This document shows positions 1-64,000 of a DNA stretch of 64,000 nt, piece by piece; the first letter of the stretch is position 1, and each line of letters starts with the position of its first letter. The notes beneath the pieces were generated by a model. It saw only the letters and a list, made by a program, of their open reading frames with translations, had not been told where the DNA came from and searched no databases. Location of the stretch: contig JAGVWJ010000008.1 of the NCBI GenBank assembly GCA_018304385.1, positions 1 through 64,000 on the forward strand, given 5' to 3'. The DNA is from Candidatus Micrarchaeota archaeon. GTDB lineage: Archaea > Micrarchaeota > Micrarchaeia > Anstonellales > Bilamarchaeaceae. A program made the translations under genes and the position numbers.

Positions 1-1427
1 ATTGGAAATAAAAGATCAAAACGACTAAGTAGCGTAGGTGGAATTTCAAACTGCTCTGCAAGATTTTTATTTTGGTCGAATCTACCATACTTTGGATTTG
101 CTGCAGCTAGTATTGCTGTTTTTGTTTTGAACTTTGCATCTATACCTGCCTTTGCTACACTGATATGTTGGCCTTCCATTGCCTCATGGAGTGCAGCGCG
201 ATCTTCCTCTTCTATTTTATCAAACTCATCTATTTGCGCTGAACCGCCACTTGCAAGCACGAGTGCACCCGCCTTTAAAGTCCAGCCACCCTCTCCTAAT
301 TCATCTTTTTCTGCTGTTACAGTCAACCCCGCAGAACTTACTGATTTTCCACTTACATAAATACTTTTAGGGGCAAGTTCTGAAACACTTTGCAAAAATC
401 TCGACTTAGCAAGTCCAGGGTCACCTATAAGTAGTATGTGGATGTCATCACGCATTGGCATTCCTCCGGCCATAAATTTTCCCTTTGTTCCGCCAAACAT
501 CTGTTTTGTTCCGCCAAACATCTGTAATGCAAGTGCGTGCTTTACTTCTAAATGACCATATATGCCAGGTGCAACAGAGGAAACAATAAGCTGTTCGATA
601 TTAGGATTTCTTGAAAGCTCTAATATGTGGCGCTCATCTTCTTTATCTATTTCTATCTCTTCAAAATCTCTTTTCAAACCTTTAATATGAACGACCTCAA
701 GATAACGCGAGTAAATAAGCTCTTGTTTTGTCCTCACTTTTATTGGCGGCCTTATTCTTATTATCCCAACAACTTCAATGTTATCCCCAGGAGAAACAGT
801 ATTAACAGAATCATCTTCAAGTAATAATTCAATATGTGCAGCTGGCGCACCACCGCGCACGCGCTCAAGTAGTTCTTGCACTTCGGCCCGTTGTATATCA
901 GTAAACTTGCTTTCTTCATCAATGCGTTTTAGCGCTAGTTTTTTGCACGTTTCACATTTTTTTGGTTCAACAAAGTTTTTTGTAACAAACACACGAAATT
1001 CTGTATCACATAATTGGCAGCGGTAAAAAGCCACCTTTACACGATGCATTGTCTCTGCCCTGCGTGTTACTACACCTTTAAATGACACAAGCGCATTGAT
1101 ATTTTTAGATCCAATATGTTCGATGAGTATATCGCTATCTGGCAAATTAAAAAAACGAATGTGCGGTGAGAACTCGCCTGTACCTGTCGGTAGAGTCAGA
1201 TGCATTTCACTTATTGCCTGTTCAGCAGATTCAATAACTATATCTGGTTCATGTATAAGTTTATCTGCTAATTCTGGATCAAACTTCTCTAAATCAGTGT
1301 AATCAAGGTTTAGGCTTCTCTTGGTTGGGTAAACAGCTAATAAATCGTCTATCTGCTTCTTATAAATAGAAGTAAGGAAATCACTGAACGCAGCAATCAA
1401 AGGAGAAAGATCTATTTTATTTACCAT
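1..1427 (-). CDS. mcm: MCM replicative helicase (partial, runs off the window start)
   Basis: Absent from the ORF track; translated by hand from ATG 1427 (SD-like GTGAG upstream): MVNKIDLSP..., Zn finger CQLC/CETC, Walker A GDPGLAKS, Walker B IDEFDK, AAANP, arginine finger SRFD. Confidence 0.97.
   Translation of the reverse strand, partial: MVNKIDLSPLIAAFSDFLTSIYKKQIDDLLAVYPTKRSLNLDYTDLEKFDPELADKLIHEPDIVIESAEQAISEMHLTLPTGTGEFSPHIRFFNLPDSDILIEHIGSKNINALVSFKGVVTRRAETMHRVKVAFYRCQLCDTEFRVFVTKNFVEPKKCETCKKLALKRIDEESKFTDIQRAEVQELLERVRGGAPAAHIELLLEDDSVNTVSPGDNIEVVGIIRIRPPIKVRTKQELIYSRYLEVVHIKGLKRDFEEIEIDKEDERHILELSRNPNIEQLIVSSVAPGIYGHLEVKHALALQMFGGTKQMFGGTKGKFMAGGMPMRDDIHILLIGDPGLAKSRFLQSVSELAPKSIYVSGKSVSSAGLTVTAEKDELGEGGWTLKAGALVLASGGSAQIDEFDKIEEEDRAALHEAMEGQHISVAKAGIDAKFKTKTAILAAANPKYGRFDQNKNLAEQFEIPPTLLSRFDLLFP
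484..525. repeat. Perfect in-frame 21-bp tandem duplication inside mcm (QMFGGTK x2)
   Basis: tttgttccgccaaacatctgt at 484-504 and 505-525. Confidence 0.95.
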
Positions 1428-1491
1428 ACATCTCACTGAGAATTAGTGGGATCAATTAATAGAAGAGAAGAATTTTAATAGGTTGCTAAAA

Positions 1492-1947
1492 TCAGTTTTG
1501 AGTCTTGAGCCCTGGGTTATGAGCCCTGTTTATCATTTGTTTTGCAAGCGTTCTTGTTTCTGAATATTCGGAGTGCTCTGATACAGCAACTAACGCGTCA
1601 TAATTATCCTTAAGCTTTTCTACTGCTGTTAATCTTGCAGATAAATCCTGCGAATATAGCGCAATAAATGTTAATGCGTCTTCATTTGTTAGTTTATCAA
1701 CCGTTTTAGCAAGCACTTCAACTGCATTTAGTTTATTATCTTCATACTGTGAAAAATGAATAATTGAAACTAATGTATCCACAGTGCCACAAAAATCTGT
1801 CAATCTACGCTTTCTTTCTTTTGGATCTTCTATATCAACAATTTCTATCGCTACTTCTTCTTGGAGCGGAACAAATACTTGGAACCTAGGTAATGACTTG
1901 GTAGCTTGGGCTCCACCTGGTTTATCTGTTTTTCTAGTTCTTTGCAT
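1492..1947 (-). CDS. Hypothetical helical (HEAT-like) repeat protein
   Basis: 151-aa ORF with a TTTATAAA box about 30 nt upstream; repeated motifs such as KLNAVEVL, ARLTAVEKL, TRTLAKQM. Confidence 0.6.
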   Translation of the reverse strand: MQRTRKTDKPGGAQATKSLPRFQVFVPLQEEVAIEIVDIEDPKERKRRLTDFCGTVDTLVSIIHFSQYEDNKLNAVEVLAKTVDKLTNEDALTFIALYSQDLSARLTAVEKLKDNYDALVAVSEHSEYSETRTLAKQMINRAHNPGLKTQN

Positions 1948-2041
1948 GGGATCAACATAACTACTATATACACAAAAGTTTATAAATAGAAACCATTAGT
2001 AATAGCGATTAATTTTTATTTATTCTTATCGTATCAATTTC

Positions 2042-3253
2042 ATGAACAAGGCAATACTATTTATAATAGACGGATTAGGCGACTTGCCAACGCCAAAAAC
2101 TGCTTTACAAGCAGCTAAAAAGAAAAATTTCGATTGGCTTGCGAAAAATGGTGTATGCGGATTAATGAGCACTATTGATCGTGGCATAACACCAGGTAGC
2201 GATGTTTCTCATTTGCAATTGTTCGGATATGATCCAAAAGAGTATTACCCTGGACGCGGACCGCTTGAGGCGCTAGGTGTTGGAATTAATTTGCAAGAAG
2301 GAGATGTTGCATTCCGGGCGAATTTTGCAACAGTAGATGGTAAAAAAATAATTGATCGCAGGGCAGGAAGAATCAGCACAGATATTGGTAAAGCACTTGA
2401 AAAATATGTGAATATGAAAATAGGTCCATTTGTAACTGCAATATTCAAAAGCTCTGTTGAGCACCGCGGTGCGCTTGTATTAAGAGGAGGTGACGTGGAC
2501 GATGGTATAACTGATACTGATCCACATGGCCACGGAGATTATATCCTAGAATGCAAACCAATGAATAGCATTGATCAACGCGGAATAACGACATCTGAAA
2601 TAGTAAACGAATTCACGAAAAGAGTATTCGCTTTATTAAATAATGCAGAAGAAAATAAAAAACTTGAAGCGCAAAAGAAGCTAAAGGCCAATATAATTTT
2701 ACTAAGAAGCGCTGGGCAGTATAGACCAATTGTAAGCATAAAAGAAAGATTTGATATAAGTGCTGCATGTGTTGCTGGTGGAGCGCTTTACAAGGGAATA
2801 GCAAAATATGTTGGTATGGATATTGTTAATGTACAGGGCGCAACAGGCACAGCACAAACTGACCTAAAGGCAAAAGGAAACGCTGTTGTTACCGCATTAA
2901 AAAATCATGATGTAGTTTTCTTGCATGTAAAGGCATGCGATAGTTTTGGACATGATGGAAATTTCAATGGAAAGGTAAAAATGCTTGAGCGCATTGATAA
3001 AGAATTATTGCCTATTTTAATTAAGAGCAAGGCGAATATTATAATTACTGGAGATCATTCTACACCATGCATTCGCAAAGCGCATAGCGGACATGAAGTA
3101 CCAATACTGATTTATGGAGATGAAAGAAAAGATAAGGTTGGTAAGTTTGATGAGGTTGCATGTATGAATGGTGGGCTAGGGCATTTACGCGGAAAGGATG
3201 TGATGCCTATTATACTAAATCTAATTAGAAAAGAGAAAATGTACGGAAGCTAA
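2042..3253 (+). CDS. apgM: 2,3-bisphosphoglycerate-independent phosphoglycerate mutase, archaeal type
   Basis: IIDGLGD, PGSDVSHL, GRGPLEA, FRANFAT, DSFGHDG, TGDHSTP motifs. Confidence 0.95.
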   Translation: MNKAILFIIDGLGDLPTPKTALQAAKKKNFDWLAKNGVCGLMSTIDRGITPGSDVSHLQLFGYDPKEYYPGRGPLEALGVGINLQEGDVAFRANFATVDGKKIIDRRAGRISTDIGKALEKYVNMKIGPFVTAIFKSSVEHRGALVLRGGDVDDGITDTDPHGHGDYILECKPMNSIDQRGITTSEIVNEFTKRVFALLNNAEENKKLEAQKKLKANIILLRSAGQYRPIVSIKERFDISAACVAGGALYKGIAKYVGMDIVNVQGATGTAQTDLKAKGNAVVTALKNHDVVFLHVKACDSFGHDGNFNGKVKMLERIDKELLPILIKSKANIIITGDHSTPCIRKAHSGHEVPILIYGDERKDKVGKFDEVACMNGGLGHLRGKDVMPIILNLIRKEKMYGS

Positions 3254-3274
3254 CTTCTATTCTCTCATTAATTT

Positions 3275-5836
3275 CTATGCTTGTTTCCCTTTCTTTCTCG
3301 ACCAAAGGAAGTATGCTATTACAACTACAATAATTAATATGCCGCCATAAAGAAGCATATTTTGATCCCCTGCAACTGGTGGCTTTGGTGTTGGTTCTGG
3401 TGTTGGAATTGCCAACTCTGCTTCAACTTGTTTTCTCTTTGCTACATCTCCCTGCTCGCTTAATAGAGCTATTTCGTAAGTACCTTTGTTTGCTAATGAA
3501 AGAACTGCCTCACCTTTCCCATCTGTTGTAACACGTGATATCTCTTTGCCTGTAGCATCAGTTACTACTATTGTACAAGAAACACAGGGTTCATCATTCT
3601 TTAGTGCACGTGCAGTAAATGATTCTCCTACTTTAATTTTATCTCCAGTAACTAGATCATATTTTACTGGTTGTGCAGGTGGGGCTGGAGGAGGTTCTGG
3701 TTCTGGCCCTGTTGGTCCAACAAAAACCTCGCCAACATCATCAGTTTCTACTTCTAATTCATCAGGATAAACTGTAAATTCATCTGGGAATCCAACATCT
3801 GTGAAAGTGCCACCGCTTAGCGTTCCACCACTGCTGGAACCGCCTGAAACACTATTGCCATTTCCGTTTCCGCCACTAACGCCCTCGCCTTCATTACAAT
3901 TTGTAACAGTACCACCTTGTAGTTCTACACCTGTTACTCTGCCTTGCTTTATTTGATCTGGCGTTAAACTAGTCCATTGTGTGGCGGTCAATTCTATGCT
4001 ACAGCCATCAAGTTCCCCGTCATCTATAGTTCCGCCATTTACATCGCCGTTATCTACATCGCCATCATCGAGCGTACCACCATCATTGGACCCTCCGTTT
4101 ACATCGCCGCAATCAAATGGAGTTAATACTTTAGTCGTAGATGGGTATCCACCACTTTGGAGGAATGTAAATTCAAACTCTTTTATAGATTTAATAGTTG
4201 TCGCAGCGTCTGCTAACTCATTATATATTTTTTTCAAATTGAAACGTGTTTTAAGTGGTTCTTGTTTTTGCTCATCTGAAACCGCTACTTTAAATCTGCC
4301 TTTTTTGTCTTTTGAACAAGAAACTTCAGTATCATAACCACAGAAAACATCCATTGGAATTATCTGACCATCCTCTGTTGTAATTTCATAATTACCATTC
4401 TCAGGTGGTGTGATGTCTGCTGTGCCTGTATTATCTGTTGTTGTGCCAGGTATAGGTGGGTTTGGACGACATTTTGCTTCCTGAGAACCGGTTTCTGGAT
4501 TAACTTGACAAATTCGAATCTCACCGGGTTCGCATGTAATGTCCGGACAGGTTCCACCTGGTGGCCTACTACCTCGGCTTTCACCTGTTTTTGGAATACA
4601 TTCATAGAAAGTGCATCCTCTTGAATCAACACGTGGAATCTTCTTTTCATTAAAAGAACACTGAACATCAGATGGCGGTGATTCCAGACATTCTGATGAA
4701 GTTGGTATTGGAGGTTGACCTTCAGTATGTACTGCACTACTAACAAAAGCTTGTGTGAAAGTTCCTCTTACAACTACCATATCTCTCGCTGGTACATTTG
4801 ATGCAACAGCACCATTCACGCGCACATTTTCAAGAACAATTGTTTTCTTGGTACCACTTTGATCTACAAATGTTGCAGTTGAACGGCCAACTCGCAAATT
4901 ATTTAAAACAACATTGTTAAGCTTACCACTTTTTATATTAACATTTCTAACATTAGCATTAGTAACACGAACATTGTTTACATTAACATTTGGAACCGAG
5001 CGTACAGATACGACACTGCCTGAAGTGACAGTATTTGCGAAGCTCGCTGTTGTTGATGCTTCACCAGCAGTTCCTATAGCACTTGTTAACTTCGGTGGGT
5101 CCTCGCTACTGTCCACTCTTTTAACAGAAAGTTTCTTATTAGCTAAATCTCCAGAAGTGAATTTCACCTTTCCATCTTTACAGGAGTAATCAATCTTATA
5201 ATCTGGGCATGCATATTTCGCAGTACCATAATCTATGCTCACTGTTTTCTTATCATAACCTTTTTTATCAATCGCTAATTCATGTATGCCCTGCTCAAGC
5301 GCAGATGTTTTTAGCACACCGAGTGCATTTGTTTTATAATCTACTCCATTTACAGTAACTGTTGCATCTTTAATTGCATTTTTTGTAAGTGAATCTTTAA
5401 TTGCTACCCTCAAGCTACTAGAACCTTCTTCGCAAATAGGTGCAGTCTCAACAATAATATCTTTTTTTGGGCATGTTGCAGTTGGATCATAACAGGTTTT
5501 ATCTGAAGGAGATAGTGTATATGGTGCTTTACCAGAACTTTCAATTACAAAGTTATACGCACCTGCTCCATATTTTTTATATTCGAACTCTGCAATACCG
5601 CCATTAATATTAGTAGATACGGTTTCCTGTTGAGACGAGGTAGTGAGACAGTTCTGACAACTATTAGATGAACAAGAATATAACATCCTAACTGTTCCGC
5701 CATCATAATCTAATGCCGTAACAACTAGTACTTCCTTATCGCAATTATAAGATAACTTCGGTACTGTAGACACAATAGCTGCCATCAAATAACTAACAAA
5801 TAAAGCCAAAAAAACAAAAAATAGTTTAAATTTCAT
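3275..5836 (-). CDS. Large secreted, C-terminally membrane-anchored surface protein with Ig/carboxypeptidase-regulatory-like domains and pentapeptide repeats
   Basis: N-terminal signal peptide; AIKDATVTVNG..YKTNALG; Asn/Val and GxxDG pentapeptide runs; Pro linkers; C-terminal TM helix followed by RKKGKQA. Confidence 0.85.
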   Translation of the reverse strand: MKFKLFFVFLALFVSYLMAAIVSTVPKLSYNCDKEVLVVTALDYDGGTVRMLYSCSSNSCQNCLTTSSQQETVSTNINGGIAEFEYKKYGAGAYNFVIESSGKAPYTLSPSDKTCYDPTATCPKKDIIVETAPICEEGSSSLRVAIKDSLTKNAIKDATVTVNGVDYKTNALGVLKTSALEQGIHELAIDKKGYDKKTVSIDYGTAKYACPDYKIDYSCKDGKVKFTSGDLANKKLSVKRVDSSEDPPKLTSAIGTAGEASTTASFANTVTSGSVVSVRSVPNVNVNNVRVTNANVRNVNIKSGKLNNVVLNNLRVGRSTATFVDQSGTKKTIVLENVRVNGAVASNVPARDMVVVRGTFTQAFVSSAVHTEGQPPIPTSSECLESPPSDVQCSFNEKKIPRVDSRGCTFYECIPKTGESRGSRPPGGTCPDITCEPGEIRICQVNPETGSQEAKCRPNPPIPGTTTDNTGTADITPPENGNYEITTEDGQIIPMDVFCGYDTEVSCSKDKKGRFKVAVSDEQKQEPLKTRFNLKKIYNELADAATTIKSIKEFEFTFLQSGGYPSTTKVLTPFDCGDVNGGSNDGGTLDDGDVDNGDVNGGTIDDGELDGCSIELTATQWTSLTPDQIKQGRVTGVELQGGTVTNCNEGEGVSGGNGNGNSVSGGSSSGGTLSGGTFTDVGFPDEFTVYPDELEVETDDVGEVFVGPTGPEPEPPPAPPAQPVKYDLVTGDKIKVGESFTARALKNDEPCVSCTIVVTDATGKEISRVTTDGKGEAVLSLANKGTYEIALLSEQGDVAKRKQVEAELAIPTPEPTPKPPVAGDQNMLLYGGILIIVVVIAYFLWSRKKGKQA

Positions 5837-5890
5837 AATTTATGTTTGGGCAACAAGATTTAAAAGTGTTACTTTCAGATTTTATTTCTT

Positions 5891-6790
5891 ATGACTAATG
5901 AAGAATTAGATAATTTTATTGAAGCTGGAAAGATCGCCGGGCGGATACGCGAGGAAAGCAAAAGCCTAATTATGGTAGATGAGCCACTGCTGGACATAGC
6001 AGAAACCATAGAGAAAATGATTTATGATGAAGGTGTGCAGCCTGCATTTCCAGTTAATATAAGCATAAATGATAATGCTGCACACTATACACCAGAATTT
6101 GAATGTGCGCTTACGCTTGGAGAAAATGATGTTGTTAAGATCGATTTAGGAGTAGCAATTGAAGGCGCAATTAGCGATACTGCATATACTATTGATTTAA
6201 GTGGGAAAAATGAAAACTTGGTTAAGGCTTCTAGCGAGGCATTGGATGCTGCGCTTTTAGCAATAAAACCAGGTGTGGGCGTTGGCGAAATAGGTGGTAT
6301 AATAGAGGATAAAATTAAATCATATGGATTCAAGCCTATTTCTAATCTAACTGGCCACATGATTAAGAGTAATGACCTGCACGCTGGTGTTAGCGTTCCA
6401 AATGTACGTGGTACTGGCGACAGTTATACGTTTAAAGTAGGGGATATTTTCGCTATTGAACCATTTGCAACAAATGGCCGCGGACAAGTAGAAGATAGCG
6501 AGCAGGTTGAAATATTTAGTATACACTCTGCACAGCCAATAAGAATGCGCCAGTCACGCCAGATATTACAGCATGTTATTGAAAAATATGGTGTATTGCC
6601 ATTTGCAGAGCGATGGGTTAGAAGAGAATTTAAATCAAAACTGCTAGTTAGCGCTGCATTAAAAGAAATGCTTGAAGCAGGCGTGCTGCGCGGTTATCCC
6701 GTGCTAAAAGAACAGGCAGGTAGTTTAGTTGCGCAATTCGAGCATACTATATTAATAGAGGAGAATGGAGCTCGGGTTTTGAGTAAATAA
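5891..6790 (+). CDS. map: Methionine aminopeptidase type II
   Basis: AFPVN, AAHYTP, KIDLGV, DTAYT, LTGH, FAIEPF, AQFEHT. Confidence 0.97.
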   Translation: MTNEELDNFIEAGKIAGRIREESKSLIMVDEPLLDIAETIEKMIYDEGVQPAFPVNISINDNAAHYTPEFECALTLGENDVVKIDLGVAIEGAISDTAYTIDLSGKNENLVKASSEALDAALLAIKPGVGVGEIGGIIEDKIKSYGFKPISNLTGHMIKSNDLHAGVSVPNVRGTGDSYTFKVGDIFAIEPFATNGRGQVEDSEQVEIFSIHSAQPIRMRQSRQILQHVIEKYGVLPFAERWVRREFKSKLLVSAALKEMLEAGVLRGYPVLKEQAGSLVAQFEHTILIEENGARVLSK

Positions 6791-6791
6791 T

Positions 6792-8096
6792 TCATCTTTC
6801 ATAAATCTTCGGATTTGAAAACCCATTTACTTCTGAGGCAGTTTTTCCAGGAAAAACCTCAAATTTAATTTTTCTATCTTCAATCATTTGAACTAATACG
6901 ACTCCTAGAACATCCCCTCTGCCAATAGCTTTTATGCCTTTTGCATAATTGCGTCTGTCCCAATACTCCCCAGTACCCTGAATCATATAATCAATGTCAA
7001 CTAATTCATATTTTATGATTCCGTCTGATTTATCTATGCTAATCGGATCAGGTTTATTATTAATAACTGCAAATTGTTTTGGTTCATTGTTAAAATTTCC
7101 CATGGAAACCACAACCAACGATGGATCTAATCCATCATAAGCAAAGGCCAGATGCGTTTTATAATTGTCTATACCTCTGTTTAATCCTGCATAACCCCCG
7201 CTATTTTCTACAAACCAATTGCCAACAAGTTTGCCATCAATATCATAATCAATCTTTCCACCACGCGGTTCTTTTTCTCTTATATTTTTTGCTAATAGCT
7301 GACTTTTGATCGGCTCTACAAAATATGCGAACATATCCACAGTATGAATTTTCCACGACTCTCCTTCATATAATTTTGGCGTTATAAATCCTTTCAAAAC
7401 AACATTGTCATCATGCACACTAAAATCAAATGCATTTGCCCTTCCTATAACTTCACCTGCTGTCACATTTATTCCTTTCCCGTTTTTGAACTCCATACCT
7501 CCGTAAAATTGTTTAATCCTAGGCGATAATTCTTTAACATGGATATAAATAGTGTAAAAAGTACATGTGTAATGAATAACGAGCCTATAGTCATCTTTTC
7601 TTCCGCCCATAGTTTCTATTTCTGTAATTATACCATTTGCAGGTGCAAGAACATCTTTAAACTCTATAGGGTTATCTTCATGTTTCCAATTTGATGGATA
7701 ATAATATCCATGGTCAATCGGGGTAACATGATTTCCTATCATAAGACCTATTGGCTCAATTAGCCCAATATCTTCTAGCCTTCTTGGAGGAGATGTAAAA
7801 TTTACTGCGCCCTCCCAACTACAAGGCTTACCAAAAGAAAATCTACCGCTATTTTTTATATGGTCAGTTTTAGATAAATTTTGTTCTGTTTGCTTTGGAG
7901 GTGGTTGAACTATTGGCACTATTGATTCGTTGTCCTTTTTTTCATACATAAATGGCTGGGAAATATTTGTTTCACTACCATTTTCAGGTAAATCCATAGA
8001 AGAAGATTTTGCTTCTGTCTTATTCTCAATTTTTGTTTGCTGTTGCGAGGTACAACCAATAATAAGAATAATAATGAGTATTAGGTAAATTCTCAT
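6792..8096 (-). CDS. Lipoprotein with an M23/LytM-like domain (non-canonical metal site)
   Basis: Lipobox IIIGC; HVTPIDH, VLAPANGIITEI, YIHV, VTAGEVIG. Confidence 0.7.
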   Translation of the reverse strand: MRIYLILIIILIIGCTSQQQTKIENKTEAKSSSMDLPENGSETNISQPFMYEKKDNESIVPIVQPPPKQTEQNLSKTDHIKNSGRFSFGKPCSWEGAVNFTSPPRRLEDIGLIEPIGLMIGNHVTPIDHGYYYPSNWKHEDNPIEFKDVLAPANGIITEIETMGGRKDDYRLVIHYTCTFYTIYIHVKELSPRIKQFYGGMEFKNGKGINVTAGEVIGRANAFDFSVHDDNVVLKGFITPKLYEGESWKIHTVDMFAYFVEPIKSQLLAKNIREKEPRGGKIDYDIDGKLVGNWFVENSGGYAGLNRGIDNYKTHLAFAYDGLDPSLVVVSMGNFNNEPKQFAVINNKPDPISIDKSDGIIKYELVDIDYMIQGTGEYWDRRNYAKGIKAIGRGDVLGVVLVQMIEDRKIKFEVFPGKTASEVNGFSNPKIYER

Positions 8097-8185
8097 GGTA
8101 GCTAATTCCTATTGCAGCTTAAAATAGTATCATTACCAATTTTCTGGTAATTACCTATTTATAAGTAGGTGTGCAATAATTAATT

Positions 8186-8815
8186 ATGAATTCTAATATT
8201 AAAATAGCAACCAACCAGCTTAAAAAAGGCAGCTTTGTCGTTCTTTACGATGGTGACAAGCGCGAAGGAGAAGCAGATTTAATATTTCATGCGAACTTTG
8301 CAACACCAACTAAAATAATGAAACTTAGAAAAGATGCTGGCGGACTTATTTGTTTAGCTACGAACCAACAAATTGCGAATATGATTGGACTACCATTTTT
8401 TACTGATTTATTAAATAAATTCAAGGAAATCCGGATTAACAGAACAGCTTATGGAGACAAACCAGCGTTCTCGCTTCCAATAAATCATAGAAATGTCTAT
8501 ACTGGCATAACAGATAATGATCGCTCACTAACAATTAAAAAATTTGCAAAAGTAGTAAGTGAGAATGATGGAATAAAAAAAGATTTCAAAAAAAACTTTT
8601 ATGCGCCAGGACACGTATTTTTATTAATTGGCCGTAGCTTGAATGAACGCAGAGGCCATACAGAACTTTCACTTGAATTAGCAAAACTTGCAAAATTGCC
8701 AGCAGCAATGGTTTTATGCGAGATGCTTGGAAAAGGCAAAGCTCTTAGTAAGAAAAAAGCAATGGAATATGCAAAAAAACATAATTTTATCTTCTTAGAA
8801 GGGAAAGAAATATGA
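8186..8815 (+). CDS. ribB: 3,4-dihydroxy-2-butanone 4-phosphate synthase, archaeal type
   Basis: YDGDKREGEADL, TGITDNDR, APGHV, RRGHTE, LCEML. Confidence 0.95.
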   Translation: MNSNIKIATNQLKKGSFVVLYDGDKREGEADLIFHANFATPTKIMKLRKDAGGLICLATNQQIANMIGLPFFTDLLNKFKEIRINRTAYGDKPAFSLPINHRNVYTGITDNDRSLTIKKFAKVVSENDGIKKDFKKNFYAPGHVFLLIGRSLNERRGHTELSLELAKLAKLPAAMVLCEMLGKGKALSKKKAMEYAKKHNFIFLEGKEI

Positions 8816-9696
8816 AAATTAAAAAAATTCGCTTAGCTTTAGTTGATACAATGTTTGCGCGAGTTGATATGGGATCAATAGCAATAGATGAAATAAATAA
8901 AAATTATAATAATGTAGAGATTATTCGCTCTACTGTTCCAGGTATAAAGGATTTAGCAGTTGAATGTAAAAAATTGCTCGCACAGTGTGATGTTGCACTT
9001 GCTTTAGGAATGGTTGGAAGTGCACCAATAGACGTGCAATGCGCACATGAAGCAAGCTTAGCAATCCAACAAGCAAAGCTTTTAACTAATAAACATATCA
9101 TAGAAGTATTTGTTCATGAAAACGAGGCATGGAGCGAAAACGAGCTTTTAGATATTTTTGATCAACGCATTAGAAAGCATGCACATAACGCAGTATTATT
9201 AGTAAGCGATCCACAAGCGCTGATTGCGCAGGCTGGACAAGGTATAAGACAGGGAAAAGAAAACGAAGGCCTGCTTAATGATAAACGAATCATTGGGATT
9301 GGGTTTGTTGTTTCAGAATTTAATAATGAAATAACTGAAGAGATGATTGAACAAGCGAAGAAAACAGTTGGAACTAATGCTGAAGTAATTGACATTATTA
9401 ACGTACCTGGGGCATTTGATGCACCATTGGCAGTTAAAAAGCTCTTAATGAATAAAAAAATAGATTGTGTTGCTGTGCTTGGCACAGTAGTCAAAGGGGA
9501 AACAAAACATGATGAAGTAATTGTATTTAACATTGCAAATAAATTAATCGAGCTTTCCTTAGAATTTAATAAACCAGTAACACTAGGAATAATTGGACCA
9601 GGTGTCACATGGAAACAAGCAACCGCTCGTGCAGCGAGCTATGCAAAACATGCAACTGAAACAGCAATAAAAATGACATTAAGATTGAAACGATAG
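8812..9696 (+). CDS. ribC-ribH: Fusion of archaeal-type riboflavin synthase (N-terminal) and lumazine synthase (C-terminal)
   Basis: N half DTMFARVDMG, TVPGIKDL, CAHEAS, HIIEVFVHE, AGQGIRQG; C half VSEFNNEIT, VPGAFDAP, LGTVVKGETKHD, KPVTLGIIGPG; one continuous 294-aa ORF. Confidence 0.93.
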   Translation: MKIKKIRLALVDTMFARVDMGSIAIDEINKNYNNVEIIRSTVPGIKDLAVECKKLLAQCDVALALGMVGSAPIDVQCAHEASLAIQQAKLLTNKHIIEVFVHENEAWSENELLDIFDQRIRKHAHNAVLLVSDPQALIAQAGQGIRQGKENEGLLNDKRIIGIGFVVSEFNNEITEEMIEQAKKTVGTNAEVIDIINVPGAFDAPLAVKKLLMNKKIDCVAVLGTVVKGETKHDEVIVFNIANKLIELSLEFNKPVTLGIIGPGVTWKQATARAASYAKHATETAIKMTLRLKR

Positions 9697-9708
9697 TGAG
9701 TAGATTTT

Positions 9709-10275
9709 ATGACTGAATTAATTGCAGAATCTTTTTTACCAACAAAATTTGGTGAGTTTAAAATACTGGCATTTAAATGTGCTGATGGAGAGCATATCGC
9801 ACTTGTCAAAGGCGAGATTGGTGATAGGGTAAATGTTAGAGTACATTCAAAATGCCTAACTGGAGATACGTTTTGCTCGATGCGCTGCGATTGTCATGAA
9901 CAGTTAGAAGCATCATTAAAATATATAAGTGAAAATGGAGGCGTACTTATATATCTAGACCAAGAAGGCAGAGGCATTGGATTGGCAAATAAGATAAAGG
10001 CTTATGCTTTGCAAGATACTGGTTATGATACTGTTGAAGCAAACAAAAAACTTGGCTTTGAAAATGATCACCGCGATTTTAAGATTGCTGCAGAGATTTT
10101 GCATTATTTAGAAATCAAAAAAATAAGATTGCTTACGAATAATCCAGAAAAAATGAAAGGTCTAGAAGATAATGGCATTACTGTGGAACGAATCCCTTTG
10201 ATAATAAAACCAAATAAACACAACAAAAAGTATTTGGAAACCAAAGCCAAAAAAATGAATCATATGATTGAATAG
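9709..10275 (+). CDS. ribA: GTP cyclohydrolase II, bacterial type
   Basis: VRVHSKCLTGD, RCDC, QEGRGIGL, KIKAYALQD, LLTNNP. Confidence 0.95.
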   Translation: MTELIAESFLPTKFGEFKILAFKCADGEHIALVKGEIGDRVNVRVHSKCLTGDTFCSMRCDCHEQLEASLKYISENGGVLIYLDQEGRGIGLANKIKAYALQDTGYDTVEANKKLGFENDHRDFKIAAEILHYLEIKKIRLLTNNPEKMKGLEDNGITVERIPLIIKPNKHNKKYLETKAKKMNHMIE

Positions 10276-10284
10276 CTATGGGCA

Positions 10285-10391
10285 GTGAGCATTATGGAAC
10301 GATCGGCGGATCGAGAAATGCAGAGCATTTCGAGAGATTTGTCCGAAGGGCAAACAGATCGATGGGCCGAGTCATGCGTGAGCATATGGAA
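10285..10391 (+). mobile_element. Multi-hairpin GC-rich insertion (92-bp offset) flanked by a direct repeat of the ribD SD and start codon
   Basis: GTGAGCATTATGGAA (10285-10299) versus GTGAGCATATGGAA (10378-10391); internal hairpins at 10300-10313, 10315-10331 and 10338-10354. Confidence 0.55.
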
Positions 10392-11462
10392 AATCAGGAT
10401 CAAAAATTTATCGCGCAAGCATTAAAGCTTGCTAAAAAAACAAACCCGTCACCTAATCCACGTGTTGGCGCAATTATTGTTAAGGATGGAAAAATTATAG
10501 GCAAGGGTTATCACAAAGCAGCCGGAGAGAGACACGCAGAAATAATCGCAATTCAAGAAACTGGGCTTAAGGCACAGGATCTTTCCAATGCTACGCTTTA
10601 TGTTACTCTTGAACCCTGTTCACATTATGGAAAAACACCACCATGTACAGATGCAATAATTGATTCTGGAATAAAAAAAATAGTAATTGGTTGTGAAGAT
10701 CAAAATCCAAAGGTAGAAGGAATAGAGAAACTAAAACAAGCAGGACGGGATGTTACGCTGCTTAAAGATCAAGAATGCTACGAAATAAATGAGGCATTTT
10801 TCCATTGGATAAAAACTGGAAAGCCATTTGTCATGCTTAAATTAGCAATGACTTTGGATGGAAGGATTGCAACAAAAACAGGTGATTCTAAATATATAAG
10901 CAATTCGCAATCGCGCGCATTGAGTTATGCATGGCGCGATAATTTTGACGCAATAATGGTTGGTTTGAAAACAATCCTTATAGATAACCCGCGCTTGACA
11001 TCCCGTACACCTGGCGTACAAAACCCAGCACGGCTTATAGTTGATAGCAGACTACGTATTCCATTAACTTCGCAAGTTCTTGAATCGAACGCGCGGCGCA
11101 TAATTGCAACAACTGATAGATATGACAAAGAGAAAAAGAAACAACTGGAAACGTTAGGTGTTGAAATACTTGTTCTGAAAGAAGAAAAAACATATTATGT
11201 TGACTTAAAACAGCTTTTTGAAGGACTTGGAAAACAAAATATTATTTCAATTATGGTGGAGGGAGGTGCAGAACTTGCTACTGCCTTATTGGAGAAAAAA
11301 ATAATAAACAAAGCTGCATTCTTCATTGCTGCGAAAATTCTTGGCTCTGGAAAAAATGCATTTGATGGCTCAGGAGTAGAAAAAATGGATGACGCTCTGC
11401 AACTGAAAAATGTTTCTATTCGCAAATTAGGTGAGGATGTTCTAGTAGTAGGGTATTTCTAA
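10386..11462 (+). CDS. ribD: Bifunctional pyrimidine deaminase/reductase RibD
   Basis: PNPRVGA, HAE, TLEPCSHYGKTPPC, AMTLDGRIA, DNPRLT, VEGGA; start moved to ATG 10386 because the extension from 10278 crosses the insertion. Confidence 0.93.
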   Translation: MENQDQKFIAQALKLAKKTNPSPNPRVGAIIVKDGKIIGKGYHKAAGERHAEIIAIQETGLKAQDLSNATLYVTLEPCSHYGKTPPCTDAIIDSGIKKIVIGCEDQNPKVEGIEKLKQAGRDVTLLKDQECYEINEAFFHWIKTGKPFVMLKLAMTLDGRIATKTGDSKYISNSQSRALSYAWRDNFDAIMVGLKTILIDNPRLTSRTPGVQNPARLIVDSRLRIPLTSQVLESNARRIIATTDRYDKEKKKQLETLGVEILVLKEEKTYYVDLKQLFEGLGKQNIISIMVEGGAELATALLEKKIINKAAFFIAAKILGSGKNAFDGSGVEKMDDALQLKNVSIRKLGEDVLVVGYF

Positions 11463-11467
11463 TTCTC

Positions 11468-12217
11468 TTATCCAAGATTTATACCAGCCCAAGCACCAAC
11501 TGCATAACCAATAAATGCAGCAACCATTCCAATAATCATCATCTCTAATCCAGTTTTCCACCACTTACCCAATGTTGTTTTACCCTTATATGCGCCAGTT
11601 GCAAACAGTGCGAGTGCAGAAATAACTAATGCAGGAATAACTGCTGCTTCAACATCTAATAAAAAGAATGGTAAAAGGGGGATAAATGATCCAACAAAAG
11701 CAGAGACACCTACAACAAATCCTTCACTAACGGGGTCAATATCTTTGCTTTCGGCTAAGCCTAGCTCTTCAGTCATCATTGTTTCGAGCCACATCTCTTC
11801 ATTGCTGCAGATTTTATTTACAATTGCATCAAGCTGCTTTCCTCTAAATCCTTTTTTCATATAAATTAACCGTATTTCTTCACGTTCAACTTCTGGCAAT
11901 TCCTTTATCTCTTGCTTCTCGCGCGCAAGCTCACGATAATAATAATCACGCTGTGCTTTGCCACTTGTATAAGCAACAGCAGCCATGCTAATGCTTTCTG
12001 CAAATGTTGCAGCTAACCCGCCAATAATTACTGCACTAGGACCGATTTCCTTATTTACAGTTACTGCTGCAGCTAAACCAAGTACTATCCCTAATACATT
12101 AACTAGCCCATCCTGTCCGCCAAGAATTATCTGCCTTAGCACTGATCCTTTATCACTTTTCGCATGCAATTCTGGATGTAGAATATTATTGCGCGCATCT
12201 CGGATAGTTTTTGCCAT
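11468..12217 (-). CDS. VIT1/CCC1 family Fe/Mn transporter
   Basis: IILGGQDGLV, AESISMA, EELGL, multiple TM helices. Confidence 0.92.
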   Translation of the reverse strand: MAKTIRDARNNILHPELHAKSDKGSVLRQIILGGQDGLVNVLGIVLGLAAAVTVNKEIGPSAVIIGGLAATFAESISMAAVAYTSGKAQRDYYYRELAREKQEIKELPEVEREEIRLIYMKKGFRGKQLDAIVNKICSNEEMWLETMMTEELGLAESKDIDPVSEGFVVGVSAFVGSFIPLLPFFLLDVEAAVIPALVISALALFATGAYKGKTTLGKWWKTGLEMMIIGMVAAFIGYAVGAWAGINLG

Positions 12218-12251
12218 ACTAACTACTCGAAAAATAGAAATAAAAAGATGA

Positions 12252-13280
12252 CTATCTCATCTTAAACTTCAACAGTGCAGCAATCTTTCCTAATCCTTTT
12301 AATCTCGCGCCACCATCACTCTCACTTGAAAAAATAATTATTTCAGCTTTATTTTTTCCAGCAAGCTCGACAACTTCTTCTGCTTCCTTAGACGTGCGCA
12401 ATAATTCATCCAAAACAAGCAACTTACCAACTGCATATGCCTCTGCTGCTGCTTTAACCTGTGCTAAACCATATTCAGCCAAACCAGAATCTTTGTTTAT
12501 CTCAATCATTACTTGTTCAACTAGTTGTAATTCTTTTGCTAAACGCTCATCACCCATTACCCGTTCAATTACTCCATTCTTAAAAAGTTCATTAACACCG
12601 CTTCGCTCAGCATAACTGCAGCTTTCAAAACTAATCTTATTAAGTAATTTTGAATTTTTATCTTCTATGAATTTTTTCAGATTATCTTTAGTAAAACCTG
12701 GGCCAGCAACTACATAACGTTCTTCATGCTTTTCTATCTCAGCAGCAACCTTTCCAAAATATTCGCGCGCACGCTCTTCATATTTTTCATCGCGTTTGCT
12801 GCCAGCAAAATGAAATTCTGGACCATATTCAACCCCATAGCCACGAACAATAGCAGTTAGAGCCTTTTCATCATCCAAAACAATTATGCGCAATTTTGGT
12901 TTTTTTGTTTCTTTCTCAGCTTGCCTTAATCTATTAATCTGATAAATCTTCCATTTCTTTTGAATATCTAATTTACTGCGTGGCTCTGCTTCTATTGTAT
13001 GATACTTTCCCATCTGTACAAATTCTTCTGGAGAGCCACGAATGATCTTGCCAAGCATTCTTAAGCGATTAAGCGATTTGGAAAATTCTATTTGCTCAAC
13101 TGATATTGCAATATGCACTGGTTTTTTCTCTTCGCGATCCCCAATCTTTACAGTTCTAAAAGTACCGCTTTCTATTATGTCACCCGGTTCAAGCACGCGC
13201 TCCAAGTGCCATAAATCCTCCAAGTTTTCTAGTAAGAGCCTTAGCTCACCTGTTTTTTGATCAAGCTTTAATATGCGCAT
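12252..13280 (-). CDS. pelA: Pelota (aPelota) ribosome rescue factor
   Basis: EDLWHL, LRMLGKI, GKYHTIE, VAGPGF, LKGLGKIAALL. Confidence 0.95.
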   Translation of the reverse strand: MRILKLDQKTGELRLLLENLEDLWHLERVLEPGDIIESGTFRTVKIGDREEKKPVHIAISVEQIEFSKSLNRLRMLGKIIRGSPEEFVQMGKYHTIEAEPRSKLDIQKKWKIYQINRLRQAEKETKKPKLRIIVLDDEKALTAIVRGYGVEYGPEFHFAGSKRDEKYEERAREYFGKVAAEIEKHEERYVVAGPGFTKDNLKKFIEDKNSKLLNKISFESCSYAERSGVNELFKNGVIERVMGDERLAKELQLVEQVMIEINKDSGLAEYGLAQVKAAAEAYAVGKLLVLDELLRTSKEAEEVVELAGKNKAEIIIFSSESDGGARLKGLGKIAALLKFKMR

Positions 13281-13288
13281 ATTATCAA

Positions 13289-13337
13289 CTGCTATTGGCT
13301 TTTAGCCGTTAGCTCGTAGCTACTTGCCAATAGCCAA
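13289..13337 (+). repeat. Degenerate heptamer array (NRGCNWT type)
   Basis: CTGCTAT TGGCTTT TAGCCGT TAGCTCG TAGCTAC TTGCCAA TAGCCAA. Confidence 0.7.
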
Positions 13338-13338
13338 C

Positions 13339-13391
13339 GCGATTGTTGCGCAACGCAACAATGCGCCCATTGTTGCCAAGCAACAATTGGG
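13339..13391. repeat. Twin hairpins with CAA loops
   Basis: ATTGTTGCG-CAA-CGCAACAAT (13342-13362) followed by CCCATTGTTGC-CAA-GCAACAATTGGG (13366-13391). Confidence 0.75.
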
Positions 13392-13394
13392 AAG

Positions 13395-13943
13395 CTAATT
13401 GCTTATTGTTTCTTTAATTAAATTCTCTAAACTATCATTAATTTCAAATCTTCCTATTAATGTTTCATTCTTAAAATACACTATTGGTACAACCCTATTA
13501 CTTAAATTATATTCAATAGCAAACTTATTATACTCTCCAAGATCCCCAGAGTTTGTTACACTATACTTTCTGAAGACTACTGAATTGTTATACTTTCCCT
13601 CCAAACGTTCTATCTCTGGCCAAATTGCCTGTGATGCATTGCAATAAGGGCTATAGAAGAAGTATACTCTTGGCATTGAGCCTTGGGCAGTGGGCAGTGG
13701 GCCAGACGAGTTCCCAGTATCAAGCATCCTGTTTCCAGTTCCCGGTTGCCAGTTTTCAGTCTCGATTTTTGCAATACTGTTTGACTCATCAGACAAATTA
13801 TTTTCTGAGGGAGCAAGATCGTTTTGTGGCTGATTGCTGATGACTGAAGGCTCAGGGCTTTTCACCTTATTTTTTTCTATTTGTTGTTGATTTATACAGC
13901 CAAAAAGCAGTATCATTATGACAAAGATTAGTAATATCCGCAT
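13395..13943 (-). CDS. Thioredoxin-fold lipoprotein (CxxS)
   Basis: Start placed at ATG 13943 (MRILLIF...LLFGC lipobox); FFYSPYCNAS, cis-Pro VVPIV, LIGRFEI. Confidence 0.8.
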   Translation of the reverse strand: MRILLIFVIMILLFGCINQQQIEKNKVKSPEPSVISNQPQNDLAPSENNLSDESNSIAKIETENWQPGTGNRMLDTGNSSGPLPTAQGSMPRVYFFYSPYCNASQAIWPEIERLEGKYNNSVVFRKYSVTNSGDLGEYNKFAIEYNLSNRVVPIVYFKNETLIGRFEINDSLENLIKETISN

Positions 13944-13994
13944 AAATACATTTTGGGACAAAGGTTTATAAATAAGGTATGTAGTAATATTAAT

Positions 13995-14255
13995 ATGCAC
14001 AAACTACAACTTGTTTGTATGCGTGCTGAGGCCAGCAATCGACCAGTTAGAAGAATACCAGTGCCAGAGCTCCCGTTTGGACCAAATTGGGTGCCACCAG
14101 ATTTCTGGAGAGATAAAGTACCTGGTAAAAGAAGTGGAGTACCTGAACAACCGGCAATACCATTGGAACTTCCATTAGAAGAACCTCCAATGCATAGAAG
14201 GGCTCCGCAACCTGAAGAAACTCCGCAAAGAGGAGTAGTAATACTTCAGATGTAA
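13995..14255 (+). CDS. Small Pro-rich hypothetical protein
   Basis: ATG 13995 lies about 20 nt after TTTATAAATA; 86 aa; divergent from the thioredoxin gene. Confidence 0.5.
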   Translation: MHKLQLVCMRAEASNRPVRRIPVPELPFGPNWVPPDFWRDKVPGKRSGVPEQPAIPLELPLEEPPMHRRAPQPEETPQRGVVILQM

Positions 14256-14839
14256 ATCTGCCGCAAAAAATACTCGTGAAAAACAGTGGTCGTTAGTTCA
14301 GGGTGAAAAGTGGCGGCCAGATAATAATTCCCATTAACTTTTTGTTCACAAATAATTATCTCATTATCATTTTTTGCTAGTATTTTGACGCTATTTCCTA
14401 TTTTTTTTATTTTAGGTGCGCGTATAAATATAGCATGAATCCTACCTAATTTTGTATCTAAGTCTTGCTCAAATGACTCTGCCTGTCTACCATATGCATT
14501 TCTATCTACTTCTATATCCATTAATCCAAGCGTTCTTTGGCCTACCTCTTTATTATTAATAGTCTTTGCAAGCGTAATTGTACCAGCGCATGTTCCAAAG
14601 ATATTTTTTATTTTTTTCATGTCTTCAAAGATATTTGCGCGCTCGCAAAGCTTTTGCAAAACAGTGCTCTCTCCACCTGGAATAATTAATGCATCCAAAT
14701 CTGAAAGCTGTTCTTTTGTTCGAACTTCTATTATCCCGCATGTTAGATTTGAATTTTTTGCTGCTTGCCTAGTTGCATTAATATGCTCCAAGACATCCCC
14801 TTGAAAAGCTAGAACCCCGATTTTTTTAGAATTAGTCAT
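14246..14839 (-). CDS. pdxT: Pyridoxal 5'-phosphate synthase glutaminase subunit
   Basis: GVLAFQGD, IPGGEST, FGTCAG, RNAYGRQ, FIRAP, FHPE. Confidence 0.95.
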   Translation of the reverse strand: MTNSKKIGVLAFQGDVLEHINATRQAAKNSNLTCGIIEVRTKEQLSDLDALIIPGGESTVLQKLCERANIFEDMKKIKNIFGTCAGTITLAKTINNKEVGQRTLGLMDIEVDRNAYGRQAESFEQDLDTKLGRIHAIFIRAPKIKKIGNSVKILAKNDNEIIICEQKVNGNYYLAATFHPELTTTVFHEYFLRQIYI

Positions 14840-14894
14840 AGTATTAATATATTCTGGGATAGGTTTAAATTAATTAATAGTCACCATCCTACTT

Positions 14895-15404
14895 ATGTTA
14901 GACTTTCCTACCCAGATTTATATATCTCTAAAGACGATATTTAGAAATAAAAAATATATCTACTTATTTATCTTTCTAATTATAGCTGCTTTTGTAGCAT
15001 ATATACTGATACCAGTTTACACTATCCCAGGAAACGATTTGTCATTCTGGTTAAGTATAATGCCCTGGTGGGGATATCCAATAATATTTACTTTTGCTGT
15101 GGCGTTAGGCCTTCTTCTAACAATGAAGGTTTATGAATTTCGGCATAGCCATTCAGTGTTATCTAAGGCAGAAGATGCTGGCGGTGTTATAGCAGTAATA
15201 ATAGCAGGATTATATACGACTGCAGCATGCGGTGCCTGTATATCCTCATTATTTGCAATAGTTGGTGCAAGCGGTGCTCTATTTCTTAATCAAAATAGAG
15301 ATATTTTCATTGTACTCTCTGTAATTATAACGATTATTGCTATTTATTTTACTGCAAAGAAGATAAATTCAAAATGTAATGTTTGCACCACGCAAAACCG
15401 TTAA
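14895..15404 (+). CDS. Membrane protein with an intramembrane CxxC and a C-terminal CxxC
   Basis: Four hydrophobic segments; AACGAC; KCNVC. Confidence 0.7.
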   Translation: MLDFPTQIYISLKTIFRNKKYIYLFIFLIIAAFVAYILIPVYTIPGNDLSFWLSIMPWWGYPIIFTFAVALGLLLTMKVYEFRHSHSVLSKAEDAGGVIAVIIAGLYTTAACGACISSLFAIVGASGALFLNQNRDIFIVLSVIITIIAIYFTAKKINSKCNVCTTQNR

Positions 15405-15442
15405 AAGTAATATTTAAAAACTGTTGCACTTGAAATAATTGT

Positions 15443-18400
15443 ATGAGGTTGGGGTATAACGAAACTCGTGTTAGTAATTCTTCTTTTGACAGAGGCTTTA
15501 GAAATAGCAGTTTAATGAAAGCTGCTCATGCCTTTGTTACTGTTTGTTCAGCAGCGCTTTTTGCAATTGTTTCTCCTTCTAGTTCAAATGTTTTTCAGAT
15601 TAGAACAGCAGCTGCTCAAGAAGATATTGACTGCTATGAAATAGGAAAGGAAAGTGCTCAAAATTATAAAAAAAGTGGGAACGCTGATCAGCAAGCAAAG
15701 GCACTAGAAATGGCCAGATTGTGCGAAAAAGATGGTAAAAAATTTAGTGCTGCCAGTATTTATATTGAATTAGAAATGAAAGATGATGCCAAAAGAATAG
15801 CTGATGCATTAAGAGCAACAGGAAATGAAAGAGACGTAAGGAGTGCAGCAACACTCTATAAGAAATTAGGAATGAATCCTGATGAACCTGCACTTCCAGC
15901 AGCAGCACAAGCAGAACCACCTAGAGCAGCGCCTTTACTAGGTGAAGCTGGTGCAGGGGCAGTAAATGCAGGACAAACTAAAGACCCTGAACAAGAACGA
16001 GTTGAAAAATTAGCAGAACAATTAAGATTGGCAGAAACCGCTGAATCAGAGAAAAATTGGACTTATGCAGCTTATAGATACTTGGATGCTTATGCACTAT
16101 CAAGAGACAATGGACAGAAAACTGGATTAGATCAAAAAGTAAGAGAAATGGCAAATCTATTGATAGAAAAAGGAGACATTGGTTTAGTTGGTAGTATATA
16201 TCTCAGATTACACAAGCTAACAAGTGCACAAGATCTTCCTCCTAAAATAGATGCTGTAAGAAAATATCATGAGCTTTCAGAGGTAGCAAGGCACATCAAT
16301 GAGCATTTACTTGGAGAACGCCCGGAAAGATCAGCAATATTTAAAGGAGGTCTTGGCGGCGATCTTGATGTAAATGTGGTATCAGATAGTATGCACCACC
16401 TATACGGTGCACGGTATATACGAACAGACACTGAGATTACTGCATCACATAATTCTAAACAAACAGTTGCTGCAATAAAAGAATTACAAATATTTCTTGG
16501 GTTACAAGGAAAAGATGTAAATGTTACTGGAAAATTCGATGTTGCTACACGAGACGCAGTTCTAGCATTTGTTAAAGAAAAACAACCAACGCTTTTAGCA
16601 TTATTAAAAGGTGAAACAGTTGAAGTGGCAAGTGGCGTTGCAGTTAGCGCGCAAGAACTTGCAGCAGGACAAGGTGTTGCTCCAGCACAAGAACAAGCCC
16701 CAACTTATGAAAATCTAATGAAAGATGCGACAGCATTAGAACAAAAAGACTTAGTTAGTGCAGCTAATAAATTTATAGAAGCTTGTGAAGCCGCTAGAGA
16801 TGATAAACAAAAAATAGCTGCACGAGATAGAGTAGTTGCAATTGCAGATAAACTAGCAGGCAATGGTCAATTCTGGAAAGCTGCAGAATTTTATGAAGAT
16901 GCAGAAAACAAAGGGGATGAAACAGTTTCAAAAAAACTTATTTTAACTATAAAACTTGGAGCGCTTAATGATGCAAAGGATGCACTTAGGAGTTTAGAAA
17001 AAGACCCAGGTAATAAAGATAAAGAAACTGCTGTTATGTCTGCATTATATACAGATGGTTCAATACAAACTAGATTTATTGATTTAAATCCAGACGATGA
17101 TTTAGCAAGTTCGATAGAATGGATGCAAAGAGAACTTCTTGAATTTGATAATAGCGGGATTAAACCTACTGGAACATTCGGTCCAAAAACAAGAAGAATG
17201 TTAGCAGAAAAAATAGATCAGGATCTCGAACCATTATTAATAAGAGATTTAAATGCCGCACTTGGGCAGGCTGCACCTGGAGAAGTAGATTTAGGCGAGC
17301 CAATAGCTGAACCTGCACGTGAACCAGCACTACCACCAGAACAAAGGGCAGCAGTAGAAGAAGCAGCTAGAAGGGAGGCAGAAACTGAAAGACGTGCAGC
17401 AGCACAAGATGCAGAGGCAGCTGCGCAATTAAGAGCACAAGCGCCTCCTGCTTTACCGCCAGTCTCAGAACCTCCATCAGTCGCAAGATATTTCCCATTC
17501 ACACCAACATCAGTTGTTACTGCTGCAGATGGAAATCCTCATTTAATGTTTTCAGTAGGCGGAGATTATAGAAGACTAAGAGTAAATCTTCCTGGGATTA
17601 CTGCTAGACAAAATTCAAATATAGATTTAGGTGGAGCACACGGACTCTATTTATTTGAATCAGGATTTGGGATTGGAGCAGAATGGCAGAATACAATAGC
17701 AAGACTTGCATTCCCATTAAATGAAAAGGAGTATGAATGGAGTTCATTAAGAAATTTCTTTGGTTTAGTATTAAGATATACTGACAGAAGCGAAGGTGGG
17801 CATACACTATCTCTTCAACTAGTTCCAGGTGGTTCTCGTGTGCAAGTAGGAACAAACGAAATATGCGATCCAGCAACTGGTGCAATTTGCCAAACTACTT
17901 TTGGAGAGTTTGGAATTAAAGGACAAATAATTTATTCAACACCAGATGAGGTATTTACTGTATTAGTTGCTGGAAATAGCAATCCTTACGATCAAGCAAG
18001 AGGGGCATTAGAAGGAAGAGTTCCGCTTAGCTTTGTTAGTGGCCAACCAATATTAGTAGAAGTAACAGGTGGAACGCACAGGTTGGTATTGCAAGAAGAT
18101 GAAACAGGCGTTACAGGAGAGCCAAATGCTAGAAGATGGCATGGTGCATTAGAACTTAGATTACCTGTTTGGGGACCAGATCCAAATTTCTATGGCGGAC
18201 TTTTAGGAAGAGGCGGAGTAGAAGTTATTGATCCTACAACTTATGATTCAAGCAGATATTTATCAGCGAATGCAGGTGGTTTCTTAGAGCTTGGACCAGT
18301 GCAATTAGTATTACAATATAAATGGCATTTAAGAGAGGATCAAAGAGGATTATTCTTATCCTTAGGTATGTTACTAGGTGGACCAACAGGTGCACAAGGA

Positions 18401-18520
18401 GATGGCAACGCAAGATTCTTAGGTGCGGGTGTTGCTGAATGGGCTAGACTAAATGCATTTGATGCCCCAGGATCATTTACACCAGAAAATGCAGTTGTGC
18501 GTGTAGGAGCAACAAGATAA
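15443..18520 (+). CDS. Secreted multidomain protein: TPR-like helices, two peptidoglycan-binding-like domains, Ala/Pro linker, C-terminal beta-barrel-like domain
   Basis: Extended signal ending AAAQ; IKELQIFLG..VTGKFDVATRDAV and IEWMQREL..PTGTFGPKTRR; amphipathic strands from about 17480 to the end. Confidence 0.7.
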   Translation: MRLGYNETRVSNSSFDRGFRNSSLMKAAHAFVTVCSAALFAIVSPSSSNVFQIRTAAAQEDIDCYEIGKESAQNYKKSGNADQQAKALEMARLCEKDGKKFSAASIYIELEMKDDAKRIADALRATGNERDVRSAATLYKKLGMNPDEPALPAAAQAEPPRAAPLLGEAGAGAVNAGQTKDPEQERVEKLAEQLRLAETAESEKNWTYAAYRYLDAYALSRDNGQKTGLDQKVREMANLLIEKGDIGLVGSIYLRLHKLTSAQDLPPKIDAVRKYHELSEVARHINEHLLGERPERSAIFKGGLGGDLDVNVVSDSMHHLYGARYIRTDTEITASHNSKQTVAAIKELQIFLGLQGKDVNVTGKFDVATRDAVLAFVKEKQPTLLALLKGETVEVASGVAVSAQELAAGQGVAPAQEQAPTYENLMKDATALEQKDLVSAANKFIEACEAARDDKQKIAARDRVVAIADKLAGNGQFWKAAEFYEDAENKGDETVSKKLILTIKLGALNDAKDALRSLEKDPGNKDKETAVMSALYTDGSIQTRFIDLNPDDDLASSIEWMQRELLEFDNSGIKPTGTFGPKTRRMLAEKIDQDLEPLLIRDLNAALGQAAPGEVDLGEPIAEPAREPALPPEQRAAVEEAARREAETERRAAAQDAEAAAQLRAQAPPALPPVSEPPSVARYFPFTPTSVVTAADGNPHLMFSVGGDYRRLRVNLPGITARQNSNIDLGGAHGLYLFESGFGIGAEWQNTIARLAFPLNEKEYEWSSLRNFFGLVLRYTDRSEGGHTLSLQLVPGGSRVQVGTNEICDPATGAICQTTFGEFGIKGQIIYSTPDEVFTVLVAGNSNPYDQARGALEGRVPLSFVSGQPILVEVTGGTHRLVLQEDETGVTGEPNARRWHGALELRLPVWGPDPNFYGGLLGRGGVEVIDPTTYDSSRYLSANAGGFLELGPVQLVLQYKWHLREDQRGLFLSLGMLLGGPTGAQGDGNARFLGAGVAEWARLNAFDAPGSFTPENAVVRVGATR

Positions 18521-18550
18521 ATATATAATTCTTAGTGTTCTTATTTTTTT

Positions 18551-19312
18551 ATGGATTTGAAAGCTATAGAAAAGTATTTGGATCCATACCGAATCATTTT
18601 TCTATCTCTAATAATTCTTGTTCTTATAAACGGGCAGTTGCAAGGTTTTAATGATGCAATTTTATCCTCGCTTACAGCCCTGGTTGTTTCTGTTGCAGTA
18701 GACGTAATAGCCACATATATAAAAACCAAAAAAATAATTTTATCTTATGGTCCGGCAATAAGTGGATTAATACTTGCATTAGTTTTTTCACCTAATCTAC
18801 CATTATATAATATTGCTGGAACTGCTGCGCTTGCGCAAGTGCTAAAACATATTGTTCGATATAAAAATAATAATCTCTTTAATCCAGCATCACTTGCAAT
18901 GATAATTGTTTTCTTGCAAGTTCCTGCAGAGGCATGGTGGGGAAATAAAATTCCAGAAGCATTGATACTTGGTCTAATCGTTTCTTGGAGAATAAAACGA
19001 TTGCCTGCAAGTATTACATTTATGATCGCATATACTATTTTTAGTATGTTGGTTGGGTCGCTAATAGCCAAAAGCCAACAGCCAATAGCAAATTATATTG
19101 ATCTATCAACTGGCTGGGTTTTCTTTGCTTTTTTCATGCTTGTTGAACCAAGAACATCACCGCGCGCATTGAAAGCACAGATAATGTATGCTTCGCTGAT
19201 TGCGTTGATTGCTACAATGGGTTTTACTTATAGTTTACATTCACCAATATTACTTGCGTTATTAATTGGAAATGCAGCTAGTACATTTTATTTTAGTAAG
19301 CTAAAAAATTAG
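18551..19312 (+). CDS. Stand-alone RnfD/NqrB-like membrane protein
   Basis: GPAISGLILAL, NLFNPA, FAFFMLVEPRTSP; about 8 TM segments. Confidence 0.8.
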   Translation: MDLKAIEKYLDPYRIIFLSLIILVLINGQLQGFNDAILSSLTALVVSVAVDVIATYIKTKKIILSYGPAISGLILALVFSPNLPLYNIAGTAALAQVLKHIVRYKNNNLFNPASLAMIIVFLQVPAEAWWGNKIPEALILGLIVSWRIKRLPASITFMIAYTIFSMLVGSLIAKSQQPIANYIDLSTGWVFFAFFMLVEPRTSPRALKAQIMYASLIALIATMGFTYSLHSPILLALLIGNAASTFYFSKLKN

Positions 19313-19467
19313 TCATTTTCTTCAAGTTTCTTTTTCAACTGCGCTATTTCTTCATGCAGAAATATGTTCTTTTTTAGAGGATCCATCTTTGCTTTCTTTT
19401 CAAGTTCCTCTAGCTTTGCTTTTATGTTTGCTTTTCTTCTAGAAAGATCTTTTTTGCTCATTCCCAT
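19309..19467 (-). CDS. Small basic coiled-coil hypothetical protein
   Basis: MGMSKKDLSRRKANIKAKLEELEKK...; start moved downstream of the track start. Confidence 0.6.
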   Translation of the reverse strand: MGMSKKDLSRRKANIKAKLEELEKKAKMDPLKKNIFLHEEIAQLKKKLEEND

Positions 19468-19547
19468 ACTGAGTATTAAAATAATAAAATTAATAAATAA
19501 GACCTTTGACGCGCATCGCGTCAAAATTTTTCATCAAAAGGAAAAAA

Positions 19548-19829
19548 CGCCTCCGCCGGGGTTGACGGCCTTGCTGTCAAATCTTGTCCGACAGGACAAG
19601 GCTTTCGAACCCGGGTCGTGGACGAGCTGCTCAGTCCTGAGTTTTCTGTTCTGCGTTTCGCGTCACTAGTTTTTCTCAGGGCTTTTGACCAATGTCTTTA
19701 CTTTTGCCACAAGTATGGCAGAAGTCAAAAGTAATGACTGACAGGCCCATATGCTAACCATTGTGCTACTACTTAACGAAGTAGTTTTGGGGTGCCTTTT
19801 CCTAAAAGGCATAACTACACCACAGAGGC
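19548..19829 (-). tRNA. tRNA-Asp(GUC) with three introns (15/16, 37/38, 59/60)
   Basis: Exons 19829-19815, 19760-19739, 19624-19604 and 19561-19548 join to a 72-nt cloverleaf GCCTCTGTGGTGTAG|TGGTTAGCATATGGGCCTGTCA|CGTCCACGACCCGGGTTCGAA|CCCCGGCGGAGGCG; followed by T6. Confidence 0.92.
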
Positions 19830-19888
19830 ATAAAGAATATAAACGGTGTGGGGTAATCTTTTTAAGCGCTTACTTTTTATATCATCTT

Positions 19889-20551
19889 ATGAAAAAGATA
19901 AAAATCTTAGGAATGACGCTTGATACGTTCATGGGAATATTTATATCTCTCGTTACAGTAATCGCTGCTTGGACCTCAAACCAATCTGGTGATTACATCC
20001 AAGAGGCAAATGATTTAAACAGACAGTCCCTTAACCACCTTGTAAATGCAAGCAACTGGTGGAATTATTACCAAGCACATAGATTACGTGTGACACTGTT
20101 TGAAAACGATATAATTGATGAAAGCGGAAAAGATGTTTTTAAAATATTAGAAGAATATGATGATAAAGTCTCTAAGAACAACACGCCTATAAGACAAGAA
20201 CTATTAGATACACTAAAAGGAGAAGGAGTTAATACTGCAAAACTAGATAGCTATTTAACTGGCCTAGAGAAAAGTTCCTTAAAATATAAAGATGGACAAG
20301 AATACGCAAGAAATGCAGAAAAGGCACAAGCAAAAGCAGCGGATGCAGCCGCAGTTGCGACGGATTATGCAACTGCTTATCAGGTTATCACTCTTATACT
20401 AGTTATATCAATGGGCTTAGGAGGTATAGCAGTTATTCTAAACATACCTGGGCTTGCATTTGGTTCAATCTTAGTTGGAGTTGCGGGTATATTACATTTA
20501 TTATTAATTTTATTTGCTCCTGGAATAGTTGGATTAACCCCACTAAACTAG
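19889..20551 (+). CDS. DUF4337-like membrane protein
   Basis: Start at ATG 19889 (the track extension overlaps tRNA-Asp); N-terminal TM, ASNWWNYYQAH, two C-terminal TMs. Confidence 0.7.
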   Translation: MKKIKILGMTLDTFMGIFISLVTVIAAWTSNQSGDYIQEANDLNRQSLNHLVNASNWWNYYQAHRLRVTLFENDIIDESGKDVFKILEEYDDKVSKNNTPIRQELLDTLKGEGVNTAKLDSYLTGLEKSSLKYKDGQEYARNAEKAQAKAADAAAVATDYATAYQVITLILVISMGLGGIAVILNIPGLAFGSILVGVAGILHLLLILFAPGIVGLTPLN

Positions 20552-20615
20552 AAAGATATAAGAAACTCGTTTTTGTCTATATCTAGTAACATTTATAAAG
20601 TGTTATAAATATAAT

Positions 20616-22355
20616 ATGATGATGAGATTGCATTATAGCAACTCCACTAATTCCAATCAGAAAAACCCTAATCGCTTTAGGATAGCACATGCTATAAAAA
20701 ATATTGGGACTGCGATATTCGCAACATTTTTTCTAGCAAACACTGCACATGCTGCAGAAACAACCAGACCACGTACTAATTCTGATATAGCTATTTCAGG
20801 TGATGGAAATAATAGATCGCAGCTTGTTATTGGAGGAGAATATTTTAGATATAGAGATTCGGTCCCAACACTAGCTGGAGATTCTAATCAACATACAGAT
20901 CAACATACGGTAAGTGCCAGTTTGGCATTGCGTGTTGCAAACCCTTTATTTATCATTGGAAGGTATGCATATACAAATGCTGAATTGGATCTTAATCTTG
21001 CAAGTGGACCGTATAGTGGGGCTTATACTACAGCAGTTGATAGAAAGGATTCTATACTTGCAGGGCTTAAGCTAGTTCTTGATACAAATGCAGGGGCATT
21101 TTTTATTCAGGCATTAGGGGGTGTAATAATCCCCAGAGATTATAGAACAGAAGTAATTGGTATGCCTCCAATAGTTAATAACGCTCCAGTTGATTTTGAT
21201 GGTATGTTAGAAGGAGTGTATCTATCCCCAGCACAAAAATTCGCCATTTTTACTACAGTATTGCGCAATGCATTTGACCCATTTATATTTTCTTTGCAAG
21301 ATCGCCATTTGCCAAGTTTAGTAAATGGTGTTCCAACCGTTGTTGAGGCTAACGCAACAAGCCACCGTATATATCTACAACAAACAGATGATGGTGTCAC
21401 AGAACACCCAAACGGTAGGCGTTATCTTGGTTCTTTGGATTTATTTGTCCCTGCCTTTGGTTCAGATGAATTGTATGCGGGGCTTGATGGTGGGGTAGGA
21501 TATGATATCATTTGCCCACTTAATGAATGCGGAAATGAAGAAATACATAGATTTATGGCTAATGGCGGTGCTTTCTTCGATCTTGGGTCCATTCAAATTT
21601 CTATTGATTACAATCATCATGGCAAGGATAATATGCTTGTTCTAACAGTAGGTACGTACGCTGAAAGTAAAAAACTATTTTTTGGTGGAAGATACATTCG
21701 TCCACTTAATGACGCTAGAACAGAACATGCAGTAGTAAGGGCAGGTATTAACGAGGAAACTGAGGAGAGTTCACGCGATGGAACGGATAGTGGAGGTGGC
21801 GGGGATTTAGGGGGAAGTAGTCCTGATGGCAAAGATAAAAGAGATACTAAGGGAACAGAAATTACACCTCCAGAAGCAGGGCAAGAGGATGAAGTACAAG
21901 CGCCTCCAGACGCAGGTAGCCAACCTGACCCAATAAATGCTGGCAGAACAGTTGAAGTAACAGATTTACCTGCAGAGCTCCAAGGAAAAAACCAAAGAGA
22001 AATAGGAAGAATCCTAAATGTATTGGAATATGATTTCAATAATCTGACGTATGTGCCTTGGCAAAAGGTAATAAATGATTTAGTAAATACGGGTTACTTA
22101 GACACGAATAAAATAAATATAAGTACAGGACCTAAAAACAGACGGATGAAAAAAGCAGTTGAAGATCTCCAAAGAACAATTAACGAATATTTAGGAACGC
22201 GAAACCTTCAATATTATTATCGTGGCGAAAATACCACAACCCCATTAGATGATGACGGCCAGATTGGTGGAAGAACGGCTGCTGCAACATCAGCATTTCT
22301 AAAATTCGCAATAAATGAAATCAGAGCAGCCTATCAAATGGAACTGTTTGAATAA
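20616..22355 (+). CDS. Secreted protein: N-terminal beta-barrel-like domain, acidic/Pro linker, C-terminal peptidoglycan-binding-like domain; paralog of 15443..18520
   Basis: Signal ending TAHAA; SHRIYLQQTDDGVTEHPNGRRYLGSLDL matches THRLVLQEDETGVTGEPNARRWHGALEL; AVEDLQRTIN..DDDGQIGGRTAAA. Confidence 0.7.
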   Translation: MMMRLHYSNSTNSNQKNPNRFRIAHAIKNIGTAIFATFFLANTAHAAETTRPRTNSDIAISGDGNNRSQLVIGGEYFRYRDSVPTLAGDSNQHTDQHTVSASLALRVANPLFIIGRYAYTNAELDLNLASGPYSGAYTTAVDRKDSILAGLKLVLDTNAGAFFIQALGGVIIPRDYRTEVIGMPPIVNNAPVDFDGMLEGVYLSPAQKFAIFTTVLRNAFDPFIFSLQDRHLPSLVNGVPTVVEANATSHRIYLQQTDDGVTEHPNGRRYLGSLDLFVPAFGSDELYAGLDGGVGYDIICPLNECGNEEIHRFMANGGAFFDLGSIQISIDYNHHGKDNMLVLTVGTYAESKKLFFGGRYIRPLNDARTEHAVVRAGINEETEESSRDGTDSGGGGDLGGSSPDGKDKRDTKGTEITPPEAGQEDEVQAPPDAGSQPDPINAGRTVEVTDLPAELQGKNQREIGRILNVLEYDFNNLTYVPWQKVINDLVNTGYLDTNKINISTGPKNRRMKKAVEDLQRTINEYLGTRNLQYYYRGENTTTPLDDDGQIGGRTAAATSAFLKFAINEIRAAYQMELFE

Positions 22356-22444
22356 ACCAAATCTTTAAAATAAGCTATGTACCATAATATTTAACTGGTT
22401 CTCTCCGATTTTTTTATCTTCAGAGAGGGAACTGGGTTTTAATA

Positions 22445-23998
22445 ATGTCAGTTAAACGTGCATTAATATCTGTTTTTGATAAAAAGGGTATTGTAGAATT
22501 TGCCAAATCGCTTTCTGATCTTAATATAGAAATTATTTCTAGTGGTGGTACTGCCAAACTACTTAAAAGCGAGCAAATCAAAGTAACAGATGTTTCTACT
22601 TTTACGGGGTTTCCAGAAATGATGGACGGTCGCGTAAAAACGCTGCATCCGAAAGTACATGGTGCGATACTCGCTGATCGTTCAAAGAAAACACATTTAG
22701 AACAAGCGAAAAAACAAGGAATAGAACTAATTGATCTCGTAGTTGTTAACCTTTATCCTTTCGAACAGGTAATAAATAATAGTAATCTAGAAACAGCAAT
22801 TGAAAATATTGATATTGGTGGACCTGCGTTATTGCGGAGCGCTGCAAAAAATTATAAAGATGTTGCATGTGTTGTTAATCCTGCTCGCTACCCAGATATA
22901 ATAAATGAACTAAAAAATAATAAAAAAATAAGCGAAAAAACGCGCGAAACACTTGCATTGGAAGTATGGGAACACGTAGCGCATTATGATGTAATAATAG
23001 AAACCTATTTTAGAAAAGTATTCAAGAAGGATAAAAAACCTCCTGAATACTTAAATCTTACATTTAAAAAATGGCAGGATTTGCGCTATGGCGAAAACCC
23101 GCACCAAGGAGCAGCTATTTATATAGATACAAACTTCAACGGGCCATCAGTACTTAATGCAAAGCAATTACAAGGTAAACACCTCTCTTATAATAACATA
23201 CAAGATGCTGCATCTGCATTTGAGCTTGTTAAAGAATTTGATGAACCAACTGCAGTTATTGTAAAACATAATAATCCAAGCGGAGTTGCTTCTTCGCATG
23301 ACATAGTCGAAGCATATAAGCTTGCTAGGAGTGTTGATCCAGAGGCTGCATTTGGTGGTGTAGTCGCAATTAACCAGCCAGTAAGCGGGGATCTTGCAAA
23401 AGAAATAATTTCTGTTTTTGTTGAAATTGTGCTTGCGCCTAGTTTTAGCGAAGCTGCAAAGGATGTTTTCAAGGTAAGGAGAAATTTACGGTTGTTAGAA
23501 ATCATTGATTTCAAAACAAAACGAGCACCGTATAAAGAATATAAAACTGTTGCAGGCGGATTGCTTGCACAGGATGCAGATACGTTACTTTTGGAAAAAG
23601 GCATGCGATTTATTACAAAAAGAAAGCCCACACGCGAGGAGATGCAGGCAATGTTATACGCATGGAAGATTGCGAAATATGTTAAATCAAATGCAATAGT
23701 TTATGCAAGGCCAAATCGTGCTGTTGGCATTGGTGCTGGACAGATGAAGCGAGTTGATGCTGCTAAATTAGCTGCAATGATTGCACGAGACTACTCGGGC
23801 GAGATTAGTTTGCGTGGATGTGCAATGGCTAGTGATGCGTTCTTTCCATTTCGCGATGGTATTGATTATGCTGCAAAACTAGGCATAACTGCGATTATTC
23901 AACCTGGCGGCTCGTTAAAAGATGAAGAAGTAATCAAGGCTGCTGATGAACATAATATTGCGATGATATTTACTGGAGTGAGGCATTTTAGGCACTAA
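22445..23998 (+). CDS. purH: Bifunctional AICAR transformylase/IMP cyclohydrolase
   Basis: ALISVFDK, GRVKTLHP, IDIGGP, LRYGENPHQ, SYNN, VKHNNP, ASDAFFPF, IQPGGS. Confidence 0.97.
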   Translation: MSVKRALISVFDKKGIVEFAKSLSDLNIEIISSGGTAKLLKSEQIKVTDVSTFTGFPEMMDGRVKTLHPKVHGAILADRSKKTHLEQAKKQGIELIDLVVVNLYPFEQVINNSNLETAIENIDIGGPALLRSAAKNYKDVACVVNPARYPDIINELKNNKKISEKTRETLALEVWEHVAHYDVIIETYFRKVFKKDKKPPEYLNLTFKKWQDLRYGENPHQGAAIYIDTNFNGPSVLNAKQLQGKHLSYNNIQDAASAFELVKEFDEPTAVIVKHNNPSGVASSHDIVEAYKLARSVDPEAAFGGVVAINQPVSGDLAKEIISVFVEIVLAPSFSEAAKDVFKVRRNLRLLEIIDFKTKRAPYKEYKTVAGGLLAQDADTLLLEKGMRFITKRKPTREEMQAMLYAWKIAKYVKSNAIVYARPNRAVGIGAGQMKRVDAAKLAAMIARDYSGEISLRGCAMASDAFFPFRDGIDYAAKLGITAIIQPGGSLKDEEVIKAADEHNIAMIFTGVRHFRH

Positions 23999-24002
23999 AT
24001 TA

Positions 24003-24037
24003 CTGCTATGGGCATTGAGCCTTGAGCAGTGGGCAAA
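24003..24037 (+). repeat. Heptamer array
   Basis: CTGCTAT GGGCATT GAGCCTT GAGCAGT GGGCAAA. Confidence 0.75.
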
Positions 24038-24074
24038 CCAAAACTTATTTAAACTATTTTATAATATTAAATTC

Positions 24075-24815
24075 ATGCGAAAAATATTTTTATTACTCCT
24101 CCTAGTATCTTTTGTTCTTGCTGCACCTCCAGATTGGGTTAAACAAGGCGTAAAAATAACTTATACTGCAACACCTGGCGGAGATGTATCATATGAGGTT
24201 CTTAGTGTTTCTGCTACTGAAGTGAAAATTGATCAAAGCCCAGGTGGCGCACCAACTGATAATGCAAGCGCGGATTCTGGAAGTTTCTGGTATGATAAAT
24301 CAAAAACATCAACGCTTAGTCAGGATGATAGTATAGATGGATGGAAGATATTTGAAAAAGATGTCGTGGTAACTGCAGCTGGCAAAAGTTGGGTAACACT
24401 TAAAATGAAAAAAACTTTATTTGGCCAACAAACAGAAAGATGGGTTGATAAGGAAACCGGATTATTGATAAAACAAGCCATACCTTCACAAACAGTATTA
24501 TTAAAATCAATTAACCCGCCGTTTGGTTCTGAATCTGCAACACCAGTGCCATCTCCAATATTGTCTGGAACCCCTCAGCCACAACCATCTCCAAGCGATG
24601 ATTTGCCTCCGTTGCCTTCTGATGGGCAGCCTTCTCCGACTCCAAGTCCGCAACCAAGTGGGCAACCTACCCCCAGTAATACATCTGCGCCTTCTCCTGC
24701 ACCAGCCCCAGGACCAGTACCTGATTTAAAACCACCTGATAGCAATGTGCCATGCTGCCCAATTGCATTTATGCTACTTATTTTAGGATTTGTTGTTTAT
24801 AGACACAAGAATTAG
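24075..24815 (+). CDS. Secreted protein with a Pro/Ser-rich linker and a Cys-Cys-Pro C-terminal sorting-like signal
   Basis: MRKIFLLLLLVSFVLA signal; PQPSP repeats; PCCPIAFMLLILGFVVYRHKN terminus. Confidence 0.8.
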   Translation: MRKIFLLLLLVSFVLAAPPDWVKQGVKITYTATPGGDVSYEVLSVSATEVKIDQSPGGAPTDNASADSGSFWYDKSKTSTLSQDDSIDGWKIFEKDVVVTAAGKSWVTLKMKKTLFGQQTERWVDKETGLLIKQAIPSQTVLLKSINPPFGSESATPVPSPILSGTPQPQPSPSDDLPPLPSDGQPSPTPSPQPSGQPTPSNTSAPSPAPAPGPVPDLKPPDSNVPCCPIAFMLLILGFVVYRHKN

Positions 24816-24854
24816 CCTTCAGCAATGAGCCTTGAGCAGTGGGCCATGAGTTAC
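24813..24854 (+). repeat. Heptamer array starting at a TAG stop
   Basis: TAGCCTT CAGCAAT GAGCCTT GAGCAGT GGGCCAT GAGTTAC. Confidence 0.75.
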
Positions 24855-25165
24855 AATAAAGCATGTTCTCTTAAAACTTTTCTTAATGCGCCTTCAGTTT
24901 CCCAATGAGGCAATAATGCACGATCAACTAAAACTTCTTTAAATCTTATTCTGTCCCTTAATGTCGCAGACCTTCGACCCCCTTCTCGTGAGATATCAGT
25001 AGCTGTTCTAAGCTCTCTTCGTTCAACATCATAAACAAACCATCGTCTATCGTTGGGACCTTTTGCATAAATAGTAACCATTTTAGCTGGCTGATCTGGA
25101 AACCTATGAAAATAAGGCAGAACTCTATTTGGGTTATTTCTTGGATATCTATGTACAGAAACCAT
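24851..25165 (-). CDS. Arg-rich hypothetical protein
   Basis: 104-aa ORF with a TTTATATAAA box about 22 nt upstream. Confidence 0.55.
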   Translation of the reverse strand: MVSVHRYPRNNPNRVLPYFHRFPDQPAKMVTIYAKGPNDRRWFVYDVERRELRTATDISREGGRRSATLRDRIRFKEVLVDRALLPHWETEGALRKVLREHALL

Positions 25166-25200
25166 AGTTCTTATATGTTACAAAATTTATATAAATGTTA

Positions 25201-26229
25201 CTAAACATCTTCATAACAATAAACTTTTTTATCTGGCCCAACTACTGTATAAGGCTTATCAGGTTGTTTGTCCGAACATAATGGAAAACCAACAAGTGAT
25301 TCACTGCTTATTGTTTGATTATTAACATAAACACCAGCAGGAATATTATCTGGCATGCAAAATAATTTATCTCCCCTGGTAATAGCTATTGCACTTTCAG
25401 GGCAGTATCTATACCCATCACTAACAGTATTAAATATAACGCCAATAATTAACCCAATTATCTGGGATGACTTAATACAGCCTGGATCAGGAGATGGATT
25501 GTTGTCTCCTTGAACAGTATAACAAACCCCACTACTATCCCTTTGAATCTCAATTATTCTATGCATTATAGGAAGATCAAAAGATGTTGATCTATATGCG
25601 ATGATATTTCCAACTTGCAATCGTTCTGGATCAAAATTAGTTGTAAATACTGCTGTATGTTCTGCAGTTATTGTTGGATGCATTGATTTGGTATCGGTTA
25701 CAGATGAAAGATTTAGTTTAGACTGTTTCAAGATTAATGAATCCCTTGATAAAAGAAAATCAAGGTTTGCAATAACTGGGGAACTAGGTATATCTTTTGG
25801 CAAACGACCTGATGATTGGAAGTTTCTAAGTTTTTCTAATATTACTTCGTAGTCCCTGGTTAGATTTTGATACAATGACTTAAGATTATTATGACTATTA
25901 TTCAAAGAGATATAAGATGCGCTCAAATCATTATAATTTTTAATATAGTTATTATGTGCTGTATTTAGACTAGAGTAGTCTAACATAAGTTTTTTATTGG
26001 ATAAATCAAGTTCATCATAAGATTTATTTAGAGATTCATGCGCATCACGCAACTCATTGTATTTGGATTGCAAGGTTTTATCTTTCTCTTCAAGATTATC
26101 ATAATCCTTTTGCAGCTCTTCGTATTTTTTCTCCATTGCATTCTTATCATTGACTGCCTTATTCAATTCTTCTTTTGATACACAGCCAAAGAGTATTAGT
26201 ACCAGTGCTAGAAAAATTATTTTTCTCAT
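25201..26229 (-). CDS. Lipoprotein with a long coiled coil and an S26 (signal peptidase I, Sec11-type) domain
   Basis: Start at ATG 26229, lipobox LFGC; heptad coil; SMHPT, IMHRI, GDNN catalytic motifs. Confidence 0.85.
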   Translation of the reverse strand: MRKIIFLALVLILFGCVSKEELNKAVNDKNAMEKKYEELQKDYDNLEEKDKTLQSKYNELRDAHESLNKSYDELDLSNKKLMLDYSSLNTAHNNYIKNYNDLSASYISLNNSHNNLKSLYQNLTRDYEVILEKLRNFQSSGRLPKDIPSSPVIANLDFLLSRDSLILKQSKLNLSSVTDTKSMHPTITAEHTAVFTTNFDPERLQVGNIIAYRSTSFDLPIMHRIIEIQRDSSGVCYTVQGDNNPSPDPGCIKSSQIIGLIIGVIFNTVSDGYRYCPESAIAITRGDKLFCMPDNIPAGVYVNNQTISSESLVGFPLCSDKQPDKPYTVVGPDKKVYCYEDV

Positions 26230-26298
26230 GAATAGTTTATTGGAAATAGATTTATAAGAACATCCCAAAACAACAATCCAAGACCCAAAACAAAAAAA

Positions 26299-26593
26299 TC
26301 CCGCCTGCCTGATTTGTTCCATTGAACCCTTTTTAGAATCTAATTATTTTTTTATGTTAAAAAGGGTTCGTCCAAAAACGACATTAAAATAACCATCGTT
26401 TAAAACCTTCGCCGTTTCTTTGGGGGTGAAGGCCTCAGCCATTGACACGACTTTCGTGTCAATATTTGTCAACATTGTTGACAATTCACTTTCTTTAGAA
26501 GAAAGGGGCTATGGCTTGAACAAGCAACCTATCGGTTTCCGCCTTTTAGGAAAAGGCGGCCTAAAACTCACTAGGGGATTGAGCTAAGGCGGG
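26299..26593 (-). pseudogene. Degenerate tRNA-Tyr-like gene with a 202-nt T-loop intron (58/59) and a hairpin replacing the anticodon loop
   Basis: Acceptor CCCGCCT/AGGCGGG plus A73 (C1-G72, Tyr identity); T-stem GCTTG/CAGGC; TTCAA|intron 26515-26314|AT; T7 downstream; no GG in the D-loop and no GTA anticodon. Confidence 0.75.
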
Positions 26594-26620
26594 ATTATTA
26601 TTTATATGAGAGAATAACTT

Positions 26621-26914
26621 TTAAGGTCTTGCATTTTGCTGATTTTGCCAATATTTAGCCTCGGCAGCCTCTACATCAGCAATTGTTCTGTTATTATTCC
26701 TGCACCAATTGTCTACTAAACGCGTATATAATTCAGGATCGCTAATGCCTGGAATATTTCCACCGCTTCGAATTAACTGTAGCAATTTTATAATGCCCAT
26801 CGGAATCCCATCAATTGGACCTTCATTTAGCACTCCTTTTTCTACATGTAGTATTGGTCTTCTTGCTGGTAATTGCACTGGTTCCCCTCTTAATTTTAAT
26901 AATGCACTTCCCAT
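26621..26914 (-). CDS. Hypothetical protein
   Basis: 97-aa ORF with an AT-rich promoter-like region upstream. Confidence 0.5.
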   Translation of the reverse strand: MGSALLKLRGEPVQLPARRPILHVEKGVLNEGPIDGIPMGIIKLLQLIRSGGNIPGISDPELYTRLVDNWCRNNNRTIADVEAAEAKYWQNQQNARP

Positions 26915-27049
26915 ACAATATATTTAATTACGACAATTTATAAATATGTGTAACTAAATTCCTCGCAGCATTGTTTTTGGCCCATTATCAAAAAATTCGT
27001 ATTTACGAAAATCGCAAAAGGTTTAAATAGTAGATGAGTAATCCAGTAC

Positions 27050-27460
27050 ATGAAGCTCGATGACAAAGACAAGAAAATAATTTCCTTATTGCGGCAAAAT
27101 GCGCGCGTTGCAAATACAACAATGGCCAAGCAAGTAGACTTAACAGAAGGTGCAGTACGCCATCGCATTGATCAGCTTGTTAAACAAGGGGCAATTAAAA
27201 GATTTACAATTGACACATCTGCGGAAAGCGGATTTTTCGCAATAGTCATGACAAAGGCTAGGGATGATCCTAAAAAAGCAATGCGCGAAATAATTGCAAC
27301 GAGGATTCCAAAGGAAGCATATGAAGTATCTGGAGATTTTGATGGATGCCTAATTATAGAAGGAGAAAGTATTGAAGCTATTGATGATGAGATAGATAAA
27401 ATAAGAAAACTAAAAAGCGTGAGCGATACGAAAACTTATGTTGTTTTAAGGAAATACTAA
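27050..27460 (+). CDS. Lrp/AsnC family transcriptional regulator
   Basis: LDDKDKKIISLLRQNAR HTH; YEVSGDFD RAM domain. Confidence 0.93.
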   Translation: MKLDDKDKKIISLLRQNARVANTTMAKQVDLTEGAVRHRIDQLVKQGAIKRFTIDTSAESGFFAIVMTKARDDPKKAMREIIATRIPKEAYEVSGDFDGCLIIEGESIEAIDDEIDKIRKLKSVSDTKTYVVLRKY

Positions 27461-27498
27461 ATAATAAATATTGGATGAACCGCGGCTTCAATGAGCTG

Positions 27499-27569
27499 AA
27501 AAAATGCCAAGCGTGTGAGGAGCTAAGGGGACTGGTAATCCTTGCAGTATTTACCTCATCATGCTTCCC
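27499..27569 (-). ncRNA. Candidate small structured ncRNA
   Basis: TTTATAA box at 27597-27591, long stem AAGCATGATGAGG/CCTCACACGCTT, T6 tail, no meaningful ORF. Confidence 0.4.
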
Positions 27570-27601
27570 AATAACATCTTCCTGATTCTATTATAAATCG
27601 T

Positions 27602-27928
27602 CTATTGACCTACTAGTCTATCAATTTTAGCTGCTATTATAAAGTCATTTTCTCCTAGTCCATTAATAGCATGACTAAAAAGCTGTATGCGAACGGCTTT
27701 ATAGAATATAGTAATTGTGGGATAATGGTCTTCCTCATTAATGATTGCTTTGACTTTATCTACAAATTTCATTGCTTCTAGAAAATTCTTGAATGTAAAA
27801 TCACATTGCAACTGGTTATTTTTTATTTCCCAACTTTTAACATATTGGAGTAGTTCTTTTATTTTCTCTGGATCAAGCGGCTTTAGACCAGCCCTTGCTG
27901 GTTGGCATTTCATTTCTGATAAATTCAT
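27602..27928 (-). CDS. Pterin-4-alpha-carbinolamine dehydratase family protein
   Basis: FTFKNFLEAMKFV, EDHYP (HHP in canonical enzymes), NDFIIAAKID; start at MNLSEMKC. Confidence 0.88.
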   Translation of the reverse strand: MNLSEMKCQPARAGLKPLDPEKIKELLQYVKSWEIKNNQLQCDFTFKNFLEAMKFVDKVKAIINEEDHYPTITIFYKAVRIQLFSHAINGLGENDFIIAAKIDRLVGQ

Positions 27929-28003
27929 AGAGACCACAAATTTCATTACTGCGAATTCAAAACCAAAGGCCAGAATTACTATGTAAAAGAAGCTAAGTAA
28001 ATA

Positions 28004-29488
28004 CTAATTTTGTTCGCTAGCCTCATATACATCAAAATCTATCTTATCTATAACTGGAATTTCTCCGACAATTTGTACATTAGTAGCTGGCCAAAGATAA
28101 GTTTCTCCTTTATATTTAAAGTGCTCTGCAAATTCCAATAATCCTCTTATTTCCTCTAGGCTTACTCCATCTTCTAGCATGCGCAACGCTAAACGATATT
28201 TGCTAACTGCATTTTGAAACATCGGTTGTCCATTATAACGCATTGCATCAAAAACCTTAATTTCGTCTTCAGTAAGACGAAATCTTCCTGGGGCCAAGCA
28301 ATCTTCGCCAACATATACATGCATAAGCGAATGAAACAAACGTGACCATGTTTCAGCTGGTGAGACGTAAAATTCTTTCATTGCATCTAGTTTAAATCCT
28401 TCTTGGTCCATTAATGCGGCCACTGCTAGATTCATTGTTACCTCTACATAAAATTGTGGAAAGTTGCTCTCAAAATCTTGATTAGTCTCTTGCATACTCC
28501 CAGCAAGGCGAAGCATATTCTTATAAAGATCGTTAAACTTTCCAAGTTGCTGAACCCAAAATGGAATTATCTTGCCCATATCCCCTGAGCAAATATCTCC
28601 TTCAGGATCTAGACCTAGCTCTCTTGCTGCTGCAAAAGGATCTGCATTAGGCTGATTGCTTTGAGCTTCTATTAAAACACTATTAACCTCAGCAACAAGA
28701 GAAGCAATTAGCTCTTGATAACGCTGGCTTACCTGTGCAGGTATTCTTGGGTCTTGAAGAGCACTTTGAAGCATATTACGATTCATTATAAGTTGATTAA
28801 ATTCCTGCATAAAACTAATTGAGATTGACTTTTCACTCTCAAAAAATCTTTGCCTTGTTTCGATCATAAAAAGAAACCCAACTCTACGTATTGCGTCTTC
28901 CCTTCTTTTTACCACGGCGTTAATCTCTTCAGCAGAAGGTCCAGAATAACCTGCAAGAAATGTTGGAAATTGACGATTCTTATCCTTAATAACAATACCA
29001 TGTCCTAATTCATGGTCAAAGTATCTATCCACATTTGGATCTTCAGATGATAATATCAGCACATTTAATGGTGAAGGAAAATACATTGCACGCAACAACT
29101 GAGGTATCACACCCATACCTCCAATATCAGAACTCTCAAGCAACTCTTGAATACCTTTTCTAGAAACACGAAGCTGGATACCTGTTTCTTTTCCATCTGT
29201 GTAATCTAAGTCAACAACTTCATTGACCCAAGGACCATATTTAGAAAGCGCTCTTTGGATAGCAGCTTTAATAGTAGGGAAATCTGGTTCTGCAGGCTTT
29301 GTTGAAGTATCTGGAACTGCTAATGACACTGGTATCATTGGTGGTTTCGTTGCAGCTTCTTCAGTGCCGCAGGATTGACCTTGTATTCCAGTAGCGAGCG
29401 CAAATGCATAAGTCAAAAATTTTGGAATAACAGTATCTTTGCTTTTCGCCTTTTGCCTGCCAGTCTGAACACCCATTAATTTTCGCAT
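28004..29488 (-). CDS. Putative secreted zincin-motif protein
   Basis: Start at ATG 29488 with a TTTTAAA box upstream; hydrophobic N-terminal segment; FDHELGHG (HExxH). Confidence 0.6.
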   Translation of the reverse strand: MRKLMGVQTGRQKAKSKDTVIPKFLTYAFALATGIQGQSCGTEEAATKPPMIPVSLAVPDTSTKPAEPDFPTIKAAIQRALSKYGPWVNEVVDLDYTDGKETGIQLRVSRKGIQELLESSDIGGMGVIPQLLRAMYFPSPLNVLILSSEDPNVDRYFDHELGHGIVIKDKNRQFPTFLAGYSGPSAEEINAVVKRREDAIRRVGFLFMIETRQRFFESEKSISISFMQEFNQLIMNRNMLQSALQDPRIPAQVSQRYQELIASLVAEVNSVLIEAQSNQPNADPFAAARELGLDPEGDICSGDMGKIIPFWVQQLGKFNDLYKNMLRLAGSMQETNQDFESNFPQFYVEVTMNLAVAALMDQEGFKLDAMKEFYVSPAETWSRLFHSLMHVYVGEDCLAPGRFRLTEDEIKVFDAMRYNGQPMFQNAVSKYRLALRMLEDGVSLEEIRGLLEFAEHFKYKGETYLWPATNVQIVGEIPVIDKIDFDVYEASEQN

Positions 29489-29520
29489 ATCTATATTTAT
29501 TATAACAAAAAGGTTTAAAA

Positions 29521-29554
29521 ATAGCCCAGTCACAATGCCCAAGGCCCATTGCTA
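29521..29554 (-). repeat. Heptamer array starting at a TAG stop
   Basis: Minus strand TAGCAAT GGGCCTT GGGCATT GTGACT GGGCTAT. Confidence 0.7.
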
Positions 29555-31141
29555 ACTCATACTTCCCAAAAGCATTTTCCTAAATTCTATTGGTTCCAAA
29601 TCCTCTAATGCCTTAATCGCAAAGCTTAATTTTGTTTCGCTTTCTGCGTAGATGGTAAATAACAAATCTCCCTTAACAACGCGATCGCCACGTATGCGAT
29701 GGACATAAACACCTGCACCATCATCACGCGGTGCACCAGCAATCCTAGCAATTTTAGATATCATTTTATTATCTATGTGGTAAATCTGACCTTCACGCTC
29801 TGTCTTAACATCATACGTATATTGACCAATGGGCAAATCACTAATTTTCACATTAGGATTTCCACCTTGTAAACCAACTATTTCGCGGAATTTCTTATTT
29901 GCCTTTCCGTTTCTTATAAGGTCTGATGCAACATCATATCCTTTTCCAACATTGCATTTGCCAGCTAACTCAAGCAGCTTGCCAGTCATAAATATGCTTT
30001 TATGCCTTAGATCATTTGGCCCTTTTCCTTCAAGTACTTGTAGAACATCTCTGCATTCAAGCGCTGGACCAACACCATTACCTACTGGCTCTGCACCATC
30101 AGTTATTAGCACTTCAATATTCATTCCAATGCTCTTTCCAATCTTTATAAAATGATCACCTAACTGCTGTGCTTTTTCCATATATGGAATCTTTGCACCG
30201 CGGCCTACAGGAATATCGATTATCACGTTTTCAGCACCAACGCATTTTTTCTTTCCTAATATGCTTGCAAGCAGCATACCTTCTGGATCTAAACTAAGTG
30301 GATGTCTTATTTTTATGAGTCTGTCATCTACTGGCGCAAGATTCATACCTCCGCCCCAAACAATCGCGCCATGTGCCTTGAGCACAATTTTTCGCATCTC
30401 TTCTATTTCTATTTCGACATCTGTTAAAACCTCAAATGTATCAGCAGTTCCTGATGGACTGGTAATTGAACGAGAACTAGTTTTTGGAATATACAAATCA
30501 GTGCACGCAATCATTGGAACAATCAGCATTGTTGTGCGGTTTCCGACGACGCCTCCGACGCAGTGCTTATCACAAATTCCTTTTTTACCAAGTTCTAATT
30601 TGTCACCAGAATTAACTGTTGCATGCGTTAACGCAATAATCTCTTCATCACTAAAGCCACGAATATAAGCAGCAGAGATCCAAGCGGATGTTTCAATCTC
30701 ACTAAGTTTTCCTTCCATTATTTCTTTTACAATTAGCTGAACTTCATCTGGTTTAAGTGTTTCACCATCAAGCTTTCTCTTTATATAGCTTATGGAAGCC
30801 GGCCTGTCCATGTGCATTATTTCTGTCTTATCACCGTCTTTCAGATTAAGATCTTTAGCTACATCCTTGAATATACCTATTTCACCAGGCTTAACAAGCT
30901 CATCAGAAACATCTACTATTGCAACTACGCACTCTTTTTTTGGTGTGCACACCTGCGTGCGATACCCCCAATACATATCATGCTCTTTTGCTTCATCCTC
31001 ATTCAGTACAATTATCTTAGCACCAGTGTATATATCTAGAATTTTTACTTTGCAGACGTATTTCTTATATCTCCAAACATCTACCTTCTTGGTTTACTTC
31101 TCAACAAATTTAGGTTCCTTTTTGTCATTTACCATGTTCAT
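29552..31141 (-). CDS. deoA: AMP phosphorylase with an in-frame TAA near the N-terminus (31096-31094)
   Basis: DKHCVGGVVGN, PKTSSRSITSPSGTAD, WGGGMNLAPVD, IDIPVG, IARIAGAP; the conserved N-terminal KVKILDIYTG..VLNEDEA lies upstream of track start 30976, in frame but behind a stop. Confidence 0.9.
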
Positions 31142-31281
31142 AACCAACCCTGCTTTCTTTCCTGATTCACAATCAAATTTTAAATATCTGGTTGTGAACA
31201 GATTGATCCGACTTTTTGGAGGATCATTATAAGATTATTCAAAAGCAGTAAACTTTTAAATGTAGTATCCCTAAAAAAAAT

Positions 31282-32382
31282 ATGCAAAAAAAGAGAAACG
31301 TACATAATAAAGCAATTATTTTTTTGATTGTAGTGTTACTGGTTTTAGCATTCATATTAGTACTTGGTGGAAAAAAAGCAGCTACAAATATAGCAACACC
31401 AGAACCACAGCCAACACCTCAACCCGAGCCACAGCCATTGCCAGCACCACAACCAACACCTGCGGCAGCAGATGAAACTCTGGATAGTTTTATTGTTTTT
31501 TATACCGCGTTGCTTGGAACTGATGCTAATAATTTATCATATAGTATATACGCAGATTATAACTTAGAAAGTAAAACAAATAAAGTAAACTGGGATGATA
31601 GCTATTATGCTGCTTTGGGTTATCTTCCAGTATCAAACAGGGCGTACTTATTAGACCGAGTAAAATCTGAGGGATACTCAAATACACCTATGCAAGTCAT
31701 AACAAGAGGAAATAAACTGTTTTTGTTAAATAATGAAAAAATCGAGGTAATTGATCCTTCTAATGGTAAGAAATTATATACAGTAGCTACCTCAACAGAG
31801 ATAAGCAGTTTTGCAGTTATTAGTAATAACATCTTTTATCGCGATTCTGCTGGAGACTTATTAAAGCTAAGTTTTGATTCTACACAACCACAAAAGCTGT
31901 TGGTTAGTGATGATCCTGATAATGTTGGAGCACTCTATGATATCCAGGATAGCCTTGTAACGATATATTATAATACAGATAAAAATGAATACGAGATTAG
32001 AGAACATAATGTAGATACTGGAAAAATTATAAAAACAACCAACACTATACCTGCTGGCAATTTGAAATTCTATGATGGGGAAACTGCATTTTATATTGTT
32101 GCGCAAGATGAAACTAATCAAAACAGATATTATATATACCGTATCGAATTAGGTGATACTGCTGAAACATTGATCGGATTAGACTTGGATGAAAGCGAAG
32201 GTGGGATATTAGGTGTTGATGAGAGTAATGGGAAACTGTTTGTTACTATAGAATCCAAAACACCTGGCACAGCAGATTCTGTTGTTGTCCATGATTTAAG
32301 TACAAAGGAGAGTAAAGAGATAAATTTTGATCAAAAAATAAGTTATACTGGAAATCCTCCAGAATATTTCTCTTTGAATTAA
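31282..32382 (+). CDS. Membrane-anchored extracellular beta-propeller-like protein
   Basis: N-terminal TM, PQP linker, repeated beta-rich blades; paralog of the C-terminal domain of the next gene. Confidence 0.7.
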   Translation: MQKKRNVHNKAIIFLIVVLLVLAFILVLGGKKAATNIATPEPQPTPQPEPQPLPAPQPTPAAADETLDSFIVFYTALLGTDANNLSYSIYADYNLESKTNKVNWDDSYYAALGYLPVSNRAYLLDRVKSEGYSNTPMQVITRGNKLFLLNNEKIEVIDPSNGKKLYTVATSTEISSFAVISNNIFYRDSAGDLLKLSFDSTQPQKLLVSDDPDNVGALYDIQDSLVTIYYNTDKNEYEIREHNVDTGKIIKTTNTIPAGNLKFYDGETAFYIVAQDETNQNRYYIYRIELGDTAETLIGLDLDESEGGILGVDESNGKLFVTIESKTPGTADSVVVHDLSTKESKEINFDQKISYTGNPPEYFSLN

Positions 32383-32412
32383 ATTTTTAAATATACCATC
32401 ATAAAAGTAAGC

Positions 32413-34080
32413 ATGCAAAGATATGTTATTGTTCTACTTTTAGTTTTAATGGTTCTAGTTGTTATAGTATACCAGCAAAAAGACCAGATTACTTATATAC
32501 TAACAGGCAAAAAACCAATAGATACTGGAGGCATATCAACTGGTAAGATGCAGTTAACTAGTCCTGCTTTTTCACAAAATGAGAATGTACCCAAATTATA
32601 TACATGCGAAGGCAGCGATTTAAATCCGCCACTAACAATTAGTGGCACGCCAAGCAATGCTAAAAGTCTTGCGATAGTTATTGATGATCCAGATGCGAAT
32701 TACCCTGGCGCACCTGATGGTGCTTGGGTTCACTGGGTTACATGGAATATTCCTGCAAATACTAAGAACATTGCGCAAGGCACACCTGTTGGTACGCAAG
32801 GTGCGAATAGCGGTGGGGAATCAAAATATATGGGACCTTGTCCACCTGAAGGACCGGCGCATATGTATATCTTCAAAATCTATGCATTAGATACAACATT
32901 AACGCTTAATGCAGGTGCAACAAAACAACAGCTTGAACAAGCAATGCAAGGCCATATATTAGACAGCACTGTTCTTACTGGATTATACGCTGCTGGAAGC
33001 GGGCCGACACCGCCTACACCTCCGCCAATGCCACCCGTAGGTCCAACTCCACCTTCTAATGTAACACAGCCACCAACACCAGATGTTAAAAAATTAGAAA
33101 TCTCACCAAATACTTTGATGATATTTTATTTTACAAGCGTTGGGTCTGGCACAAAAAGTTTACCTTCAGTAGTATCAACAACTGAGGGAACACCAAGCAC
33201 TAAAGTAATATATATAACTGCCCAACCCATAACATGGAGCAGTACTTATTATGCGATTATTGGAGATATACCTTCTTTAGACAAAGCTTATGTAATCGAT
33301 AAAACAATATCATACAGCTATTCGAGAAGCGTTTTGCGTGTTAGAACAAATGGGAATAGAGTTATTGTTCTTAATGAGCGCGGAGAGCGAAATCCACTTA
33401 TTTACGACTTCAAGGTAATAGATCAGATAACTGGGGGAACTATCAAAAATGTAGATTTATATCCACGATCTTCTGTTGGCAGCTTCGCCATAATTGGTGA
33501 TTCATTTTATTATCATGCAAGTGACGGATTATATAAAAGAGACTTTAGTGCAACTCAGTCAACAAAACTTTTAGATGATAATGACCCTTCTAATAAAGGA
33601 AAACTATATAGCGTTGGCAATAGATTATTTAGTGTGGATGGAACTTATGAAGCTAGCACAAAATTAACTACTAATATTATAAGAGAACATAGCACAAGCA
33701 CTGGCAAAATAATCAAAGAAGTAACAAGTTTTCCAACATCAATTTCGAGCTTAGCTACATTTTACGATGGAGAAACTGCATTATACTTTAGCTTAAAGGA
33801 TACCTCAGCAAATGCTTATGAAATATACCGCGTAACTTCTGGTGAGCCAGAATATATGTTTGAAGTAGTTTTAAACGCAGGAGAAACAGGATTGGGAAAA
33901 GTAGATGAAACCAATGGTTATCTGATAGTTCCGATCTTATCAAGTAGTACAAATACGCTTGTTGTATATAATCTAAAGAAAAACAAGGGTGAAGATGATA
34001 TAATTATTAAAAAAGATGAGCTCATTGGCCCAGGATTCACTCTTGCAAGTGCAGAGTATTCAATGTTAAATCCACAATGA
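32413..34080 (+). CDS. Membrane-anchored YbhB/YbcL (PEBP) domain fused to a beta-propeller-like domain
   Basis: LTSPAF, YTCEGSDLNPPL, DDPDA, WVHWVTWN, YMGPCPP, HMYIFKIYALD; Pro linker; FYDGETALY shared with the upstream paralog. Confidence 0.85.
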   Translation: MQRYVIVLLLVLMVLVVIVYQQKDQITYILTGKKPIDTGGISTGKMQLTSPAFSQNENVPKLYTCEGSDLNPPLTISGTPSNAKSLAIVIDDPDANYPGAPDGAWVHWVTWNIPANTKNIAQGTPVGTQGANSGGESKYMGPCPPEGPAHMYIFKIYALDTTLTLNAGATKQQLEQAMQGHILDSTVLTGLYAAGSGPTPPTPPPMPPVGPTPPSNVTQPPTPDVKKLEISPNTLMIFYFTSVGSGTKSLPSVVSTTEGTPSTKVIYITAQPITWSSTYYAIIGDIPSLDKAYVIDKTISYSYSRSVLRVRTNGNRVIVLNERGERNPLIYDFKVIDQITGGTIKNVDLYPRSSVGSFAIIGDSFYYHASDGLYKRDFSATQSTKLLDDNDPSNKGKLYSVGNRLFSVDGTYEASTKLTTNIIREHSTSTGKIIKEVTSFPTSISSLATFYDGETALYFSLKDTSANAYEIYRVTSGEPEYMFEVVLNAGETGLGKVDETNGYLIVPILSSSTNTLVVYNLKKNKGEDDIIIKKDELIGPGFTLASAEYSMLNPQ

Positions 34081-34117
34081 TATACTATTAAATACCTTTT
34101 TTCTATAATTCTCCATT

Positions 34118-35089
34118 ATGTCAGTCACTATTGTTAAACATAGTTGGAGGATTTGCCCTAAAGGTATGGAAGAACATAATAGAAGAAAAAATTCTTTCAG
34201 GCCTATTACTGATGAGGAACATGCCCAAGGATTAGAAAACAAGCAAAAGGTTCTGAAAGTTTTAAGAGATGTTTTTAGAGGTTCTGGACTGAGCATTATA
34301 CTTTACGGTTCGCAGGTATATGCTCCACAAGTAGGACAAGACTTTGATCTGGCGGCACTATATCCATCTCGTGCATCTTTAAAAGCAATTGAATATTTTT
34401 GTAAAGTAGACTATACACCTGACCCTGTTTCAAGAGTATTAAAAGCAATTTTAGGAGATGAACCTAGTGCACTTCTTGATTTTTTAGAGCTTCATTATTC
34501 TAGCTTTCGATTTAAATTATTAATTAATGGTTCACCTGTACAGTTAAATGTCTTTTGTCAATCTACATTGGAAAGAGTAGCTAATCAAGGATTCCCTGAA
34601 GATTATAGAAAAATAAGAATACTCCATCCTGAAGGGCCGCTAAACTTAAAACGTGCAGTACTATTTGATGGAAGCCAACTTTGGATTCCAACTAGAACAA
34701 ACGGGATACAGCTTGATGGAGAAAATTACTGGTTACGTGGGTACTGGGGCTGGCTTTATGAAAATGGATACAGGGCAGTTTCTGGACTCGCAAAAACTAG
34801 CGTTGGGTATCTAGTAACTTCTGAAATAGTACTTGATGAAAATGAAGTTGCTGCGCGTTTGATTGAGAGCGCAGAAAGAACATTCGTAGCAGCACTTGCA
34901 GCTTATTCAAGAGAACGAAACGTTTCAGTTGATCCGTGTGATGTTTTTATACGCGCCAAACGTTTTCGCCCAGAGTTCACGGAAAAACTCCGCAGAAGGA
35001 TTGAAGCGCATAGGCCAAGCAAAACAGAGATTGCAAGATTTGAACTTCCTCTTTCCCCCCAACAACCAGATCATCCACCATCTTATTAA
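34118..35089 (+). CDS. Putative Pol-beta-superfamily nucleotidyltransferase
   Basis: ILYGSQVY...QDFDL (hG[GS]...DxD) and a later VQLNVF strand. Confidence 0.6.
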   Translation: MSVTIVKHSWRICPKGMEEHNRRKNSFRPITDEEHAQGLENKQKVLKVLRDVFRGSGLSIILYGSQVYAPQVGQDFDLAALYPSRASLKAIEYFCKVDYTPDPVSRVLKAILGDEPSALLDFLELHYSSFRFKLLINGSPVQLNVFCQSTLERVANQGFPEDYRKIRILHPEGPLNLKRAVLFDGSQLWIPTRTNGIQLDGENYWLRGYWGWLYENGYRAVSGLAKTSVGYLVTSEIVLDENEVAARLIESAERTFVAALAAYSRERNVSVDPCDVFIRAKRFRPEFTEKLRRRIEAHRPSKTEIARFELPLSPQQPDHPPSY

Positions 35090-35315
35090 GCTCTTTTTCG
35101 TCCTCTTCATCTTCTGGTAATGATGGTGGTAAATCGCTTTCACCTAATTTTTGATCTCCTTCACCTACGCTAGCAGGTTCTGCTGCTGGCGGAGTAGCTG
35201 GTGGAGCTTGTGGTTTGGTTACGTCAGCAGACTTTTCATCCTTCTTTTGCTCGCCTTGTGCACAACCAGCTAATAACAATAGCACTGCTCCCAATATTAC
35301 AAATAATATTTTCAT
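34977..35315 (-). CDS. Small acidic/Pro-rich lipoprotein
   Basis: TGATG coupling to the upstream gene; lipobox LLAGC; the 3' end overlaps the convergent ORF by 113 bp. Confidence 0.7.
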   Translation of the reverse strand: MKILFVILGAVLLLLAGCAQGEQKKDEKSADVTKPQAPPATPPAAEPASVGEGDQKLGESDLPPSLPEDEEDEKELNKMVDDLVVGGKEEVQILQSLFCLAYALQSFCGVFP

Positions 35316-36418
35316 CAACTATCACCCTCGGTATCAGTTGTAGTTTCATCTGGAGTTGGAGGAACTTCAACAACTTCAGTTAAATCCTCTACGTGTTTTT
35401 CTCCACGTTTATGTTTTTGATGGAGCTCTGCAAATACATGCCTAAACTGCTTATACGTATGCTTTGCATCATTTAATGCAGCTAGAGCATCTCTGTATTG
35501 CTCATCATCAAATAATACCTTTGCCTTATCTAAGGCTGCATTATATTCTTCTAGCAAAAATTGCAGCTTTGATACATCGTGGCCCTTTTCCTCAGCCTTA
35601 GTTATTGCCTTTTCCATAAGATCGTTGAGTTTCTCTCCTTTCTCTATCATGTTAGATAGTCTTTGTATTAATGCTTTCTTTTTCTCCTCAGTTAATTTTT
35701 CTAATTTTTCTGCAAGCATTTTCTTGTGTAAAGCATCGAGACGTACTCTCGCACCTTCATCAGTTTCTGTTTCTTCAGTTTCATTATCTCCTGCTTCTGC
35801 AGCTAGTCTTTTCTTTTTTATCCAATCTTTAAATCTCTCTTGCACTACAGTTCTATAATGTTCATTTATCTCTAGTTCACATTTCTTTCTATCTTCACCC
35901 GTTAGCTTTCTGCATTTTTCATTTAATGCATGACGCTCGCGCGCTTTTTCTAAAGCACGTTCAGAAACTGCATTTCTTTCTTTAGCACATAGTACGCGTT
36001 CAACTTTATCATTAAGCGATTCACATTTTCTTTCTCTTTTTTCTTTTACCCTTTCTTTAACATCTTGTTTTGCCCTTCTCCTTTTTAAGTTATCTTCTAA
36101 TTCATTCTTTCCTTCCCTATCAAGCTTATTCCTTTCATTTTCTCTGATCTCCTTAAGTCTCTCTGGTTTTACTCTGTCTTTCATACGTTCTGAAAGTACC
36201 TCTCTAGTGCGCTCGCGTGCAACCTCCTTAGCTCGATCACTAACTGCATCCCGAGCAACATCTCTTGCTCTGTCCCTAGCTACATCTTTTGCCCTATCTG
36301 CTGCTCTATCTTTTACTTCATCTCTTGCATTGTCGCGTGCATCACTGCGCAAATCAGCTGCGAGTACAACTGCCATTAATAAGAAAACAACCAAACCTAC
36401 AAACAATAGTTTTCGCAT
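35315..36418 (-). CDS. Secreted helical coiled-coil protein with RD-rich repeats
   Basis: Signal peptide; ARDRAKDV repeats; Cys pairs; DDEQYRDALAALNDAK. Confidence 0.8.
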   Translation of the reverse strand: MRKLLFVGLVVFLLMAVVLAADLRSDARDNARDEVKDRAADRAKDVARDRARDVARDAVSDRAKEVARERTREVLSERMKDRVKPERLKEIRENERNKLDREGKNELEDNLKRRRAKQDVKERVKEKRERKCESLNDKVERVLCAKERNAVSERALEKARERHALNEKCRKLTGEDRKKCELEINEHYRTVVQERFKDWIKKKRLAAEAGDNETEETETDEGARVRLDALHKKMLAEKLEKLTEEKKKALIQRLSNMIEKGEKLNDLMEKAITKAEEKGHDVSKLQFLLEEYNAALDKAKVLFDDEQYRDALAALNDAKHTYKQFRHVFAELHQKHKRGEKHVEDLTEVVEVPPTPDETTTDTEGDS

Positions 36419-36487
36419 TTAGACCACCGAATATGTTAGTTATTTAGTATTTATAAATATAGGGGCTTCACCCCTATGACCCCATTG

Positions 36488-37513
36488 CTACTTAATAAGG
36501 TCTGCAAATGCAAACCTAAACTGTTTAAATATATTTTTAGCATCGTTTAAAGCAGCTAAGGTATCTCTATACTGCTCATCATCATAGAATATTTTTGCCT
36601 TATCCATTGCTATTTTGTATTCTTCTAATAAAAATTCTAATCTTGCAGTGTCATAACCTTTTTCTTTTGCTTTATTTAGTGCTCTTTCAAGTAGATCTGC
36701 TTTTTTTCCAGCACTCGCAATTAAACCATCAATACGTTCTATTAGATTGCGCTTTGCCTGGCTCTTTTCATCGTTTAATCTCGCTTCAGATACTCGCTCA
36801 TGAACTGAGTTTATTATTGCACGCGCTGTCTCACCACCTGATAACTCTTCTCTTTTAAATTCCTTAAACCTTTCCTGGATGACGTCTCTGAAATGCCTGT
36901 TTACACGTTCTTGACATGCAGATCGCTCGCTACCAGTAAGCCGTCTACATTCCTCGCTTAACCTATGACGCTCACGAACCTTTTCTATTGTTAGGTATGT
37001 TGTTTTCTCGCGCTCGCAAAAAATACGCTCATTAGCGTCCACTATTCCATCGCATTTTCTCTCAAGTTTTTCTTTTATTCTATCACTAGCATTCATTTTC
37101 AGTCTTCTATCTGTTTCTGCATCTATCCTATTTCTTACTCTCAATTCTCTATCTATCTCTTCTCTTGCTGCCCTTGTTTGATTTTCCACTCCTATACGAA
37201 TATCTTCTCGTGCTTCTCGTGTCTGATTTTCTACTTCGCTTTCAGTTGCTTCCCTAACTCGCTCAGCAGTTTCATTTCTGATTAACTCTTCTGTCTCGTT
37301 TCTTATCTGACTCGCTATACCCTCGCGAGTTTCATTTATTGCCCGTTCAGTAGCCTCTCTTGTAAGTCTTTCAGTAGTCTCTGCTGCAATCCTTTCTGTA
37401 GTTTCTCGTGTAATCCTTTCTGTTTCTTCACGCGTAATCCTCTCTTCCTCAGTCTCGGCAAATGCAATGTTTAGCACAAACAATAGCATAGCAAATAATA
37501 ACAATTTTTGCAT
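36488..37513 (-). CDS. Secreted helical coiled-coil protein with ETER repeats; tandem paralog of 35315..36418
   Basis: GGTGG SD before ATG 37513; ETERITRE repeats; DDEQYRDTLAALNDAK. Confidence 0.8.
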   Translation of the reverse strand: MQKLLLFAMLLFVLNIAFAETEEERITREETERITRETTERIAAETTERLTREATERAINETREGIASQIRNETEELIRNETAERVREATESEVENQTREAREDIRIGVENQTRAAREEIDRELRVRNRIDAETDRRLKMNASDRIKEKLERKCDGIVDANERIFCEREKTTYLTIEKVRERHRLSEECRRLTGSERSACQERVNRHFRDVIQERFKEFKREELSGGETARAIINSVHERVSEARLNDEKSQAKRNLIERIDGLIASAGKKADLLERALNKAKEKGYDTARLEFLLEEYKIAMDKAKIFYDDEQYRDTLAALNDAKNIFKQFRFAFADLIK

Positions 37514-37565
37514 GAAAACCACCCTTATAGATTTTTACATGTGCATTTTTATATTTATGTTTTCT

Positions 37566-38501
37566 TCACTCGTAAATCTTGATTCCTAATTTTTGTGTTG
37601 CAATTGCGAATAAAGATTGCGCTGAAATAATGCCTACTTCTGTAATATATCCAGTAATATAATGTGCAGCAGTTGCATCAAATGCTGGATTAGCAATTGT
37701 TAGGCTTTTGGGGGGCTTATCCCATATTTCTGCAATAGCGCGTTGTTCTATACGTTCGCGCTGTCCATAAGCAGTTAATGGAGAGTATTTGAACAGCTCT
37801 GCAGCACTATAAAATGAAACATCGTGCATTCTTGCAATATGCGCAACAGTGCTTGTGCCTACTTTGTTTATTAGATCTCCTCTAGAAGTTATTGCGTCTG
37901 CACCAACAATGCACATATCTGCTTTTTTCATAAATACATTTACTGCACCATCAACAATAAGCGTTGTTTTTATCTTTGCTTCAATTAGCTCGCGCGCGGT
38001 AATCCTGCCTTGATATAATGGCCGCGTTTCGCATGCAATAACCTCGAAATTTTTTCCCATTTCCTTTGCTTTTTTGAATATTCTTGTAACGCTTGATGAA
38101 TGGCAATGAGTTATCACCACTGCGTTTTCAGGAATTATCTTTGCGCCATACTCTGCTATTTTTGCAATGTCTTCATCCATTTTTTTAAGCAATGTCTCTT
38201 CGCGCTCAACCAAAAGTTTTTTTACTGCACCTACTGTGCGTACGTTTTTCATTTTTATCTGCATTAGCGCAAAGCGCGTTATATCTTCTATATTATTTCT
38301 CATCATTGGCTCTGTTGGCCTAGAATTAGCAAGCTTTTCTGCAACACCTAATATTTCATTATATAGTTCGTTTAGACCATCTGCTCTGGATGCACTTATT
38401 TGCAGTGCCAATGCAGTTAGGGCTGACTTCGCAACATTGCGAGCCCCTTGGATTTTTAGTTTCTTGATATCGTTGATAATTTTTTCAACTGCTTTTTGCA
38501 T
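37566..38501 (-). CDS. Ribose-1,5-bisphosphate isomerase (eIF-2B family)
   Basis: KIQGA, RPTEPMMRN, THCHSS, ETRPLYQG, VGADAI, NKVGT. Confidence 0.92.
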   Translation of the reverse strand: MQKAVEKIINDIKKLKIQGARNVAKSALTALALQISASRADGLNELYNEILGVAEKLANSRPTEPMMRNNIEDITRFALMQIKMKNVRTVGAVKKLLVEREETLLKKMDEDIAKIAEYGAKIIPENAVVITHCHSSSVTRIFKKAKEMGKNFEVIACETRPLYQGRITARELIEAKIKTTLIVDGAVNVFMKKADMCIVGADAITSRGDLINKVGTSTVAHIARMHDVSFYSAAELFKYSPLTAYGQRERIEQRAIAEIWDKPPKSLTIANPAFDATAAHYITGYITEVGIISAQSLFAIATQKLGIKIYE

Positions 38502-38625
38502 AAACTAAACGCGAAGAATAAGAATAAATAGATTACTACTACCTTAAGCAATGAGTTATGTGCAAAAAGCCATGTTAGAATATAAATACAAAAATTACCA
38601 CTTTTACAAACATTTATAAACACTT

Positions 38626-39438
38626 TTGCGCATAATAATAGTATGGCTAAAAAGACTAGCAGCAGCGCGGGCTGTTGTGTTTAGACTAATACTCAAAGTT
38701 AGAAGTCTTAGGGCAGATGTTTTAGAAGAGAAAGTAATTGAAAGACCACTAATTGAGATGTTTCAAAGCGCAGACGCTCACGAAAGGCAAATGGCTATAG
38801 ATAGAATGTTTAACGTGTTAGAAAGCCACTCCTCTTCGGCATCTGAAAAAGAAGAAACAGTTAACACACTAGTTAAAATAGGTGCTAATGCAAAGGACCC
38901 AGGCATAAGAAAGCATGCAATTTCTATTCTTGATCATTTTAATGCTCTTGAAGCATTCAAAAATGTATGTAAGGAAACTGATTATTTAGATGTAAAGGCA
39001 TATGTTATGAAACTTTTGGAAACACGCATTATGCTAGCTTCTGCTAAGAGGGCTGCTGTAGCTGCATCTGTTGTCCAATCAGAACACGCAGATGCTATAA
39101 GAATTAAAGAAAAATTAGCTGGAGAGGAACTTCTTTACGGAGCTGGTTTTGCAACTGGTACAAATGAGATAATACATAATGCTATGCGCACCCTTACTGA
39201 GCTTGCATTGCTCTATAGATATGGTGAGGAAACAAATGCCCTTGCAATTAAAACACTTAGAAAATTGAGCGAAAGCCCTGATCCGCTAGTAAAAGAATTA
39301 GCTTCAAAACAACTAGGTTTTGTTTCTGATAACAGAGTTCCTTACTCAGTTGGAACTGGGGAAAGTATGAGGATAAGAAGTGTGGAGAATGGAATAACAA
39401 TGAACACATGCGACCCTATGACTATAGAAACATCATAA
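38626..39438 (+). CDS. HEAT-like repeat hypothetical protein (start uncertain)
   Basis: 270-aa ORF; DPGIRKHAISIL and PDPLVKELA helical repeats. Confidence 0.6.
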   Translation: MRIIIVWLKRLAAARAVVFRLILKVRSLRADVLEEKVIERPLIEMFQSADAHERQMAIDRMFNVLESHSSSASEKEETVNTLVKIGANAKDPGIRKHAISILDHFNALEAFKNVCKETDYLDVKAYVMKLLETRIMLASAKRAAVAASVVQSEHADAIRIKEKLAGEELLYGAGFATGTNEIIHNAMRTLTELALLYRYGEETNALAIKTLRKLSESPDPLVKELASKQLGFVSDNRVPYSVGTGESMRIRSVENGITMNTCDPMTIETS

Positions 39439-39508
39439 AATGGATTTGATATAAATACTCAACAACTAATTTACATAAACCTTTTTCCCGCTAATGCTAA
39501 CTTCCTAT

Positions 39509-40327
39509 TTAAGCCATTGGAAGTCTGCGAGTGCTGACATCTGTTTCTTGTAGGAGTCTTCTTATAATTGAATGTTCGAGTCCTGTTGATAACTCTAGCA
39601 CTTGAAACACTAACATTGGATCAGTTATTGCTCCATCTGTTCTTTTACCCTGGTTAAGAATTTGTAGTGCAGTGAGTATTTGCCCAACTTCTTCATCCCC
39701 ATAAACTGTTAACGCAACAGTTTCAGGATGAGTTCTAACACCAACTGCAATATCTATGATTGGCGCTTCACTACTACCTAGAACGCATACACCCGCGCTT
39801 TTAGCTACTGTATGGTCATCTTCCACTCTTGTTGTTTCTGATAAATATGATCTAAGACCCCTACTTCTAAATAGAGCAGTCAGTAAAATTGCCATATCTT
39901 CTGGCTCTGAAGCAACTAATCGATCGCTTCCAGTTTCTTGCTCTGAATGTGCAACCAAAGTTGCGGGTGTCATTACCTCATCAGTTTGATGGACATGACG
40001 ACCATCAATCTCGGCTTCTAAGCCAAATAAGCTTCTAACAAGTCTTCTATCTCCCGGTCTTGGGGCAGTAAACAAAGAAACTTTTGTAACTGCATCATCT
40101 AAATCTTTACCTGGAACTAATACGCGTGCCAATTCTTCAAGCCTGCCACTAGTACCAAAAGCGTATGGACCTTCAGAAATAGGTTTATCTCTTGCCTCTA
40201 AAGTTCTTAGTATACCTTCTGCAATTCCTTCTGCTGCTAACCCCTTAAGAGCAACAATTGGACTTCTAGCTATCGCAGGTTTTAATGGTTCTTTAAATCT
40301 AATCCTAACTGATCCTATTTCCATCAT
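39509..40327 (-). CDS. Transglutaminase-like fold protein, catalytic Cys apparently absent
   Basis: EPEDMAILLTALFRSRGLRSYL resembles the DCED.AIL..AL.R..G motif with Pro at the Cys position. Confidence 0.6.
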   Translation of the reverse strand: MMEIGSVRIRFKEPLKPAIARSPIVALKGLAAEGIAEGILRTLEARDKPISEGPYAFGTSGRLEELARVLVPGKDLDDAVTKVSLFTAPRPGDRRLVRSLFGLEAEIDGRHVHQTDEVMTPATLVAHSEQETGSDRLVASEPEDMAILLTALFRSRGLRSYLSETTRVEDDHTVAKSAGVCVLGSSEAPIIDIAVGVRTHPETVALTVYGDEEVGQILTALQILNQGKRTDGAITDPMLVFQVLELSTGLEHSIIRRLLQETDVSTRRLPMA

Positions 40328-40349
40328 GCAAAATAATTAGTGTGCAAAA

Positions 40350-40369
40350 ATATAAAAAGGGGCGTCACA
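40350..40369 (-). promoter_or_regulatory. Duplicated promoter element TGTGACGCCCC-TTTTTATA (copy 1)
   Basis: 20-nt identity with 41304-41323; same spacing to the ATG. Confidence 0.75.
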
Positions 40370-40374
40370 GTAAT

Positions 40375-40409
40375 CTGCCATGAGCAATCAACCATGGGCA
40401 ATGAGCATT
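40375..40409 (+). repeat. Heptamer array
   Basis: CTGCCAT GAGCAAT CAACCAT GGGCAAT GAGCATT. Confidence 0.7.
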
Positions 40410-41281
40410 TAATTTGGTAGGTGTTTTATTTGTCTAGATGCGCTGACTTCTCTTCTAATTACATCTAAATCTTCTCTTATACCTCTAACAGAATCAACAA
40501 GCGGATGGTCTATTGCTTGGCCGGCAGTGCTTAATGTAGCGTCAGTCTCATCAAACTCTGCAAGCACTGCTTCCCTTGGCAAGCTACGATATGCACCAGT
40601 TCGTCCGACTTCTCTTATTTTCTTAACATGATTAAATGCCTTAAGCGCTTGTATTAAGCCAAGAACTTCTACATCGCTATATAATATAATCTGCCTAAAT
40701 GAAGGATGAACTGGTAATGCAAAACTAACTAAACTAAAAGTTTCTGGATCAGCTATGCATAATGCACTGCTCATTTCACCTGAACTTTCTCTAAGTAATG
40801 CAATGTTTGCTCGTAAACCTATCCCTTGCAATAACGCTGCTATCAGCACGTACAACTCTTCTCCTCGTGCTACAGCAAGTTCGTTTCTGCTTTCAATATT
40901 TGAATGCGCAACCAACTCGCCTGCGCTTAACGGCTGATCAGTAGCATGTATATGCTCTACATTATATACTATATCTGGCACACCTCTCTCTATGACTGGT
41001 TCAGGCTTTGGAAATGGTAGTTCCATATTTTGTGGAGTAAGAAAAAATACTGCGCCAGCTAACGCATCATTCATGCTTTTTCCAAAAAGAGGTCCAAGTT
41101 CTTCTAAAAGTCTAGCTAGCTTTGCATCTTTATCCCTAAATGGCCCTTCGCTAGGTGGCAATGACTTTGCACTTAATTTTTCAAAAACTCGCCTGACAAC
41201 CGCTCGTTCAACTGGGGGATGAAATACTGGACTTTGTCTCCTAGGTCTTACACTTTTATTGAATGTTAATGCATGCGCCAT
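40409..41281 (-). CDS. Transglutaminase-like fold protein; tandem paralog of 39509..40327
   Basis: SEGPF/SEGPY, LVAHS and GEELYVLIAALLQGIG align with the neighbour. Confidence 0.6.
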   Translation of the reverse strand: MAHALTFNKSVRPRRQSPVFHPPVERAVVRRVFEKLSAKSLPPSEGPFRDKDAKLARLLEELGPLFGKSMNDALAGAVFFLTPQNMELPFPKPEPVIERGVPDIVYNVEHIHATDQPLSAGELVAHSNIESRNELAVARGEELYVLIAALLQGIGLRANIALLRESSGEMSSALCIADPETFSLVSFALPVHPSFRQIILYSDVEVLGLIQALKAFNHVKKIREVGRTGAYRSLPREAVLAEFDETDATLSTAGQAIDHPLVDSVRGIREDLDVIRREVSASRQIKHLPN

Positions 41282-41303
41282 GCAATATTATTGATGTGGG
41301 AAG

Positions 41304-41323
41304 ATATAAAAAGGGGCGTCACA
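41304..41323 (-). promoter_or_regulatory. Duplicated promoter element (copy 2)
   Basis: atataaaaaggggcgtcaca, identical to 40350-40369. Confidence 0.75.
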
Positions 41324-41328
41324 ATACT

Positions 41329-41363
41329 CTGCCATGAGCCTTGAGCTATCATCAATGGGCAGT
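41329..41363 (+). repeat. Heptamer array
   Basis: CTGCCAT GAGCCTT GAGCTAT CATCAAT GGGCAGT. Confidence 0.7.
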
Positions 41364-41452
41364 TGACTGGCGCTGTTTCAAGTCTTGCGCTCTTATATTA
41401 TTCATTCTAACAGTTTCGAAATTTAAAAAATAAAAAGAATAAAAAAAGAAAA

Positions 41453-41755
41453 TTATCCAAATAAAGATGCTAATCCTTCAGCTGCTTGTGCTTCAGTCTT
41501 TGCTTCATCTTTCTTTTCTTCTTTCTTTGCTTCTGCTACTGGTGCACTTGCGACTGCTGCTGGTGCTGCTGTTGCCTGCTTTAACAAGTCTTCAAAGTTA
41601 ACACCTTGGACTGCTTCTGCAAGCACTTTTGCGCGTGCTTCATCTGCAGCTACGCCAGCGCTTTTCAACACGCTAACAATAGCATCTTTAGATACTTCTT
41701 TTCCTGCGCCATGCAATAAAAGCACAGCATGCAAATATGGATCTACTTTTGTCAT
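41453..41755 (-). CDS. rpl12: 50S ribosomal stalk protein P1 (L12)
   Basis: YLHAVLLLH, Ala-rich hinge, EGLASLFG terminus. Confidence 0.96.
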   Translation of the reverse strand: MTKVDPYLHAVLLLHGAGKEVSKDAIVSVLKSAGVAADEARAKVLAEAVQGVNFEDLLKQATAAPAAVASAPVAEAKKEEKKDEAKTEAQAAEGLASLFG

Positions 41756-41803
41756 TTTAAATCACCTTTACGATCAGTTTTGCTGAAGCTTTTTCTAAAA
41801 GCT

Positions 41804-42661
41804 TCACTTCCCCAAACTCGCTAGAGCCAATCCCTGCCTAGAAGCAAGGGTGAGAAGCTGCCCTATTGCGTTTGAGGAGTATAAGTTGCCATTCAAAGCT
41901 ACGTTTAGCGATTGCATATATGCATCGCGTAATAAAATCTCAACATTCTGTTTTGTTGGATACTTTGCATTAATAGAAAGATTAAAAGCGTCATTTAATG
42001 ACGAGCCTAGCGCTGCATGCAGTGTATCATCTATATTAAGCAATTCAGCACTATAAATATAATGTTGATCGTAACCTGCAATTAATCTAACGGATATTTC
42101 AAATGGCTTAACATTTAATTTTTGTAATGCCTTAGTCTTTAGATCATTTAGAGTTTCGCCAGACTTTGCAACAACACTCTCTTTTGAAACAACTATTTTA
42201 CCGCCTTTAATCTGTACGTTTATGCCTGCTCCCTTAAGTTCGCTGAGTGCTGGGCCAGGTGGCAAATCAGTCTCGCCTTCTGGTACTACTATGTCAAATG
42301 GCGCAATCTCGCCAGTTTTTGCTGCCCTTCTCTTTTTATTTTCTTTAAAGAATTTATTAATAGCAAATGGTGAATCATTTGTCAGTATTAATGCAACTGG
42401 TTTATTAGTTTCACCTGAAAGCGCTGTAAGTTTTTTATCGCTTTCCAGCACGCGTTGTATAACTGGCTTTTTAAGCACTAAAACTTTACCGCCTTTATCA
42501 CGGATTTTCTTTCTTAGTGATTGGAAAAGTGAATCTGATAATTTTCTTAAATCAATAACCACCAATGTCTTATACTTCTTAAGATCTGCCTTTACCTCTT
42601 CGACTTTTTGTATTTTTGCCTTAACTGTTTTTCTATTAACATCAGCTTTTTTCTCTACCAT
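41804..42661 (-). CDS. rpl10: 50S ribosomal protein uL10 (P0)
   Basis: AKTGEIAPFDIVVPEGETDLPPGP, LQKLNVKP; ATG 42661 follows GTGA. Confidence 0.95.
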   Translation of the reverse strand: MVEKKADVNRKTVKAKIQKVEEVKADLKKYKTLVVIDLRKLSDSLFQSLRKKIRDKGGKVLVLKKPVIQRVLESDKKLTALSGETNKPVALILTNDSPFAINKFFKENKKRRAAKTGEIAPFDIVVPEGETDLPPGPALSELKGAGINVQIKGGKIVVSKESVVAKSGETLNDLKTKALQKLNVKPFEISVRLIAGYDQHYIYSAELLNIDDTLHAALGSSLNDAFNLSINAKYPTKQNVEILLRDAYMQSLNVALNGNLYSSNAIGQLLTLASRQGLALASLGK

Positions 42662-42666
42662 AAGAA

Positions 42667-43299
42667 TCACATCACACGAACTGGTTTACTCATTGATAAT
42701 TTAACAAATACACTTTTTACGTTTCCTTCAGTTACCTTATTTTTTATTGCATCATATACTGAATCTATATTGTCAACAAGCTCATCAACGCTCATTGCCT
42801 CTGTTCCGACAAAACTCTGGACTGTTGGCAGGTATTTTCCTTTTGAAACTATGCGCACGCTTTTCTTTGCCTTTTCTATAAGCTCAGCAACATTACCTAC
42901 GATTGGTTTTGGTAATTTACCTCTAGGACCTAAGTACTGACCTAGATTTTTAGCTACTTGTGCCATAAGGTTTGGTTGTGCTAATAGAACATAATTATCT
43001 GCTAAATCCTTTAGCTTTGCTTTATCTGTATAAGCTGGAAGTTCATTTGGTGAAATAGTTAGGTCAACACCTGCCTTTTTTGCCTGTGTTGTTAATGTTT
43101 CTTCACCAATTACTCCTACCTTAGGTTCTTTTCCACCCTTTCCTTTTGGAAGTAGTACTTCTAAGTTAAGCCTGTTCTCTGTTTTAGAAAAGTCTACGCT
43201 GCGAACATTTACTATTAGCTCTACGCTTTGCTTAAATTGGCGCTTGCCTTTTTCTTCCAGCAGTTTTGCTAATGAGTCTGTTAGTTTTTTCTTATCCAT
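42667..43299 (-). CDS. rpl1: 50S ribosomal protein uL1
   Basis: RQFKQSVELIVN, LGPRGKLPKP, VKLSMSKP; GGGAGG SD. Confidence 0.96.
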   Translation of the reverse strand: MDKKKLTDSLAKLLEEKGKRQFKQSVELIVNVRSVDFSKTENRLNLEVLLPKGKGGKEPKVGVIGEETLTTQAKKAGVDLTISPNELPAYTDKAKLKDLADNYVLLAQPNLMAQVAKNLGQYLGPRGKLPKPIVGNVAELIEKAKKSVRIVSKGKYLPTVQSFVGTEAMSVDELVDNIDSVYDAIKNKVTEGNVKSVFVKLSMSKPVRVM

Positions 43300-43462
43300 T
43301 AAAATCAAGCCCTCCCAATCCTTAGGATTGGTACAATTGGGTAAATATATGATTTGTTATGACGGGTTTTTAAATATTGCGAAATGATGAGCTATAAAGT
43401 TAGCGACACATACTCTCACTAAACAAGAAAAAGCTTAAATAAAGAATTTATAAGATATACTT

Positions 43463-44212
43463 ATGCCTAATCCCTTCACAAGCAAAAAAATTTTAATTGC
43501 TGTCTCTCTCATGCTTGTTATGTGTGGGATTGTGCTTACTTTCCATTTTCTCTCACCTCACTCTCAGAAAATCTCATTTCCTGGTGCAACACCCCAAAAA
43601 GGTACAAGTTCTGAAATAATCACTGATTGCACTCCAAAATTTAGCCATCACTTTACCGATGTTGATACTATAGATTCTATCGTGCCACCGGTTTTTAGAA
43701 ACAGAGAAGGAACCATGCCAACAACCCTGATAAATACGATGGGTAAAACTCCCCTCTACATGCCTACGGCAGGAAAACTCACCCAGGGAGCATACTACAC
43801 TGAACAAGGGACGGAATTTTATATGTGGGAAGTTGATGTTGGCTGCGGAATAACGATTACCTTTGACCATGTAACAGAACCCGTGGAAAAAATAAGAATG
43901 ATGTTCTCAGATACTCCGAAAAATGATAGTCGCACTGCCTTTTTTGAGGCCCCCTTGAAATTGGAGGCTGGAGAGCTTGTTGGCCACACCACTGGTTCAG
44001 TCAATTCCCATAACTGGAATTTTGCGGTATATGATGTGAGGGAGAAAAACTTTTTGTGGGGCGCTAGCACATTTAGTGATATGCCCAAATACTACATGCA
44101 GGTCTGCCCTTTCAAGTATTATGAAGGGCAAATGGCTGCACCGTACGAAGATCTATTTGTTCTTTCTTTCAACGAGATAACTGTTGAGAAAAATCTTTGC
44201 GGGCATAAATGA
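43463..44212 (+). CDS. Membrane-anchored M23-like protein (degenerate)
   Basis: N-terminal TM; PLYMPTAGKLT, TFDHV, LEAGELVGHT; similar to 6792..8096. Confidence 0.6.
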   Translation: MPNPFTSKKILIAVSLMLVMCGIVLTFHFLSPHSQKISFPGATPQKGTSSEIITDCTPKFSHHFTDVDTIDSIVPPVFRNREGTMPTTLINTMGKTPLYMPTAGKLTQGAYYTEQGTEFYMWEVDVGCGITITFDHVTEPVEKIRMMFSDTPKNDSRTAFFEAPLKLEAGELVGHTTGSVNSHNWNFAVYDVREKNFLWGASTFSDMPKYYMQVCPFKYYEGQMAAPYEDLFVLSFNEITVEKNLCGHK

Positions 44213-44266
44213 ATAAACTCTTTTACTGAAAGATTTACAAAAATTTGTTCTACCATTTTTCCACCC

Positions 44267-44539
44267 TTAATTTCTTTTTCCACGAGAATTAAAAAATACA
44301 ATTTTCTTTAGGAATTCCTTTGATTTTTTATGGTGATAAAAACCATAAACAAGGAATACTAACCCTATGAAAGTGCTCGCTAGCCCTATCCAGTGATAAA
44401 GTCCTGTTTGAAAATACCCAGTAAAAAATAGACCAGCTAGAATTATACTTAACCCAGTTCGAATGTAAGCTAAATAAGTTCTCTCCTCTGCAAGTTCTGT
44501 CCTTTTTACTGCTAGTTCATCAGTTAAACTTCTTTTCAT
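44267..44539 (-). CDS. DUF202 (YidH-like) membrane protein
   Basis: RTELAEERTYLAYIRTGL plus two TMs. Confidence 0.88.
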   Translation of the reverse strand: MKRSLTDELAVKRTELAEERTYLAYIRTGLSIILAGLFFTGYFQTGLYHWIGLASTFIGLVFLVYGFYHHKKSKEFLKKIVFFNSRGKRN

Positions 44540-44570
44540 GAATGAGAATAAGATGGAAAACTATTTAAGA

Positions 44571-44684
44571 CTAGAGCTCTCCGACTCTTCGCTTTTGCCT
44601 TCGCTTCATGCGCTTGCGCTTTTTCTTTACCCATTTCCAGCGCATTCTATTCTTCTTTTTCCATTTTCGCGGTTTGCTACCCAT
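44571..44684 (-). CDS. rpl41e: Ribosomal protein eL41/eS32 (37 aa)
   Basis: Hand translation MGSKPRKWKKKNRMRWKWVKKKRKRMKRRQKRRVGEL; GAGGT SD; below the track length cutoff. Confidence 0.88.
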   Translation of the reverse strand: MGSKPRKWKKKNRMRWKWVKKKRKRMKRRQKRRVGEL

Positions 44685-45089
44685 AGAATAATACCTCATG
44701 TAAACTAATTAGAATTTGATTATTCGATTTTATTATGTTAGATTTTTATAGCTTAGCTTTTTCAAATCTCGCTAACAATATATTATCGGCGATGAAGTAA
44801 AAGAGGTATTTATGATTCTCGAAGCGTAGAGAACTTTGAGGAGTGACTTAGTCACGTATGATTATAAAAAGAAACTGAGCCAACTGTGTTTTCTTCTATC
44901 TTCTCCTTATTATAAAGACGTCGTACTACTTATGTTTGCTATAGGGACGTGGTCTTATACATTCTTCATGCCACGTCGGCTGTTCTAGGTTTTCTTCTGG
45001 TGAACCATAGGAACCATGAATAATTATTATATTAGATATATGAAACCCACTACAGTCAACCTTTTAAAGTTTATTTTCAAATTAAAAGT

Positions 45090-46460
45090 ATGCAGCCAAA
45101 TAAAATTCTTGTAATTCTGTTTATTGCGCTATTATTCTTTTATGGGTGTAACCAGACTCAACCTACACCTCAACCTTCACCACAACCTGCTCCAAGCCCA
45201 GAACCGGCGCCTACTCCAGCGCCTCAACCTCAACCAACGCCTCAGCCCTCGCCCACTCCAGAACCAATAGACTATACAACATCTGATCAAAAAGCTGATG
45301 CAGTTGATAAATCGCTAACTGCTTCCAACAAAGAATTCGCATTTAAAATTTTTAAAGAGCTTAACAAAGAGGACAACGATAAAAATATCTTTATTTCTCC
45401 ATTTAGTATTTCCGCTGCCTTAGCTATGGCATATAATGGGGCAGAAGGAGAAACCAAAAAAGCTATGGCAAATGCACTACAATTGGATGACACTGAAATA
45501 GAAAACATAAATAATGCTTATTCAGATCTGATTGCAAGCCTAGAAAACGCAGATGCAGAAATAAAAATAAACATTGCAAACTCTATCTGGACAAGCAATG
45601 AGTTCGAGCCTATTGTTAAAAAAAGTTTCACGGATAAACTAAGATCATCTTACGACAGTGAATTATATACAAAAGATTTTGGAAACCCGCAAACAGCCAA
45701 TGATATAAATGACTGGATAAACGATAAAACTGGGGGAAAGATAACTAAAATGATAGGTGATATAGACCCTAGTTTGGTTATGTTTATTATAAATGCTATC
45801 TACTTCAAAGGTGATTGGACAACTAAATTTGATGAAAAATATACAAAGAAGGATGATTTCTTTTTGTCTAGTGGGCAAGCGATTAAAGTTGATATGATGT
45901 CTGTTTACGGGGGGAACTTTAGCTATTATAGAGGAGATAATTTCAAATTAGGTAGATTACCTTATGGAAGAAACAAAATCGCGATGTATATCTTCCTGCC
46001 AGATGAGGGCGTTTCTCTAGATCCTTTTATTGAATCGCTGGATAAAGAATTTAGTGAGTATATAAAAAATATGTGGCAAGAACATGAGCTTGAGGTTAAG
46101 CTTCCTAAATTCAAAATAGAATATGGCAAGAAAAGGATAAATAAACCTTTAGAGATATTGGGCATGCAAATAGCTTTTGATAAGTTGAATGCGAATTTCA
46201 CAGGTATTGCAGAACCAATAGATAATAATATTTACATAGATTATGTTGACCATAAGGCTGTAATTGAAGTTAACGAAAAAGGAAGTGAAGCTGCAGCAGT
46301 AACAGTTATAGGGATAGGCATAACAGGTAGTGCTCCTGGCGATCTACCCCCAGAACCTCCTCGCCTTTTCGTAAACCGCCCATTCTTTTTTGTAATAATG
46401 GATGACCGAAGCGGATCTATATTATTTATGGGTAAGGTTGTTGATCCTTCTAAAAATTAA
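45090..46460 (+). CDS. Serpin lipoprotein
   Basis: FFYGC lipobox, PQPTP linker, NIFISPFSI, INAIYFKGDW, NEKGSEAAAVT hinge, VNRPFFF. Confidence 0.95.
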   Translation: MQPNKILVILFIALLFFYGCNQTQPTPQPSPQPAPSPEPAPTPAPQPQPTPQPSPTPEPIDYTTSDQKADAVDKSLTASNKEFAFKIFKELNKEDNDKNIFISPFSISAALAMAYNGAEGETKKAMANALQLDDTEIENINNAYSDLIASLENADAEIKINIANSIWTSNEFEPIVKKSFTDKLRSSYDSELYTKDFGNPQTANDINDWINDKTGGKITKMIGDIDPSLVMFIINAIYFKGDWTTKFDEKYTKKDDFFLSSGQAIKVDMMSVYGGNFSYYRGDNFKLGRLPYGRNKIAMYIFLPDEGVSLDPFIESLDKEFSEYIKNMWQEHELEVKLPKFKIEYGKKRINKPLEILGMQIAFDKLNANFTGIAEPIDNNIYIDYVDHKAVIEVNEKGSEAAAVTVIGIGITGSAPGDLPPEPPRLFVNRPFFFVIMDDRSGSILFMGKVVDPSKN

Positions 46461-46508
46461 CAAATAACTTAAAAATCCTTCTCATCCTAATTCTGTAAAG
46501 GAATTTTT

Positions 46509-47588
46509 ATGACACTCAAACGAACGCCATTCTACGAGATACATAAAGCAGCAGGTGGAAAACTAGTTGAGTTTGGCGGATGGGAAATGCCAGTGCAATA
46601 TAGTGGCATTTTAGATGAACATAATACGATACGCAAAGCAGTTGGCTTGTTCGATGTTTCACATATGGGCGAGGTTTACGCAACTGGCCCAAATGCCAAA
46701 AAATTTGTAAATAATCTGATTACTAATGATGTGAATAAACTTGTAGATGGCCAGATATTATACTCGCCAATGTGCTATGAGCATGGTGGAGTAGTAGATG
46801 ATTTATTAGTGTATAGATTTAATGATGAAAAATTTCTGATTGTTATAAATGCGTCTAATGTAGATAAGGATTTTCAATGGATGAGCGAGCATATACTTGG
46901 TGCAGATGTAGTAAACCATAGCTCGGATGTTGCTGAGGTTGCGCTTCAAGGACCACTTGCGCAAAAAACATTGCAAAAACTTACGAGCTTTGATTTAAAT
47001 TCGCTTAAATATTTTTATTTTACTGAATTTGAAATTGTAGGTGTGCATTGTCTGATATCGCGTACGGGATATACAGGTGAGGATGGTTATGAAATTTACT
47101 TTGATAATGCAAATGCAGAAAAAATATGGAATGCATTGATGGAAGCAGGCAAGGAGTTCGGAATAAAACCATGTGGACTTGGCTGTCGTGACTCGCTTCG
47201 CTTAGAAGCTGGACTTATGCTTTATGGAAACGATATTACTCAAGATGTTACGCCATTAGAAGCGCCATTGAAATGGACTGTAAAATTAGATAAAGAGGAT
47301 TTTATTGGTAAAAGAGCATTACTAGAAAAACCAATTAAAAGAAAACTGGTTGGTTTTGAATTATTAGAACGCGCAGTGCCAAGACATGGTAATGAAGTTT
47401 ATATTGGCGGTGAAAAATTTGATTATGTTACTAGCGGGATATTCTCTCCAACTTTGCAAAAGCCAGTTGGATTTGCATTTGTTCCAGTTGATTTGCCTCT
47501 TGGTGATGGAATAGAGGTAAAAATTCGCGATAGATTAATAAAAGCAAAAACATGCAGCTATAGGTTTTATAAGATTGAGCGAAAATAA
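46509..47588 (+). CDS. gcvT: Glycine cleavage system T protein
   Basis: FGGWEMPVQY, FDVSHMGE, SRTGYTGEDG, GLGCRDSLRLEAG. Confidence 0.97.
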   Translation: MTLKRTPFYEIHKAAGGKLVEFGGWEMPVQYSGILDEHNTIRKAVGLFDVSHMGEVYATGPNAKKFVNNLITNDVNKLVDGQILYSPMCYEHGGVVDDLLVYRFNDEKFLIVINASNVDKDFQWMSEHILGADVVNHSSDVAEVALQGPLAQKTLQKLTSFDLNSLKYFYFTEFEIVGVHCLISRTGYTGEDGYEIYFDNANAEKIWNALMEAGKEFGIKPCGLGCRDSLRLEAGLMLYGNDITQDVTPLEAPLKWTVKLDKEDFIGKRALLEKPIKRKLVGFELLERAVPRHGNEVYIGGEKFDYVTSGIFSPTLQKPVGFAFVPVDLPLGDGIEVKIRDRLIKAKTCSYRFYKIERK

Positions 47589-47602
47589 ACTAATGTGATA
47601 TT

Positions 47603-47980
47603 ATGACAATGAAATTTACTAAAGACCATGAATGGGTCCGAGTTGAAGGAGAAATTGCTGTTGTAGGGATAACCGATTACGCGCAAAAGGCATTAGGAGA
47701 TATAGTTAGCTTGGAACTACCTAAAATTGGCAGCAAATATGATCAGGGAAAGCATTTTTCCATTGTTGATTCAATGAAAGCAAGCAGCGAAGTTTACGCG
47801 CCGCTTAGCGGAGAGGTTGTTGAGGTTAATTCTGCATTGAATGATAATCCACAATGGATAAATGAAAGTCCTCACGAAAAAGGATGGATTGCAAAATTTA
47901 AAGCTGATAACCTAAGCGAGTTGGATAAGCTTATGAGCGAGGAAGAGTATAGGAAATACTGCGACAAGCATGTCCATTAG
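47603..47980 (+). CDS. gcvH: Glycine cleavage system H protein
   Basis: DHEWV, GITDYAQ, DSMKASSE (lipoyl-Lys), GWIAK. Confidence 0.96.
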   Translation: MTMKFTKDHEWVRVEGEIAVVGITDYAQKALGDIVSLELPKIGSKYDQGKHFSIVDSMKASSEVYAPLSGEVVEVNSALNDNPQWINESPHEKGWIAKFKADNLSELDKLMSEEEYRKYCDKHVH

Positions 47981-48023
47981 CGATGGACATGATGCCCATT
48001 GTTCGATGCGTCGAACAATTGGG
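47969..48023. terminator. Twin hairpins after gcvH (terminator/REP-like)
   Basis: CATGTCCAT-TAGCG-ATGGACATG then CCCATTGTTCGA-TGCG-TCGAACAATTGGG. Confidence 0.6.
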
Positions 48024-48147
48024 AGGATTGAAACATTAGATCTATTGCGTCTATTTTTTTACTAGTAGTGTTATAATCGCAACATTTATAAATATAATTC
48101 TACTTAATGTTAATTAAACCTAACATAAAAGAGATAATGTGATTATT

Positions 48148-49386
48148 ATGATTAACGAAAAAATCAAAAGAGCATTGGTAGAGTTTAACCCTTTTTGGGC
48201 CGCACCAATTAAAATAGAGTACAAAGAAAGAATAATCTACGAGAGATTAAGGAAATTTATAAAAGAACCACAGATTGTTTCGCTATGCGGACTTAGGCGA
48301 GTAGGTAAAACAACAATACTCCAAAAGATAATTTACGATATATTAAAAGAAAATCCTTCAGATTCTATAATCTATTTCTCATTTGATGATTTTCCGACTT
48401 CTGAAATCTTTGATGTTTTAGACACTTTCAAAGATATACATAAGAAAGAGCCAAGGTTCCTGATTTTTGATGAGATACAAAAGCTTCCGAACTGGGCTGA
48501 AAAAGTAAAAATACTTTATGATACAAAAAAATACAAGATATTCGTCTCTGGATCAGAATCACTATTTTTACGTAAAGGTTCGCGAGAAAGCTTAGCCGGC
48601 AGAATCTATGAATTTGAGATAAAGAAACTGAACTTTGTTGAGTACCTGAATTTCGTTAGTAAGATAGATATGATAAAAAAGCCGCAATTGTATGAAACAG
48701 AGTTAAAAATAGAACTTAGAGAGTATCTATTTACTGGTGGTTTTCCAGAGCTGATTGGGAAGGAGGATAAAGCACTGATAAAACAGTATATCAAAACTGC
48801 GATAGTTGAAAAAATAATATTTAATGATATGGCTAGTATCTATCCAATCGAAAGTCCAGAAAAATTAATAGTAATATTAGAAATAATAATGGATAACCCT
48901 GGAATGATTGTAGACTTTTCATCACTATCTCAAGAGATTGGGATAACTAGACAAACACTTTCAAAGTACTTTGAATATTTAGAGATGGCACACCTGGTAG
49001 TAAAATTATATAACTTCTCTAGAAACAAGATAACATCTGAAAAACTACTTAAGAAATTCTATCCAACATTCCTAAGTACAGTCTTAACCGAAGAGAGCGA
49101 GGAAAAAATAGGGAAGATAATAGAAACGACATGCGTAATTTCTACAGATGCAAAATTTTTCTGGAGAGATAAATATAAAGATGAGGTGGACATCGTACTT
49201 CAAAAAGATAAGGAGATAATTCCAATTGAGGTAAAGTACCGAAATCAACCAAGTCAAAATATGGGATTGCGGAAGTTTTGCAAGAAGTATAAATGCAAAG
49301 AAGCGATAGTTGTTACAAAGGATAAACGAGGAGAAAAAGAAGGAGTGAAATTTGTGCCGGTTTATGAGTTTCTTTTGGAGGTTTAA
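48148..49386 (+). CDS. AAA_14/DUF4143-type ATP-binding protein
   Basis: GLRRVGKTT, IFDEIQK, SGS, LAGR, TGGFPE, EVDIV, PIEVKY. Confidence 0.9.
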   Translation: MINEKIKRALVEFNPFWAAPIKIEYKERIIYERLRKFIKEPQIVSLCGLRRVGKTTILQKIIYDILKENPSDSIIYFSFDDFPTSEIFDVLDTFKDIHKKEPRFLIFDEIQKLPNWAEKVKILYDTKKYKIFVSGSESLFLRKGSRESLAGRIYEFEIKKLNFVEYLNFVSKIDMIKKPQLYETELKIELREYLFTGGFPELIGKEDKALIKQYIKTAIVEKIIFNDMASIYPIESPEKLIVILEIIMDNPGMIVDFSSLSQEIGITRQTLSKYFEYLEMAHLVVKLYNFSRNKITSEKLLKKFYPTFLSTVLTEESEEKIGKIIETTCVISTDAKFFWRDKYKDEVDIVLQKDKEIIPIEVKYRNQPSQNMGLRKFCKKYKCKEAIVVTKDKRGEKEGVKFVPVYEFLLEV

Positions 49387-49388
49387 GC

Positions 49389-49877
49389 ATGGGTGTAACA
49401 ATCAGAAAATTCCAGAAAAAGGATTACAAACAACTCCTTAACCTAGTCACCGAACTTCGTAAAACCAGTGAGAAACAACATGTATCAAAAAAACTTTTAT
49501 CATTAATAAGATACAAAAAGCATAAGAAACAGATTAGGGAGGATATTAAAAGGTATGTAAATTTTGAACCTAAAGTAGCGGCTTTTTTTGTAGCAAAGAA
49601 AAAGAGTACGCTGATTGGGTACATCTGGGGGAACATTAACAGAAGAAGAGGAAGAGTTCTGGATAGAATCGGTTTCATCGAGGATTGGTTTGTCAAAGAG
49701 GAATACCGAAGGAAGAACATAGGAACTATACTCTGGGATAGGATGATAACGTGGTTCAAAAGAAAAAAATGCAATGGCTTGGAGTTAGAAGTATTTCCAA
49801 ATAACCATGAAGCAATCGAAATATATCATGCATTTGGCTTTGTTGATAAGTCTATCAAAATGATAAAGAAACTGTGA
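49389..49877 (+). CDS. GNAT family N-acetyltransferase
   Basis: FVKEEYRRKNIG, AIEIYHAFGF. Confidence 0.9.
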   Translation: MGVTIRKFQKKDYKQLLNLVTELRKTSEKQHVSKKLLSLIRYKKHKKQIREDIKRYVNFEPKVAAFFVAKKKSTLIGYIWGNINRRRGRVLDRIGFIEDWFVKEEYRRKNIGTILWDRMITWFKRKKCNGLELEVFPNNHEAIEIYHAFGFVDKSIKMIKKL

Positions 49878-50004
49878 AGATTCTTCAGCTAATGATTATA
49901 CTATCGAGTCCAAGTGGAGGACTCAGATAAAACCAAGATTCAAGAGCAAGTGCTTATAAATTTTATTGCAGTAATGTGTTCAACTAATTTTAGAGGGGGA
50001 GATA

Positions 50005-51267
50005 ATGAATTATATACCGATTACAGAGCAAGACGAGAAGGAAATGTTATCTTTGCTTGGTTTAAAAAGCATTGACGAATTGTTTGTAAATGTGCCAGCG
50101 AAGCTGGAACGTGAACTTGCATTGGATGCACCGCTTAGCGAACTTGAAGTTAGAAAAAAACTGCATGAATTAAGCGATAAAAATAAACCAATGAAATACT
50201 TTCGCGGTGCAGGTAGCTATTGGCATTACGTTCCTTCAGCAGTTAATCATATTATTTTACGTGGTGAATTTTTTACTGCATATACCCCTTATCAACCAGA
50301 AGTAAGCCAAGGAACGCTCCAGGCAATTTATGAATTCCAAACGCTAATATGCGCATTAACTGGTATGGATGTTGCGAATGCAAGCATGTACGATGCAGCT
50401 AGTGCTGCTGCAGAAGCAATGCTTCTTGCAAGAAGTGAAAATGAAAAAAATGAGGTAGTAATTGCAAATGAAATAAATCCGCAGTATGTTGAAACATTGA
50501 AAACATATGCGAATGCTTGCGGATTTGTTATTAGTAATGAGTTAAGCGAACGAACAAGTTGTGTATTTATCCAACAACCAAATTATCACGGAAGTATTGA
50601 AAACCTGCATAAATTTGTTGCAGATGCACATGAAAAAGGAGCAATTGTCTGTGTGATTGTCGGCGAGCCTACAAGCTTAGCAATTATCGAACCGCCAGGA
50701 AATTTTGATGTTGATATTGTTGTTGGAGATTTACAATGCTTTGGTAATGGATTAAATTTCGGCGGGCCAACTGGCGGGTTTATGGCTGTAAAGAAAAATC
50801 TTACTAAGAGAATTCCTGGAAGGCTTTGTGGACTAACTACTGACACACGCGGTAACCAGGGGTTTACTTTGACATTGCAGGCGCGCGAGCAGCATATACG
50901 CCGTGAGAAAGCTACTAGCAACATATGTACTAATCAGGCACTAAACGCATTGATCTCAACAGTTTATCTTTCATTACTTGGAAAAACAGGTTTGCAAAAT
51001 GTTGCAGCTAGAAATTATAAGAATGCACATGCACTTTGCAAGAAGCTAGAGGCAGTAGGCTTTAGGCTTTTGAACACTGCACCTTTCTACAATGAATTTC
51101 TTATGCAAACGCCAGTACCAATCGAGACGCTGAATGCAAAACTTCAAGACAATGGTCTACTTGGTGGCTTAGAAATTGATAAAAATAAATGGCTGCTCTG
51201 TGCAACGGAAATGCTTGATGAAAAAGATATTGAAAAATTTGTTGATATTGTGAAGAGTGTGAGATAA
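50005..51267 (+). CDS. gcvPA: Glycine dehydrogenase subunit 1
   Basis: [41 protein letters not shown]. Confidence 0.97.
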
Positions 51268-51268
51268 T

Positions 51269-52696
51269 ATGACAACACCAAAATTAATCTTTGAGTATAA
51301 TACGAAAAACACAGAGCATGTGCCAAACGAAAATGCAGAAGTTGATCTACCAAACGATCTAAAACGCAAAGAACTAAGCATTCCAGATGTAAACGAAGTA
51401 GATGTAATCCGCCATTTCACAGAACTTAGCAAAAAAAATTATGGGGTAGATAATGGGTTTTATCCGCTTGGTTCATGCACAATGAAATATAACCCAAAGA
51501 TAAATGAGGATGTAGCCCGTTTTCATGGCTTTGCTAATTTACATCCACAAAGCCCATTGCTAAACGTGCAAGGCTCATTGCAATTAATGTACGAATTAGA
51601 GCAAATGCTTTGCGAAATAACTGGAATGGATGTATTTAGCTTACAGCCATCAGCAGGCGCGCATGGTGAGCTTACTGCATGCATGATTACAAGAAAACAT
51701 TTCGGTGCGAAACGAAATAAGGTAATAATTCCAGATAGCGCACATGGTACGAATCCTGCAAGCGCAGCAATGTGTGGATTTGAAATTGTAGAAGTGAAAA
51801 CAAATTCTTCTGGTGGTGTTGATTTAGACGAGTTGAGAAGCAAGGTTGACAGTAATACTGCATTGCTTATGCTTACAAATCCAAGTACACTCGGATTATT
51901 TGAAGAGAACATAGTCGAAATAAATAAAATAATGCATGATGCTGGAGCGCTTACATATTGTGATGGAGCAAACATGAACGCAATGCTTGGAATTACACGG
52001 CCAGGTGATCAAGGATTTGACATGATGCATTTAAACTTACATAAAACATTCAGCACGCCGCATGGTGGTGGCGGACCTGGTTCTGGGCCAGTTGGCGTAA
52101 AGAAATTCTTAGAAAAATATCTACCTGTCCCAAGAATAGTCAAGAAAGACGATAGCTACGCACTAGAATTTAACATACAGGAAAGCATTGGTCGCGTGCG
52201 AAGCTTTTTTGGAAACTTTGGCATGCATGTGCGCGCTTATACTTACATTAAGAGTTATGGAAAAATGCTAAAGCGCGTTTCGCAGATTGCTGTTTTAAAT
52301 GCAAACTACATAATGCGCTCTCTTGAGAATCATTATCAACTTCCATACAATAAAACCTGCGCACATGAATGTGTATTTTCTGGTGGGTCATTTGCCAAAT
52401 ATGGAATTCATACAATGGATATTGCTAAGCGCTTATTGGATTATGGGTTCCATGCACCAACAATATATTTCCCATTAATTGTGAAAGAGGCAATAATGAT
52501 TGAGCCAACAGAAACAGAAGGCAAAGCAATGCTCGATGCGTTTATTAACACAATGAAAAAAATAGCTGAAGAGGCAGAAAAAAATCCAGATTTGTTACAT
52601 AATGCGCCAGTCAGCACGCCAGTTGGGAGGTTAGATGGCGTTCGCGCTGCAAGACAACCAAATCTAAGATACGAGCCTGTTTGCAGGATATGCTAA
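51269..52696 (+). CDS. gcvPB: Glycine dehydrogenase subunit 2
   Basis: [44 protein letters not shown]. Confidence 0.97.
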
Positions 52697-52738
52697 TTAT
52701 TTTACATGCGCATTCGCAAATCTACTGAACTTCGTTCG

Positions 52739-54691
52739 CTATCTTTTCAGCATAGCTGAAAATCTTTTTGCTAATTCATTAGCACCATCTGTACCAAGTG
52801 ATGGATTACCTTCCAACAAGAATAGGGCGACTGCTCGATAAAACTGTTTTAAACTATCTTTAACTACAAAGATTGTTCCATCATAAACTGGAACTCCAAG
52901 AACTAGTTTTGGCGGTCTGTAGTGAACACCTTCTTTCTCTAGTGCCTTTCGTATTTCTTCATCTTCAATATTATCTAAAGAGGGAACAGCAACAATATTG
53001 ACGCTTCCATCATTTACTCTAATATAACCATGTTTCTTTGAAATATCTTTTCTTTTTATAAAGTCTCTAAAATCTGCAACTGCCTGTTCATATTTTCTTG
53101 CAATAAAACCAGCATTAATTCCTTCAACAGCTCTTATTTCTAATTTTAAACCGTCAAATCTTTCAGTATAATAACTCGCATCTTTAATTCCAATATCTGC
53201 CAATTGCGATAAATTAACCCTTGTATCTCCAACATATGGAATTTGCACGCTTGGGATGTGGTCTCTTTTTATCCATCCAACATTTAATGCAACTACTGTT
53301 GCGCCAATTAAAATTGCTGCAGTTGTTGCGATCTTAAAAGGAATGCGAACGCTGGCCTTAATTATTTTTCCAACAGTCCATTTTCTTTCTGGCTTGATTT
53401 GTTCTACCTTACCTTCGCCTAGCTCTTGTGTCATTGCAATCTCAAAGTCCTCGCGAAATACACGCATGCTCGGAAATCTTTTTGCAGGATCTTTATCTAA
53501 TGCACGCTGGAATACATCATTTAGAAACTTACCAGCTTTCACACCCATTTCATTTAAGCTAGGTGGCGGTTTTGAAAGATGACCCATGCGAGGATCATCT
53601 TCAAATAATTTTTTCCCAGTTAATGCCTCTACGATTGTGGCAGCCAAAGAATAAACATCTGCTGCTGCAGTTAGCGGCTGCCCCAAAATTGCTTCCCTAG
53701 GCATGTAATGAGGACTTCCCATACTCATTCCGGTCCTAGTCAAATGATCCTGATTTGACTCTCCTTGAATCTTTGCAATTCCAAAATCAGCTACCTTTAC
53801 AAGTAATTTTCCGCCTTCTTCTCTAACAATTATATTTGCTGGTTTTATATCACGATGTAGAACACCTTTGTCATGCGCGTATTCAAGCGCATCAAAAACC
53901 TGCCTGAAAATAGCTAGTAACTCTTTTTGAGATAACCTTTCTCTTTTTCTGTTTTTTTCAGCAAGAATATCTGCAAGGTTTTTTCCTTCGATAAAATTCA
54001 TCACTAATGCAGCTTCGCCTGTTGGAAGAAAATGATAATTATTAAGCTGAACTATGTTTGGGTGATCCAACATTGCAAGTGCTCTTGCCTCCTGCTCGAA
54101 TCGTGCCCTAAATTCAGCACTTTGTGACATAACTAAAAGATTAAGGGATTTTATTGCAACCTTCTGACCAGTTACAGGGTGCTCACCAACGAATACATAA
54201 CCCATACCACCCATTCCGATGAGTTCTTTTACAACGAAACCGGAAATATTTGTATTAATAAATCTCTCTACATCTAAAAGTATTGATGTTGCTTGATCTA
54301 ATGCGCTCGCTAGGATTTTCTCGTCTTCTTTTGTTTGTGGTACTGCGATAACTGCAATATTACCATTTTCCATTCGTGCAAGCTGAATAATTTTTACAAC
54401 CGGGATTATTTCTGCAATTAGAGCAGCGGTCTTAGCAATTCTTTCTTCTATACCATCCTGCAAGGTTTGCTCTCCAACAATTTTTATAAAAACCTCTTTT
54501 CTGCTTTCTGCATGTGAAGCAACATAAATATTGCCTATTGACCTTTGGACAAGATAGTTTGCAATCGTAGTTCCTATCATGGACGTGCGATTAATGGCTT
54601 CTGCTAGCGGCATTGGTTTTATTCCAACAGGAGTAATTCTTCTATCTGCTTGAGTTGGCCCAAGCACATCAACTCGTGGTGGTGTTGCCAT
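52739..54691 (-). CDS. Hanks-type Ser/Thr protein kinase with an N-terminal extension, a TM helix and a C-terminal domain
   Basis: GMGGMGYV, VAIK, HRDIKPAN, DFGIAK, GSPHYMPRE, DVYSL; TM IATTAAILIGATVVAL. Confidence 0.93.
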   Translation of the reverse strand: MATPPRVDVLGPTQADRRITPVGIKPMPLAEAINRTSMIGTTIANYLVQRSIGNIYVASHAESRKEVFIKIVGEQTLQDGIEERIAKTAALIAEIIPVVKIIQLARMENGNIAVIAVPQTKEDEKILASALDQATSILLDVERFINTNISGFVVKELIGMGGMGYVFVGEHPVTGQKVAIKSLNLLVMSQSAEFRARFEQEARALAMLDHPNIVQLNNYHFLPTGEAALVMNFIEGKNLADILAEKNRKRERLSQKELLAIFRQVFDALEYAHDKGVLHRDIKPANIIVREEGGKLLVKVADFGIAKIQGESNQDHLTRTGMSMGSPHYMPREAILGQPLTAAADVYSLAATIVEALTGKKLFEDDPRMGHLSKPPPSLNEMGVKAGKFLNDVFQRALDKDPAKRFPSMRVFREDFEIAMTQELGEGKVEQIKPERKWTVGKIIKASVRIPFKIATTAAILIGATVVALNVGWIKRDHIPSVQIPYVGDTRVNLSQLADIGIKDASYYTERFDGLKLEIRAVEGINAGFIARKYEQAVADFRDFIKRKDISKKHGYIRVNDGSVNIVAVPSLDNIEDEEIRKALEKEGVHYRPPKLVLGVPVYDGTIFVVKDSLKQFYRAVALFLLEGNPSLGTDGANELAKRFSAMLKR

Positions 54692-54695
54692 TTTA

Positions 54696-55742
54696 TCATC
54701 TTTTTAATAGCCTATCAAGTAGTCTTCTTCCTGGAGGCCTTGTATCGGTGGTGCTCTCAAGCGATCCTGCATTACGTAATCTTTCAAGGTCTTCTCTGAC
54801 TTCAGTTGCTGAATCATATCTTTGCGTTTTATCCTTAGAAAGCAATCTTAATGCAACTGCTTCAAGTTCTTTTGAAACAGCAGCATTAAGCGTTCTAACT
54901 GCAGCTGGAGTACGCTCTATGTGCTGCGTTCTAATCATTAGGCTTCTTGTTTTTTCATCAGGATCATCGCTTTTAAATGGAACTGTGCCAGTAAGCAATT
55001 CATACAGAATAATACCAAAAGAGTAGAGATCAGCCTTTGCATCTACATTGCTGCTTGCTATTTGTTCTGGAGACATATATTCTGGGGTTCCCATTGTTAC
55101 TCCCATGGTAGTACGTGTAAAACCTACACCACCTTCTATTCTTGAGACGCCGAAATCAATTATTTTTAATATACCATCTTCACATATAAAAATATTGTCT
55201 GGTTTTAAATCCCGATGAACTATTCCAGTACTGTGTATCTCTTCTAACGCTTCTAATATCAGAATACCCATTGCCACTGCGTCTTTTATTGGAATTCTCA
55301 TATCTTTTAGTATATCAGATAGTACTGCTCCCTTAAGTAATTCAGTAACAAGAAAAGTAGCTTCTGTATCCTCAAAATAATCATAGCAGGTAAGTATAGA
55401 AGGATGGCTAAGTTGTGTTAGAAAGAATGCTTCTGCCCTAAAGCGTTGTGTTATTGCTGGATCTTTCCTTCCTATTTTTATCGCAATCTCGTCACCTACT
55501 GCTAAACCATCCTCAAATCTTCTTCCCTTATATACCGCTCCGACACTACCATCTCCTATTTTTCTTTCTACTAGGTATGTGCCTTTAGTACCTTTAAGTC
55601 TCTTCGCGGTATAATCCTTGACTGGATCTTGGGAAAGAGGTTCCTTTCCAAAAAATGCAGTAGCCCTTCTGACAAATGCCTGCTCGCCACCACGTAGACT
55701 AACAGGTAGGACAAACATTAACTTAGTTCGTTGCTGACTCAT
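54696..55742 (-). CDS. Hanks-type Ser/Thr protein kinase, soluble
   Basis: GDGSVGAVY, IAIK, HRDLKPDN, DFGVSR, GTPEYMSPEQ, DLYSFG. Confidence 0.95.
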   Translation of the reverse strand: MSQQRTKLMFVLPVSLRGGEQAFVRRATAFFGKEPLSQDPVKDYTAKRLKGTKGTYLVERKIGDGSVGAVYKGRRFEDGLAVGDEIAIKIGRKDPAITQRFRAEAFFLTQLSHPSILTCYDYFEDTEATFLVTELLKGAVLSDILKDMRIPIKDAVAMGILILEALEEIHSTGIVHRDLKPDNIFICEDGILKIIDFGVSRIEGGVGFTRTTMGVTMGTPEYMSPEQIASSNVDAKADLYSFGIILYELLTGTVPFKSDDPDEKTRSLMIRTQHIERTPAAVRTLNAAVSKELEAVALRLLSKDKTQRYDSATEVREDLERLRNAGSLESTTDTRPPGRRLLDRLLKR

Positions 55743-55921
55743 GTCATATATTATAGAGGGAAATGTTTATAAAATCACCTTGAAACACAAAAAGTAACAT
55801 ACGTTTAAAACCTTGTGTATTTTCGTCAATTGACGTTTTTCTACCATAATTAGCAACATTGACTGCACTTTGATGCGCTTTTGCTTGCAATTTTTAAATC
55901 TGTTTTGCTAATTACTTACTC

Positions 55922-56800
55922 ATGACAAAACTGCCGCAAGGCGATGAGATACGCGAGTATGAGCACGTAAAAAAACTTACAAAGGATAAAAAACTACATA
56001 CTATTTGCGTTGAGGCGCGCTGTCCGAATATAAATGAATGTTGGGCAGGCGGCACTGCAACATTCCTGCTTATGGGTGATATATGCACACGCTACTGTAG
56101 ATTTTGTCATACTAAAAGCAGCCGTGAAGGATTACCAATGCATGAACTAGCCAGCGAACCAGAAAACTTGGCAAATGCAGTTGGAGAAATGAAACTTGAA
56201 TATATTGTACTGACTTCAGTTGATCGCGATGATTTAGAAAATCAAGGTTCGCAGCATTTTGCAGATTGTGTACGCGCAGTTGAGCAGGCGCATCCAAATG
56301 TAATTATTGAATTGCTTATTCCTGATTTCCGCGGAGATGAATCTTGTATAAAACGGGTTGTTGAATCTGGCGCAGAAGTAATTGGACATAACATGGAAAC
56401 AGTTGAAAGCTTGCAGACAACTGTACGCGATCGACGCGCTGGTTATACACAAAGCCTGCATGTGCTTACTACAATAAAAAAATTAAATCCAAAAATTTAT
56501 ACAAAAACCGCGCTTATGCTTGGTTTAGGTGAGAAAGATGAGGAAATAGAAAAAACAATGGATGATTTACGTGCAATAGATTGTGATATTATTACGTTTG
56601 GGCAATACCTTCAGCCAAGTCGCAAGCATTTAGCAGTGCAAGAATATGTTACACCAGAGAAATTTAAACACTGGCAAAAGCGAGCAGAAGAAAAAGGATT
56701 TTTATACTGTGCATCTGGCCCGTTCGTACGCAGCAGCTACCGTGCTGGCGAGTTTTTTATGAAAGGAGTTATAGAGAAAAGAAAAAAAGAAAAGAAATAG
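55922..56800 (+). CDS. lipA: Lipoyl synthase
   Basis: CVEARCPNINEC (CX4CX5C), CTRYCRFC, RSSY. Confidence 0.97.
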   Translation: MTKLPQGDEIREYEHVKKLTKDKKLHTICVEARCPNINECWAGGTATFLLMGDICTRYCRFCHTKSSREGLPMHELASEPENLANAVGEMKLEYIVLTSVDRDDLENQGSQHFADCVRAVEQAHPNVIIELLIPDFRGDESCIKRVVESGAEVIGHNMETVESLQTTVRDRRAGYTQSLHVLTTIKKLNPKIYTKTALMLGLGEKDEEIEKTMDDLRAIDCDIITFGQYLQPSRKHLAVQEYVTPEKFKHWQKRAEEKGFLYCASGPFVRSSYRAGEFFMKGVIEKRKKEKK

Positions 56801-56807
56801 CTTAAAT

Positions 56808-58151
56808 TTACTCTACACTCCAATTATATCTTTCTTCAGCTCTTGAAACCTTATCTCTTTCAATATAAGTTCTTGCCTTTTCTGAAAAGGTATTTGGATA
56901 AGTATCTTTTTGATACTCGATTTTTAATTTGGCGCGGGACCCTGATTCATCTATGTTAAATATTCCATAATATACGCTATCATGAGTAGTAATTACTATC
57001 TTATTGTTTTTATAATCAGCTTCCCAATCACCAGAAAGTATGACTGATCCGCTATCCTCTACCCCAACAACGCGCTGTTTTTTGTAATATTTTGTATTAT
57101 TGGTGAAAAATACAAGCACATCAGGAGTTTCGTCAATTACCCATTGCTCTGACTTTAGATACCATTCACCAATAAGCTCTCCTTTATGGCCTTTATGAAA
57201 CAAAATTGGATTAGTAAGATACGGTTCCCATGGCGTTGGCACGACTCCGGATACATCTTTGCCCTTTGAAAGTATTGGATCTACTTCTTTTAGATATTTT
57301 TCAACGAACTGTTTTTTCTCATTCTCTTGTAAATAATCAAATGGAGAAACTAGTGTTGCTCCCTTTATGAATTTATACCAATGAACAACACCATCTCGCC
57401 TATGCTGATCTGCAACATTAAATTCAGCAAACTGATATCCTGGCGCATGTGCAAATTTTTCACCATAACCAACTGGATCACCTGCCTTTACCTTATCACC
57501 AGGTTTTACGAGAGATCTTTGAACATGCATATGCTCGCCCCAAAGCCCATCTCCATAATAAATAATTATATTGGGAGTATCAACTGAGCCCCCTTCTAGA
57601 TCATTGACGTAAACAACTACACCATCAGCCCAACTACGAATAGGAATATTATCTTTAATGGATATCCATTCATGATCTAATCCTTCAGCATGGCCTCCTG
57701 GATGCGCCCCATATGCGCCAATCTGAGCGTATAGTATATCCTCTAACTTGGCAGGTAATATAAGTCGTACAGAAGAAGCGCCTTCTGGCAATGGTTGTGT
57801 TACAGCATCAGTAACCCATTCTTTAGGCTTTGCAGCCTCTGGCACTTCACATAATTCATGTGATAGGTTTTTATTACAAAAATCATTGCATCTTCCTACA
57901 TTGCTCTTGCAAAAAACAAAACAATCTTGCAGTGATGAACAAAAACCCATTCCTTTTGTTTGTGTTAGATCCTCTTCTACAGGTTCAGCTTTTTGTTCTT
58001 TTTCTATTTTTATCTCTGGTTTAGTTTCAGTTTTATTTTCCTTTGTAGATGTTTCAATTTTTGTTTCCTCTTTCTTCACTAATGTTTTATTTGTATCAGA
58101 GACATTTACAGTTTTCTCCGTAACATTTTCTTGTTGAACACATCCGCTCAA
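56808..58151 (-). CDS. M23-like lipoprotein with a Cys-rich motif; signal peptide disrupted
   Basis: LSGC lipobox at the start; HAEGLDH, HMHV, VKPGDKVKAGDPVG; the upstream ATG 58162 (MKAY) is out of frame. Confidence 0.7.
   Translation of the reverse strand: MSGCVQQENVTEKTVNVSDTNKTLVKKEETKIETSTKENKTETKPEIKIEKEQKAEPVEEDLTQTKGMGFCSSLQDCFVFCKSNVGRCNDFCNKNLSHELCEVPEAAKPKEWVTDAVTQPLPEGASSVRLILPAKLEDILYAQIGAYGAHPGGHAEGLDHEWISIKDNIPIRSWADGVVVYVNDLEGGSVDTPNIIIYYGDGLWGEHMHVQRSLVKPGDKVKAGDPVGYGEKFAHAPGYQFAEFNVADQHRRDGVVHWYKFIKGATLVSPFDYLQENEKKQFVEKYLKEVDPILSKGKDVSGVVPTPWEPYLTNPILFHKGHKGELIGEWYLKSEQWVIDETPDVLVFFTNNTKYYKKQRVVGVEDSGSVILSGDWEADYKNNKIVITTHDSVYYGIFNIDESGSRAKLKIEYQKDTYPNTFSEKARTYIERDKVSRAEERYNWSVE
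58052..58150. repeat. 99-bp perfect direct repeat, copy 1
   Basis: Identical to 59107-59205; encodes SGCVQQENVTEKTVNVSDTNKTLVKKEETKIE. Confidence 0.92.
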
Positions 58152-58243
58152 TACGCTTTCATTACCAAATACCTAACCTTATAAATTTTTAATACTTGAT
58201 AATAACACGAAATGGTTCCAATTAGATTACCTTTATCCTAAAT

Positions 58244-59224
58244 TTATCTTTCAGTTATATTATGTAGTAAACATCCTGGAGCAACCCAAGCTTCTTGTTT
58301 GTAAACGTCTTTACCAATAAACTCTTCCCAATCATTTGCTAATCTATTTATTTTTTCTTTATACATTGGTTTTAATGAGTTGTCTAAAAATTCAAATGGG
58401 CAATACTTAATAATATTTTGACCCCCAGTCCATACATTAATCTCAACATTTCCAAATTCTATTTTTCCGTAAGAAGGGGATACTTCAGCTAGTTCTTGGC
58501 CCACTAGGACCTTGTCTCCGGGTTTTATACGCACATTATAAACATGCTCAAATCCAACGATCCAAGGAGAGGATTCATGAGTTTTTATAGAAATAAGATA
58601 GTCTTGTGACGGCTCGAAAAAATTCACATCTGTAATAACTCCCTCAATCGGGGATATAACTTTAGTGCCTACAGGAACATTAAACCCTATTTCTGGAAGC
58701 AGCTTGTCACCCATCTCATTAATTACTCTATGAGCAAACTCAGTAAAAATTTTATCGTCAACATAGTTCTTGTTTTCAAATAAAAAATCTCCCGCCATAT
58801 TTGTTTTTCTGTCCCAAGGTTCTATTTTGATGCCTAAATTTTTTAGGACGGGCTCCATTTCTTGTAGTTTCTCTGTTTGTTCCGTTTCTTCTTGAGGTAG
58901 AAAAATTATTTTGCATAGCTCATTCTTACTTCCTTTACAATATGATTCACAACGTCCGCGATTACTCAGGCAAAAATTTTTACATTCTCCTTCTCCTGTA
59001 CATAAATCACCAAGTTTAGGAATCTGGGATGCATTTGAAAGGATTGTTTTATTATATTTTTCCAAAGAATTGTTGAGAGTTGTTTCTGCAGGTAATATGG
59101 ACTCGTTTTCAATTTTTGTTTCCTCTTTCTTCACTAATGTTTTATTTGTATCAGAGACATTTACAGTTTTCTCCGTAACATTTTCTTGTTGAACACATCC
59201 GCTCAGATTGCATAAGTAACTCAT
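58244..59224 (-). CDS. M23-like lipoprotein with a Cys-rich motif; signal peptide missing
   Basis: LSGC; VISPIEGVITDV, FEHV, IKPGDKVLVGQEL; the only nearby in-frame ATG (59224) overlaps the divergent gene start. Confidence 0.65.
   Translation of the reverse strand: MSYLCNLSGCVQQENVTEKTVNVSDTNKTLVKKEETKIENESILPAETTLNNSLEKYNKTILSNASQIPKLGDLCTGEGECKNFCLSNRGRCESYCKGSKNELCKIIFLPQEETEQTEKLQEMEPVLKNLGIKIEPWDRKTNMAGDFLFENKNYVDDKIFTEFAHRVINEMGDKLLPEIGFNVPVGTKVISPIEGVITDVNFFEPSQDYLISIKTHESSPWIVGFEHVYNVRIKPGDKVLVGQELAEVSPSYGKIEFGNVEINVWTGGQNIIKYCPFEFLDNSLKPMYKEKINRLANDWEEFIGKDVYKQEAWVAPGCLLHNITER
59107..59205. repeat. 99-bp perfect direct repeat, copy 2
   Basis: Identical to 58052-58150. Confidence 0.92.
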
Positions 59225-59495
59225 GAAATCTGGAAAAAACATCTACAAAGCTGGAAAGCTAATTAAAATAGACTTGAAATACGATGACGCAATTCTAGAG
59301 ATTAAGATTCATGGAGATTTCTTTCTTTATCCTGAAGATGCGATAGAAAAATTGCAATCGCAATTAATTGGCACTGTCATTGACAAAAATGCAATAAAGA
59401 CTCGAATTGATTCAATTCTAGAACGAGAAGGCATCGAACCATTTGGATTCACAAGCGAACAGCTTGCTGAAGCGATTATTGGTGCTTGTAAATAG
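59223..59495 (+). CDS. Lipoate-protein ligase C-terminal/accessory subunit (LplB-like)
   Basis: YKAGKLIKI, IKIHGDFFLYPEDAIEKL, FGFTSEQL; near lipA and gcv genes. Confidence 0.85.
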   Translation: MKSGKNIYKAGKLIKIDLKYDDAILEIKIHGDFFLYPEDAIEKLQSQLIGTVIDKNAIKTRIDSILEREGIEPFGFTSEQLAEAIIGACK

Positions 59496-59550
59496 CTTTT
59501 TAATCCTTTCTATAGTAACAGATGATCAAATCAAATTACGGTGAAAGAAT

Positions 59551-59649
59551 ATGATAAAGCCAATGAGAATGGAAGAAGAAGAAGATTGGGAAGACGAAGA
59601 TTTCGACGAAGAAGAATGGGATGAGGAAGAAGAAGAAGACGAATTCTAA
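59551..59649 (+). CDS. 32-aa hyperacidic peptide
   Basis: GGTGA SD at 59540-59544; MIKPMRMEEEEDWEDEDFDEEEWDEEEEEDEF*. Confidence 0.7.
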   Translation: MIKPMRMEEEEDWEDEDFDEEEWDEEEEEDEF

Positions 59650-59945
59650 TTCAATTTTTCTAATTCTACTTTTATTTCTTTTGTTTCTCCTCTATCTACA
59701 CGAAATGCATCTACGTATCCGGTATAACCGTCCTTTGTTATTACTATTGTGTGCTTACCAGGAGATAATGAGACCTCTAAGGAGCCACTGGCAGGCGTAA
59801 ACCCTCTAGGAACGTCATCTATAATTACCCTTGCGCCTTCTGGTAAAGAACTAATTTCTGCAAAACCTGTAGGCGAATTTGCCTTGCTAATAATTAGAAA
59901 CAATAGAAAAAACATACCAGTTACAAAAACAACCTTTTCAGCCAT
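59646..59945 (-). CDS. PEGA domain protein
   Basis: N-terminal TM; ISSLPEGARVIIDD, GFTP, LSPGKHTIVITKDGY. Confidence 0.88.
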   Translation of the reverse strand: MAEKVVFVTGMFFLLFLIISKANSPTGFAEISSLPEGARVIIDDVPRGFTPASGSLEVSLSPGKHTIVITKDGYTGYVDAFRVDRGETKEIKVELEKLN

Positions 59946-60014
59946 CTAATCACCCTTAACATATTATAAAGAAATAACAATATAAATCATTCTGCAAGTA
60001 TATTAATAATTAAC

Positions 60015-60446
60015 GGGCCCGTAGCTCAGCCAGCCTTGAATTGCAAATTCAAGATTTGCAGGCAAGGCCTGCAATGGACAGATCGGCAGCCTTCTATGCC
60101 CAGCCTTTTTAGAATCTTGAGTATTTCTCATGGAAAAAAGGCTAGGCTTAACCCAAAAACTAGGATTACTTGTTTTGGGGCTCGACCTTTTCGACATTAA
60201 AATATAGAAGTGTTGAAAAGGGCGAAAGAGGATAGCTGTAGGACATGGGTTCAAAGCCATATCCCCTTTCTTAGGAAGAAAGGGGCTGAGTCATTCACCC
60301 CCAAAGAAGCGGTGATTGTCTGAGTTATACCTAAAATTGCCGACGCATGCTTTGCATGCGTCTAAAGCGCATTTATAAGAAAAATCTTAGGATAGCGCGG
60401 CTATTTCGCATAGGTATAACAATGGACGAAATTCCCATCGGGCCCG
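60015..60446 (+). tRNA. tRNA-Arg(UCU) with three introns (17/17a, 37/38, 59/60)
   Basis: Exons 60015-60031, 60075-60096, 60234-60255 and 60433-60446 join to 75-nt GGGCCCGTAGCTCAGCC|TGGACAGATCGGCAGCCTTCTA|AGCTGTAGGACATGGGTTCAAA|TCCCATCGGGCCCG; one C11-U24 mismatch. Confidence 0.9.
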
Positions 60447-60526
60447 TATTTTATTTTCCTATTTTAGCATGCTTTAAATTCCTTTTCTATTTAAAACATC
60501 TATTATATAATCACTTATTCTAATTT

Positions 60527-60793
60527 ATGGATGTGGTTCTAATGGATTCAAAAATAAAACAGATAAATGAAATGATCGAACACTTGATAGGTGATACTAC
60601 TGTTCCAAAAAATATTAGAAAGGTGCTAACAGAAGCGAATGGCCGATTAAAAGGTGCTGAAGAACCAATAGTAAAAGCTAGTGCTGCAATCTATCTTATT
60701 GAATCAATAAGCGATGATATAAACATGCCTGCGCACGCACGAACGCAAATATGGGGGATAATTAGTGCATTGGAAGGGCTAAAAAACCAATAG
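60527..60793 (+). CDS. UPF0147 family protein
   Basis: DTTVPKNIR, ISDDINMPAHARTQIWGIISALE. Confidence 0.9.
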   Translation: MDVVLMDSKIKQINEMIEHLIGDTTVPKNIRKVLTEANGRLKGAEEPIVKASAAIYLIESISDDINMPAHARTQIWGIISALEGLKNQ

Positions 60794-60801
60794 GCGATTT
60801 T

Positions 60802-61938
60802 TTGCTAGAAAAATTAATGGAAAAAGGAATAAGACTTACACTTGATGCAGAAGAACAAATAAAAAAAAGCGATGTGCAAGACGAGATTGTTGATGAGTTA
60901 CTAACATTGAACAAACCACTTATATCCAAAGAAGATGTTGAATCTATTTTAAATAAAAAAATAACCTCCCCAATTGTGGATATAAAGTCTGCAACTAATT
61001 TTTTACCACTTGCAAAAGAATGGGACACAGATATTAAGATTAATCATACGCGAGATGTTACTGGTAAATCACGTGGAAAAGGAGAGCTAGATGATTTTGT
61101 AAGCTACTTTCGCAATCGTTATGAAAGGCTTGCGCGCTTGTTGCGCACTGGTAGCAAATACCCAAACGCAGACCTTAAAGACATAAAACGATATGTTAAC
61201 GAGAGGGTGCGCGTAATTGTAACTATTTCTGAGAAAAGAGAGACACAAAAAGGAAATACTTTATTCGAAATAGAAGATCTAACTGGCGCATTTAAGGCAG
61301 TTGTTTCTGCAAATAAGTTTTCAAAAGAAAAAGAATTGGCATTCGAAAAGGCAAAACAAGTGCTGTTGGACGATGTTGTAGCAGTTTCTGGCAAAGTTCT
61401 AGAACCCTACATAATAGTTGATGATATTGAATGGCCTGATCTGCCAGTTTTGCGTGAGCGCAAGCTAATAGAAAAGGATTTGGCTATTGCATATATTAGC
61501 GATATGCATTTTGGCTCAAGATATTTTTTAGATCATTATTTAGAGGCATTTTTAGATTGGTTACATGGAAAGGGAGAAGAACGTGAGCTTGCTAGTAAAG
61601 TAAAATATATTGTAGTTGCTGGCGACATAGTTGATGGTATTGGTGTTTATCCAAATCAGGAAAAGGAACTAGTTGTAAAAGATATTTACCAACAGTATAA
61701 AATGTTTGATGATTTTATGGAAAGAGTGCCTGATTACATAAAAGTAATAATGGCACCAGGAAATCATGATGCTGTACGCCGTGGCGAACCAATGCCTGCT
61801 GTGCCTAAGGATCTAATAAAATCTGATGAAGTTATTAGGATTGGTAATCCAAGCTGCGTTGCTATTGAAGGATTAAAGCATTTGGTTTATCATGGTACAT
61901 CAATGGACTCATTAATCGCTGCATTGCCTGATGGTTGA
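60802..61938 (+). CDS. polB: DNA polymerase II (PolD) small subunit DP1, N-terminal part (frameshifted)
   Basis: YFRNRYERL, OB fold, SDMHFGS, AGDIVDG, PGNHD, YHG; ends prematurely at IAALPDG*. Confidence 0.92.
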   Translation: MLEKLMEKGIRLTLDAEEQIKKSDVQDEIVDELLTLNKPLISKEDVESILNKKITSPIVDIKSATNFLPLAKEWDTDIKINHTRDVTGKSRGKGELDDFVSYFRNRYERLARLLRTGSKYPNADLKDIKRYVNERVRVIVTISEKRETQKGNTLFEIEDLTGAFKAVVSANKFSKEKELAFEKAKQVLLDDVVAVSGKVLEPYIIVDDIEWPDLPVLRERKLIEKDLAIAYISDMHFGSRYFLDHYLEAFLDWLHGKGEERELASKVKYIVVAGDIVDGIGVYPNQEKELVVKDIYQQYKMFDDFMERVPDYIKVIMAPGNHDAVRRGEPMPAVPKDLIKSDEVIRIGNPSCVAIEGLKHLVYHGTSMDSLIAALPDG

Positions 61939-62224
61939 ATATTTAAAGCGCAGGCATCTTTCTCCTATTTATGGCGGCAATTTAATAATTCCTGAAAAGG
62001 TAGATTATTTCGTAATAGAGGATGAACCAGATGTTTTGCATTGCGGTCATGTGCACAAAAACGGATATGCACTTTATCGCGGCACATTAGTAATTAACTC
62101 GGGCACATTCCAAGATAGAACAGAATATCAGATTAAACAAGGACATGTACCTACTCCTGCAATTGTACCGGTTTATGAGGCAAAATACGGCAGGTTAAAG
62201 AGTATTGATTTTAAGACGAGCTAA
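61931..62224 (+). CDS. polB: DP1 C-terminal part in the +1 frame
   Basis: YLKRRHLSPIYGG, PDVLHCGHVH, NSGTFQ, QGHVPTP. Confidence 0.9.
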   Translation: MVEYLKRRHLSPIYGGNLIIPEKVDYFVIEDEPDVLHCGHVHKNGYALYRGTLVINSGTFQDRTEYQIKQGHVPTPAIVPVYEAKYGRLKSIDFKTS

Positions 62225-62285
62225 ATTAAGCAACGCTAGCGATCTCTTTTTATTAATTTCCGCAGTATTTACTCTTGCGAGTTTT

Positions 62286-64000
62286 ATGCAAACTTCTTCT
62301 GATTATTTTGAAACATTAAAAAACGAGCTGCAAAAAGCATATGCAACTGCCAGTGCTGCACGCAGCAAGGGATTTGATCCTGAACGCGAGGTAGAAGTAA
62401 AAATTACAAGGGATGTTGCTGCCCGTGTTGAAGGAATTGTCGGGCCACCAGGCATTGCAGATATTATACGCAAAATGGAACAAGGCGGAAAGGCGCGTGA
62501 GGATGTTGCATTTGAGATTGTGCGCATGATTGCAAGTGGCGAAATAATAAAGAAAACAAAAGAAGAACTAATTGAACAAGCAGTGCGCACTGGTCTAGGA
62601 ATATTAACAGAAGGTGTATTAGTTGCTCCTACTGAAGGTATAGCAAAAATACGCATAAAAAATAATCCTGATGGAAGCGATTATGTTGCAGTTTATTATG
62701 CTGGTCCGATAAGAAGCGCGGGTGGAACTGCAGTTGCATTAAGCGTTGTGCTTGCAGATATTGCGCGAAGGGCATTAGGTATTGGCGATTATCGCACAAC
62801 TGATACACAAATAGAACGCTATGTAGAAGAGATCAATATTTATGAAGCGCGCGTTGCACATCTGCAGTATAAACCACCAGAGGATGACGTAAGGTGGGTT
62901 GTTAAGAACTGTGTAATTTGCGTTGATGGCGACCCTACAGAGGATGTTGAAGTAAGCGCATTTCGCAATGTACCTGGTGTAGAAACCAATCGCATTCGAG
63001 GTGGTATTCCACTAGTTATATGCGAAGGAATAGCACAAAAGGCAACTAAAGTTCTTAAATATACGAAAAAGCTTAAGCTAGGCTGGGACTGGCTTGAAAA
63101 AATAATAAAGATTTCGAGAAAAGAGGATAAAGTTGAAATAAAGCCAGACGATAATTATCTGGATGGATTGGTCGCTGGCAGGCCAGTATTCAGCTATCCT
63201 TCAACAAAAGGTGGATTTCGCTTACGCTATGGAAAAAGCAAAACAAATAGTTTAATGGCAAAAAATATTCATCCTGCAACTATGTTTGTATTAGAAAATT
63301 TTCTTGCATTTGGCACGCACATAAAAATTGAAAGGCCAGGAAAAGGTTGTGTGGTTGCACCTTGCGAACAGCTCGAGCCACCAGTAGTAAAACTAAAAGA
63401 TGGAAGCGTAATGAAAGTAAGAACAATAGAAGACGCACTTCGCATTAAGGAGAACATAGCAGAGATATTATTTCTTGGAGATATTCTTGTTACATATGGG
63501 GATTTCTACAAATCAAATCACCCTCTTCTCCCGAGTGCATGGTGTACAGAATGGTTTGAAAAAGAATGCGATGCAAAAAATGTTAAGGTACCGCACAAAT
63601 TAGATGGAAAGGAGGCATTTGAATTTTCAAAAACGCATAATGTACCTTTGCATCCTGATTATACGCTTAATTGGCATGATATAACTATCTTGCAGTTAAA
63701 ACAGCTTGTTGACTGGTTAATGACCGCTAAACCAATGTTTGAAAACGAAGAGCTGCGAGAAGTAGTAGTTAAAGCAACTGAATCTGTTGCAATATTAGAA
63801 GATCTTTTAGTTGAGTATAAGGCAGTTGGAGATAACATTGCTATTTCTAGTGATTATGGGTATTCGTTATTTGCTAGCTTAGGTATGCTTAATGATAAAG
63901 AAATAACAAATAAAAAATTCGAATCAGCTTTCTCTCTGGAGAAAAAACCGCTTGATATTGTTAATGAGCTTTCTGGAATTGTAATCAAAACAAAAATGCC
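62286..64000 (+). CDS. polC: DNA polymerase II (PolD) large subunit DP2 (partial, runs off the window end)
   Basis: Hand translation from ATG 62286: ARSKGFDP, AVRTGLGILTEGVLVAPTEGI, YYAGPIRSAGGT, NRIRGG, GRPVFSYP, GGFRLRYG. Confidence 0.97.
   Translation, partial: MQTSSDYFETLKNELQKAYATASAARSKGFDPEREVEVKITRDVAARVEGIVGPPGIADIIRKMEQGGKAREDVAFEIVRMIASGEIIKKTKEELIEQAVRTGLGILTEGVLVAPTEGIAKIRIKNNPDGSDYVAVYYAGPIRSAGGTAVALSVVLADIARRALGIGDYRTTDTQIERYVEEINIYEARVAHLQYKPPEDDVRWVVKNCVICVDGDPTEDVEVSAFRNVPGVETNRIRGGIPLVICEGIAQKATKVLKYTKKLKLGWDWLEKIIKISRKEDKVEIKPDDNYLDGLVAGRPVFSYPSTKGGFRLRYGKSKTNSLMAKNIHPATMFVLENFLAFGTHIKIERPGKGCVVAPCEQLEPPVVKLKDGSVMKVRTIEDALRIKENIAEILFLGDILVTYGDFYKSNHPLLPSAWCTEWFEKECDAKNVKVPHKLDGKEAFEFSKTHNVPLHPDYTLNWHDITILQLKQLVDWLMTAKPMFENEELREVVVKATESVAILEDLLVEYKAVGDNIAISSDYGYSLFASLGMLNDKEITNKKFESAFSLEKKPLDIVNELSGIVIKTKM

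What the first reader, a model, noticed from the sequence alone, without database searches (positions are those of the whole stretch)
15443..22355. Paralogous beta-barrel-like plus peptidoglycan-binding proteins in an archaeon: candidate bacteria-targeting system
Seen: 15443..18520 and 20616..22355 both have extended signal peptides beginning MRLxY. They share a homologous domain of many amphipathic Gly/aromatic strands (e.g. SANAGGFLELGPVQLVLQYKWH versus MANGGAFFDLGSIQISIDYNHH). Both carry PG_binding_1-like motifs (I/V..L/MQ..L/I...G.F/I(G)..T) at about 16460-16570, 17110-17215 and 22150-22300, with domain order swapped between the two. Known: barrel plus PG-binding is an OmpA-like architecture of Gram-negative envelopes, and archaea have neither peptidoglycan nor a BAM-dependent outer membrane. 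The flanking genes are unambiguously archaeal. Inference: these proteins insert into or dock on a bacterial envelope. With the M23-like proteins, kinases, serpin and zincin, this suggests a DPANN archaeon that parasitises or attacks bacteria.
Basis: partly seen in the sequence, partly recalled or inferred. Interest (0 to 1): 0.88.

Follow-up and report, generated by a model that had tools for sequence, protein, structure and literature searches.

The report
Porin-like barrel proteins in a Micrarchaeon
A tiny groundwater archaeon (Micrarchaeota) encodes two exported paralogs predicted to fold like the 16-stranded pore barrels of Gram-negative outer membranes, each joined to a surface-binding module; archaea are not known to make such proteins, so which membrane they enter is an open, testable question.

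Summary
The two genes are real, native and paralogous. They share a ~330-aa domain (27% identity, E 1e-23). AlphaFold2 on an 11-sequence alignment folds it as a closed 16-strand barrel (pLDDT 80, pTM 0.81). All 50 best of 48,161 solved chains are membrane barrels, led by PgaA at Z 15.2; no soluble fold competes.

The PG-binding claim holds only partly. P0001 has two PG_binding_1-like repeats, each just under the cut-off (21.8 and 19.2 bits; 29.3 together against 23). The P0002 module fails Pfam and profile comparison, and the P0001 orthologs lack the repeats.

The contig is not chimeric. Eleven contigs from several assemblies carry P0001, gene order is kept in related Micrarchaeota, GC3 is native, and both genes have an archaeal TATA-like box.

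The family is tiny, fast-evolving and confined to one Micrarchaeota family, with no bacterial sequence relatives. The genome (89% complete) shows no Omp85, TamB, LptD, Mur ligase or SLH, and the barrels end in a basic residue, not an aromatic one.

My reading is a BAM-independent tether-plus-pore in a second lipid layer, either a partner cell's membrane or the archaeon's own outer layer. A specifically anti-bacterial role is unsupported but not excluded. This scan has already reported other porin-like barrel families in other DPANN genomes.

The parts
15443..18520 (+). P0001, 1025 aa. Layout: extended signal peptide (1-~58); lineage-specific helical repeats with two PG_binding_1-like repeats (~344-385, ~557-587); Pro/Ala/Glu-rich linker (~600-684); C-terminal 16-strand barrel domain (~685-1025).
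   Evidence: barrel by homology to the modelled P0002 domain
17483..18517 (+). Barrel domain of P0001
   Evidence: profile match E 1.7e-126; BLASTP to the P0002 barrel, E 1e-23
16460..16600 (+). First PG_binding_1-like repeat of P0001 (21.8 bits alone, cut-off 23)
17111..17206 (+). Second PG_binding_1-like repeat of P0001 (18.5-19.2 bits alone)
20616..22355 (+). P0002, 579 aa. Layout: extended signal peptide (1-~47, AHA/AE site); N-terminal 16-strand barrel (~68-380); Gly/Ser/Asp/Pro linker (~386-440); family-specific C-terminal module (~440-579) with GYL and DGxIGGRT motifs.
20748..21770 (+). Barrel domain of P0002, the sequence that was modelled (pLDDT 79.8, pTM 0.81, 16 strands)
21933..22352 (+). 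C-terminal module of P0002. It is shared with P0004 and P0006, and sits N-terminally in P0008. It is not a demonstrable PG_binding_1.
15405..15442 (+). Archaeal TATA-like box (AGTAATATTTAAAAA) about 20-25 nt before the ATG of P0001, conserved in the nzgw32 ortholog
20586..20615 (+). Similar TATA-like box (GTAACATTTATAAAG) before the ATG of P0002
14895..15404 (+). 169-aa five-helix membrane protein with two conserved CxxC motifs. It lies directly upstream of a barrel gene in three loci (window, L007, L008). Its function is unknown and its family is widespread and unnamed.
18551..19312 (+). 253-aa RnfD/NqrB-like membrane protein. It lies directly downstream of the P0001 ortholog in three species of the genus.

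Best explanation
P0001 and P0002 belong to a small, fast-evolving, Micrarchaeota-specific family of exported proteins. Their core is a 16-stranded antiparallel barrel of the bacterial or organellar outer-membrane type.

Proposed mechanism:
- The protein leaves the cell by the Sec route, using a signal peptide with a conserved long N-extension.
- The barrel embeds in a lipid bilayer that lies outside the archaeon's cytoplasmic membrane.
- With an even number of strands, both barrel ends lie on the same (cis) side. The helical-repeat, PG_binding_1-like or GYL modules therefore end up on that side whether they are fused to the N- or the C-terminus.
- The modules reach back through a flexible or coiled-coil linker to grip a surface polymer or protein.
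- The protein thus acts as a tether plus channel, like OmpM or OmpA, or like the TPR-barrel secretins PgaA, PelB and BcsC. Insertion must be BAM-independent.

Which bilayer is not shown. I put about 55:45 on the membrane of an attached partner or host cell over an outer membrane-like layer of the archaeon itself.

Shown: the genes, the paralogy, native origin, the export signal and the modular swap.
Predicted: the barrel fold and its topology.
Inferred: lipid embedding, the tether-and-channel role, and the identity of the membrane.
For: Fold:
- AF2 on 11 sequences gives pLDDT 79.8 and pTM 0.81, with all five models at 74.5-79.8, and 16 long strands in a meander.
- Foldseek finds at least 165 PDB hits at E<=1e-3, and the listed top hits are outer-membrane barrels.
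- VIA-align against 48,161 chains without a prefilter returns only membrane barrels in the top 50: PgaA 4y25 (Z 15.2, rmsd 4.3, 245 residues), PopA 13.4, PelB 13.2, BrkA 13.1, BamA/TamA about 12.
- Partly independent: the ESM Atlas single-sequence model aligns with autotransporter barrels (TM 0.54-0.60), and its language-model neighbours include named outer-membrane-barrel clusters (0.91-0.94).
- The nearest predicted models are bacterial TPR+barrel proteins (TM 0.57-0.58).

Topology:
- Connections on the side opposite the termini average 8.6 residues, against 3.6 on the termini side.
- One face of the strands is 87% lipid-compatible and 3% charged. The other face is 21% charged.

Architecture:
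- The modules sit N-terminal in P0001, P0007, P0016, P0008 and P0019, and C-terminal in P0002, P0004 and P0006.
- P0008 has a stalk of about 110 residues that looks like a coiled coil, with a weak Lpp hit.

Native and expressed-looking:
- GC3 is 0.17 and 0.24, against 0.22-0.33 in the neighbours.
- TATA-like boxes precede both genes.
- Synteny pelota-Trx-PdxT-5TM-barrel-RnfD is kept in nzgw32 and G244.
- P0001 is on 11 contigs; the three shown, from three samples, have the same neighbours.

Fast evolution fits a surface or interaction protein: the orthologs are 38% identical where pelota is 86%.

Precedents for barrels that enter another cell's membrane are Bdellovibrio PopA and Neisseria PorB (PMC12228718). 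ARMAN cells were reported with two layers (PMC4243693).
Against: - No coordinates could be inspected, so barrel closure and which face points outward rest on alignments and on strand patterns. I picked the hydrophobic face as the more hydrophobic one, which biases that figure.
- The alignment behind the model has only about 8-9 distinct sequences. A 3-sequence alignment gave pLDDT 29.
- No insertion machinery was found in the 89%-complete genome: Omp85, TamB and LptD_N are all missing.
- The barrels end in R, K or Q rather than an aromatic beta-signal.
- The cultured Micrarchaeum harzensis has an S-layer and not a second membrane (bioRxiv 10.1101/2021.04.28.441871).
- The family is missing from most relatives searched: 5 of 99 genomes in the family and 2-3 of 401 in the phylum. 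That is odd for a core envelope part.
- There is no expression or localisation data.
Confidence: 0.55

Rival explanations
1. One reading: the barrels insert into, or dock on, the outer membrane and peptidoglycan of bacteria. They would be part of an anti-bacterial or bacteria-parasitising tool-kit together with the M23 peptidases, the serpin and the kinases.
For: - P0001 passes the PF01471 whole-protein cut-off (29.3 against 23 bits).
- Two M23 peptidase genes lie in the window; 56808-58151 passes at 36.9 bits.
- The genome has no Mur ligase, so any peptidoglycan it binds would be foreign.
- Archaea with peptidoglycan hydrolases that kill bacteria are documented (PMC12352652).
- The fold is that of bacterial outer-membrane proteins.
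Against: - Each repeat alone is under the cut-off and covers only about half the model.
- Orthologs P0007 and P0016, and paralog P0002, have no detectable PG_binding_1. Peptidoglycan binding is therefore not a family trait.
- PF01471 is a three-helix bundle that also occurs in proteins that do not bind peptidoglycan, such as metalloproteinase pro-domains (established knowledge). It also hits Methanosarcina in the control set.
- A protein arriving from outside would leave its modules outside the bacterial outer membrane, not next to the peptidoglycan.
- The M23, serpin and kinase genes lie 23-37 kb away and are not linked to the barrels in relatives.
- No bacterial sequence relatives were found.
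Confidence: 0.12
2. The barrels are resident proteins of an outer membrane belonging to the archaeon itself, making this lineage diderm. They would work as an OmpM-like tether and porin. This is the own-membrane branch of the best explanation, stated on its own.
For: - The architecture of binding module, linker or coiled coil, and 16-strand barrel matches resident tethers and secretins: OmpM (PMC10628300) and PgaA, PelB and BcsC.
- Short turns on the termini side and long loops opposite follow the rule for resident outer-membrane proteins.
- ARMAN cryo-ET was read as two membranes (PMC4243693).
- No Methanosarcina-type S-layer domain was found.
- A possibly related barrel-like domain (P0021 type) occurs in 10 of 28 genomes of a sister genus.
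Against: - Micrarchaeum harzensis has an S-layer instead (10.1101/2021.04.28.441871).
- No Omp85, TamB or Lpt homologs were found.
- The family is patchy among relatives.
- The module sets are replaced wholesale between species of one genus, which looks more like an adhesin than a core envelope part.
Confidence: 0.25
3. The domain is not lipid-embedded. It would be a soluble or S-layer-associated beta-rich surface domain, and AlphaFold2 closes it into a barrel only because of its amphipathic Gly/aromatic strands.
For:
- The Atlas model has pLDDT of only 0.50.
- TM-scores to solved barrels are moderate (0.3-0.47).
- There is no beta-signal and no BAM.
- Archaeal surface proteins are often beta-rich.
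Against: - Five concordant models give pLDDT 74.5-79.8 and pTM 0.81.
- No soluble fold appears among the top 50 of 48,161 chains.
- A 16-strand barrel is too wide to have a hydrophobic core, yet one strand face is almost free of charge.
- Language-model features point independently to outer-membrane barrels.
Confidence: 0.2

Closest known systems
TPR-barrel exopolysaccharide secretins PgaA, PelB and BcsC (PDB 4y25, 9h80, 6tzk, 9b8a)
   Same: They give the best structural matches: PgaA Z 15.2 (245 residues, rmsd 4.3), PelB Z 13.2, BcsC Foldseek E 1.8e-6. They have a 16-strand C-terminal barrel preceded by helical repeats, as in P0001, P0007 and P0016. The nearest Atlas models are also TPR+barrel proteins.
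   Different: Sequence identity is only 9-11% and there is no Pfam TPR hit. No polysaccharide synthase genes are nearby. The organism is an archaeon without BAM. In P0002 the barrel comes first.
OmpM of diderm Firmicutes (SLH domain, coiled-coil stalk, 16-strand barrel; PMC10628300) and OmpA-type tethers
   Same: The logic is the same: a wall-binding module on the cis side, a spacer, then a porin-like barrel. P0008 even has a stalk of about 110 residues that looks like a coiled coil.
   Different: No SLH or OmpA_C domain was found. The organism makes no peptidoglycan. The module can sit at either end. Trimer formation was not tested.
Autotransporter beta-domains (BrkA 3qq2, EspP, Hbp, AIDA-I; PF03797), with their extended signal peptides
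   Same: The structural scores are high (Z 12.7-13.2). There is a long conserved N-extension before the signal peptide, and a large non-barrel part fused to the barrel.
   Different: Autotransporter barrels have 12 strands, whereas 16 are predicted here. There is no PF03797 or ESPR hit at E<=1. The C-terminus is not aromatic.
Bdellovibrio PopA (9gf0) and Neisseria PorB, outer-membrane barrels that are transferred into another cell's or an organelle's membrane (PMC12228718)
   Same: PopA is the second-best structural match (Z 13.4, 246 residues). Both are precedents for a barrel working in a foreign membrane.
   Different: There is no sequence similarity. PopA is a pentamer made by a diderm with BAM and has no appended modules.
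Other porin-like barrel families reported by this scan in DPANN archaea (e1-1100118, e1-5120157, e1-5222899, e1-3526383, e1-2794670, e1-5230608, e1-3747726, e1-5120158)
   Same: They share the same theme: exported, confidently predicted outer-membrane-type barrels in small archaea that lack BAM.
   Different: No look-alike sequence is in the scan index. This case comes from Micrarchaeota, has 16 strands, is fused to binding modules at either end, and ends in a basic residue.

Membership tests
Outer-membrane-type transmembrane beta-barrel (fold class) | Closed antiparallel meander barrel with an even number of strands | tested here: met
   By prediction only. AF2 gives 16 strands, pLDDT 79.8 and pTM 0.81. 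The whole PgaA barrel aligns at Z 15.2.
Outer-membrane-type transmembrane beta-barrel (fold class) | Lipid-facing hydrophobic belt, with short turns on the termini side and longer loops opposite | tested here: inconclusive
   The strand-face and loop-length pattern fits. However, the coordinates could not be inspected, and the hydrophobic face was chosen by its hydrophobicity.
BAM-dependent bacterial outer-membrane proteins | C-terminal beta-signal ending in an aromatic residue | tested here: not met
   C-terminal barrels end in ...VGATR...NVGIR...VIPK...YLKKQ and ...ISYAR.
BAM-dependent bacterial outer-membrane proteins | An Omp85/BamA insertase in the same genome | tested here: not met
   PF01103 was not found in the own genome at 89% completeness, while the controls ring in 7 diderm bacteria. 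TamB and LptD_N were also not found.
Named Pfam outer-membrane-protein families (OMP_b-brl, Autotransporter, Porin families, OmpA) | A profile match at or near the gathering score | tested here: not met
   No family matched at E<=5 for six barrel domains, and none for the whole proteins.
PG_binding_1 (PF01471) | Profile match above 23 bits in P0001 | tested here: inconclusive
   The whole protein scores 29.3 bits and passes. The single repeats score 21.8 and 19.2 bits, below the cut-off, and each covers about half of the 57-position model.
PG_binding_1 (PF01471) | Profile match in the C-terminal module of P0002 | tested here: not met
   There is no hit at E<=1. hhalign of the module alignment against the P0001 repeats gives E 0.089 and 0.39.
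PG_binding_1 (PF01471) | Actual binding of peptidoglycan | not testable with these tools
   This needs a sacculus pull-down.
TPR-barrel secretins (PgaA/PelB/BcsC) | TPR repeats before the barrel, and linkage to a polysaccharide synthase operon | tested here: not met
   The helical repeats are internally repeated but give no Pfam TPR hit. No synthase genes lie next to either gene.
OmpM-type tether | An SLH domain | tested here: not met
   PF00395 was not found in the genome.
Autotransporter (type Va) | A 12-strand barrel with PF03797 and the ESPR motif | tested here: not met
   16 strands are predicted, and there is no PF03797 or PF13018 hit.

The most novel reading that the evidence does not exclude
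A lineage of Micrarchaeota makes genuine lipid-embedded beta-barrel proteins of the outer-membrane type without any Omp85-family insertase. They use their own terminal signal (a basic residue, not an aromatic one) and appended tether modules. If so, either archaea can have an outer membrane that carries beta-barrels, or a DPANN archaeon plants a barrel pore in its partner's membrane as the long-sought conduit of the symbiosis. The fold would have arisen or been assembled independently of the bacterial BAM pathway.
Probability: 0.4. Interest if true: 0.9.

Novelty: new variant of a known kind. Interest (0 to 1): 0.72.

Why it matters
Transmembrane beta-barrels are textbook markers of bacterial, mitochondrial and plastid outer membranes, and they depend on Omp85-family insertases. 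I found no open paper that mentions both beta-barrels and Micrarchaeota. For DPANN as a whole I found only one sentence, on a possible Altiarchaeales relative (PMC12228718).

If these proteins really sit in a bilayer, they bear on three open questions:
- whether some archaea are truly diderm;
- how DPANN cells open a channel to their partners;
- whether barrel insertion can work without BAM.

The family gives concrete, small and expressible test objects. The 340-aa barrel could go into liposome or bilayer assays, and the modules into binding assays.

Tried and rejected
- AF2 on a 3-sequence alignment failed (pLDDT 29). It succeeded only after I added weak family members found by genome searches.
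- The search for related loci with the 6-sequence barrel alignment found no stretch conserved enough to search with.
- Word-based homolog searches found only P0004.
- hmmsearch of the barrel profile and of the module profile against PDB sequences gave only chance hits: halorhodopsin at E 0.17 and LlaGI at E 0.19. phmmer of the P0001 N-terminal region against PDB found nothing.
- P0009 from the exhaustive search is a spurious repetitive protein.
- I checked the proteins downstream of the RnfD-like gene in relatives (P0017, P0018) as possible P0002 equivalents. They are unrelated cytoplasmic proteins.
- I examined the 5-TM neighbour as a possible insertion factor or VKOR/DsbB-like protein. There is no family hit, and it belongs to a widespread unnamed family, so I make no claim.
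I used multi-assembly recurrence instead.
- I rejected recent bacterial gene transfer or contamination: GC3 is native, the promoter boxes are archaeal, synteny is conserved, and there are no bacterial sequence relatives.
- I did not send a complex-prediction job, because I claim no specific protein-protein contact.


Full report
**Observation.**
- BLASTP aligns P0001 685-975 with P0002 52-346 at 27% identity, E 1e-23. The paralogy is real, and the shared domain is C-terminal in one protein and N-terminal in the other.
- Both proteins begin with MRLxY, followed by about 25 polar or basic residues, a hydrophobic core and an AxA-type cleavage site.
- The extension is coding. In the ortholog from a related genome it is conserved, it differs by in-frame 3- and 6-nt indels, and it starts about 20-25 nt after a conserved AGTAA(T/C)ATTTAAAAA box. 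A similar box (GTAACATTTATAAAG) precedes P0002. Reading these boxes as archaeal TATA elements on leaderless mRNAs is my inference.

**Origin.** The window belongs to a 1.53-Mb genome in 65 contigs, 89% complete and 0.9% contaminated.
- The flanking genes are archaeal: pelota, AMP phosphorylase, an IF-2B-family protein (a ribose-1,5-bisphosphate isomerase by my reading), and ribosomal L10 with the RL10P insert.
- A syntenic contig of a same-genus relative is titled 'MAG: Candidatus Micrarchaeota archaeon isolate nzgw32'.
- The order pelota, thioredoxin-like, PdxT, 170-aa membrane protein, barrel protein, RnfD-like is kept there. A third species of the genus (G244) keeps the barrel protein plus RnfD-like pair.
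- P0001 occurs letter for letter on 11 contigs. The three shown come from three samples and have the same neighbours.
- GC3 of the two genes (0.17 and 0.24) is at or below that of their neighbours (0.22-0.33).
- Mis-assembly and recent bacterial import are therefore rejected. A read-level check was not possible.

**The shared domain.** Pfam, NCBIfam and PDB sequence searches find nothing.
- An exhaustive HMMER search of 1.8 billion representatives found only five real relatives: P0004 and P0006 (P0002-like), P0005 (a truncated copy of P0001), P0007 (P0001-like) and P0008.
- Genome searches added P0016 (G244) and the weak members P0019 and P0020.
- A 3-sequence alignment gave a useless model (pLDDT 29).
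- The 11-row alignment A7 gave pLDDT 79.8 and pTM 0.81, with five concordant models and 16 long strands in a meander.
- Foldseek returned at least 165 PDB hits at E<=1e-3, and the listed top hits are outer-membrane barrels.
- VIA-align against 48,161 representative chains, with no prefilter, put only membrane barrels in its top 50. These were PgaA (Z 15.2, rmsd 4.3, 245 residues), PopA (13.4), PelB (13.2), BrkA (13.1), BamA/TamA (about 12), and lower down Toc75, Sam50 and VDAC.
- The ESM Atlas gives partly independent support. Its single-sequence model (pLDDT 0.50) aligns with autotransporter barrels at TM 0.54-0.60, and its feature neighbours include named outer-membrane-barrel clusters at 0.91-0.94.
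- The nearest predicted models are bacterial TPR+barrel proteins.
- From the model's strand map, connections on the termini side average 3.6 residues and those on the opposite side 8.6. One strand face is 87% lipid-compatible and 3% charged, against 21% charged on the other.
- I could not inspect coordinates, so barrel closure and face orientation are inferred.

**The appended modules.** P0001 carries a lineage-specific helical repeat (internal E 9e-5; also present in P0016).
- It also has two PG_binding_1-like repeats. Each is just under the 23-bit cut-off (21.8 and 19.2 bits) and covers half the model. Together they score 29.3 bits.
- Orthologs P0007 and P0016 lack these repeats.
- P0002 carries a different module of about 130 aa, which I call the GYL module. 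Its motifs are GYL and DGxIGGRT. It is shared with P0004 and P0006 and sits N-terminally in P0008.
- That module gives no Pfam hit, and hhalign against the P0001 repeats gives E 0.089 and 0.39.
- P0008 adds a stretch of about 110 residues that looks like a coiled coil (weak coiled-coil family hits, including Lpp) between module and barrel.
- Because a 16-strand barrel has both ends on one side, moving the module from one terminus to the other keeps it on the same side. The 'swapped order' is topologically neutral.

**What is missing.**
- The own genome shows no Omp85, TamB, LptD_N, SLH, Mur ligase or Methanosarcina-type S-layer domain, while the control genomes ring.
- C-terminal barrels end in R, K or Q, not in an aromatic beta-signal.

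**Distribution.**
- With the barrel profile, hits are found in 5 of 99 genomes of the taxonomic family and 2-3 of 401 of the phylum sample.
- Orthologs diverge fast: 38% identity where pelota is 86% and RnfD-like 79%.
- A genome-wide hmmsearch found a third weak paralog, P0022 (E 2.7e-7), with no signal peptide seen. It also found P0021, a P0020-like protein with the same style of signal peptide.
- The P0021-type C-terminal domain occurs in 10 of 28 sampled genomes of a sister genus, and only in this taxonomic family.
- The link of the P0021 type to the barrel profile is suggestive only (hhalign probability 27%, E 6.6e-4).

**Interpretation.** The best-supported reading is an exported, BAM-independent barrel of the outer-membrane type, with tether modules on the cis side. 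It would be a tether plus channel in a second lipid layer.
- The closest analogies are OmpM (PMC10628300), the TPR-barrel secretins, and, for a foreign membrane, PopA and PorB (PMC12228718).
- Which layer it enters is open. ARMAN cells were read as having two membranes (PMC4243693). The cultured Micrarchaeum has an S-layer instead (10.1101/2021.04.28.441871) and an archaeal host (PMC8975820, from its abstract).
- Fast evolution, patchy distribution and wholesale module replacement make me lean slightly towards a partner-cell membrane.
It is not excluded, since archaeal peptidoglycan hydrolases that kill bacteria exist (PMC12352652), but nothing here supports it specifically.

**Novelty.** I found no open paper that holds both 'Micrarchaeota' and 'beta-barrel'. 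One 2025 sentence mentions a possible Altiarchaeales relative of PopA. This scan has already reported several other porin-like barrel families in other DPANN genomes, and none resembles this family in sequence. I therefore class it as a new variant of a kind the scan already knows. The variant is a new family in a new phylum, with 16 strands, modules fused at either end and a basic C-terminus. Interest remains high because the underlying question is unresolved and directly testable.

Noticed in passing
window 14895-15404: A 169-aa five-helix membrane protein with invariant PVYxIPGN..FWL..PWW and two CxxC motifs (one inside a helix, one C-terminal). It sits directly upstream of a barrel gene in three loci. 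It belongs to a widespread unnamed family (Atlas clusters labelled Microcaldota, Nitrososphaerota and Woesearchaeota), and weak feature neighbours carry HMA or YHS metal-binding domains.
   Followed up: partly
window 18551-19312: A stand-alone 253-aa RnfD/NqrB-like membrane protein (PF03116, E 6e-15; far below the equivalog cut-offs). It is 69-79% identical across the genus and always lies just downstream of the P0001 ortholog. No other Rnf or Nqr subunits are nearby.
   Followed up: partly
G000 contig C52:523-2064 (L024) and C34 (L025:3515-4876, minus strand): Two further weak relatives of the barrel domain in the same genome. P0021 has the same extended signal-peptide style and a P0020-like N-domain. 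P0022 shows no signal peptide and ends in ...AFRY. The P0021-type domain is present in 10 of 28 sampled genomes of a sister genus.
   Followed up: partly
L008:2480-4585 (P0008): A family member with two N-terminal GYL modules, a stretch of about 110 residues that looks like a coiled coil (weak Lpp leucine-zipper hit) and a C-terminal barrel. This layout resembles OmpM. A CAP-domain protein is encoded next to it.
   Followed up: no
window 45090-46460: A full-length serpin (PF00079, E 7.7e-111) in this small archaeal genome.
   Followed up: no
window 52739-55742: Two adjacent eukaryote-type Ser/Thr protein kinases (Pkinase, E 2e-45 and 2e-52).
   Followed up: no
window 56808-58151 and 58244-59242: Two M23 peptidase-like genes (36.9 bits, passes; 27.4-30.1 bits, borderline). 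Two weaker copies lie on other contigs. The genome has no Mur ligase, so their substrate is not self-made murein.
   Followed up: partly
window 19364-19669: A 101-aa Phe/Ser-rich ORF with no family hit. It overlaps the stretch where another first-reader note places an intron-split tRNA on the minus strand, so it is probably not a gene. ARAGORN and Rfam found no tRNA anywhere in the window.
   Followed up: no
window 13395-14000: A thioredoxin-like protein with a lipobox-like signal (…LLFGC). It is conserved in synteny (39% identical in nzgw32). Both barrel paralogs carry a conserved Cys pair in an outward loop (CPLNEC in P0002, CDPATGAIC in P0001).
   Followed up: no

Follow-up and report, generated by a model that had tools for sequence, protein, structure and literature searches.

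We consider it likely that the introns interrupting the tRNA genes of this Candidatus Micrarchaeota archaeon are enzyme-spliced introns of the bulge-helix-bulge type, built from a few short structured modules that have multiplied within one Micrarchaeota family. In the window (the whole stretch of 64,000 nucleotides that was analysed), the genes for tRNA-Asp(GUC) and tRNA-Arg(UCU) contain three introns each; across the genome, our own census found 40 of 41 tRNA genes to be interrupted, with about 63% of gene length being intron. Blastn and profile searches uphold what a sequence-only reading of the window had proposed, that multi-copy intron families are common to different tRNAs and to different positions, the intron paralogues across the genome being significant at blastn E values down to 1e-34. 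Excision of these introns is predicted from the sequence, and the host endonuclease that the same reading had invoked is encoded, as a broad-specificity ε2 enzyme of 399 aa on contig C28 that matches the ARMAN-2 ε2 enzyme over its full length (PDB 4FZ2; E 1e-129). The ARMAN-2 enzyme cuts relaxed motifs in vitro (PMC3239211). There is no need to invoke processing of tRNA leaders by the splicing endonuclease instead of RNase P, an idea that was considered and rejected, since the genome has an RNase P RNA gene.

Interrupted tRNA genes of the window

The raw window yields no tRNA with either ARAGORN or Rfam, and the tRNA genes were located with a purpose-written acceptor/T-arm finder and cloverleaf solver. 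Only once the introns are removed in silico does ARAGORN call Asp(GTC) and Arg(TCT), as normal cloverleaves. The intron option of ARAGORN was also tried and set aside, since it gave several wrong identities, among them a "Tyr" at C59:33574 that is really Asn(GTT), and spurious Leu calls.

As delimited by in silico splicing, ARAGORN and our own cloverleaf solver, the tRNA-Asp(GUC) gene (19548-19829, minus strand) has 72 nt of exon in four pieces and 210 nt of intron. Its first intron, in the D-loop at 15/16 (19761-19814), contains the hairpin module H in antisense and a second hairpin; the second, of 114 nt at 37/38 (19625-19738), has the canonical bulge-helix-bulge central helix CUGU/GCAG and a mostly unique sequence; and the third, in the T-loop at 59/60 (19562-19603), is a full copy of module A (all minus strand). 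The tRNA-Arg(UCU) gene (60015-60446, plus strand), delimited in the same way, has 75 nt of exon and 357 nt of intron. Here it is the D-loop intron, at 17/18 (60032-60074), that is a full copy of module A, while the 137-nt intron at 37/38 (60097-60233) is made of module C with module D inside it in antisense, and the 177-nt T-loop intron at 59/60 (60256-60432) has module B at 60256-60318 and then module E at 60347-60430 (all plus strand).

A decayed tRNA-Tyr gene lies at 26299-26593 (minus strand). Judged against the tRNA-Tyr(GTA) genes of four relatives (G001, G005, G012 and G015), it has kept the C1-G72 acceptor stem and the T-arm, whereas the D-arm is without its 3' half and the GUA anticodon is missing. 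A split tRNA-Tyr was considered and rejected, because the missing middle exon is not found elsewhere in the genome. An H module in sense, GTTTTAGGCC-GCCTTTT-CCT-AAAAGGC-GG (26537-26567, minus strand), represents the surviving 3' end of the 37/38 intron, and the tRNA-Tyr intron of G001 also has an H module at its end. The T-loop intron of the decayed gene, 202 nt at 58/59 (26314-26515, minus strand), is made of module B interrupted by a nested insert, then module D, and shares 89% identity across 126 nt with the tRNA-Leu(UAA) T-loop intron at C33:7980-8105. The nested insert, 48 nt with two hairpins (26441-26488, minus strand), is itself multi-copy in the relatives G004 and G005.

Shared modules and their distribution

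The pairwise likenesses claimed in the sequence-only reading were tested by local alignment against 2000 dinucleotide shuffles, and all four pairs exceed the shuffled sequences (0/2000 each). Arg intron 1 does resemble Asp intron 3 (z 6.8), as does Arg intron 3 the T-loop intron of the decayed Tyr gene (z 12.0). The 3' half of the latter intron is, as had been stated, antisense to Arg intron 2 (z 7.9 for the reverse complement; z 2.4 for the sense control), and a profile built from sense copies of the Tyr/Leu/Ser module matches Arg intron 2 on the opposite strand only (E 5e-12). The hairpin of Asp intron 1 likewise recurs inverted in the Tyr-like gene (z 11.7 against the reverse complement of its 5' part; z 2.2 for the sense control), but not in an anticodon loop: the "Tyr-like anticodon loop" was a misreading of the decayed gene, and the hairpin is the H module in the remnant of the 37/38 intron.

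Module A is a whole intron of 42-43 nt, B supplies the 5' part of long introns and E the 3' part, and H is a 31-nt hairpin. The long introns are composed of B, E and C/D, and the modular make-up that had been described is supported: the introns are mosaics, with the combinations B+E and B+D and the nested 48-nt insert. The hosts of module A are tRNAs Asp, Arg, Leu, Met, Thr, Ala and His, in which it occupies the D-loop and 59/60; module B is found in tRNAs Arg, Leu, Ser, Ala, Pro and Cys and in the Tyr remnant, at 59/60, 58/59 and 37/38. A, B and E form intron ends, and H, D and the nested two-hairpin insert are internal to introns. The inversion that had been claimed for the modules in general holds for the internal D and H, which are found either way round, but not for A, B and E, which are in sense in every tRNA-gene copy. 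That A, B and E occur only in sense fits an RNA-level route as well as it fits selection for splicing.

Profile matches at E<1e-4 fall within the 41 tRNA genes, which make up 0.55% of the genome, with five exceptions. Outside tRNA genes, module H lies upstream of two tRNA genes and of two open reading frames (C53:248-279, C23:46805-46830, C55:2631-2661 and C33:8308-8338) and module D at C64:12434-12500; in relatives, module B is intergenic at four loci (L048, L049, L055 and L060). We also considered whether H is a stray CRISPR repeat and rejected this, since the genome is without any arrays.

Structure and conservation of modules A and B

Two alternative, mutually exclusive folds are kept in module A. 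Its two-hairpin fold has 92% of positions paired and shows 23 double-change cells, where shuffles give 8.2 (0/500), and in its bulge-helix-bulge fold the side helix is 99% paired, the GCCUUG/CAAGGC helix adjoining the splice-site bulges. In the tRNA-Met copy, three mutually pairing positions have changed together. The four bases that precede the final AA are fitted to the exon of the host: between exon and intron end 43 of 68 positions pair, compared with 29.0 ± 2.7 after permutation of the introns over the hosts (0/5000). The copies of module A form 2-4 of the four central pairs plus the 6-bp flanking helix. Several junctions offer relaxed motifs only, with 2-3 of four central pairs, and their minimum-free-energy folds are motif-like rather than textbook bulge-helix-bulge.

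In module B, the TTCACCCC block is invariant and the CUGAG linker invariant or nearly so (22 copies from six genera), while the hairpin arms vary and keep their pairing through compensatory changes. A genome-wide search for a complement of TTCACCCCCAAAGAA that might be an antisense target found none outside the module copies themselves. The CTGA boxes that had been pointed out in Arg intron 3 do not form a proper box C/D arrangement: CUGA occurs twice, the only candidate for the other box is GUGAUUG, no RUGAUGA C box is present and the spacings are unfit for a guide RNA.

Turnover of intron sites among relatives

Of 61 genomes in the family, 13 contain module A and 12 module B, the latter in six of 23 genera; in relatives, D-loops, T-loops and 37/38 are again the sites occupied by A and B. 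Module A amounts to 17 copies in nine genera, in D-loops, in T-loops at 59/60 and in one RNase P RNA gene, with at least ten tRNA species as hosts; the copies from related genomes are not independent, and these counts overstate the number of separate events.

The comparison with sister genomes that had been suggested as a check on mobility revealed same-genus orthologues with empty or differently filled sites. The D-loop site of Arg(UCU), which holds module A in the window, is empty in the syntenic orthologue of the same-genus genome G002. The Asp 37/38 intron is absent from the G002 and G005 orthologues, and that of G001 belongs to the same family as Arg intron 2. The Asp T-loop holds A in G000 and B in G002 and is empty in G005; in the T-loop of Leu(UAG), G000 has A and G002 has B+D; and the Tyr T-loop site is empty in G001. 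A further copy of module A interrupts the RNase P RNA gene of G004, at a site that is empty in G000. At most of these polymorphic sites gain is indistinguishable from loss, since the same place in outgroups is often occupied by an unrelated intron. Filled and empty sites were compared for the D-loop of Arg, the T-loop of Asp and the gene for RNase P RNA; the insertions are exact, and no target-site duplication was found.

Origin of the intron families

In the explanation that we favour, modules would arrive, swap and disappear at the DNA level, by insertion, recombination between copies and inversion, and would persist only where the transcript offers a motif that the broad-specificity ε2 endonuclease can cut, that is, at D-loop positions 15-18, at 37/38 and at T-loop positions 58-60; at those permitted positions their cost to the host would be small. 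It is unlikely that the modules spread instead at the RNA level, an excised intron being reinserted into another pre-tRNA by reversal of the endonuclease and ligase steps, reverse-transcribed and recombined into the gene. The exactness of the insertions and the lack of target duplication agree with such a route, as do the pairing of the last bases of module A with the host exon and the uniform sense orientation of this whole-intron module, although sense-only copies are also expected from selection alone. A reverse-transcriptase-like gene is present in the genome (C2:18337-19364), but its frame is split in two, it scores 104 bits against a cut-off of 300 and it lies at a contig end. Nor does the RNA-level route sit well with D and H in both orientations within introns, or with B, D and H copies that are not part of a spliced RNA gene. 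We more tentatively suggest, as an extension of spread at the DNA level that may well not hold, that transposase-less hairpin elements landing in structured RNA genes (tRNA, RNase P RNA) with a cleavable motif create spliced introns de novo, the last four bases being tuned to the exon thereafter, and that module A is in addition a two-state RNA, alternating between the splice-competent and the two-hairpin fold. If true, de novo creation by hairpin elements would be the long-sought route by which archaeal tRNA introns arrive.

We think it quite improbable that the shared blocks are functional RNAs hosted by the introns, such as protein-binding or guide RNAs released as circles, whose likeness reflects selection and not mobility. 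The near-invariant block and linker of module B amid compensated arms, the two folds retained by module A and the concerted changes in its tRNA-Met copy would all suit a functional RNA; however, the conserved block has no complement elsewhere in the genome, Arg intron 3 is without a C box at box C/D spacing, orthologous tRNAs lack the module or carry another one, and the scatter over positions and hosts would require mobility as well. Least probable by far is that the similarity arose by chance or by convergence on the splice motif in A/T-rich hairpins. In favour of this are the 37% G+C of the genome, the abundance of T-run/A-run stems in the modules and the matching of hairpins on both strands. 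Against it, the observed scores are never attained in 2000 dinucleotide shuffles, similarity extends over as much as 126 nt (89% identity), conservation includes loops and flanks as well as stems, and reversed-pattern controls gave 2 matches where the real pattern gave 21. Chance and convergence are ruled out by these shuffle and control tests.

Comparison with known systems

The modules resemble bacterial REP/BIME and MITE-type repeats in being short, non-coding, multi-copy hairpins, with nested insertion, both orientations and intergenic copies. The comparison with MITEs made in the sequence-only reading holds as far as a few copies lie in non-genic DNA, but "MITE-type" is an analogy and not a membership, because there is no target-site duplication and neither a RAYT/Y1 transposase (PF01797) nor TnpB (PF07282) was found in the assembly, which is 89% complete. 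Unlike REP/BIME and MITE repeats, the copies described here lie overwhelmingly in structured RNA genes and are predicted to be removed by an enzyme acting on RNA.

In Candidatus Micrarchaeum acidiphilum ARMAN-2, 56% of tRNA genes are disrupted, mostly by short introns, and intron families have not been described (PMC3239211, PMC3488258). The two genomes have in common the endonuclease architecture, introns at 59/60 and other non-canonical sites, and relaxed motifs, whereas the extent of interruption and of intron sequence reported here, and the repeated intron families, set the present genome apart. The 2026 census of Asgard archaea likewise describes tRNA genes that are almost all interrupted, many introns that standard finders overlook and gains that recur at motif-capable sites. 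No general way in which introns arrive, be it copying between tRNA genes or mobile elements, emerged from that census, whereas here copying between tRNA genes is plain and the modules also occur at non-tRNA sites. Standard finders detect only 4 of the approximately 41 tRNA genes of the present genome, and annotations of such genomes are therefore badly incomplete. The arrival of archaeal tRNA introns becomes testable with single-site differences among close genomes, 42-nt units that can be compared as filled and empty sites, and units in RNase P RNA and intergenic DNA.

A further parallel is with the families of transposed tRNA introns in Thermoproteales (Fujishima et al. 2010, Mol Biol Evol 27:2233; summary in PMC4090602). 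As that summary presents them, those families also comprise similar introns in tRNAs of different identity and at several positions, with presence and absence between orthologues, a splicing endonuclease of relaxed specificity, and gain inferred from close relatives (PMC4090602). Compared with the families as summarised there, the present case differs in its lineage (DPANN/Micrarchaeota), its ε2 endonuclease, its mosaic introns of up to 202 nt with internal modules in both orientations, and the occurrence of modules beyond tRNA genes, in 5' flanks, in intergenic DNA and within a gene for RNase P RNA. The pattern matches intron transposition in Thermoproteales; what is new is the lineage and the greater modularity.

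Results

Many tRNA introns of this Candidatus Micrarchaeota genome are built from repeated sequence blocks, here called modules A, B, C, D, E and H, and the long introns are mosaics of them. The sequence-only reading had claimed four similarities between introns of the window, two of them inverted, and had proposed a mobile, modular intron family. For each similarity, none of 2000 dinucleotide shuffles scored as high (z 6.8 to 12.0), and for the two inverted ones the sense controls are unremarkable (z 2.2-2.4). A search of the whole genome returned many significant paralogues of the window introns; the modules were defined from these and then sought by profile search. Module A is an entire intron of 42-43 nt (AGCCTTG..CAAGATTTG..CAAGGCC..CAA). 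Module B forms the 5' part of long introns (GCCAT, a 10-bp hairpin, CTGAG, TTCACCCCCAAAGAA and GGTGA), and E and D are alternative 3' parts. Module C corresponds to intron 2 of tRNA-Arg and includes D reversed, and H is a hairpin of 31 nt (GTTTTGGGcc-GCCTTTT-CCT-AAAAGGC-gg). All but five of the profile matches at E<1e-4 lie inside the 41 tRNA genes of our census. Within these genes, A, B and E occur in the sense orientation without exception, while D has the sense orientation in five and is reversed, as antisense, in Arg(UCU) and Thr(GGU). Module H occurs six times in sense and seven times in antisense. The mosaics B+E are found in Arg(UCU), Ala(UGC) and Pro(CGG), and B+D in Leu(UAA), Ser(UGA) and a tRNA-Tyr remnant; the Cys(GCA) intron at position 37/38 (anticodon loop) joins B to other sequence.

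The assembly (1.53 Mb, 65 contigs, 37% G+C, 89% complete) encodes a splicing endonuclease of 399 aa that aligns end to end with the ε2 enzyme of ARMAN-2 (PDB 4FZ2; E 1e-129), and the Micrarchaeota-like (DPANN) placement of the genome agrees with an endonuclease of this type. On raw sequence, ARAGORN and Rfam reported only four tRNAs genome-wide and none in the window; the census comes from our own finder with some hand curation, and its 41 genes sum to 8434 bp (0.55% of the genome), with tRNA-Ser(GCU) the sole apparently intron-free gene. An ARAGORN call of tRNA-Tyr(GTA) at contig C59:33574-33706 was rejected: the acceptor stem opens with G1 and the anticodon loop reads CTGTTA, the intron and then A, that is, Asn(GTT). 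C51:14498-14747 reads as tRNA-Cys(GCA), with the module B-containing intron at 37/38 and a T-loop intron of 65 nt. The three introns of the tRNA-Met(CAU) gene (C40:13110-13382, minus strand) are a copy of module C in its D-loop, a copy of module A in its T-loop and one in the anticodon loop, whose GUGAUGA and terminal CUGA are the only box C/D-like pair noticed. Within the window, which spans positions 1-64000 of contig C20, tRNA-Asp(GTC) (19829..19548, minus strand) and tRNA-Arg(TCT) (60015-60446) are both clean after in-silico removal of the introns first read from the sequence, which measure 54 nt (D-loop), 114 nt (37/38) and 42 nt (59/60, T-loop) in Asp and 43, 137 and 177 nt in the same three regions of Arg.

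Of tRNA-Tyr, the third gene of the window (26593..26299, minus strand) retains the T-arm and the acceptor stem with its C1-G72 pair. An alignment with the tRNA-Tyr(GTA) genes of four relatives (G001, G005, G012 and G015) shows that the D-arm is missing its 3' half and that the GUA anticodon is absent; the anticodon stem contains two mismatches, and the middle exon was not found elsewhere in the assembly. We take this gene for a decayed copy, or perhaps for a fault of the assembly. The assembly contains no other tRNA-Tyr-like gene; this one could be a pseudogene or an assembly collapse, or the real gene could lie in the missing 11% of the genome. The hairpin previously assigned to its anticodon loop turned out to be the 3' end of a former 37/38 intron; the intron of the intact G001 gene ends with the same module. 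Module B of the remnant is interrupted by a two-hairpin insert of 48 nt that is multi-copy in G004 and G005. The remnant intron shares 88-89% identity with that of Leu(UAA) in the same genome, against 77% for the matching T-loop introns of tRNA-Leu in G001 (CAA) and G002 (UAG). A recent copying event within this genome, or gene conversion, would fit these values.

Intron presence and content differ at orthologous tRNA sites even within the genus, as a mobile family had been expected to show. The syntenic Arg(UCU) of G002, a member of the same genus, reads GCTCAGCC followed directly by TGGACAG, has no D-loop intron and carries a different T-loop intron. The Asp 37/38 intron is absent in G002 and G005 and in G001 belongs to module C, as does Arg intron 2 of the present genome. 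In the Asp T-loop, the present genome has A and G002 has B, and the site is empty in G005; in that of Leu(UAG), the present genome has A and G002 has B+D, between identical exons. The tRNA-Tyr T-loop has no intron in G001, B in G015 and unrelated introns in G012 and G005. Across the family, the core motif of module A was found in 13 of 61 genomes (the reversed control pattern gave 2 matches) and module B in 12 of 61, in 6 of 23 genera; a search of 16 genomes from the order's other families gave no match to the Tyr-like region, which carries H, B and D.

Copies also occur outside tRNA introns. Module H lies 3-4 nt before position 1 of tRNA-Leu(UAA) and tRNA-Ser(UGA), after a common AACAG motif, and two further copies closely precede the start codons of protein genes (four AACAG-preceded copies outside introns: C55:2631-2661, C33:8308-8338, C53:248-279 and C23:46805-46830); the arrangement recurs before tRNA-Leu genes in G002, and these copies may be leader or promoter-proximal elements. 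In relatives, module B is found between two protein genes, in antisense directly upstream of an intronless tRNA-Ala, and twice between direct repeats, of 50 nt in G059 (L055:1380-1700, contig C63), where the repeat covers the 3' end of an open reading frame of 347 aa, and of 35 nt, in three copies, in G015 (L060:1350-1800, contig C3). Moreover, a module A copy of 55 nt is exactly inserted in the RNase P RNA gene (Rfam RF00373, E 2.5e-13) of G004, from a related genus (L074:1471-1525, contig C30). The same site is empty in the RNase P RNA of the present genome (L098; C40:14199-14404). To our knowledge, no comparable intron has been described in an RNase P RNA.

Across 17 copies of module A from nine genera, the blocks are invariant and the arms variable yet still paired. 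The two-hairpin fold is 92% paired (slid controls, only 24-41%), with 23 double-change cells against 8.2 in shuffles (0/500). An alternative long-range helix, GCCUUG/CAAGGC, beside the splice sites is 99% paired but hardly varies. In the tRNA-Met copy (AGCTTTG..CAAAATTTG..CAAAGCC) a 5' base has changed jointly with the two bases that are its alternative partners, which suggests that both folds matter. Pairing between the host exon and the four bases preceding the terminal AA is seen at 43 of 68 positions; permuting introns among hosts gives 29.0 ± 2.7 (0/5000). The signal owes most to how D-loop hosts differ from T-loop hosts, and the related copies from which it is drawn are not independent. 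In module B (22 copies), hairpin pairing is kept through compensatory changes and matched length changes, and the block TTCACCCC is invariant; a genome search found its complement nowhere else.

Discussion

We read these introns as endonuclease-spliced families that have spread, swapped segments and undergone turnover at a small number of permissive positions. As to the route, the inversion of internal modules and the presence of copies outside tRNA genes speak for events at the DNA level. The whole-intron units are exact, sense-only and exon-matched, and for these an RNA-level route, or simple selection, would also fit. Comparison of filled with empty sites revealed no target duplication, and neither a Y1 transposase nor TnpB nor a CRISPR array was found in the assembly, which is 89% complete. 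A reverse-transcriptase-like gene, related to the group-II-intron type, lies at a contig end (C2:18337-19364; L097:1285-2312, minus strand), in two overlapping frames of 124 and 239 aa, and scores far below the family cut-offs.

A phenomenon of this kind has already been described in Thermoproteales (Fujishima 2010, summarised in PMC4090602 and also cited in PMC3239211). Set against the Thermoproteales intron families as that summary presents them, what is new here is the lineage, together with the modularity, the inversions and the non-tRNA hosts.

Follow-up and report, generated by a model that had tools for sequence, protein, structure and literature searches.

Positions 60015 to 60446 of the window, i.e. 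of the first 64 kb (64,000 nt) of contig C20 in a 1.53-Mb assembly with 36.5% GC and a completeness of about 89%, very probably comprise a working, single-copy tRNA-Arg(UCU) gene of a Micrarchaeota (DPANN) archaeon with three endonuclease-spliced introns, of which introns 2 and 3 are likely to be copies of mobile structured families. With 357 of its 432 nt (83%) assigned to introns, the gene illustrates to what extent an essential tRNA gene may be fragmented and still be retained. That splicing actually takes place, that the introns are circularised and how they move is inferred.

Gene layout and conservation of the boundaries

The gene consists of four exons of 17, 22, 22 and 14 nt and three introns of 43, 137 and 177 nt, which are inserted at 17/17a, at the canonical position 37/38 and at 59/60. 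The base composition across 60015-60446 reflects this layout with GC-rich exons and three AT-richer inserts. The features are as follows:

59980..59988, plus strand: candidate promoter, a putative A/T-rich TATA-like box about 30 nt upstream
60015..60031, plus strand: exon 1, with the acceptor 5' strand, nt 8-9, the D-stem 5' strand and the D-loop to C17
60032..60074, plus strand: intron 1, 43 nt, at 17/17a
60075..60096, plus strand: exon 2, with the remainder of the D-loop, the D-stem 3' strand, nt 26, the anticodon stem 5' strand and the loop CUUCUA (anticodon UCU)
60097..60233, plus strand: intron 2, 137 nt, at 37/38
60234..60255, plus strand: exon 3, with A38, the anticodon stem 3' strand, the variable loop, the T-stem 5' strand and the T-loop UUCAAA
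60256..60432, plus strand: intron 3, 177 nt, at 59/60, with a 5' part (60256..60320) and a 3' part (60321..60432)
60433..60446, plus strand: exon 4, with U60, the T-stem 3' strand, the acceptor 3' strand and the discriminator G
60448..60458, plus strand: T-rich run TTTTATTTT just 3' of the gene, a likely archaeal terminator

The scripted join of the exons resulted in a product of 75 nt, which was identified by ARAGORN as tRNA-Arg(tct). Removal of the three introns restores a canonical tRNA-Arg cloverleaf, as is characteristic of archaeal bulge-helix-bulge (BHB) introns, and the only flaw in the stems is a C11.U24 mismatch within the D-stem (GCUC/GAUC). Since the same mismatch is found in the orthologue of G002, a genome of the same genus, it can be regarded as a retained feature and not as decay. 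The CCA end is not encoded in the gene. In its unspliced form, the gene was missed by ARAGORN, which reported no tRNA in the whole 64-kb window, as well as by Rfam at the gathering score. As a consequence of such misses by standard tools, the tRNA sets of Micrarchaeota will look incomplete.

The boundaries were compared with orthologues, using the UPF0147 protein as anchor in 61 genomes of the family. The tRNA gene sits just upstream of the UPF0147 gene, and in about 20 genomes of the family tRNA-Arg(UCU) could be modelled with the same neighbour. These orthologues carry or lack introns at exactly the three sites seen here. The loops of the intron-free orthologues (AGCCUGGACA or AGCCUGGAUA, CUUCUAA and UUCAAAU) equal the spliced sequence predicted for the window, which confirms all three boundaries. 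For example, the joining of exons 1 and 2 creates the D-loop AGCCUGGACA, identical to the uninterrupted D-loop of the G002 orthologue. Altogether, the gene structure and the intron positions given in the original prediction proved to be correct by exon joining, ARAGORN and the orthologues. Among the modelled orthologues, the gene described here is the longest (432 nt), followed by genes of 368, 330 and 309 nt.

The two long introns had been described as containing no meaningful open reading frame, and this description is in agreement with the three ORFs of 54-85 aa that overlap the gene, none of which has a Pfam match. A coding intron and an intron with a homing endonuclease ORF were rejected on the same basis. 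A group I or group II intron was rejected as well, since no Rfam family was found at the gathering score and none was meaningful at E values up to 10.

In the neighbourhood of the tRNA gene, two adjacent M23 peptidase-like genes (56808-58151 and 58244-59242, minus strand) and then a small PEGA-domain ORF are located directly upstream. The small subunit of PolD (OB-fold and calcineurin-like phosphoesterase) is present as two overlapping ORFs (60802-61938 and 61931-62224) just upstream of the DP2 gene.

Splice motifs, folding and splicing enzymes

A bulge-helix-bulge-like geometry was found at all three sites, which corresponds to the BHB motif only in a relaxed sense, with one mismatch or wobble in each of the three central helices. 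In the motif of intron 1, the 3' segment CUGC (60069-60072) pairs with nt 12-15 (UCAG, 60026-60029) by 3 bp and a U.C mismatch. The bulges are CC/A and AA/U (here and below, the slash within a bulge marks the splice site), and the inner helix is formed by GCCUUG and CAAGGC (60033-60038 / 60063-60068). Orthologues with a GCGC D-stem comprise a perfect GCAG/CUGC helix at this point, and the intron end CUGN-NN/UGG is conserved.

For intron 2, the 3' segment GAGG (60228-60231) pairs with C32-C35 (CUUC, 60091-60094) atop the anticodon stem, including one G.U pair. The 3' bulge is AU/A, and the 5' site lies at the junction of three hairpins (60098-60147, 60152-60179 and 60182-60225) with no closed bulge, i.e. 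in a relaxed form. Both the central helix CUUC/GAGG and the individual hairpins quoted in the original prediction were present. The motif of intron 3 is located atop the T-stem, where the 3' segment CGAA (60427-60430) pairs with U54-A57 (UUCA, 60250-60253) by 3 bp and an A.C mismatch; the bulges are AA/G and AU/U60, and CCAU (60257-60260) forms the inner helix with AUGG (60422-60425). Since the central helices of introns 1 and 3 are interrupted by a mismatch (U.C and A.C, respectively) and a junction takes the place of the 5' bulge in intron 2, cleavage would rely on the broad specificity that has been reported for epsilon2 enzymes.

The introns fold far more stably than shuffled sequences, with z values of -2.9, -4.8 and -6.5 (introns 1, 2 and 3). 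The three motifs occupy separate nucleotides (nt 12-15, 32-35 and 54-57), each together with the 3' end of its own intron, and a single fold holding all three of them reached -164 kcal/mol, compared to -175 kcal/mol for the unconstrained minimum. The earlier assumption that ordered splicing is probably needed is not supported, since the three motifs lie on separate parts and coexist in one fold; according to this model, the structure would demand no splicing order. Due to the use of nt 12-13 in the motif of intron 1, the full D-stem can form only after the removal of this intron. In the unconstrained minimum-energy fold, GCUCAGCC of exon 1 pairs with GGCUGAGU of intron 3 and the D-arm motif is not formed. 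This pairing of CUCAGCC with GGCUGAG probably arises by chance, because GGCUGAG is unchanged in host tRNAs with a different D-arm; otherwise, it could represent a kinetic trap.

The genome encodes both an endonuclease for relaxed motifs and an RNA ligase, as required for BHB introns. An EndA of 399 aa (L031:865-2064) could be aligned from end to end with PDB 4fz2 (E 1e-129), the three-unit epsilon2 splicing endonuclease of ARMAN-2 (Hirata et al. 2012, PMC3488258). According to PMC3239211, this type of enzyme accepts strict as well as relaxed motifs, both at canonical sites and at non-canonical ones. The gene for the ligase RtcB is present on contig C51. In addition to the epsilon2 endonuclease, the genome contains a single-unit ORF of 161 aa that resembles EndA (PF01974, E 1e-8) at L032:1465-1950 (minus strand), which corresponds to contig C53.

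Based on these components, transcription would yield a precursor of about 430-440 nt, in which each intron may fold as its own compact multi-hairpin domain. The fold would set four bases near the 3' end of the intron beside four exon bases just upstream of the 5' splice site, resulting in a 4-bp helix with a bulge on either side, either as BHB or in its relaxed form. Both bulges would then be cut by the epsilon2-type endonuclease, while RtcB would join the exons and probably circularise the introns, and CCA would be added after splicing.

Exons 2 and 3 occur once each in the assembly (about 89% complete), and no other candidate with a UCU anticodon scored well in the tRNA census of the genome. 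AGA accounts for 46% of the arginine codons (21.6 per thousand in 607 long ORFs) and is the commonest of them. Judged from the codon usage and the census, the gene would apparently be the sole tRNA for the commonest arginine codon, as far as covered by an assembly of this completeness.

Intron families and their distribution

With the Rfam tRNA model, only four tRNAs were found above the cut-off in the whole genome. A custom finder was used that tolerates a single insert in each of the three loops (D-loop, anticodon loop and T-loop). Because false positives are frequent at scores under about 42, only the approximately 23 best-scoring candidates were trusted; one Gly(UCC) gene was wrongly called Arg(CCU). 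Among the 23 confidently modelled tRNA genes, 22 are interrupted, tRNA-Ser(GCU) being the sole exception, and at least six of the approximately 23 carry three inserts. The tRNA-Arg(UCU) gene showed the largest total intron load of the 23 modelled genes, whereas the longest single insert, of about 216 nt, was determined for the T-loop of tRNA-Val(CAC). Two further heavily interrupted tRNA genes are located in the window on the minus strand, at approximately 26250-26620 and at 19548-19829. One of them encodes tRNA-Asp(GUC) and has three inserts. In the T-loop intron of the other, the 5' module of intron 3 recurs, and the hairpin of this module houses an additional nested insertion.

The three introns differ in their distribution. 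Homologues of intron 1 with 77-86% identity are found in the same tRNA of several other genera. It is absent from the tRNA-Arg(UCU) of G002, and G001, likewise a genome of the same genus, contains a different intron of 85 nt at this site. As judged from this pattern, intron 1 appears to be old and vertically inherited, with a precise loss in G002.

Among the D-loop introns of the genome, those of tRNA-Thr(GGU) and tRNA-Gly(GCC) show 80-84% identity to intron 2, and introns of other tRNAs match as well. Intron 2 and its D-loop relatives have a common three-hairpin architecture. The D-loop relatives end with GAAAUGAGCAA, which pairs with GCUC of the D-stem, whereas intron 2 ends with GAAAGAGGAU, which pairs with CUUC of the anticodon loop. 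The difference of one base in the pairing segment thus fits the anticodon loop of tRNA-Arg(UCU). The first hairpin-plus-tail module of intron 2 has a further copy outside any modelled tRNA, shortly upstream of a protein-coding start (C24:59650-59708, minus strand, same genome).

Intron 3 was compared with the T-loop intron of tRNA-Ala(UGC), located 27 kb away. Over their whole length, the two introns share 151 of 181 positions (83%), while the exons share only 50 of 75 (67%). Introns of different isotypes are therefore more alike than the tRNA bodies that carry them, which is the property of a transposed family. In three genomes of the genus, the hosts of this family comprise Arg, Ala, Pro and Gly tRNAs. 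The same architecture is found in tRNA-Pro(CGG) of this genome and in Arg(UCG), Gly(UCC), Arg(CCU) and Ala tRNAs of G001 and G002. In these two genomes, site 59/60 of tRNA-Arg(UCU) is occupied by another intron of smaller size, and the intron 3 family occurs in other tRNAs.

Two parts of intron 3 can be distinguished. The 5' part (60256..60320) comprises the helix strand CCAU, a 10-bp hairpin CCCCUUUCUU/AAGAAAGGGG, the conserved GGCUGAG and a small stem UCACC/GGUGA with the loop CCCAAAGAAGC; this module recurs in five other tRNA genes of the genome. The 3' part (60321..60432, 112 nt) is a three-way-junction domain closed by GUUAUACCUA/UAGGUAUAAC, and its apical hairpin sequence is partly near-invariant. 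An alignment of eight members of the intron 3 family, evaluated with RNAalifold, resulted in a consensus fold in which 19 of 47 pairs are compensated.

A covariance model of the 3' domain alone, named R1 (118 positions, 30 pairs), gave 25 matches in 8 of 99 genomes and in 5 of 23 genera of the family. Paired bases were determined for 89.7% of the cells, compared to 30-42% with the partners slid, and 26 of the 30 pairs are changed on both sides, i.e. compensatory. Because the R1 alignment was fitted to the model, these counts lean towards structure; nevertheless, the same picture emerges from the slid controls and, independently, from RNAalifold. The best approximately 14 matches all end directly at the T-stem 3' strand, and some weak matches lie elsewhere, including positions just upstream of tRNA genes. 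A scan of genome contigs with a degenerate pattern showed matches in Micrarchaeota MAGs and scattered bacterial matches, which were taken as chance.

A mirror repeat was additionally observed in intron 3 (60262-60271 vs 60300-60310) and in intron 2 (60104-60111 vs 60152-60160). In the first hairpin, the 5' strand is U-rich and reads C-run, U3, C, U2, and 10-15 nt further on, a tail follows with C-run, A3, G, A2 in the same 5'-3' order, so that the tail mirrors the purine strand of the hairpin. Among the copies, the run lengths of both elements co-vary (U4CU4/A4GA4, U5CU4/A5GA4, U5/A5, U4/A4), as a purine-motif triple helix would require. A strict genome-wide test for a hairpin with mirror tail was underpowered, since 17 hairpins were found with only two informative cases, which are homologous.

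Because the same families recur in further tRNA genes, mobile introns with a fold that is kept for splicing are the first explanation to consider. Introns 2 and 3 would accordingly be described as copies of modular structured families moving between tRNA genes, for which the T-loop and D-arm would offer nearly universal target sequences. The fold would be kept since the intron must present its splice motif without disturbing an essential tRNA. On the basis of the sequences compared, a mobile intron would be the best fit to the patchy, multi-copy and host-switching distribution. The gene provides a concrete case for how archaeal tRNA introns arrive, with one family at two loop positions and a one-base change in the pairing segment, an intron replacement at the same site within the genus and a precise loss in the sister genome.

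Alternative explanations and known systems

The distribution of the inserts could also be explained by MITE-like DNA hairpin cassettes, which land anywhere and persist in tRNA loops only because the splicing enzyme happens to remove them, and which would not have spread as introns by means of the splicing machinery. The introns are indeed built of short hairpin modules that recur separately, pieces of them are found in non-tRNA DNA (e.g. at C24:59650-59708 upstream of a protein gene), and nested insertions occur inside family members. Nevertheless, the full-length families lie at the same loop position with a 3' end that is matched to the local exon, and no target-site duplication was found at the three junctions, which makes this explanation doubtful.

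According to a further explanation, splicing sets free functional RNAs, namely the long introns and in particular the 112-nt domain of intron 3. These RNAs, which may persist as stable circles, would act in trans or bind a protein, so that the tRNA gene would serve mainly as an expression vehicle. The strong covariation together with near-invariant unpaired and apical sequence (e.g. UCU..AAGAA...UCUUAG..UAG..CGG), the very stable fold of intron 3 (z = -6.5) and the few weaker R1 matches outside T-loops, some just upstream of tRNA genes, are in favour of such a role. A precedent is given by the C/D box RNA in the tRNA-Trp intron, as described in PMC4090602. However, a pair of C box (RUGAUGA) and D box (CUGA) was found within none of the three introns: the sole C-like box (at most one mismatch) lies in intron 2, which has no CUGA, and intron 3 contains two CUGA and no C box. 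Rfam searches of the gene at permissive E values (up to 10) gave chance-level matches only. A box C/D RNA-bearing tRNA intron was rejected on these grounds. The domain was moreover detected in just 8 of 99 genomes of the family, with host tRNAs that differ from genome to genome, and is absent from the tRNA-Arg(UCU) of G001 and G002; this patchy distribution suits a mobile element better than a needed RNA. Furthermore, the structure could persist merely because a misfolding intron would disable an essential tRNA. The suggestion that the introns may be functional RNAs thus stands with regard to structure, since introns 2 and 3 belong to conserved structured families and intron 3 covaries, and finds no counterpart among C/D box RNAs or Rfam families; a released functional RNA is considered unlikely.

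Similarly, it seems improbable that the T-loop intron of about 180 nt represents an undescribed class of structured RNA, which would be generated by way of tRNA splicing and possess its own function or mobility mechanism, for example as a stable circle that reinserts at the universal T-loop sequence. As modelled, such an RNA would consist of two parts, namely a hairpin with a mirror-repeat A-rich tail and a covarying three-way-junction domain. A decaying pseudogene with AGA read by another tRNA, as might be suspected from the C11.U24 mismatch, the two relaxed splice motifs and the extreme intron load, is highly improbable, considering that the mismatch also occurs in the G002 orthologue, that the other stems are intact, that no other UCU candidate scored well, that AGA is the commonest arginine codon and that synteny and gene structure are conserved across the family.

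Regarded as a tRNA gene with mobile introns, the gene is an extreme case of the disrupted tRNA genes known from ARMAN-2 and Thermoproteales, while its layout itself is known. In the literature searched, no paper was found on introns of such length or on such structured families in Micrarchaeota. For archaeal tRNA introns, a review from 2014 states lengths of 11-129 nt with medians of 12-25 nt (PMC4090602), so that the original remark on known archaeal tRNA introns being much shorter holds; introns 2 and 3 (137 and 177 nt) exceed the range of this review.

In ARMAN-2 (Candidatus Micrarchaeum acidiphilum), 56% of the tRNA genes are disrupted, and the introns assayed were 13 and 25 nt long (Fujishima et al. 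2011, PMC3239211). This organism belongs to the same phylum and shares the epsilon2 enzyme type, non-canonical sites including 59/60, relaxed BHB motifs and genes with multiple introns. Compared to ARMAN-2, the introns described here are 43-177 nt long, 22 of 23 modelled genes are interrupted, and the long introns belong to conserved structured families.

Transposed families of tRNA introns have been described for Thermoproteales (Fujishima et al. 2010, as summarised in PMC4090602 and bioRxiv 10.64898/2026.10.13.758758). As in these families, related introns that are identical by 80% or more are found here in various tRNA types and positions of a single genome, and the intron families common to several tRNA types show the same signature that was used there to argue for transposition. 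The Thermoproteales differ by their phylum and by an alpha-beta heterotetramer in place of the epsilon2 enzyme, and the introns found here are several times longer, modular and equipped with a covarying three-way-junction fold. The tRNA-Trp intron of Euryarchaeota with its box C/D guide RNA, as cited in PMC4090602, is likewise long, non-coding and structured; in contrast to it, no intron of the gene contains a C/D box pair or has an Rfam match.

In some Asgard archaea, nearly all tRNA genes are interrupted, many of them by multiple introns, and are missed by standard tools (PMC11291895; bioRxiv 10.64898/2026.10.13.758758), similar to the genome described here. Contrary to introns 2 and 3, which belong to intron families common to different tRNA types, almost no introns belong to such families there (bioRxiv 10.64898/2026.10.13.758758). 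One eukaryotic tRNA gene contains introns in the same three arms and thus resembles the gene in the distribution of its introns.

A further peculiarity was observed for tRNA-Ala. All modelled tRNA-Ala genes of this genome and of G002 comprise a T-loop that starts with UGCGAG and not with UUCRA (G000 C20:87286-87535, outside the window, C59:7319-7472 and C16:33150-33289; L066 and L084). Since the D-loop of Ala(UGC), AGUAGCA, lacks the usual GG as well, both partners of the contact between D-loop and T-loop look changed in this lineage.
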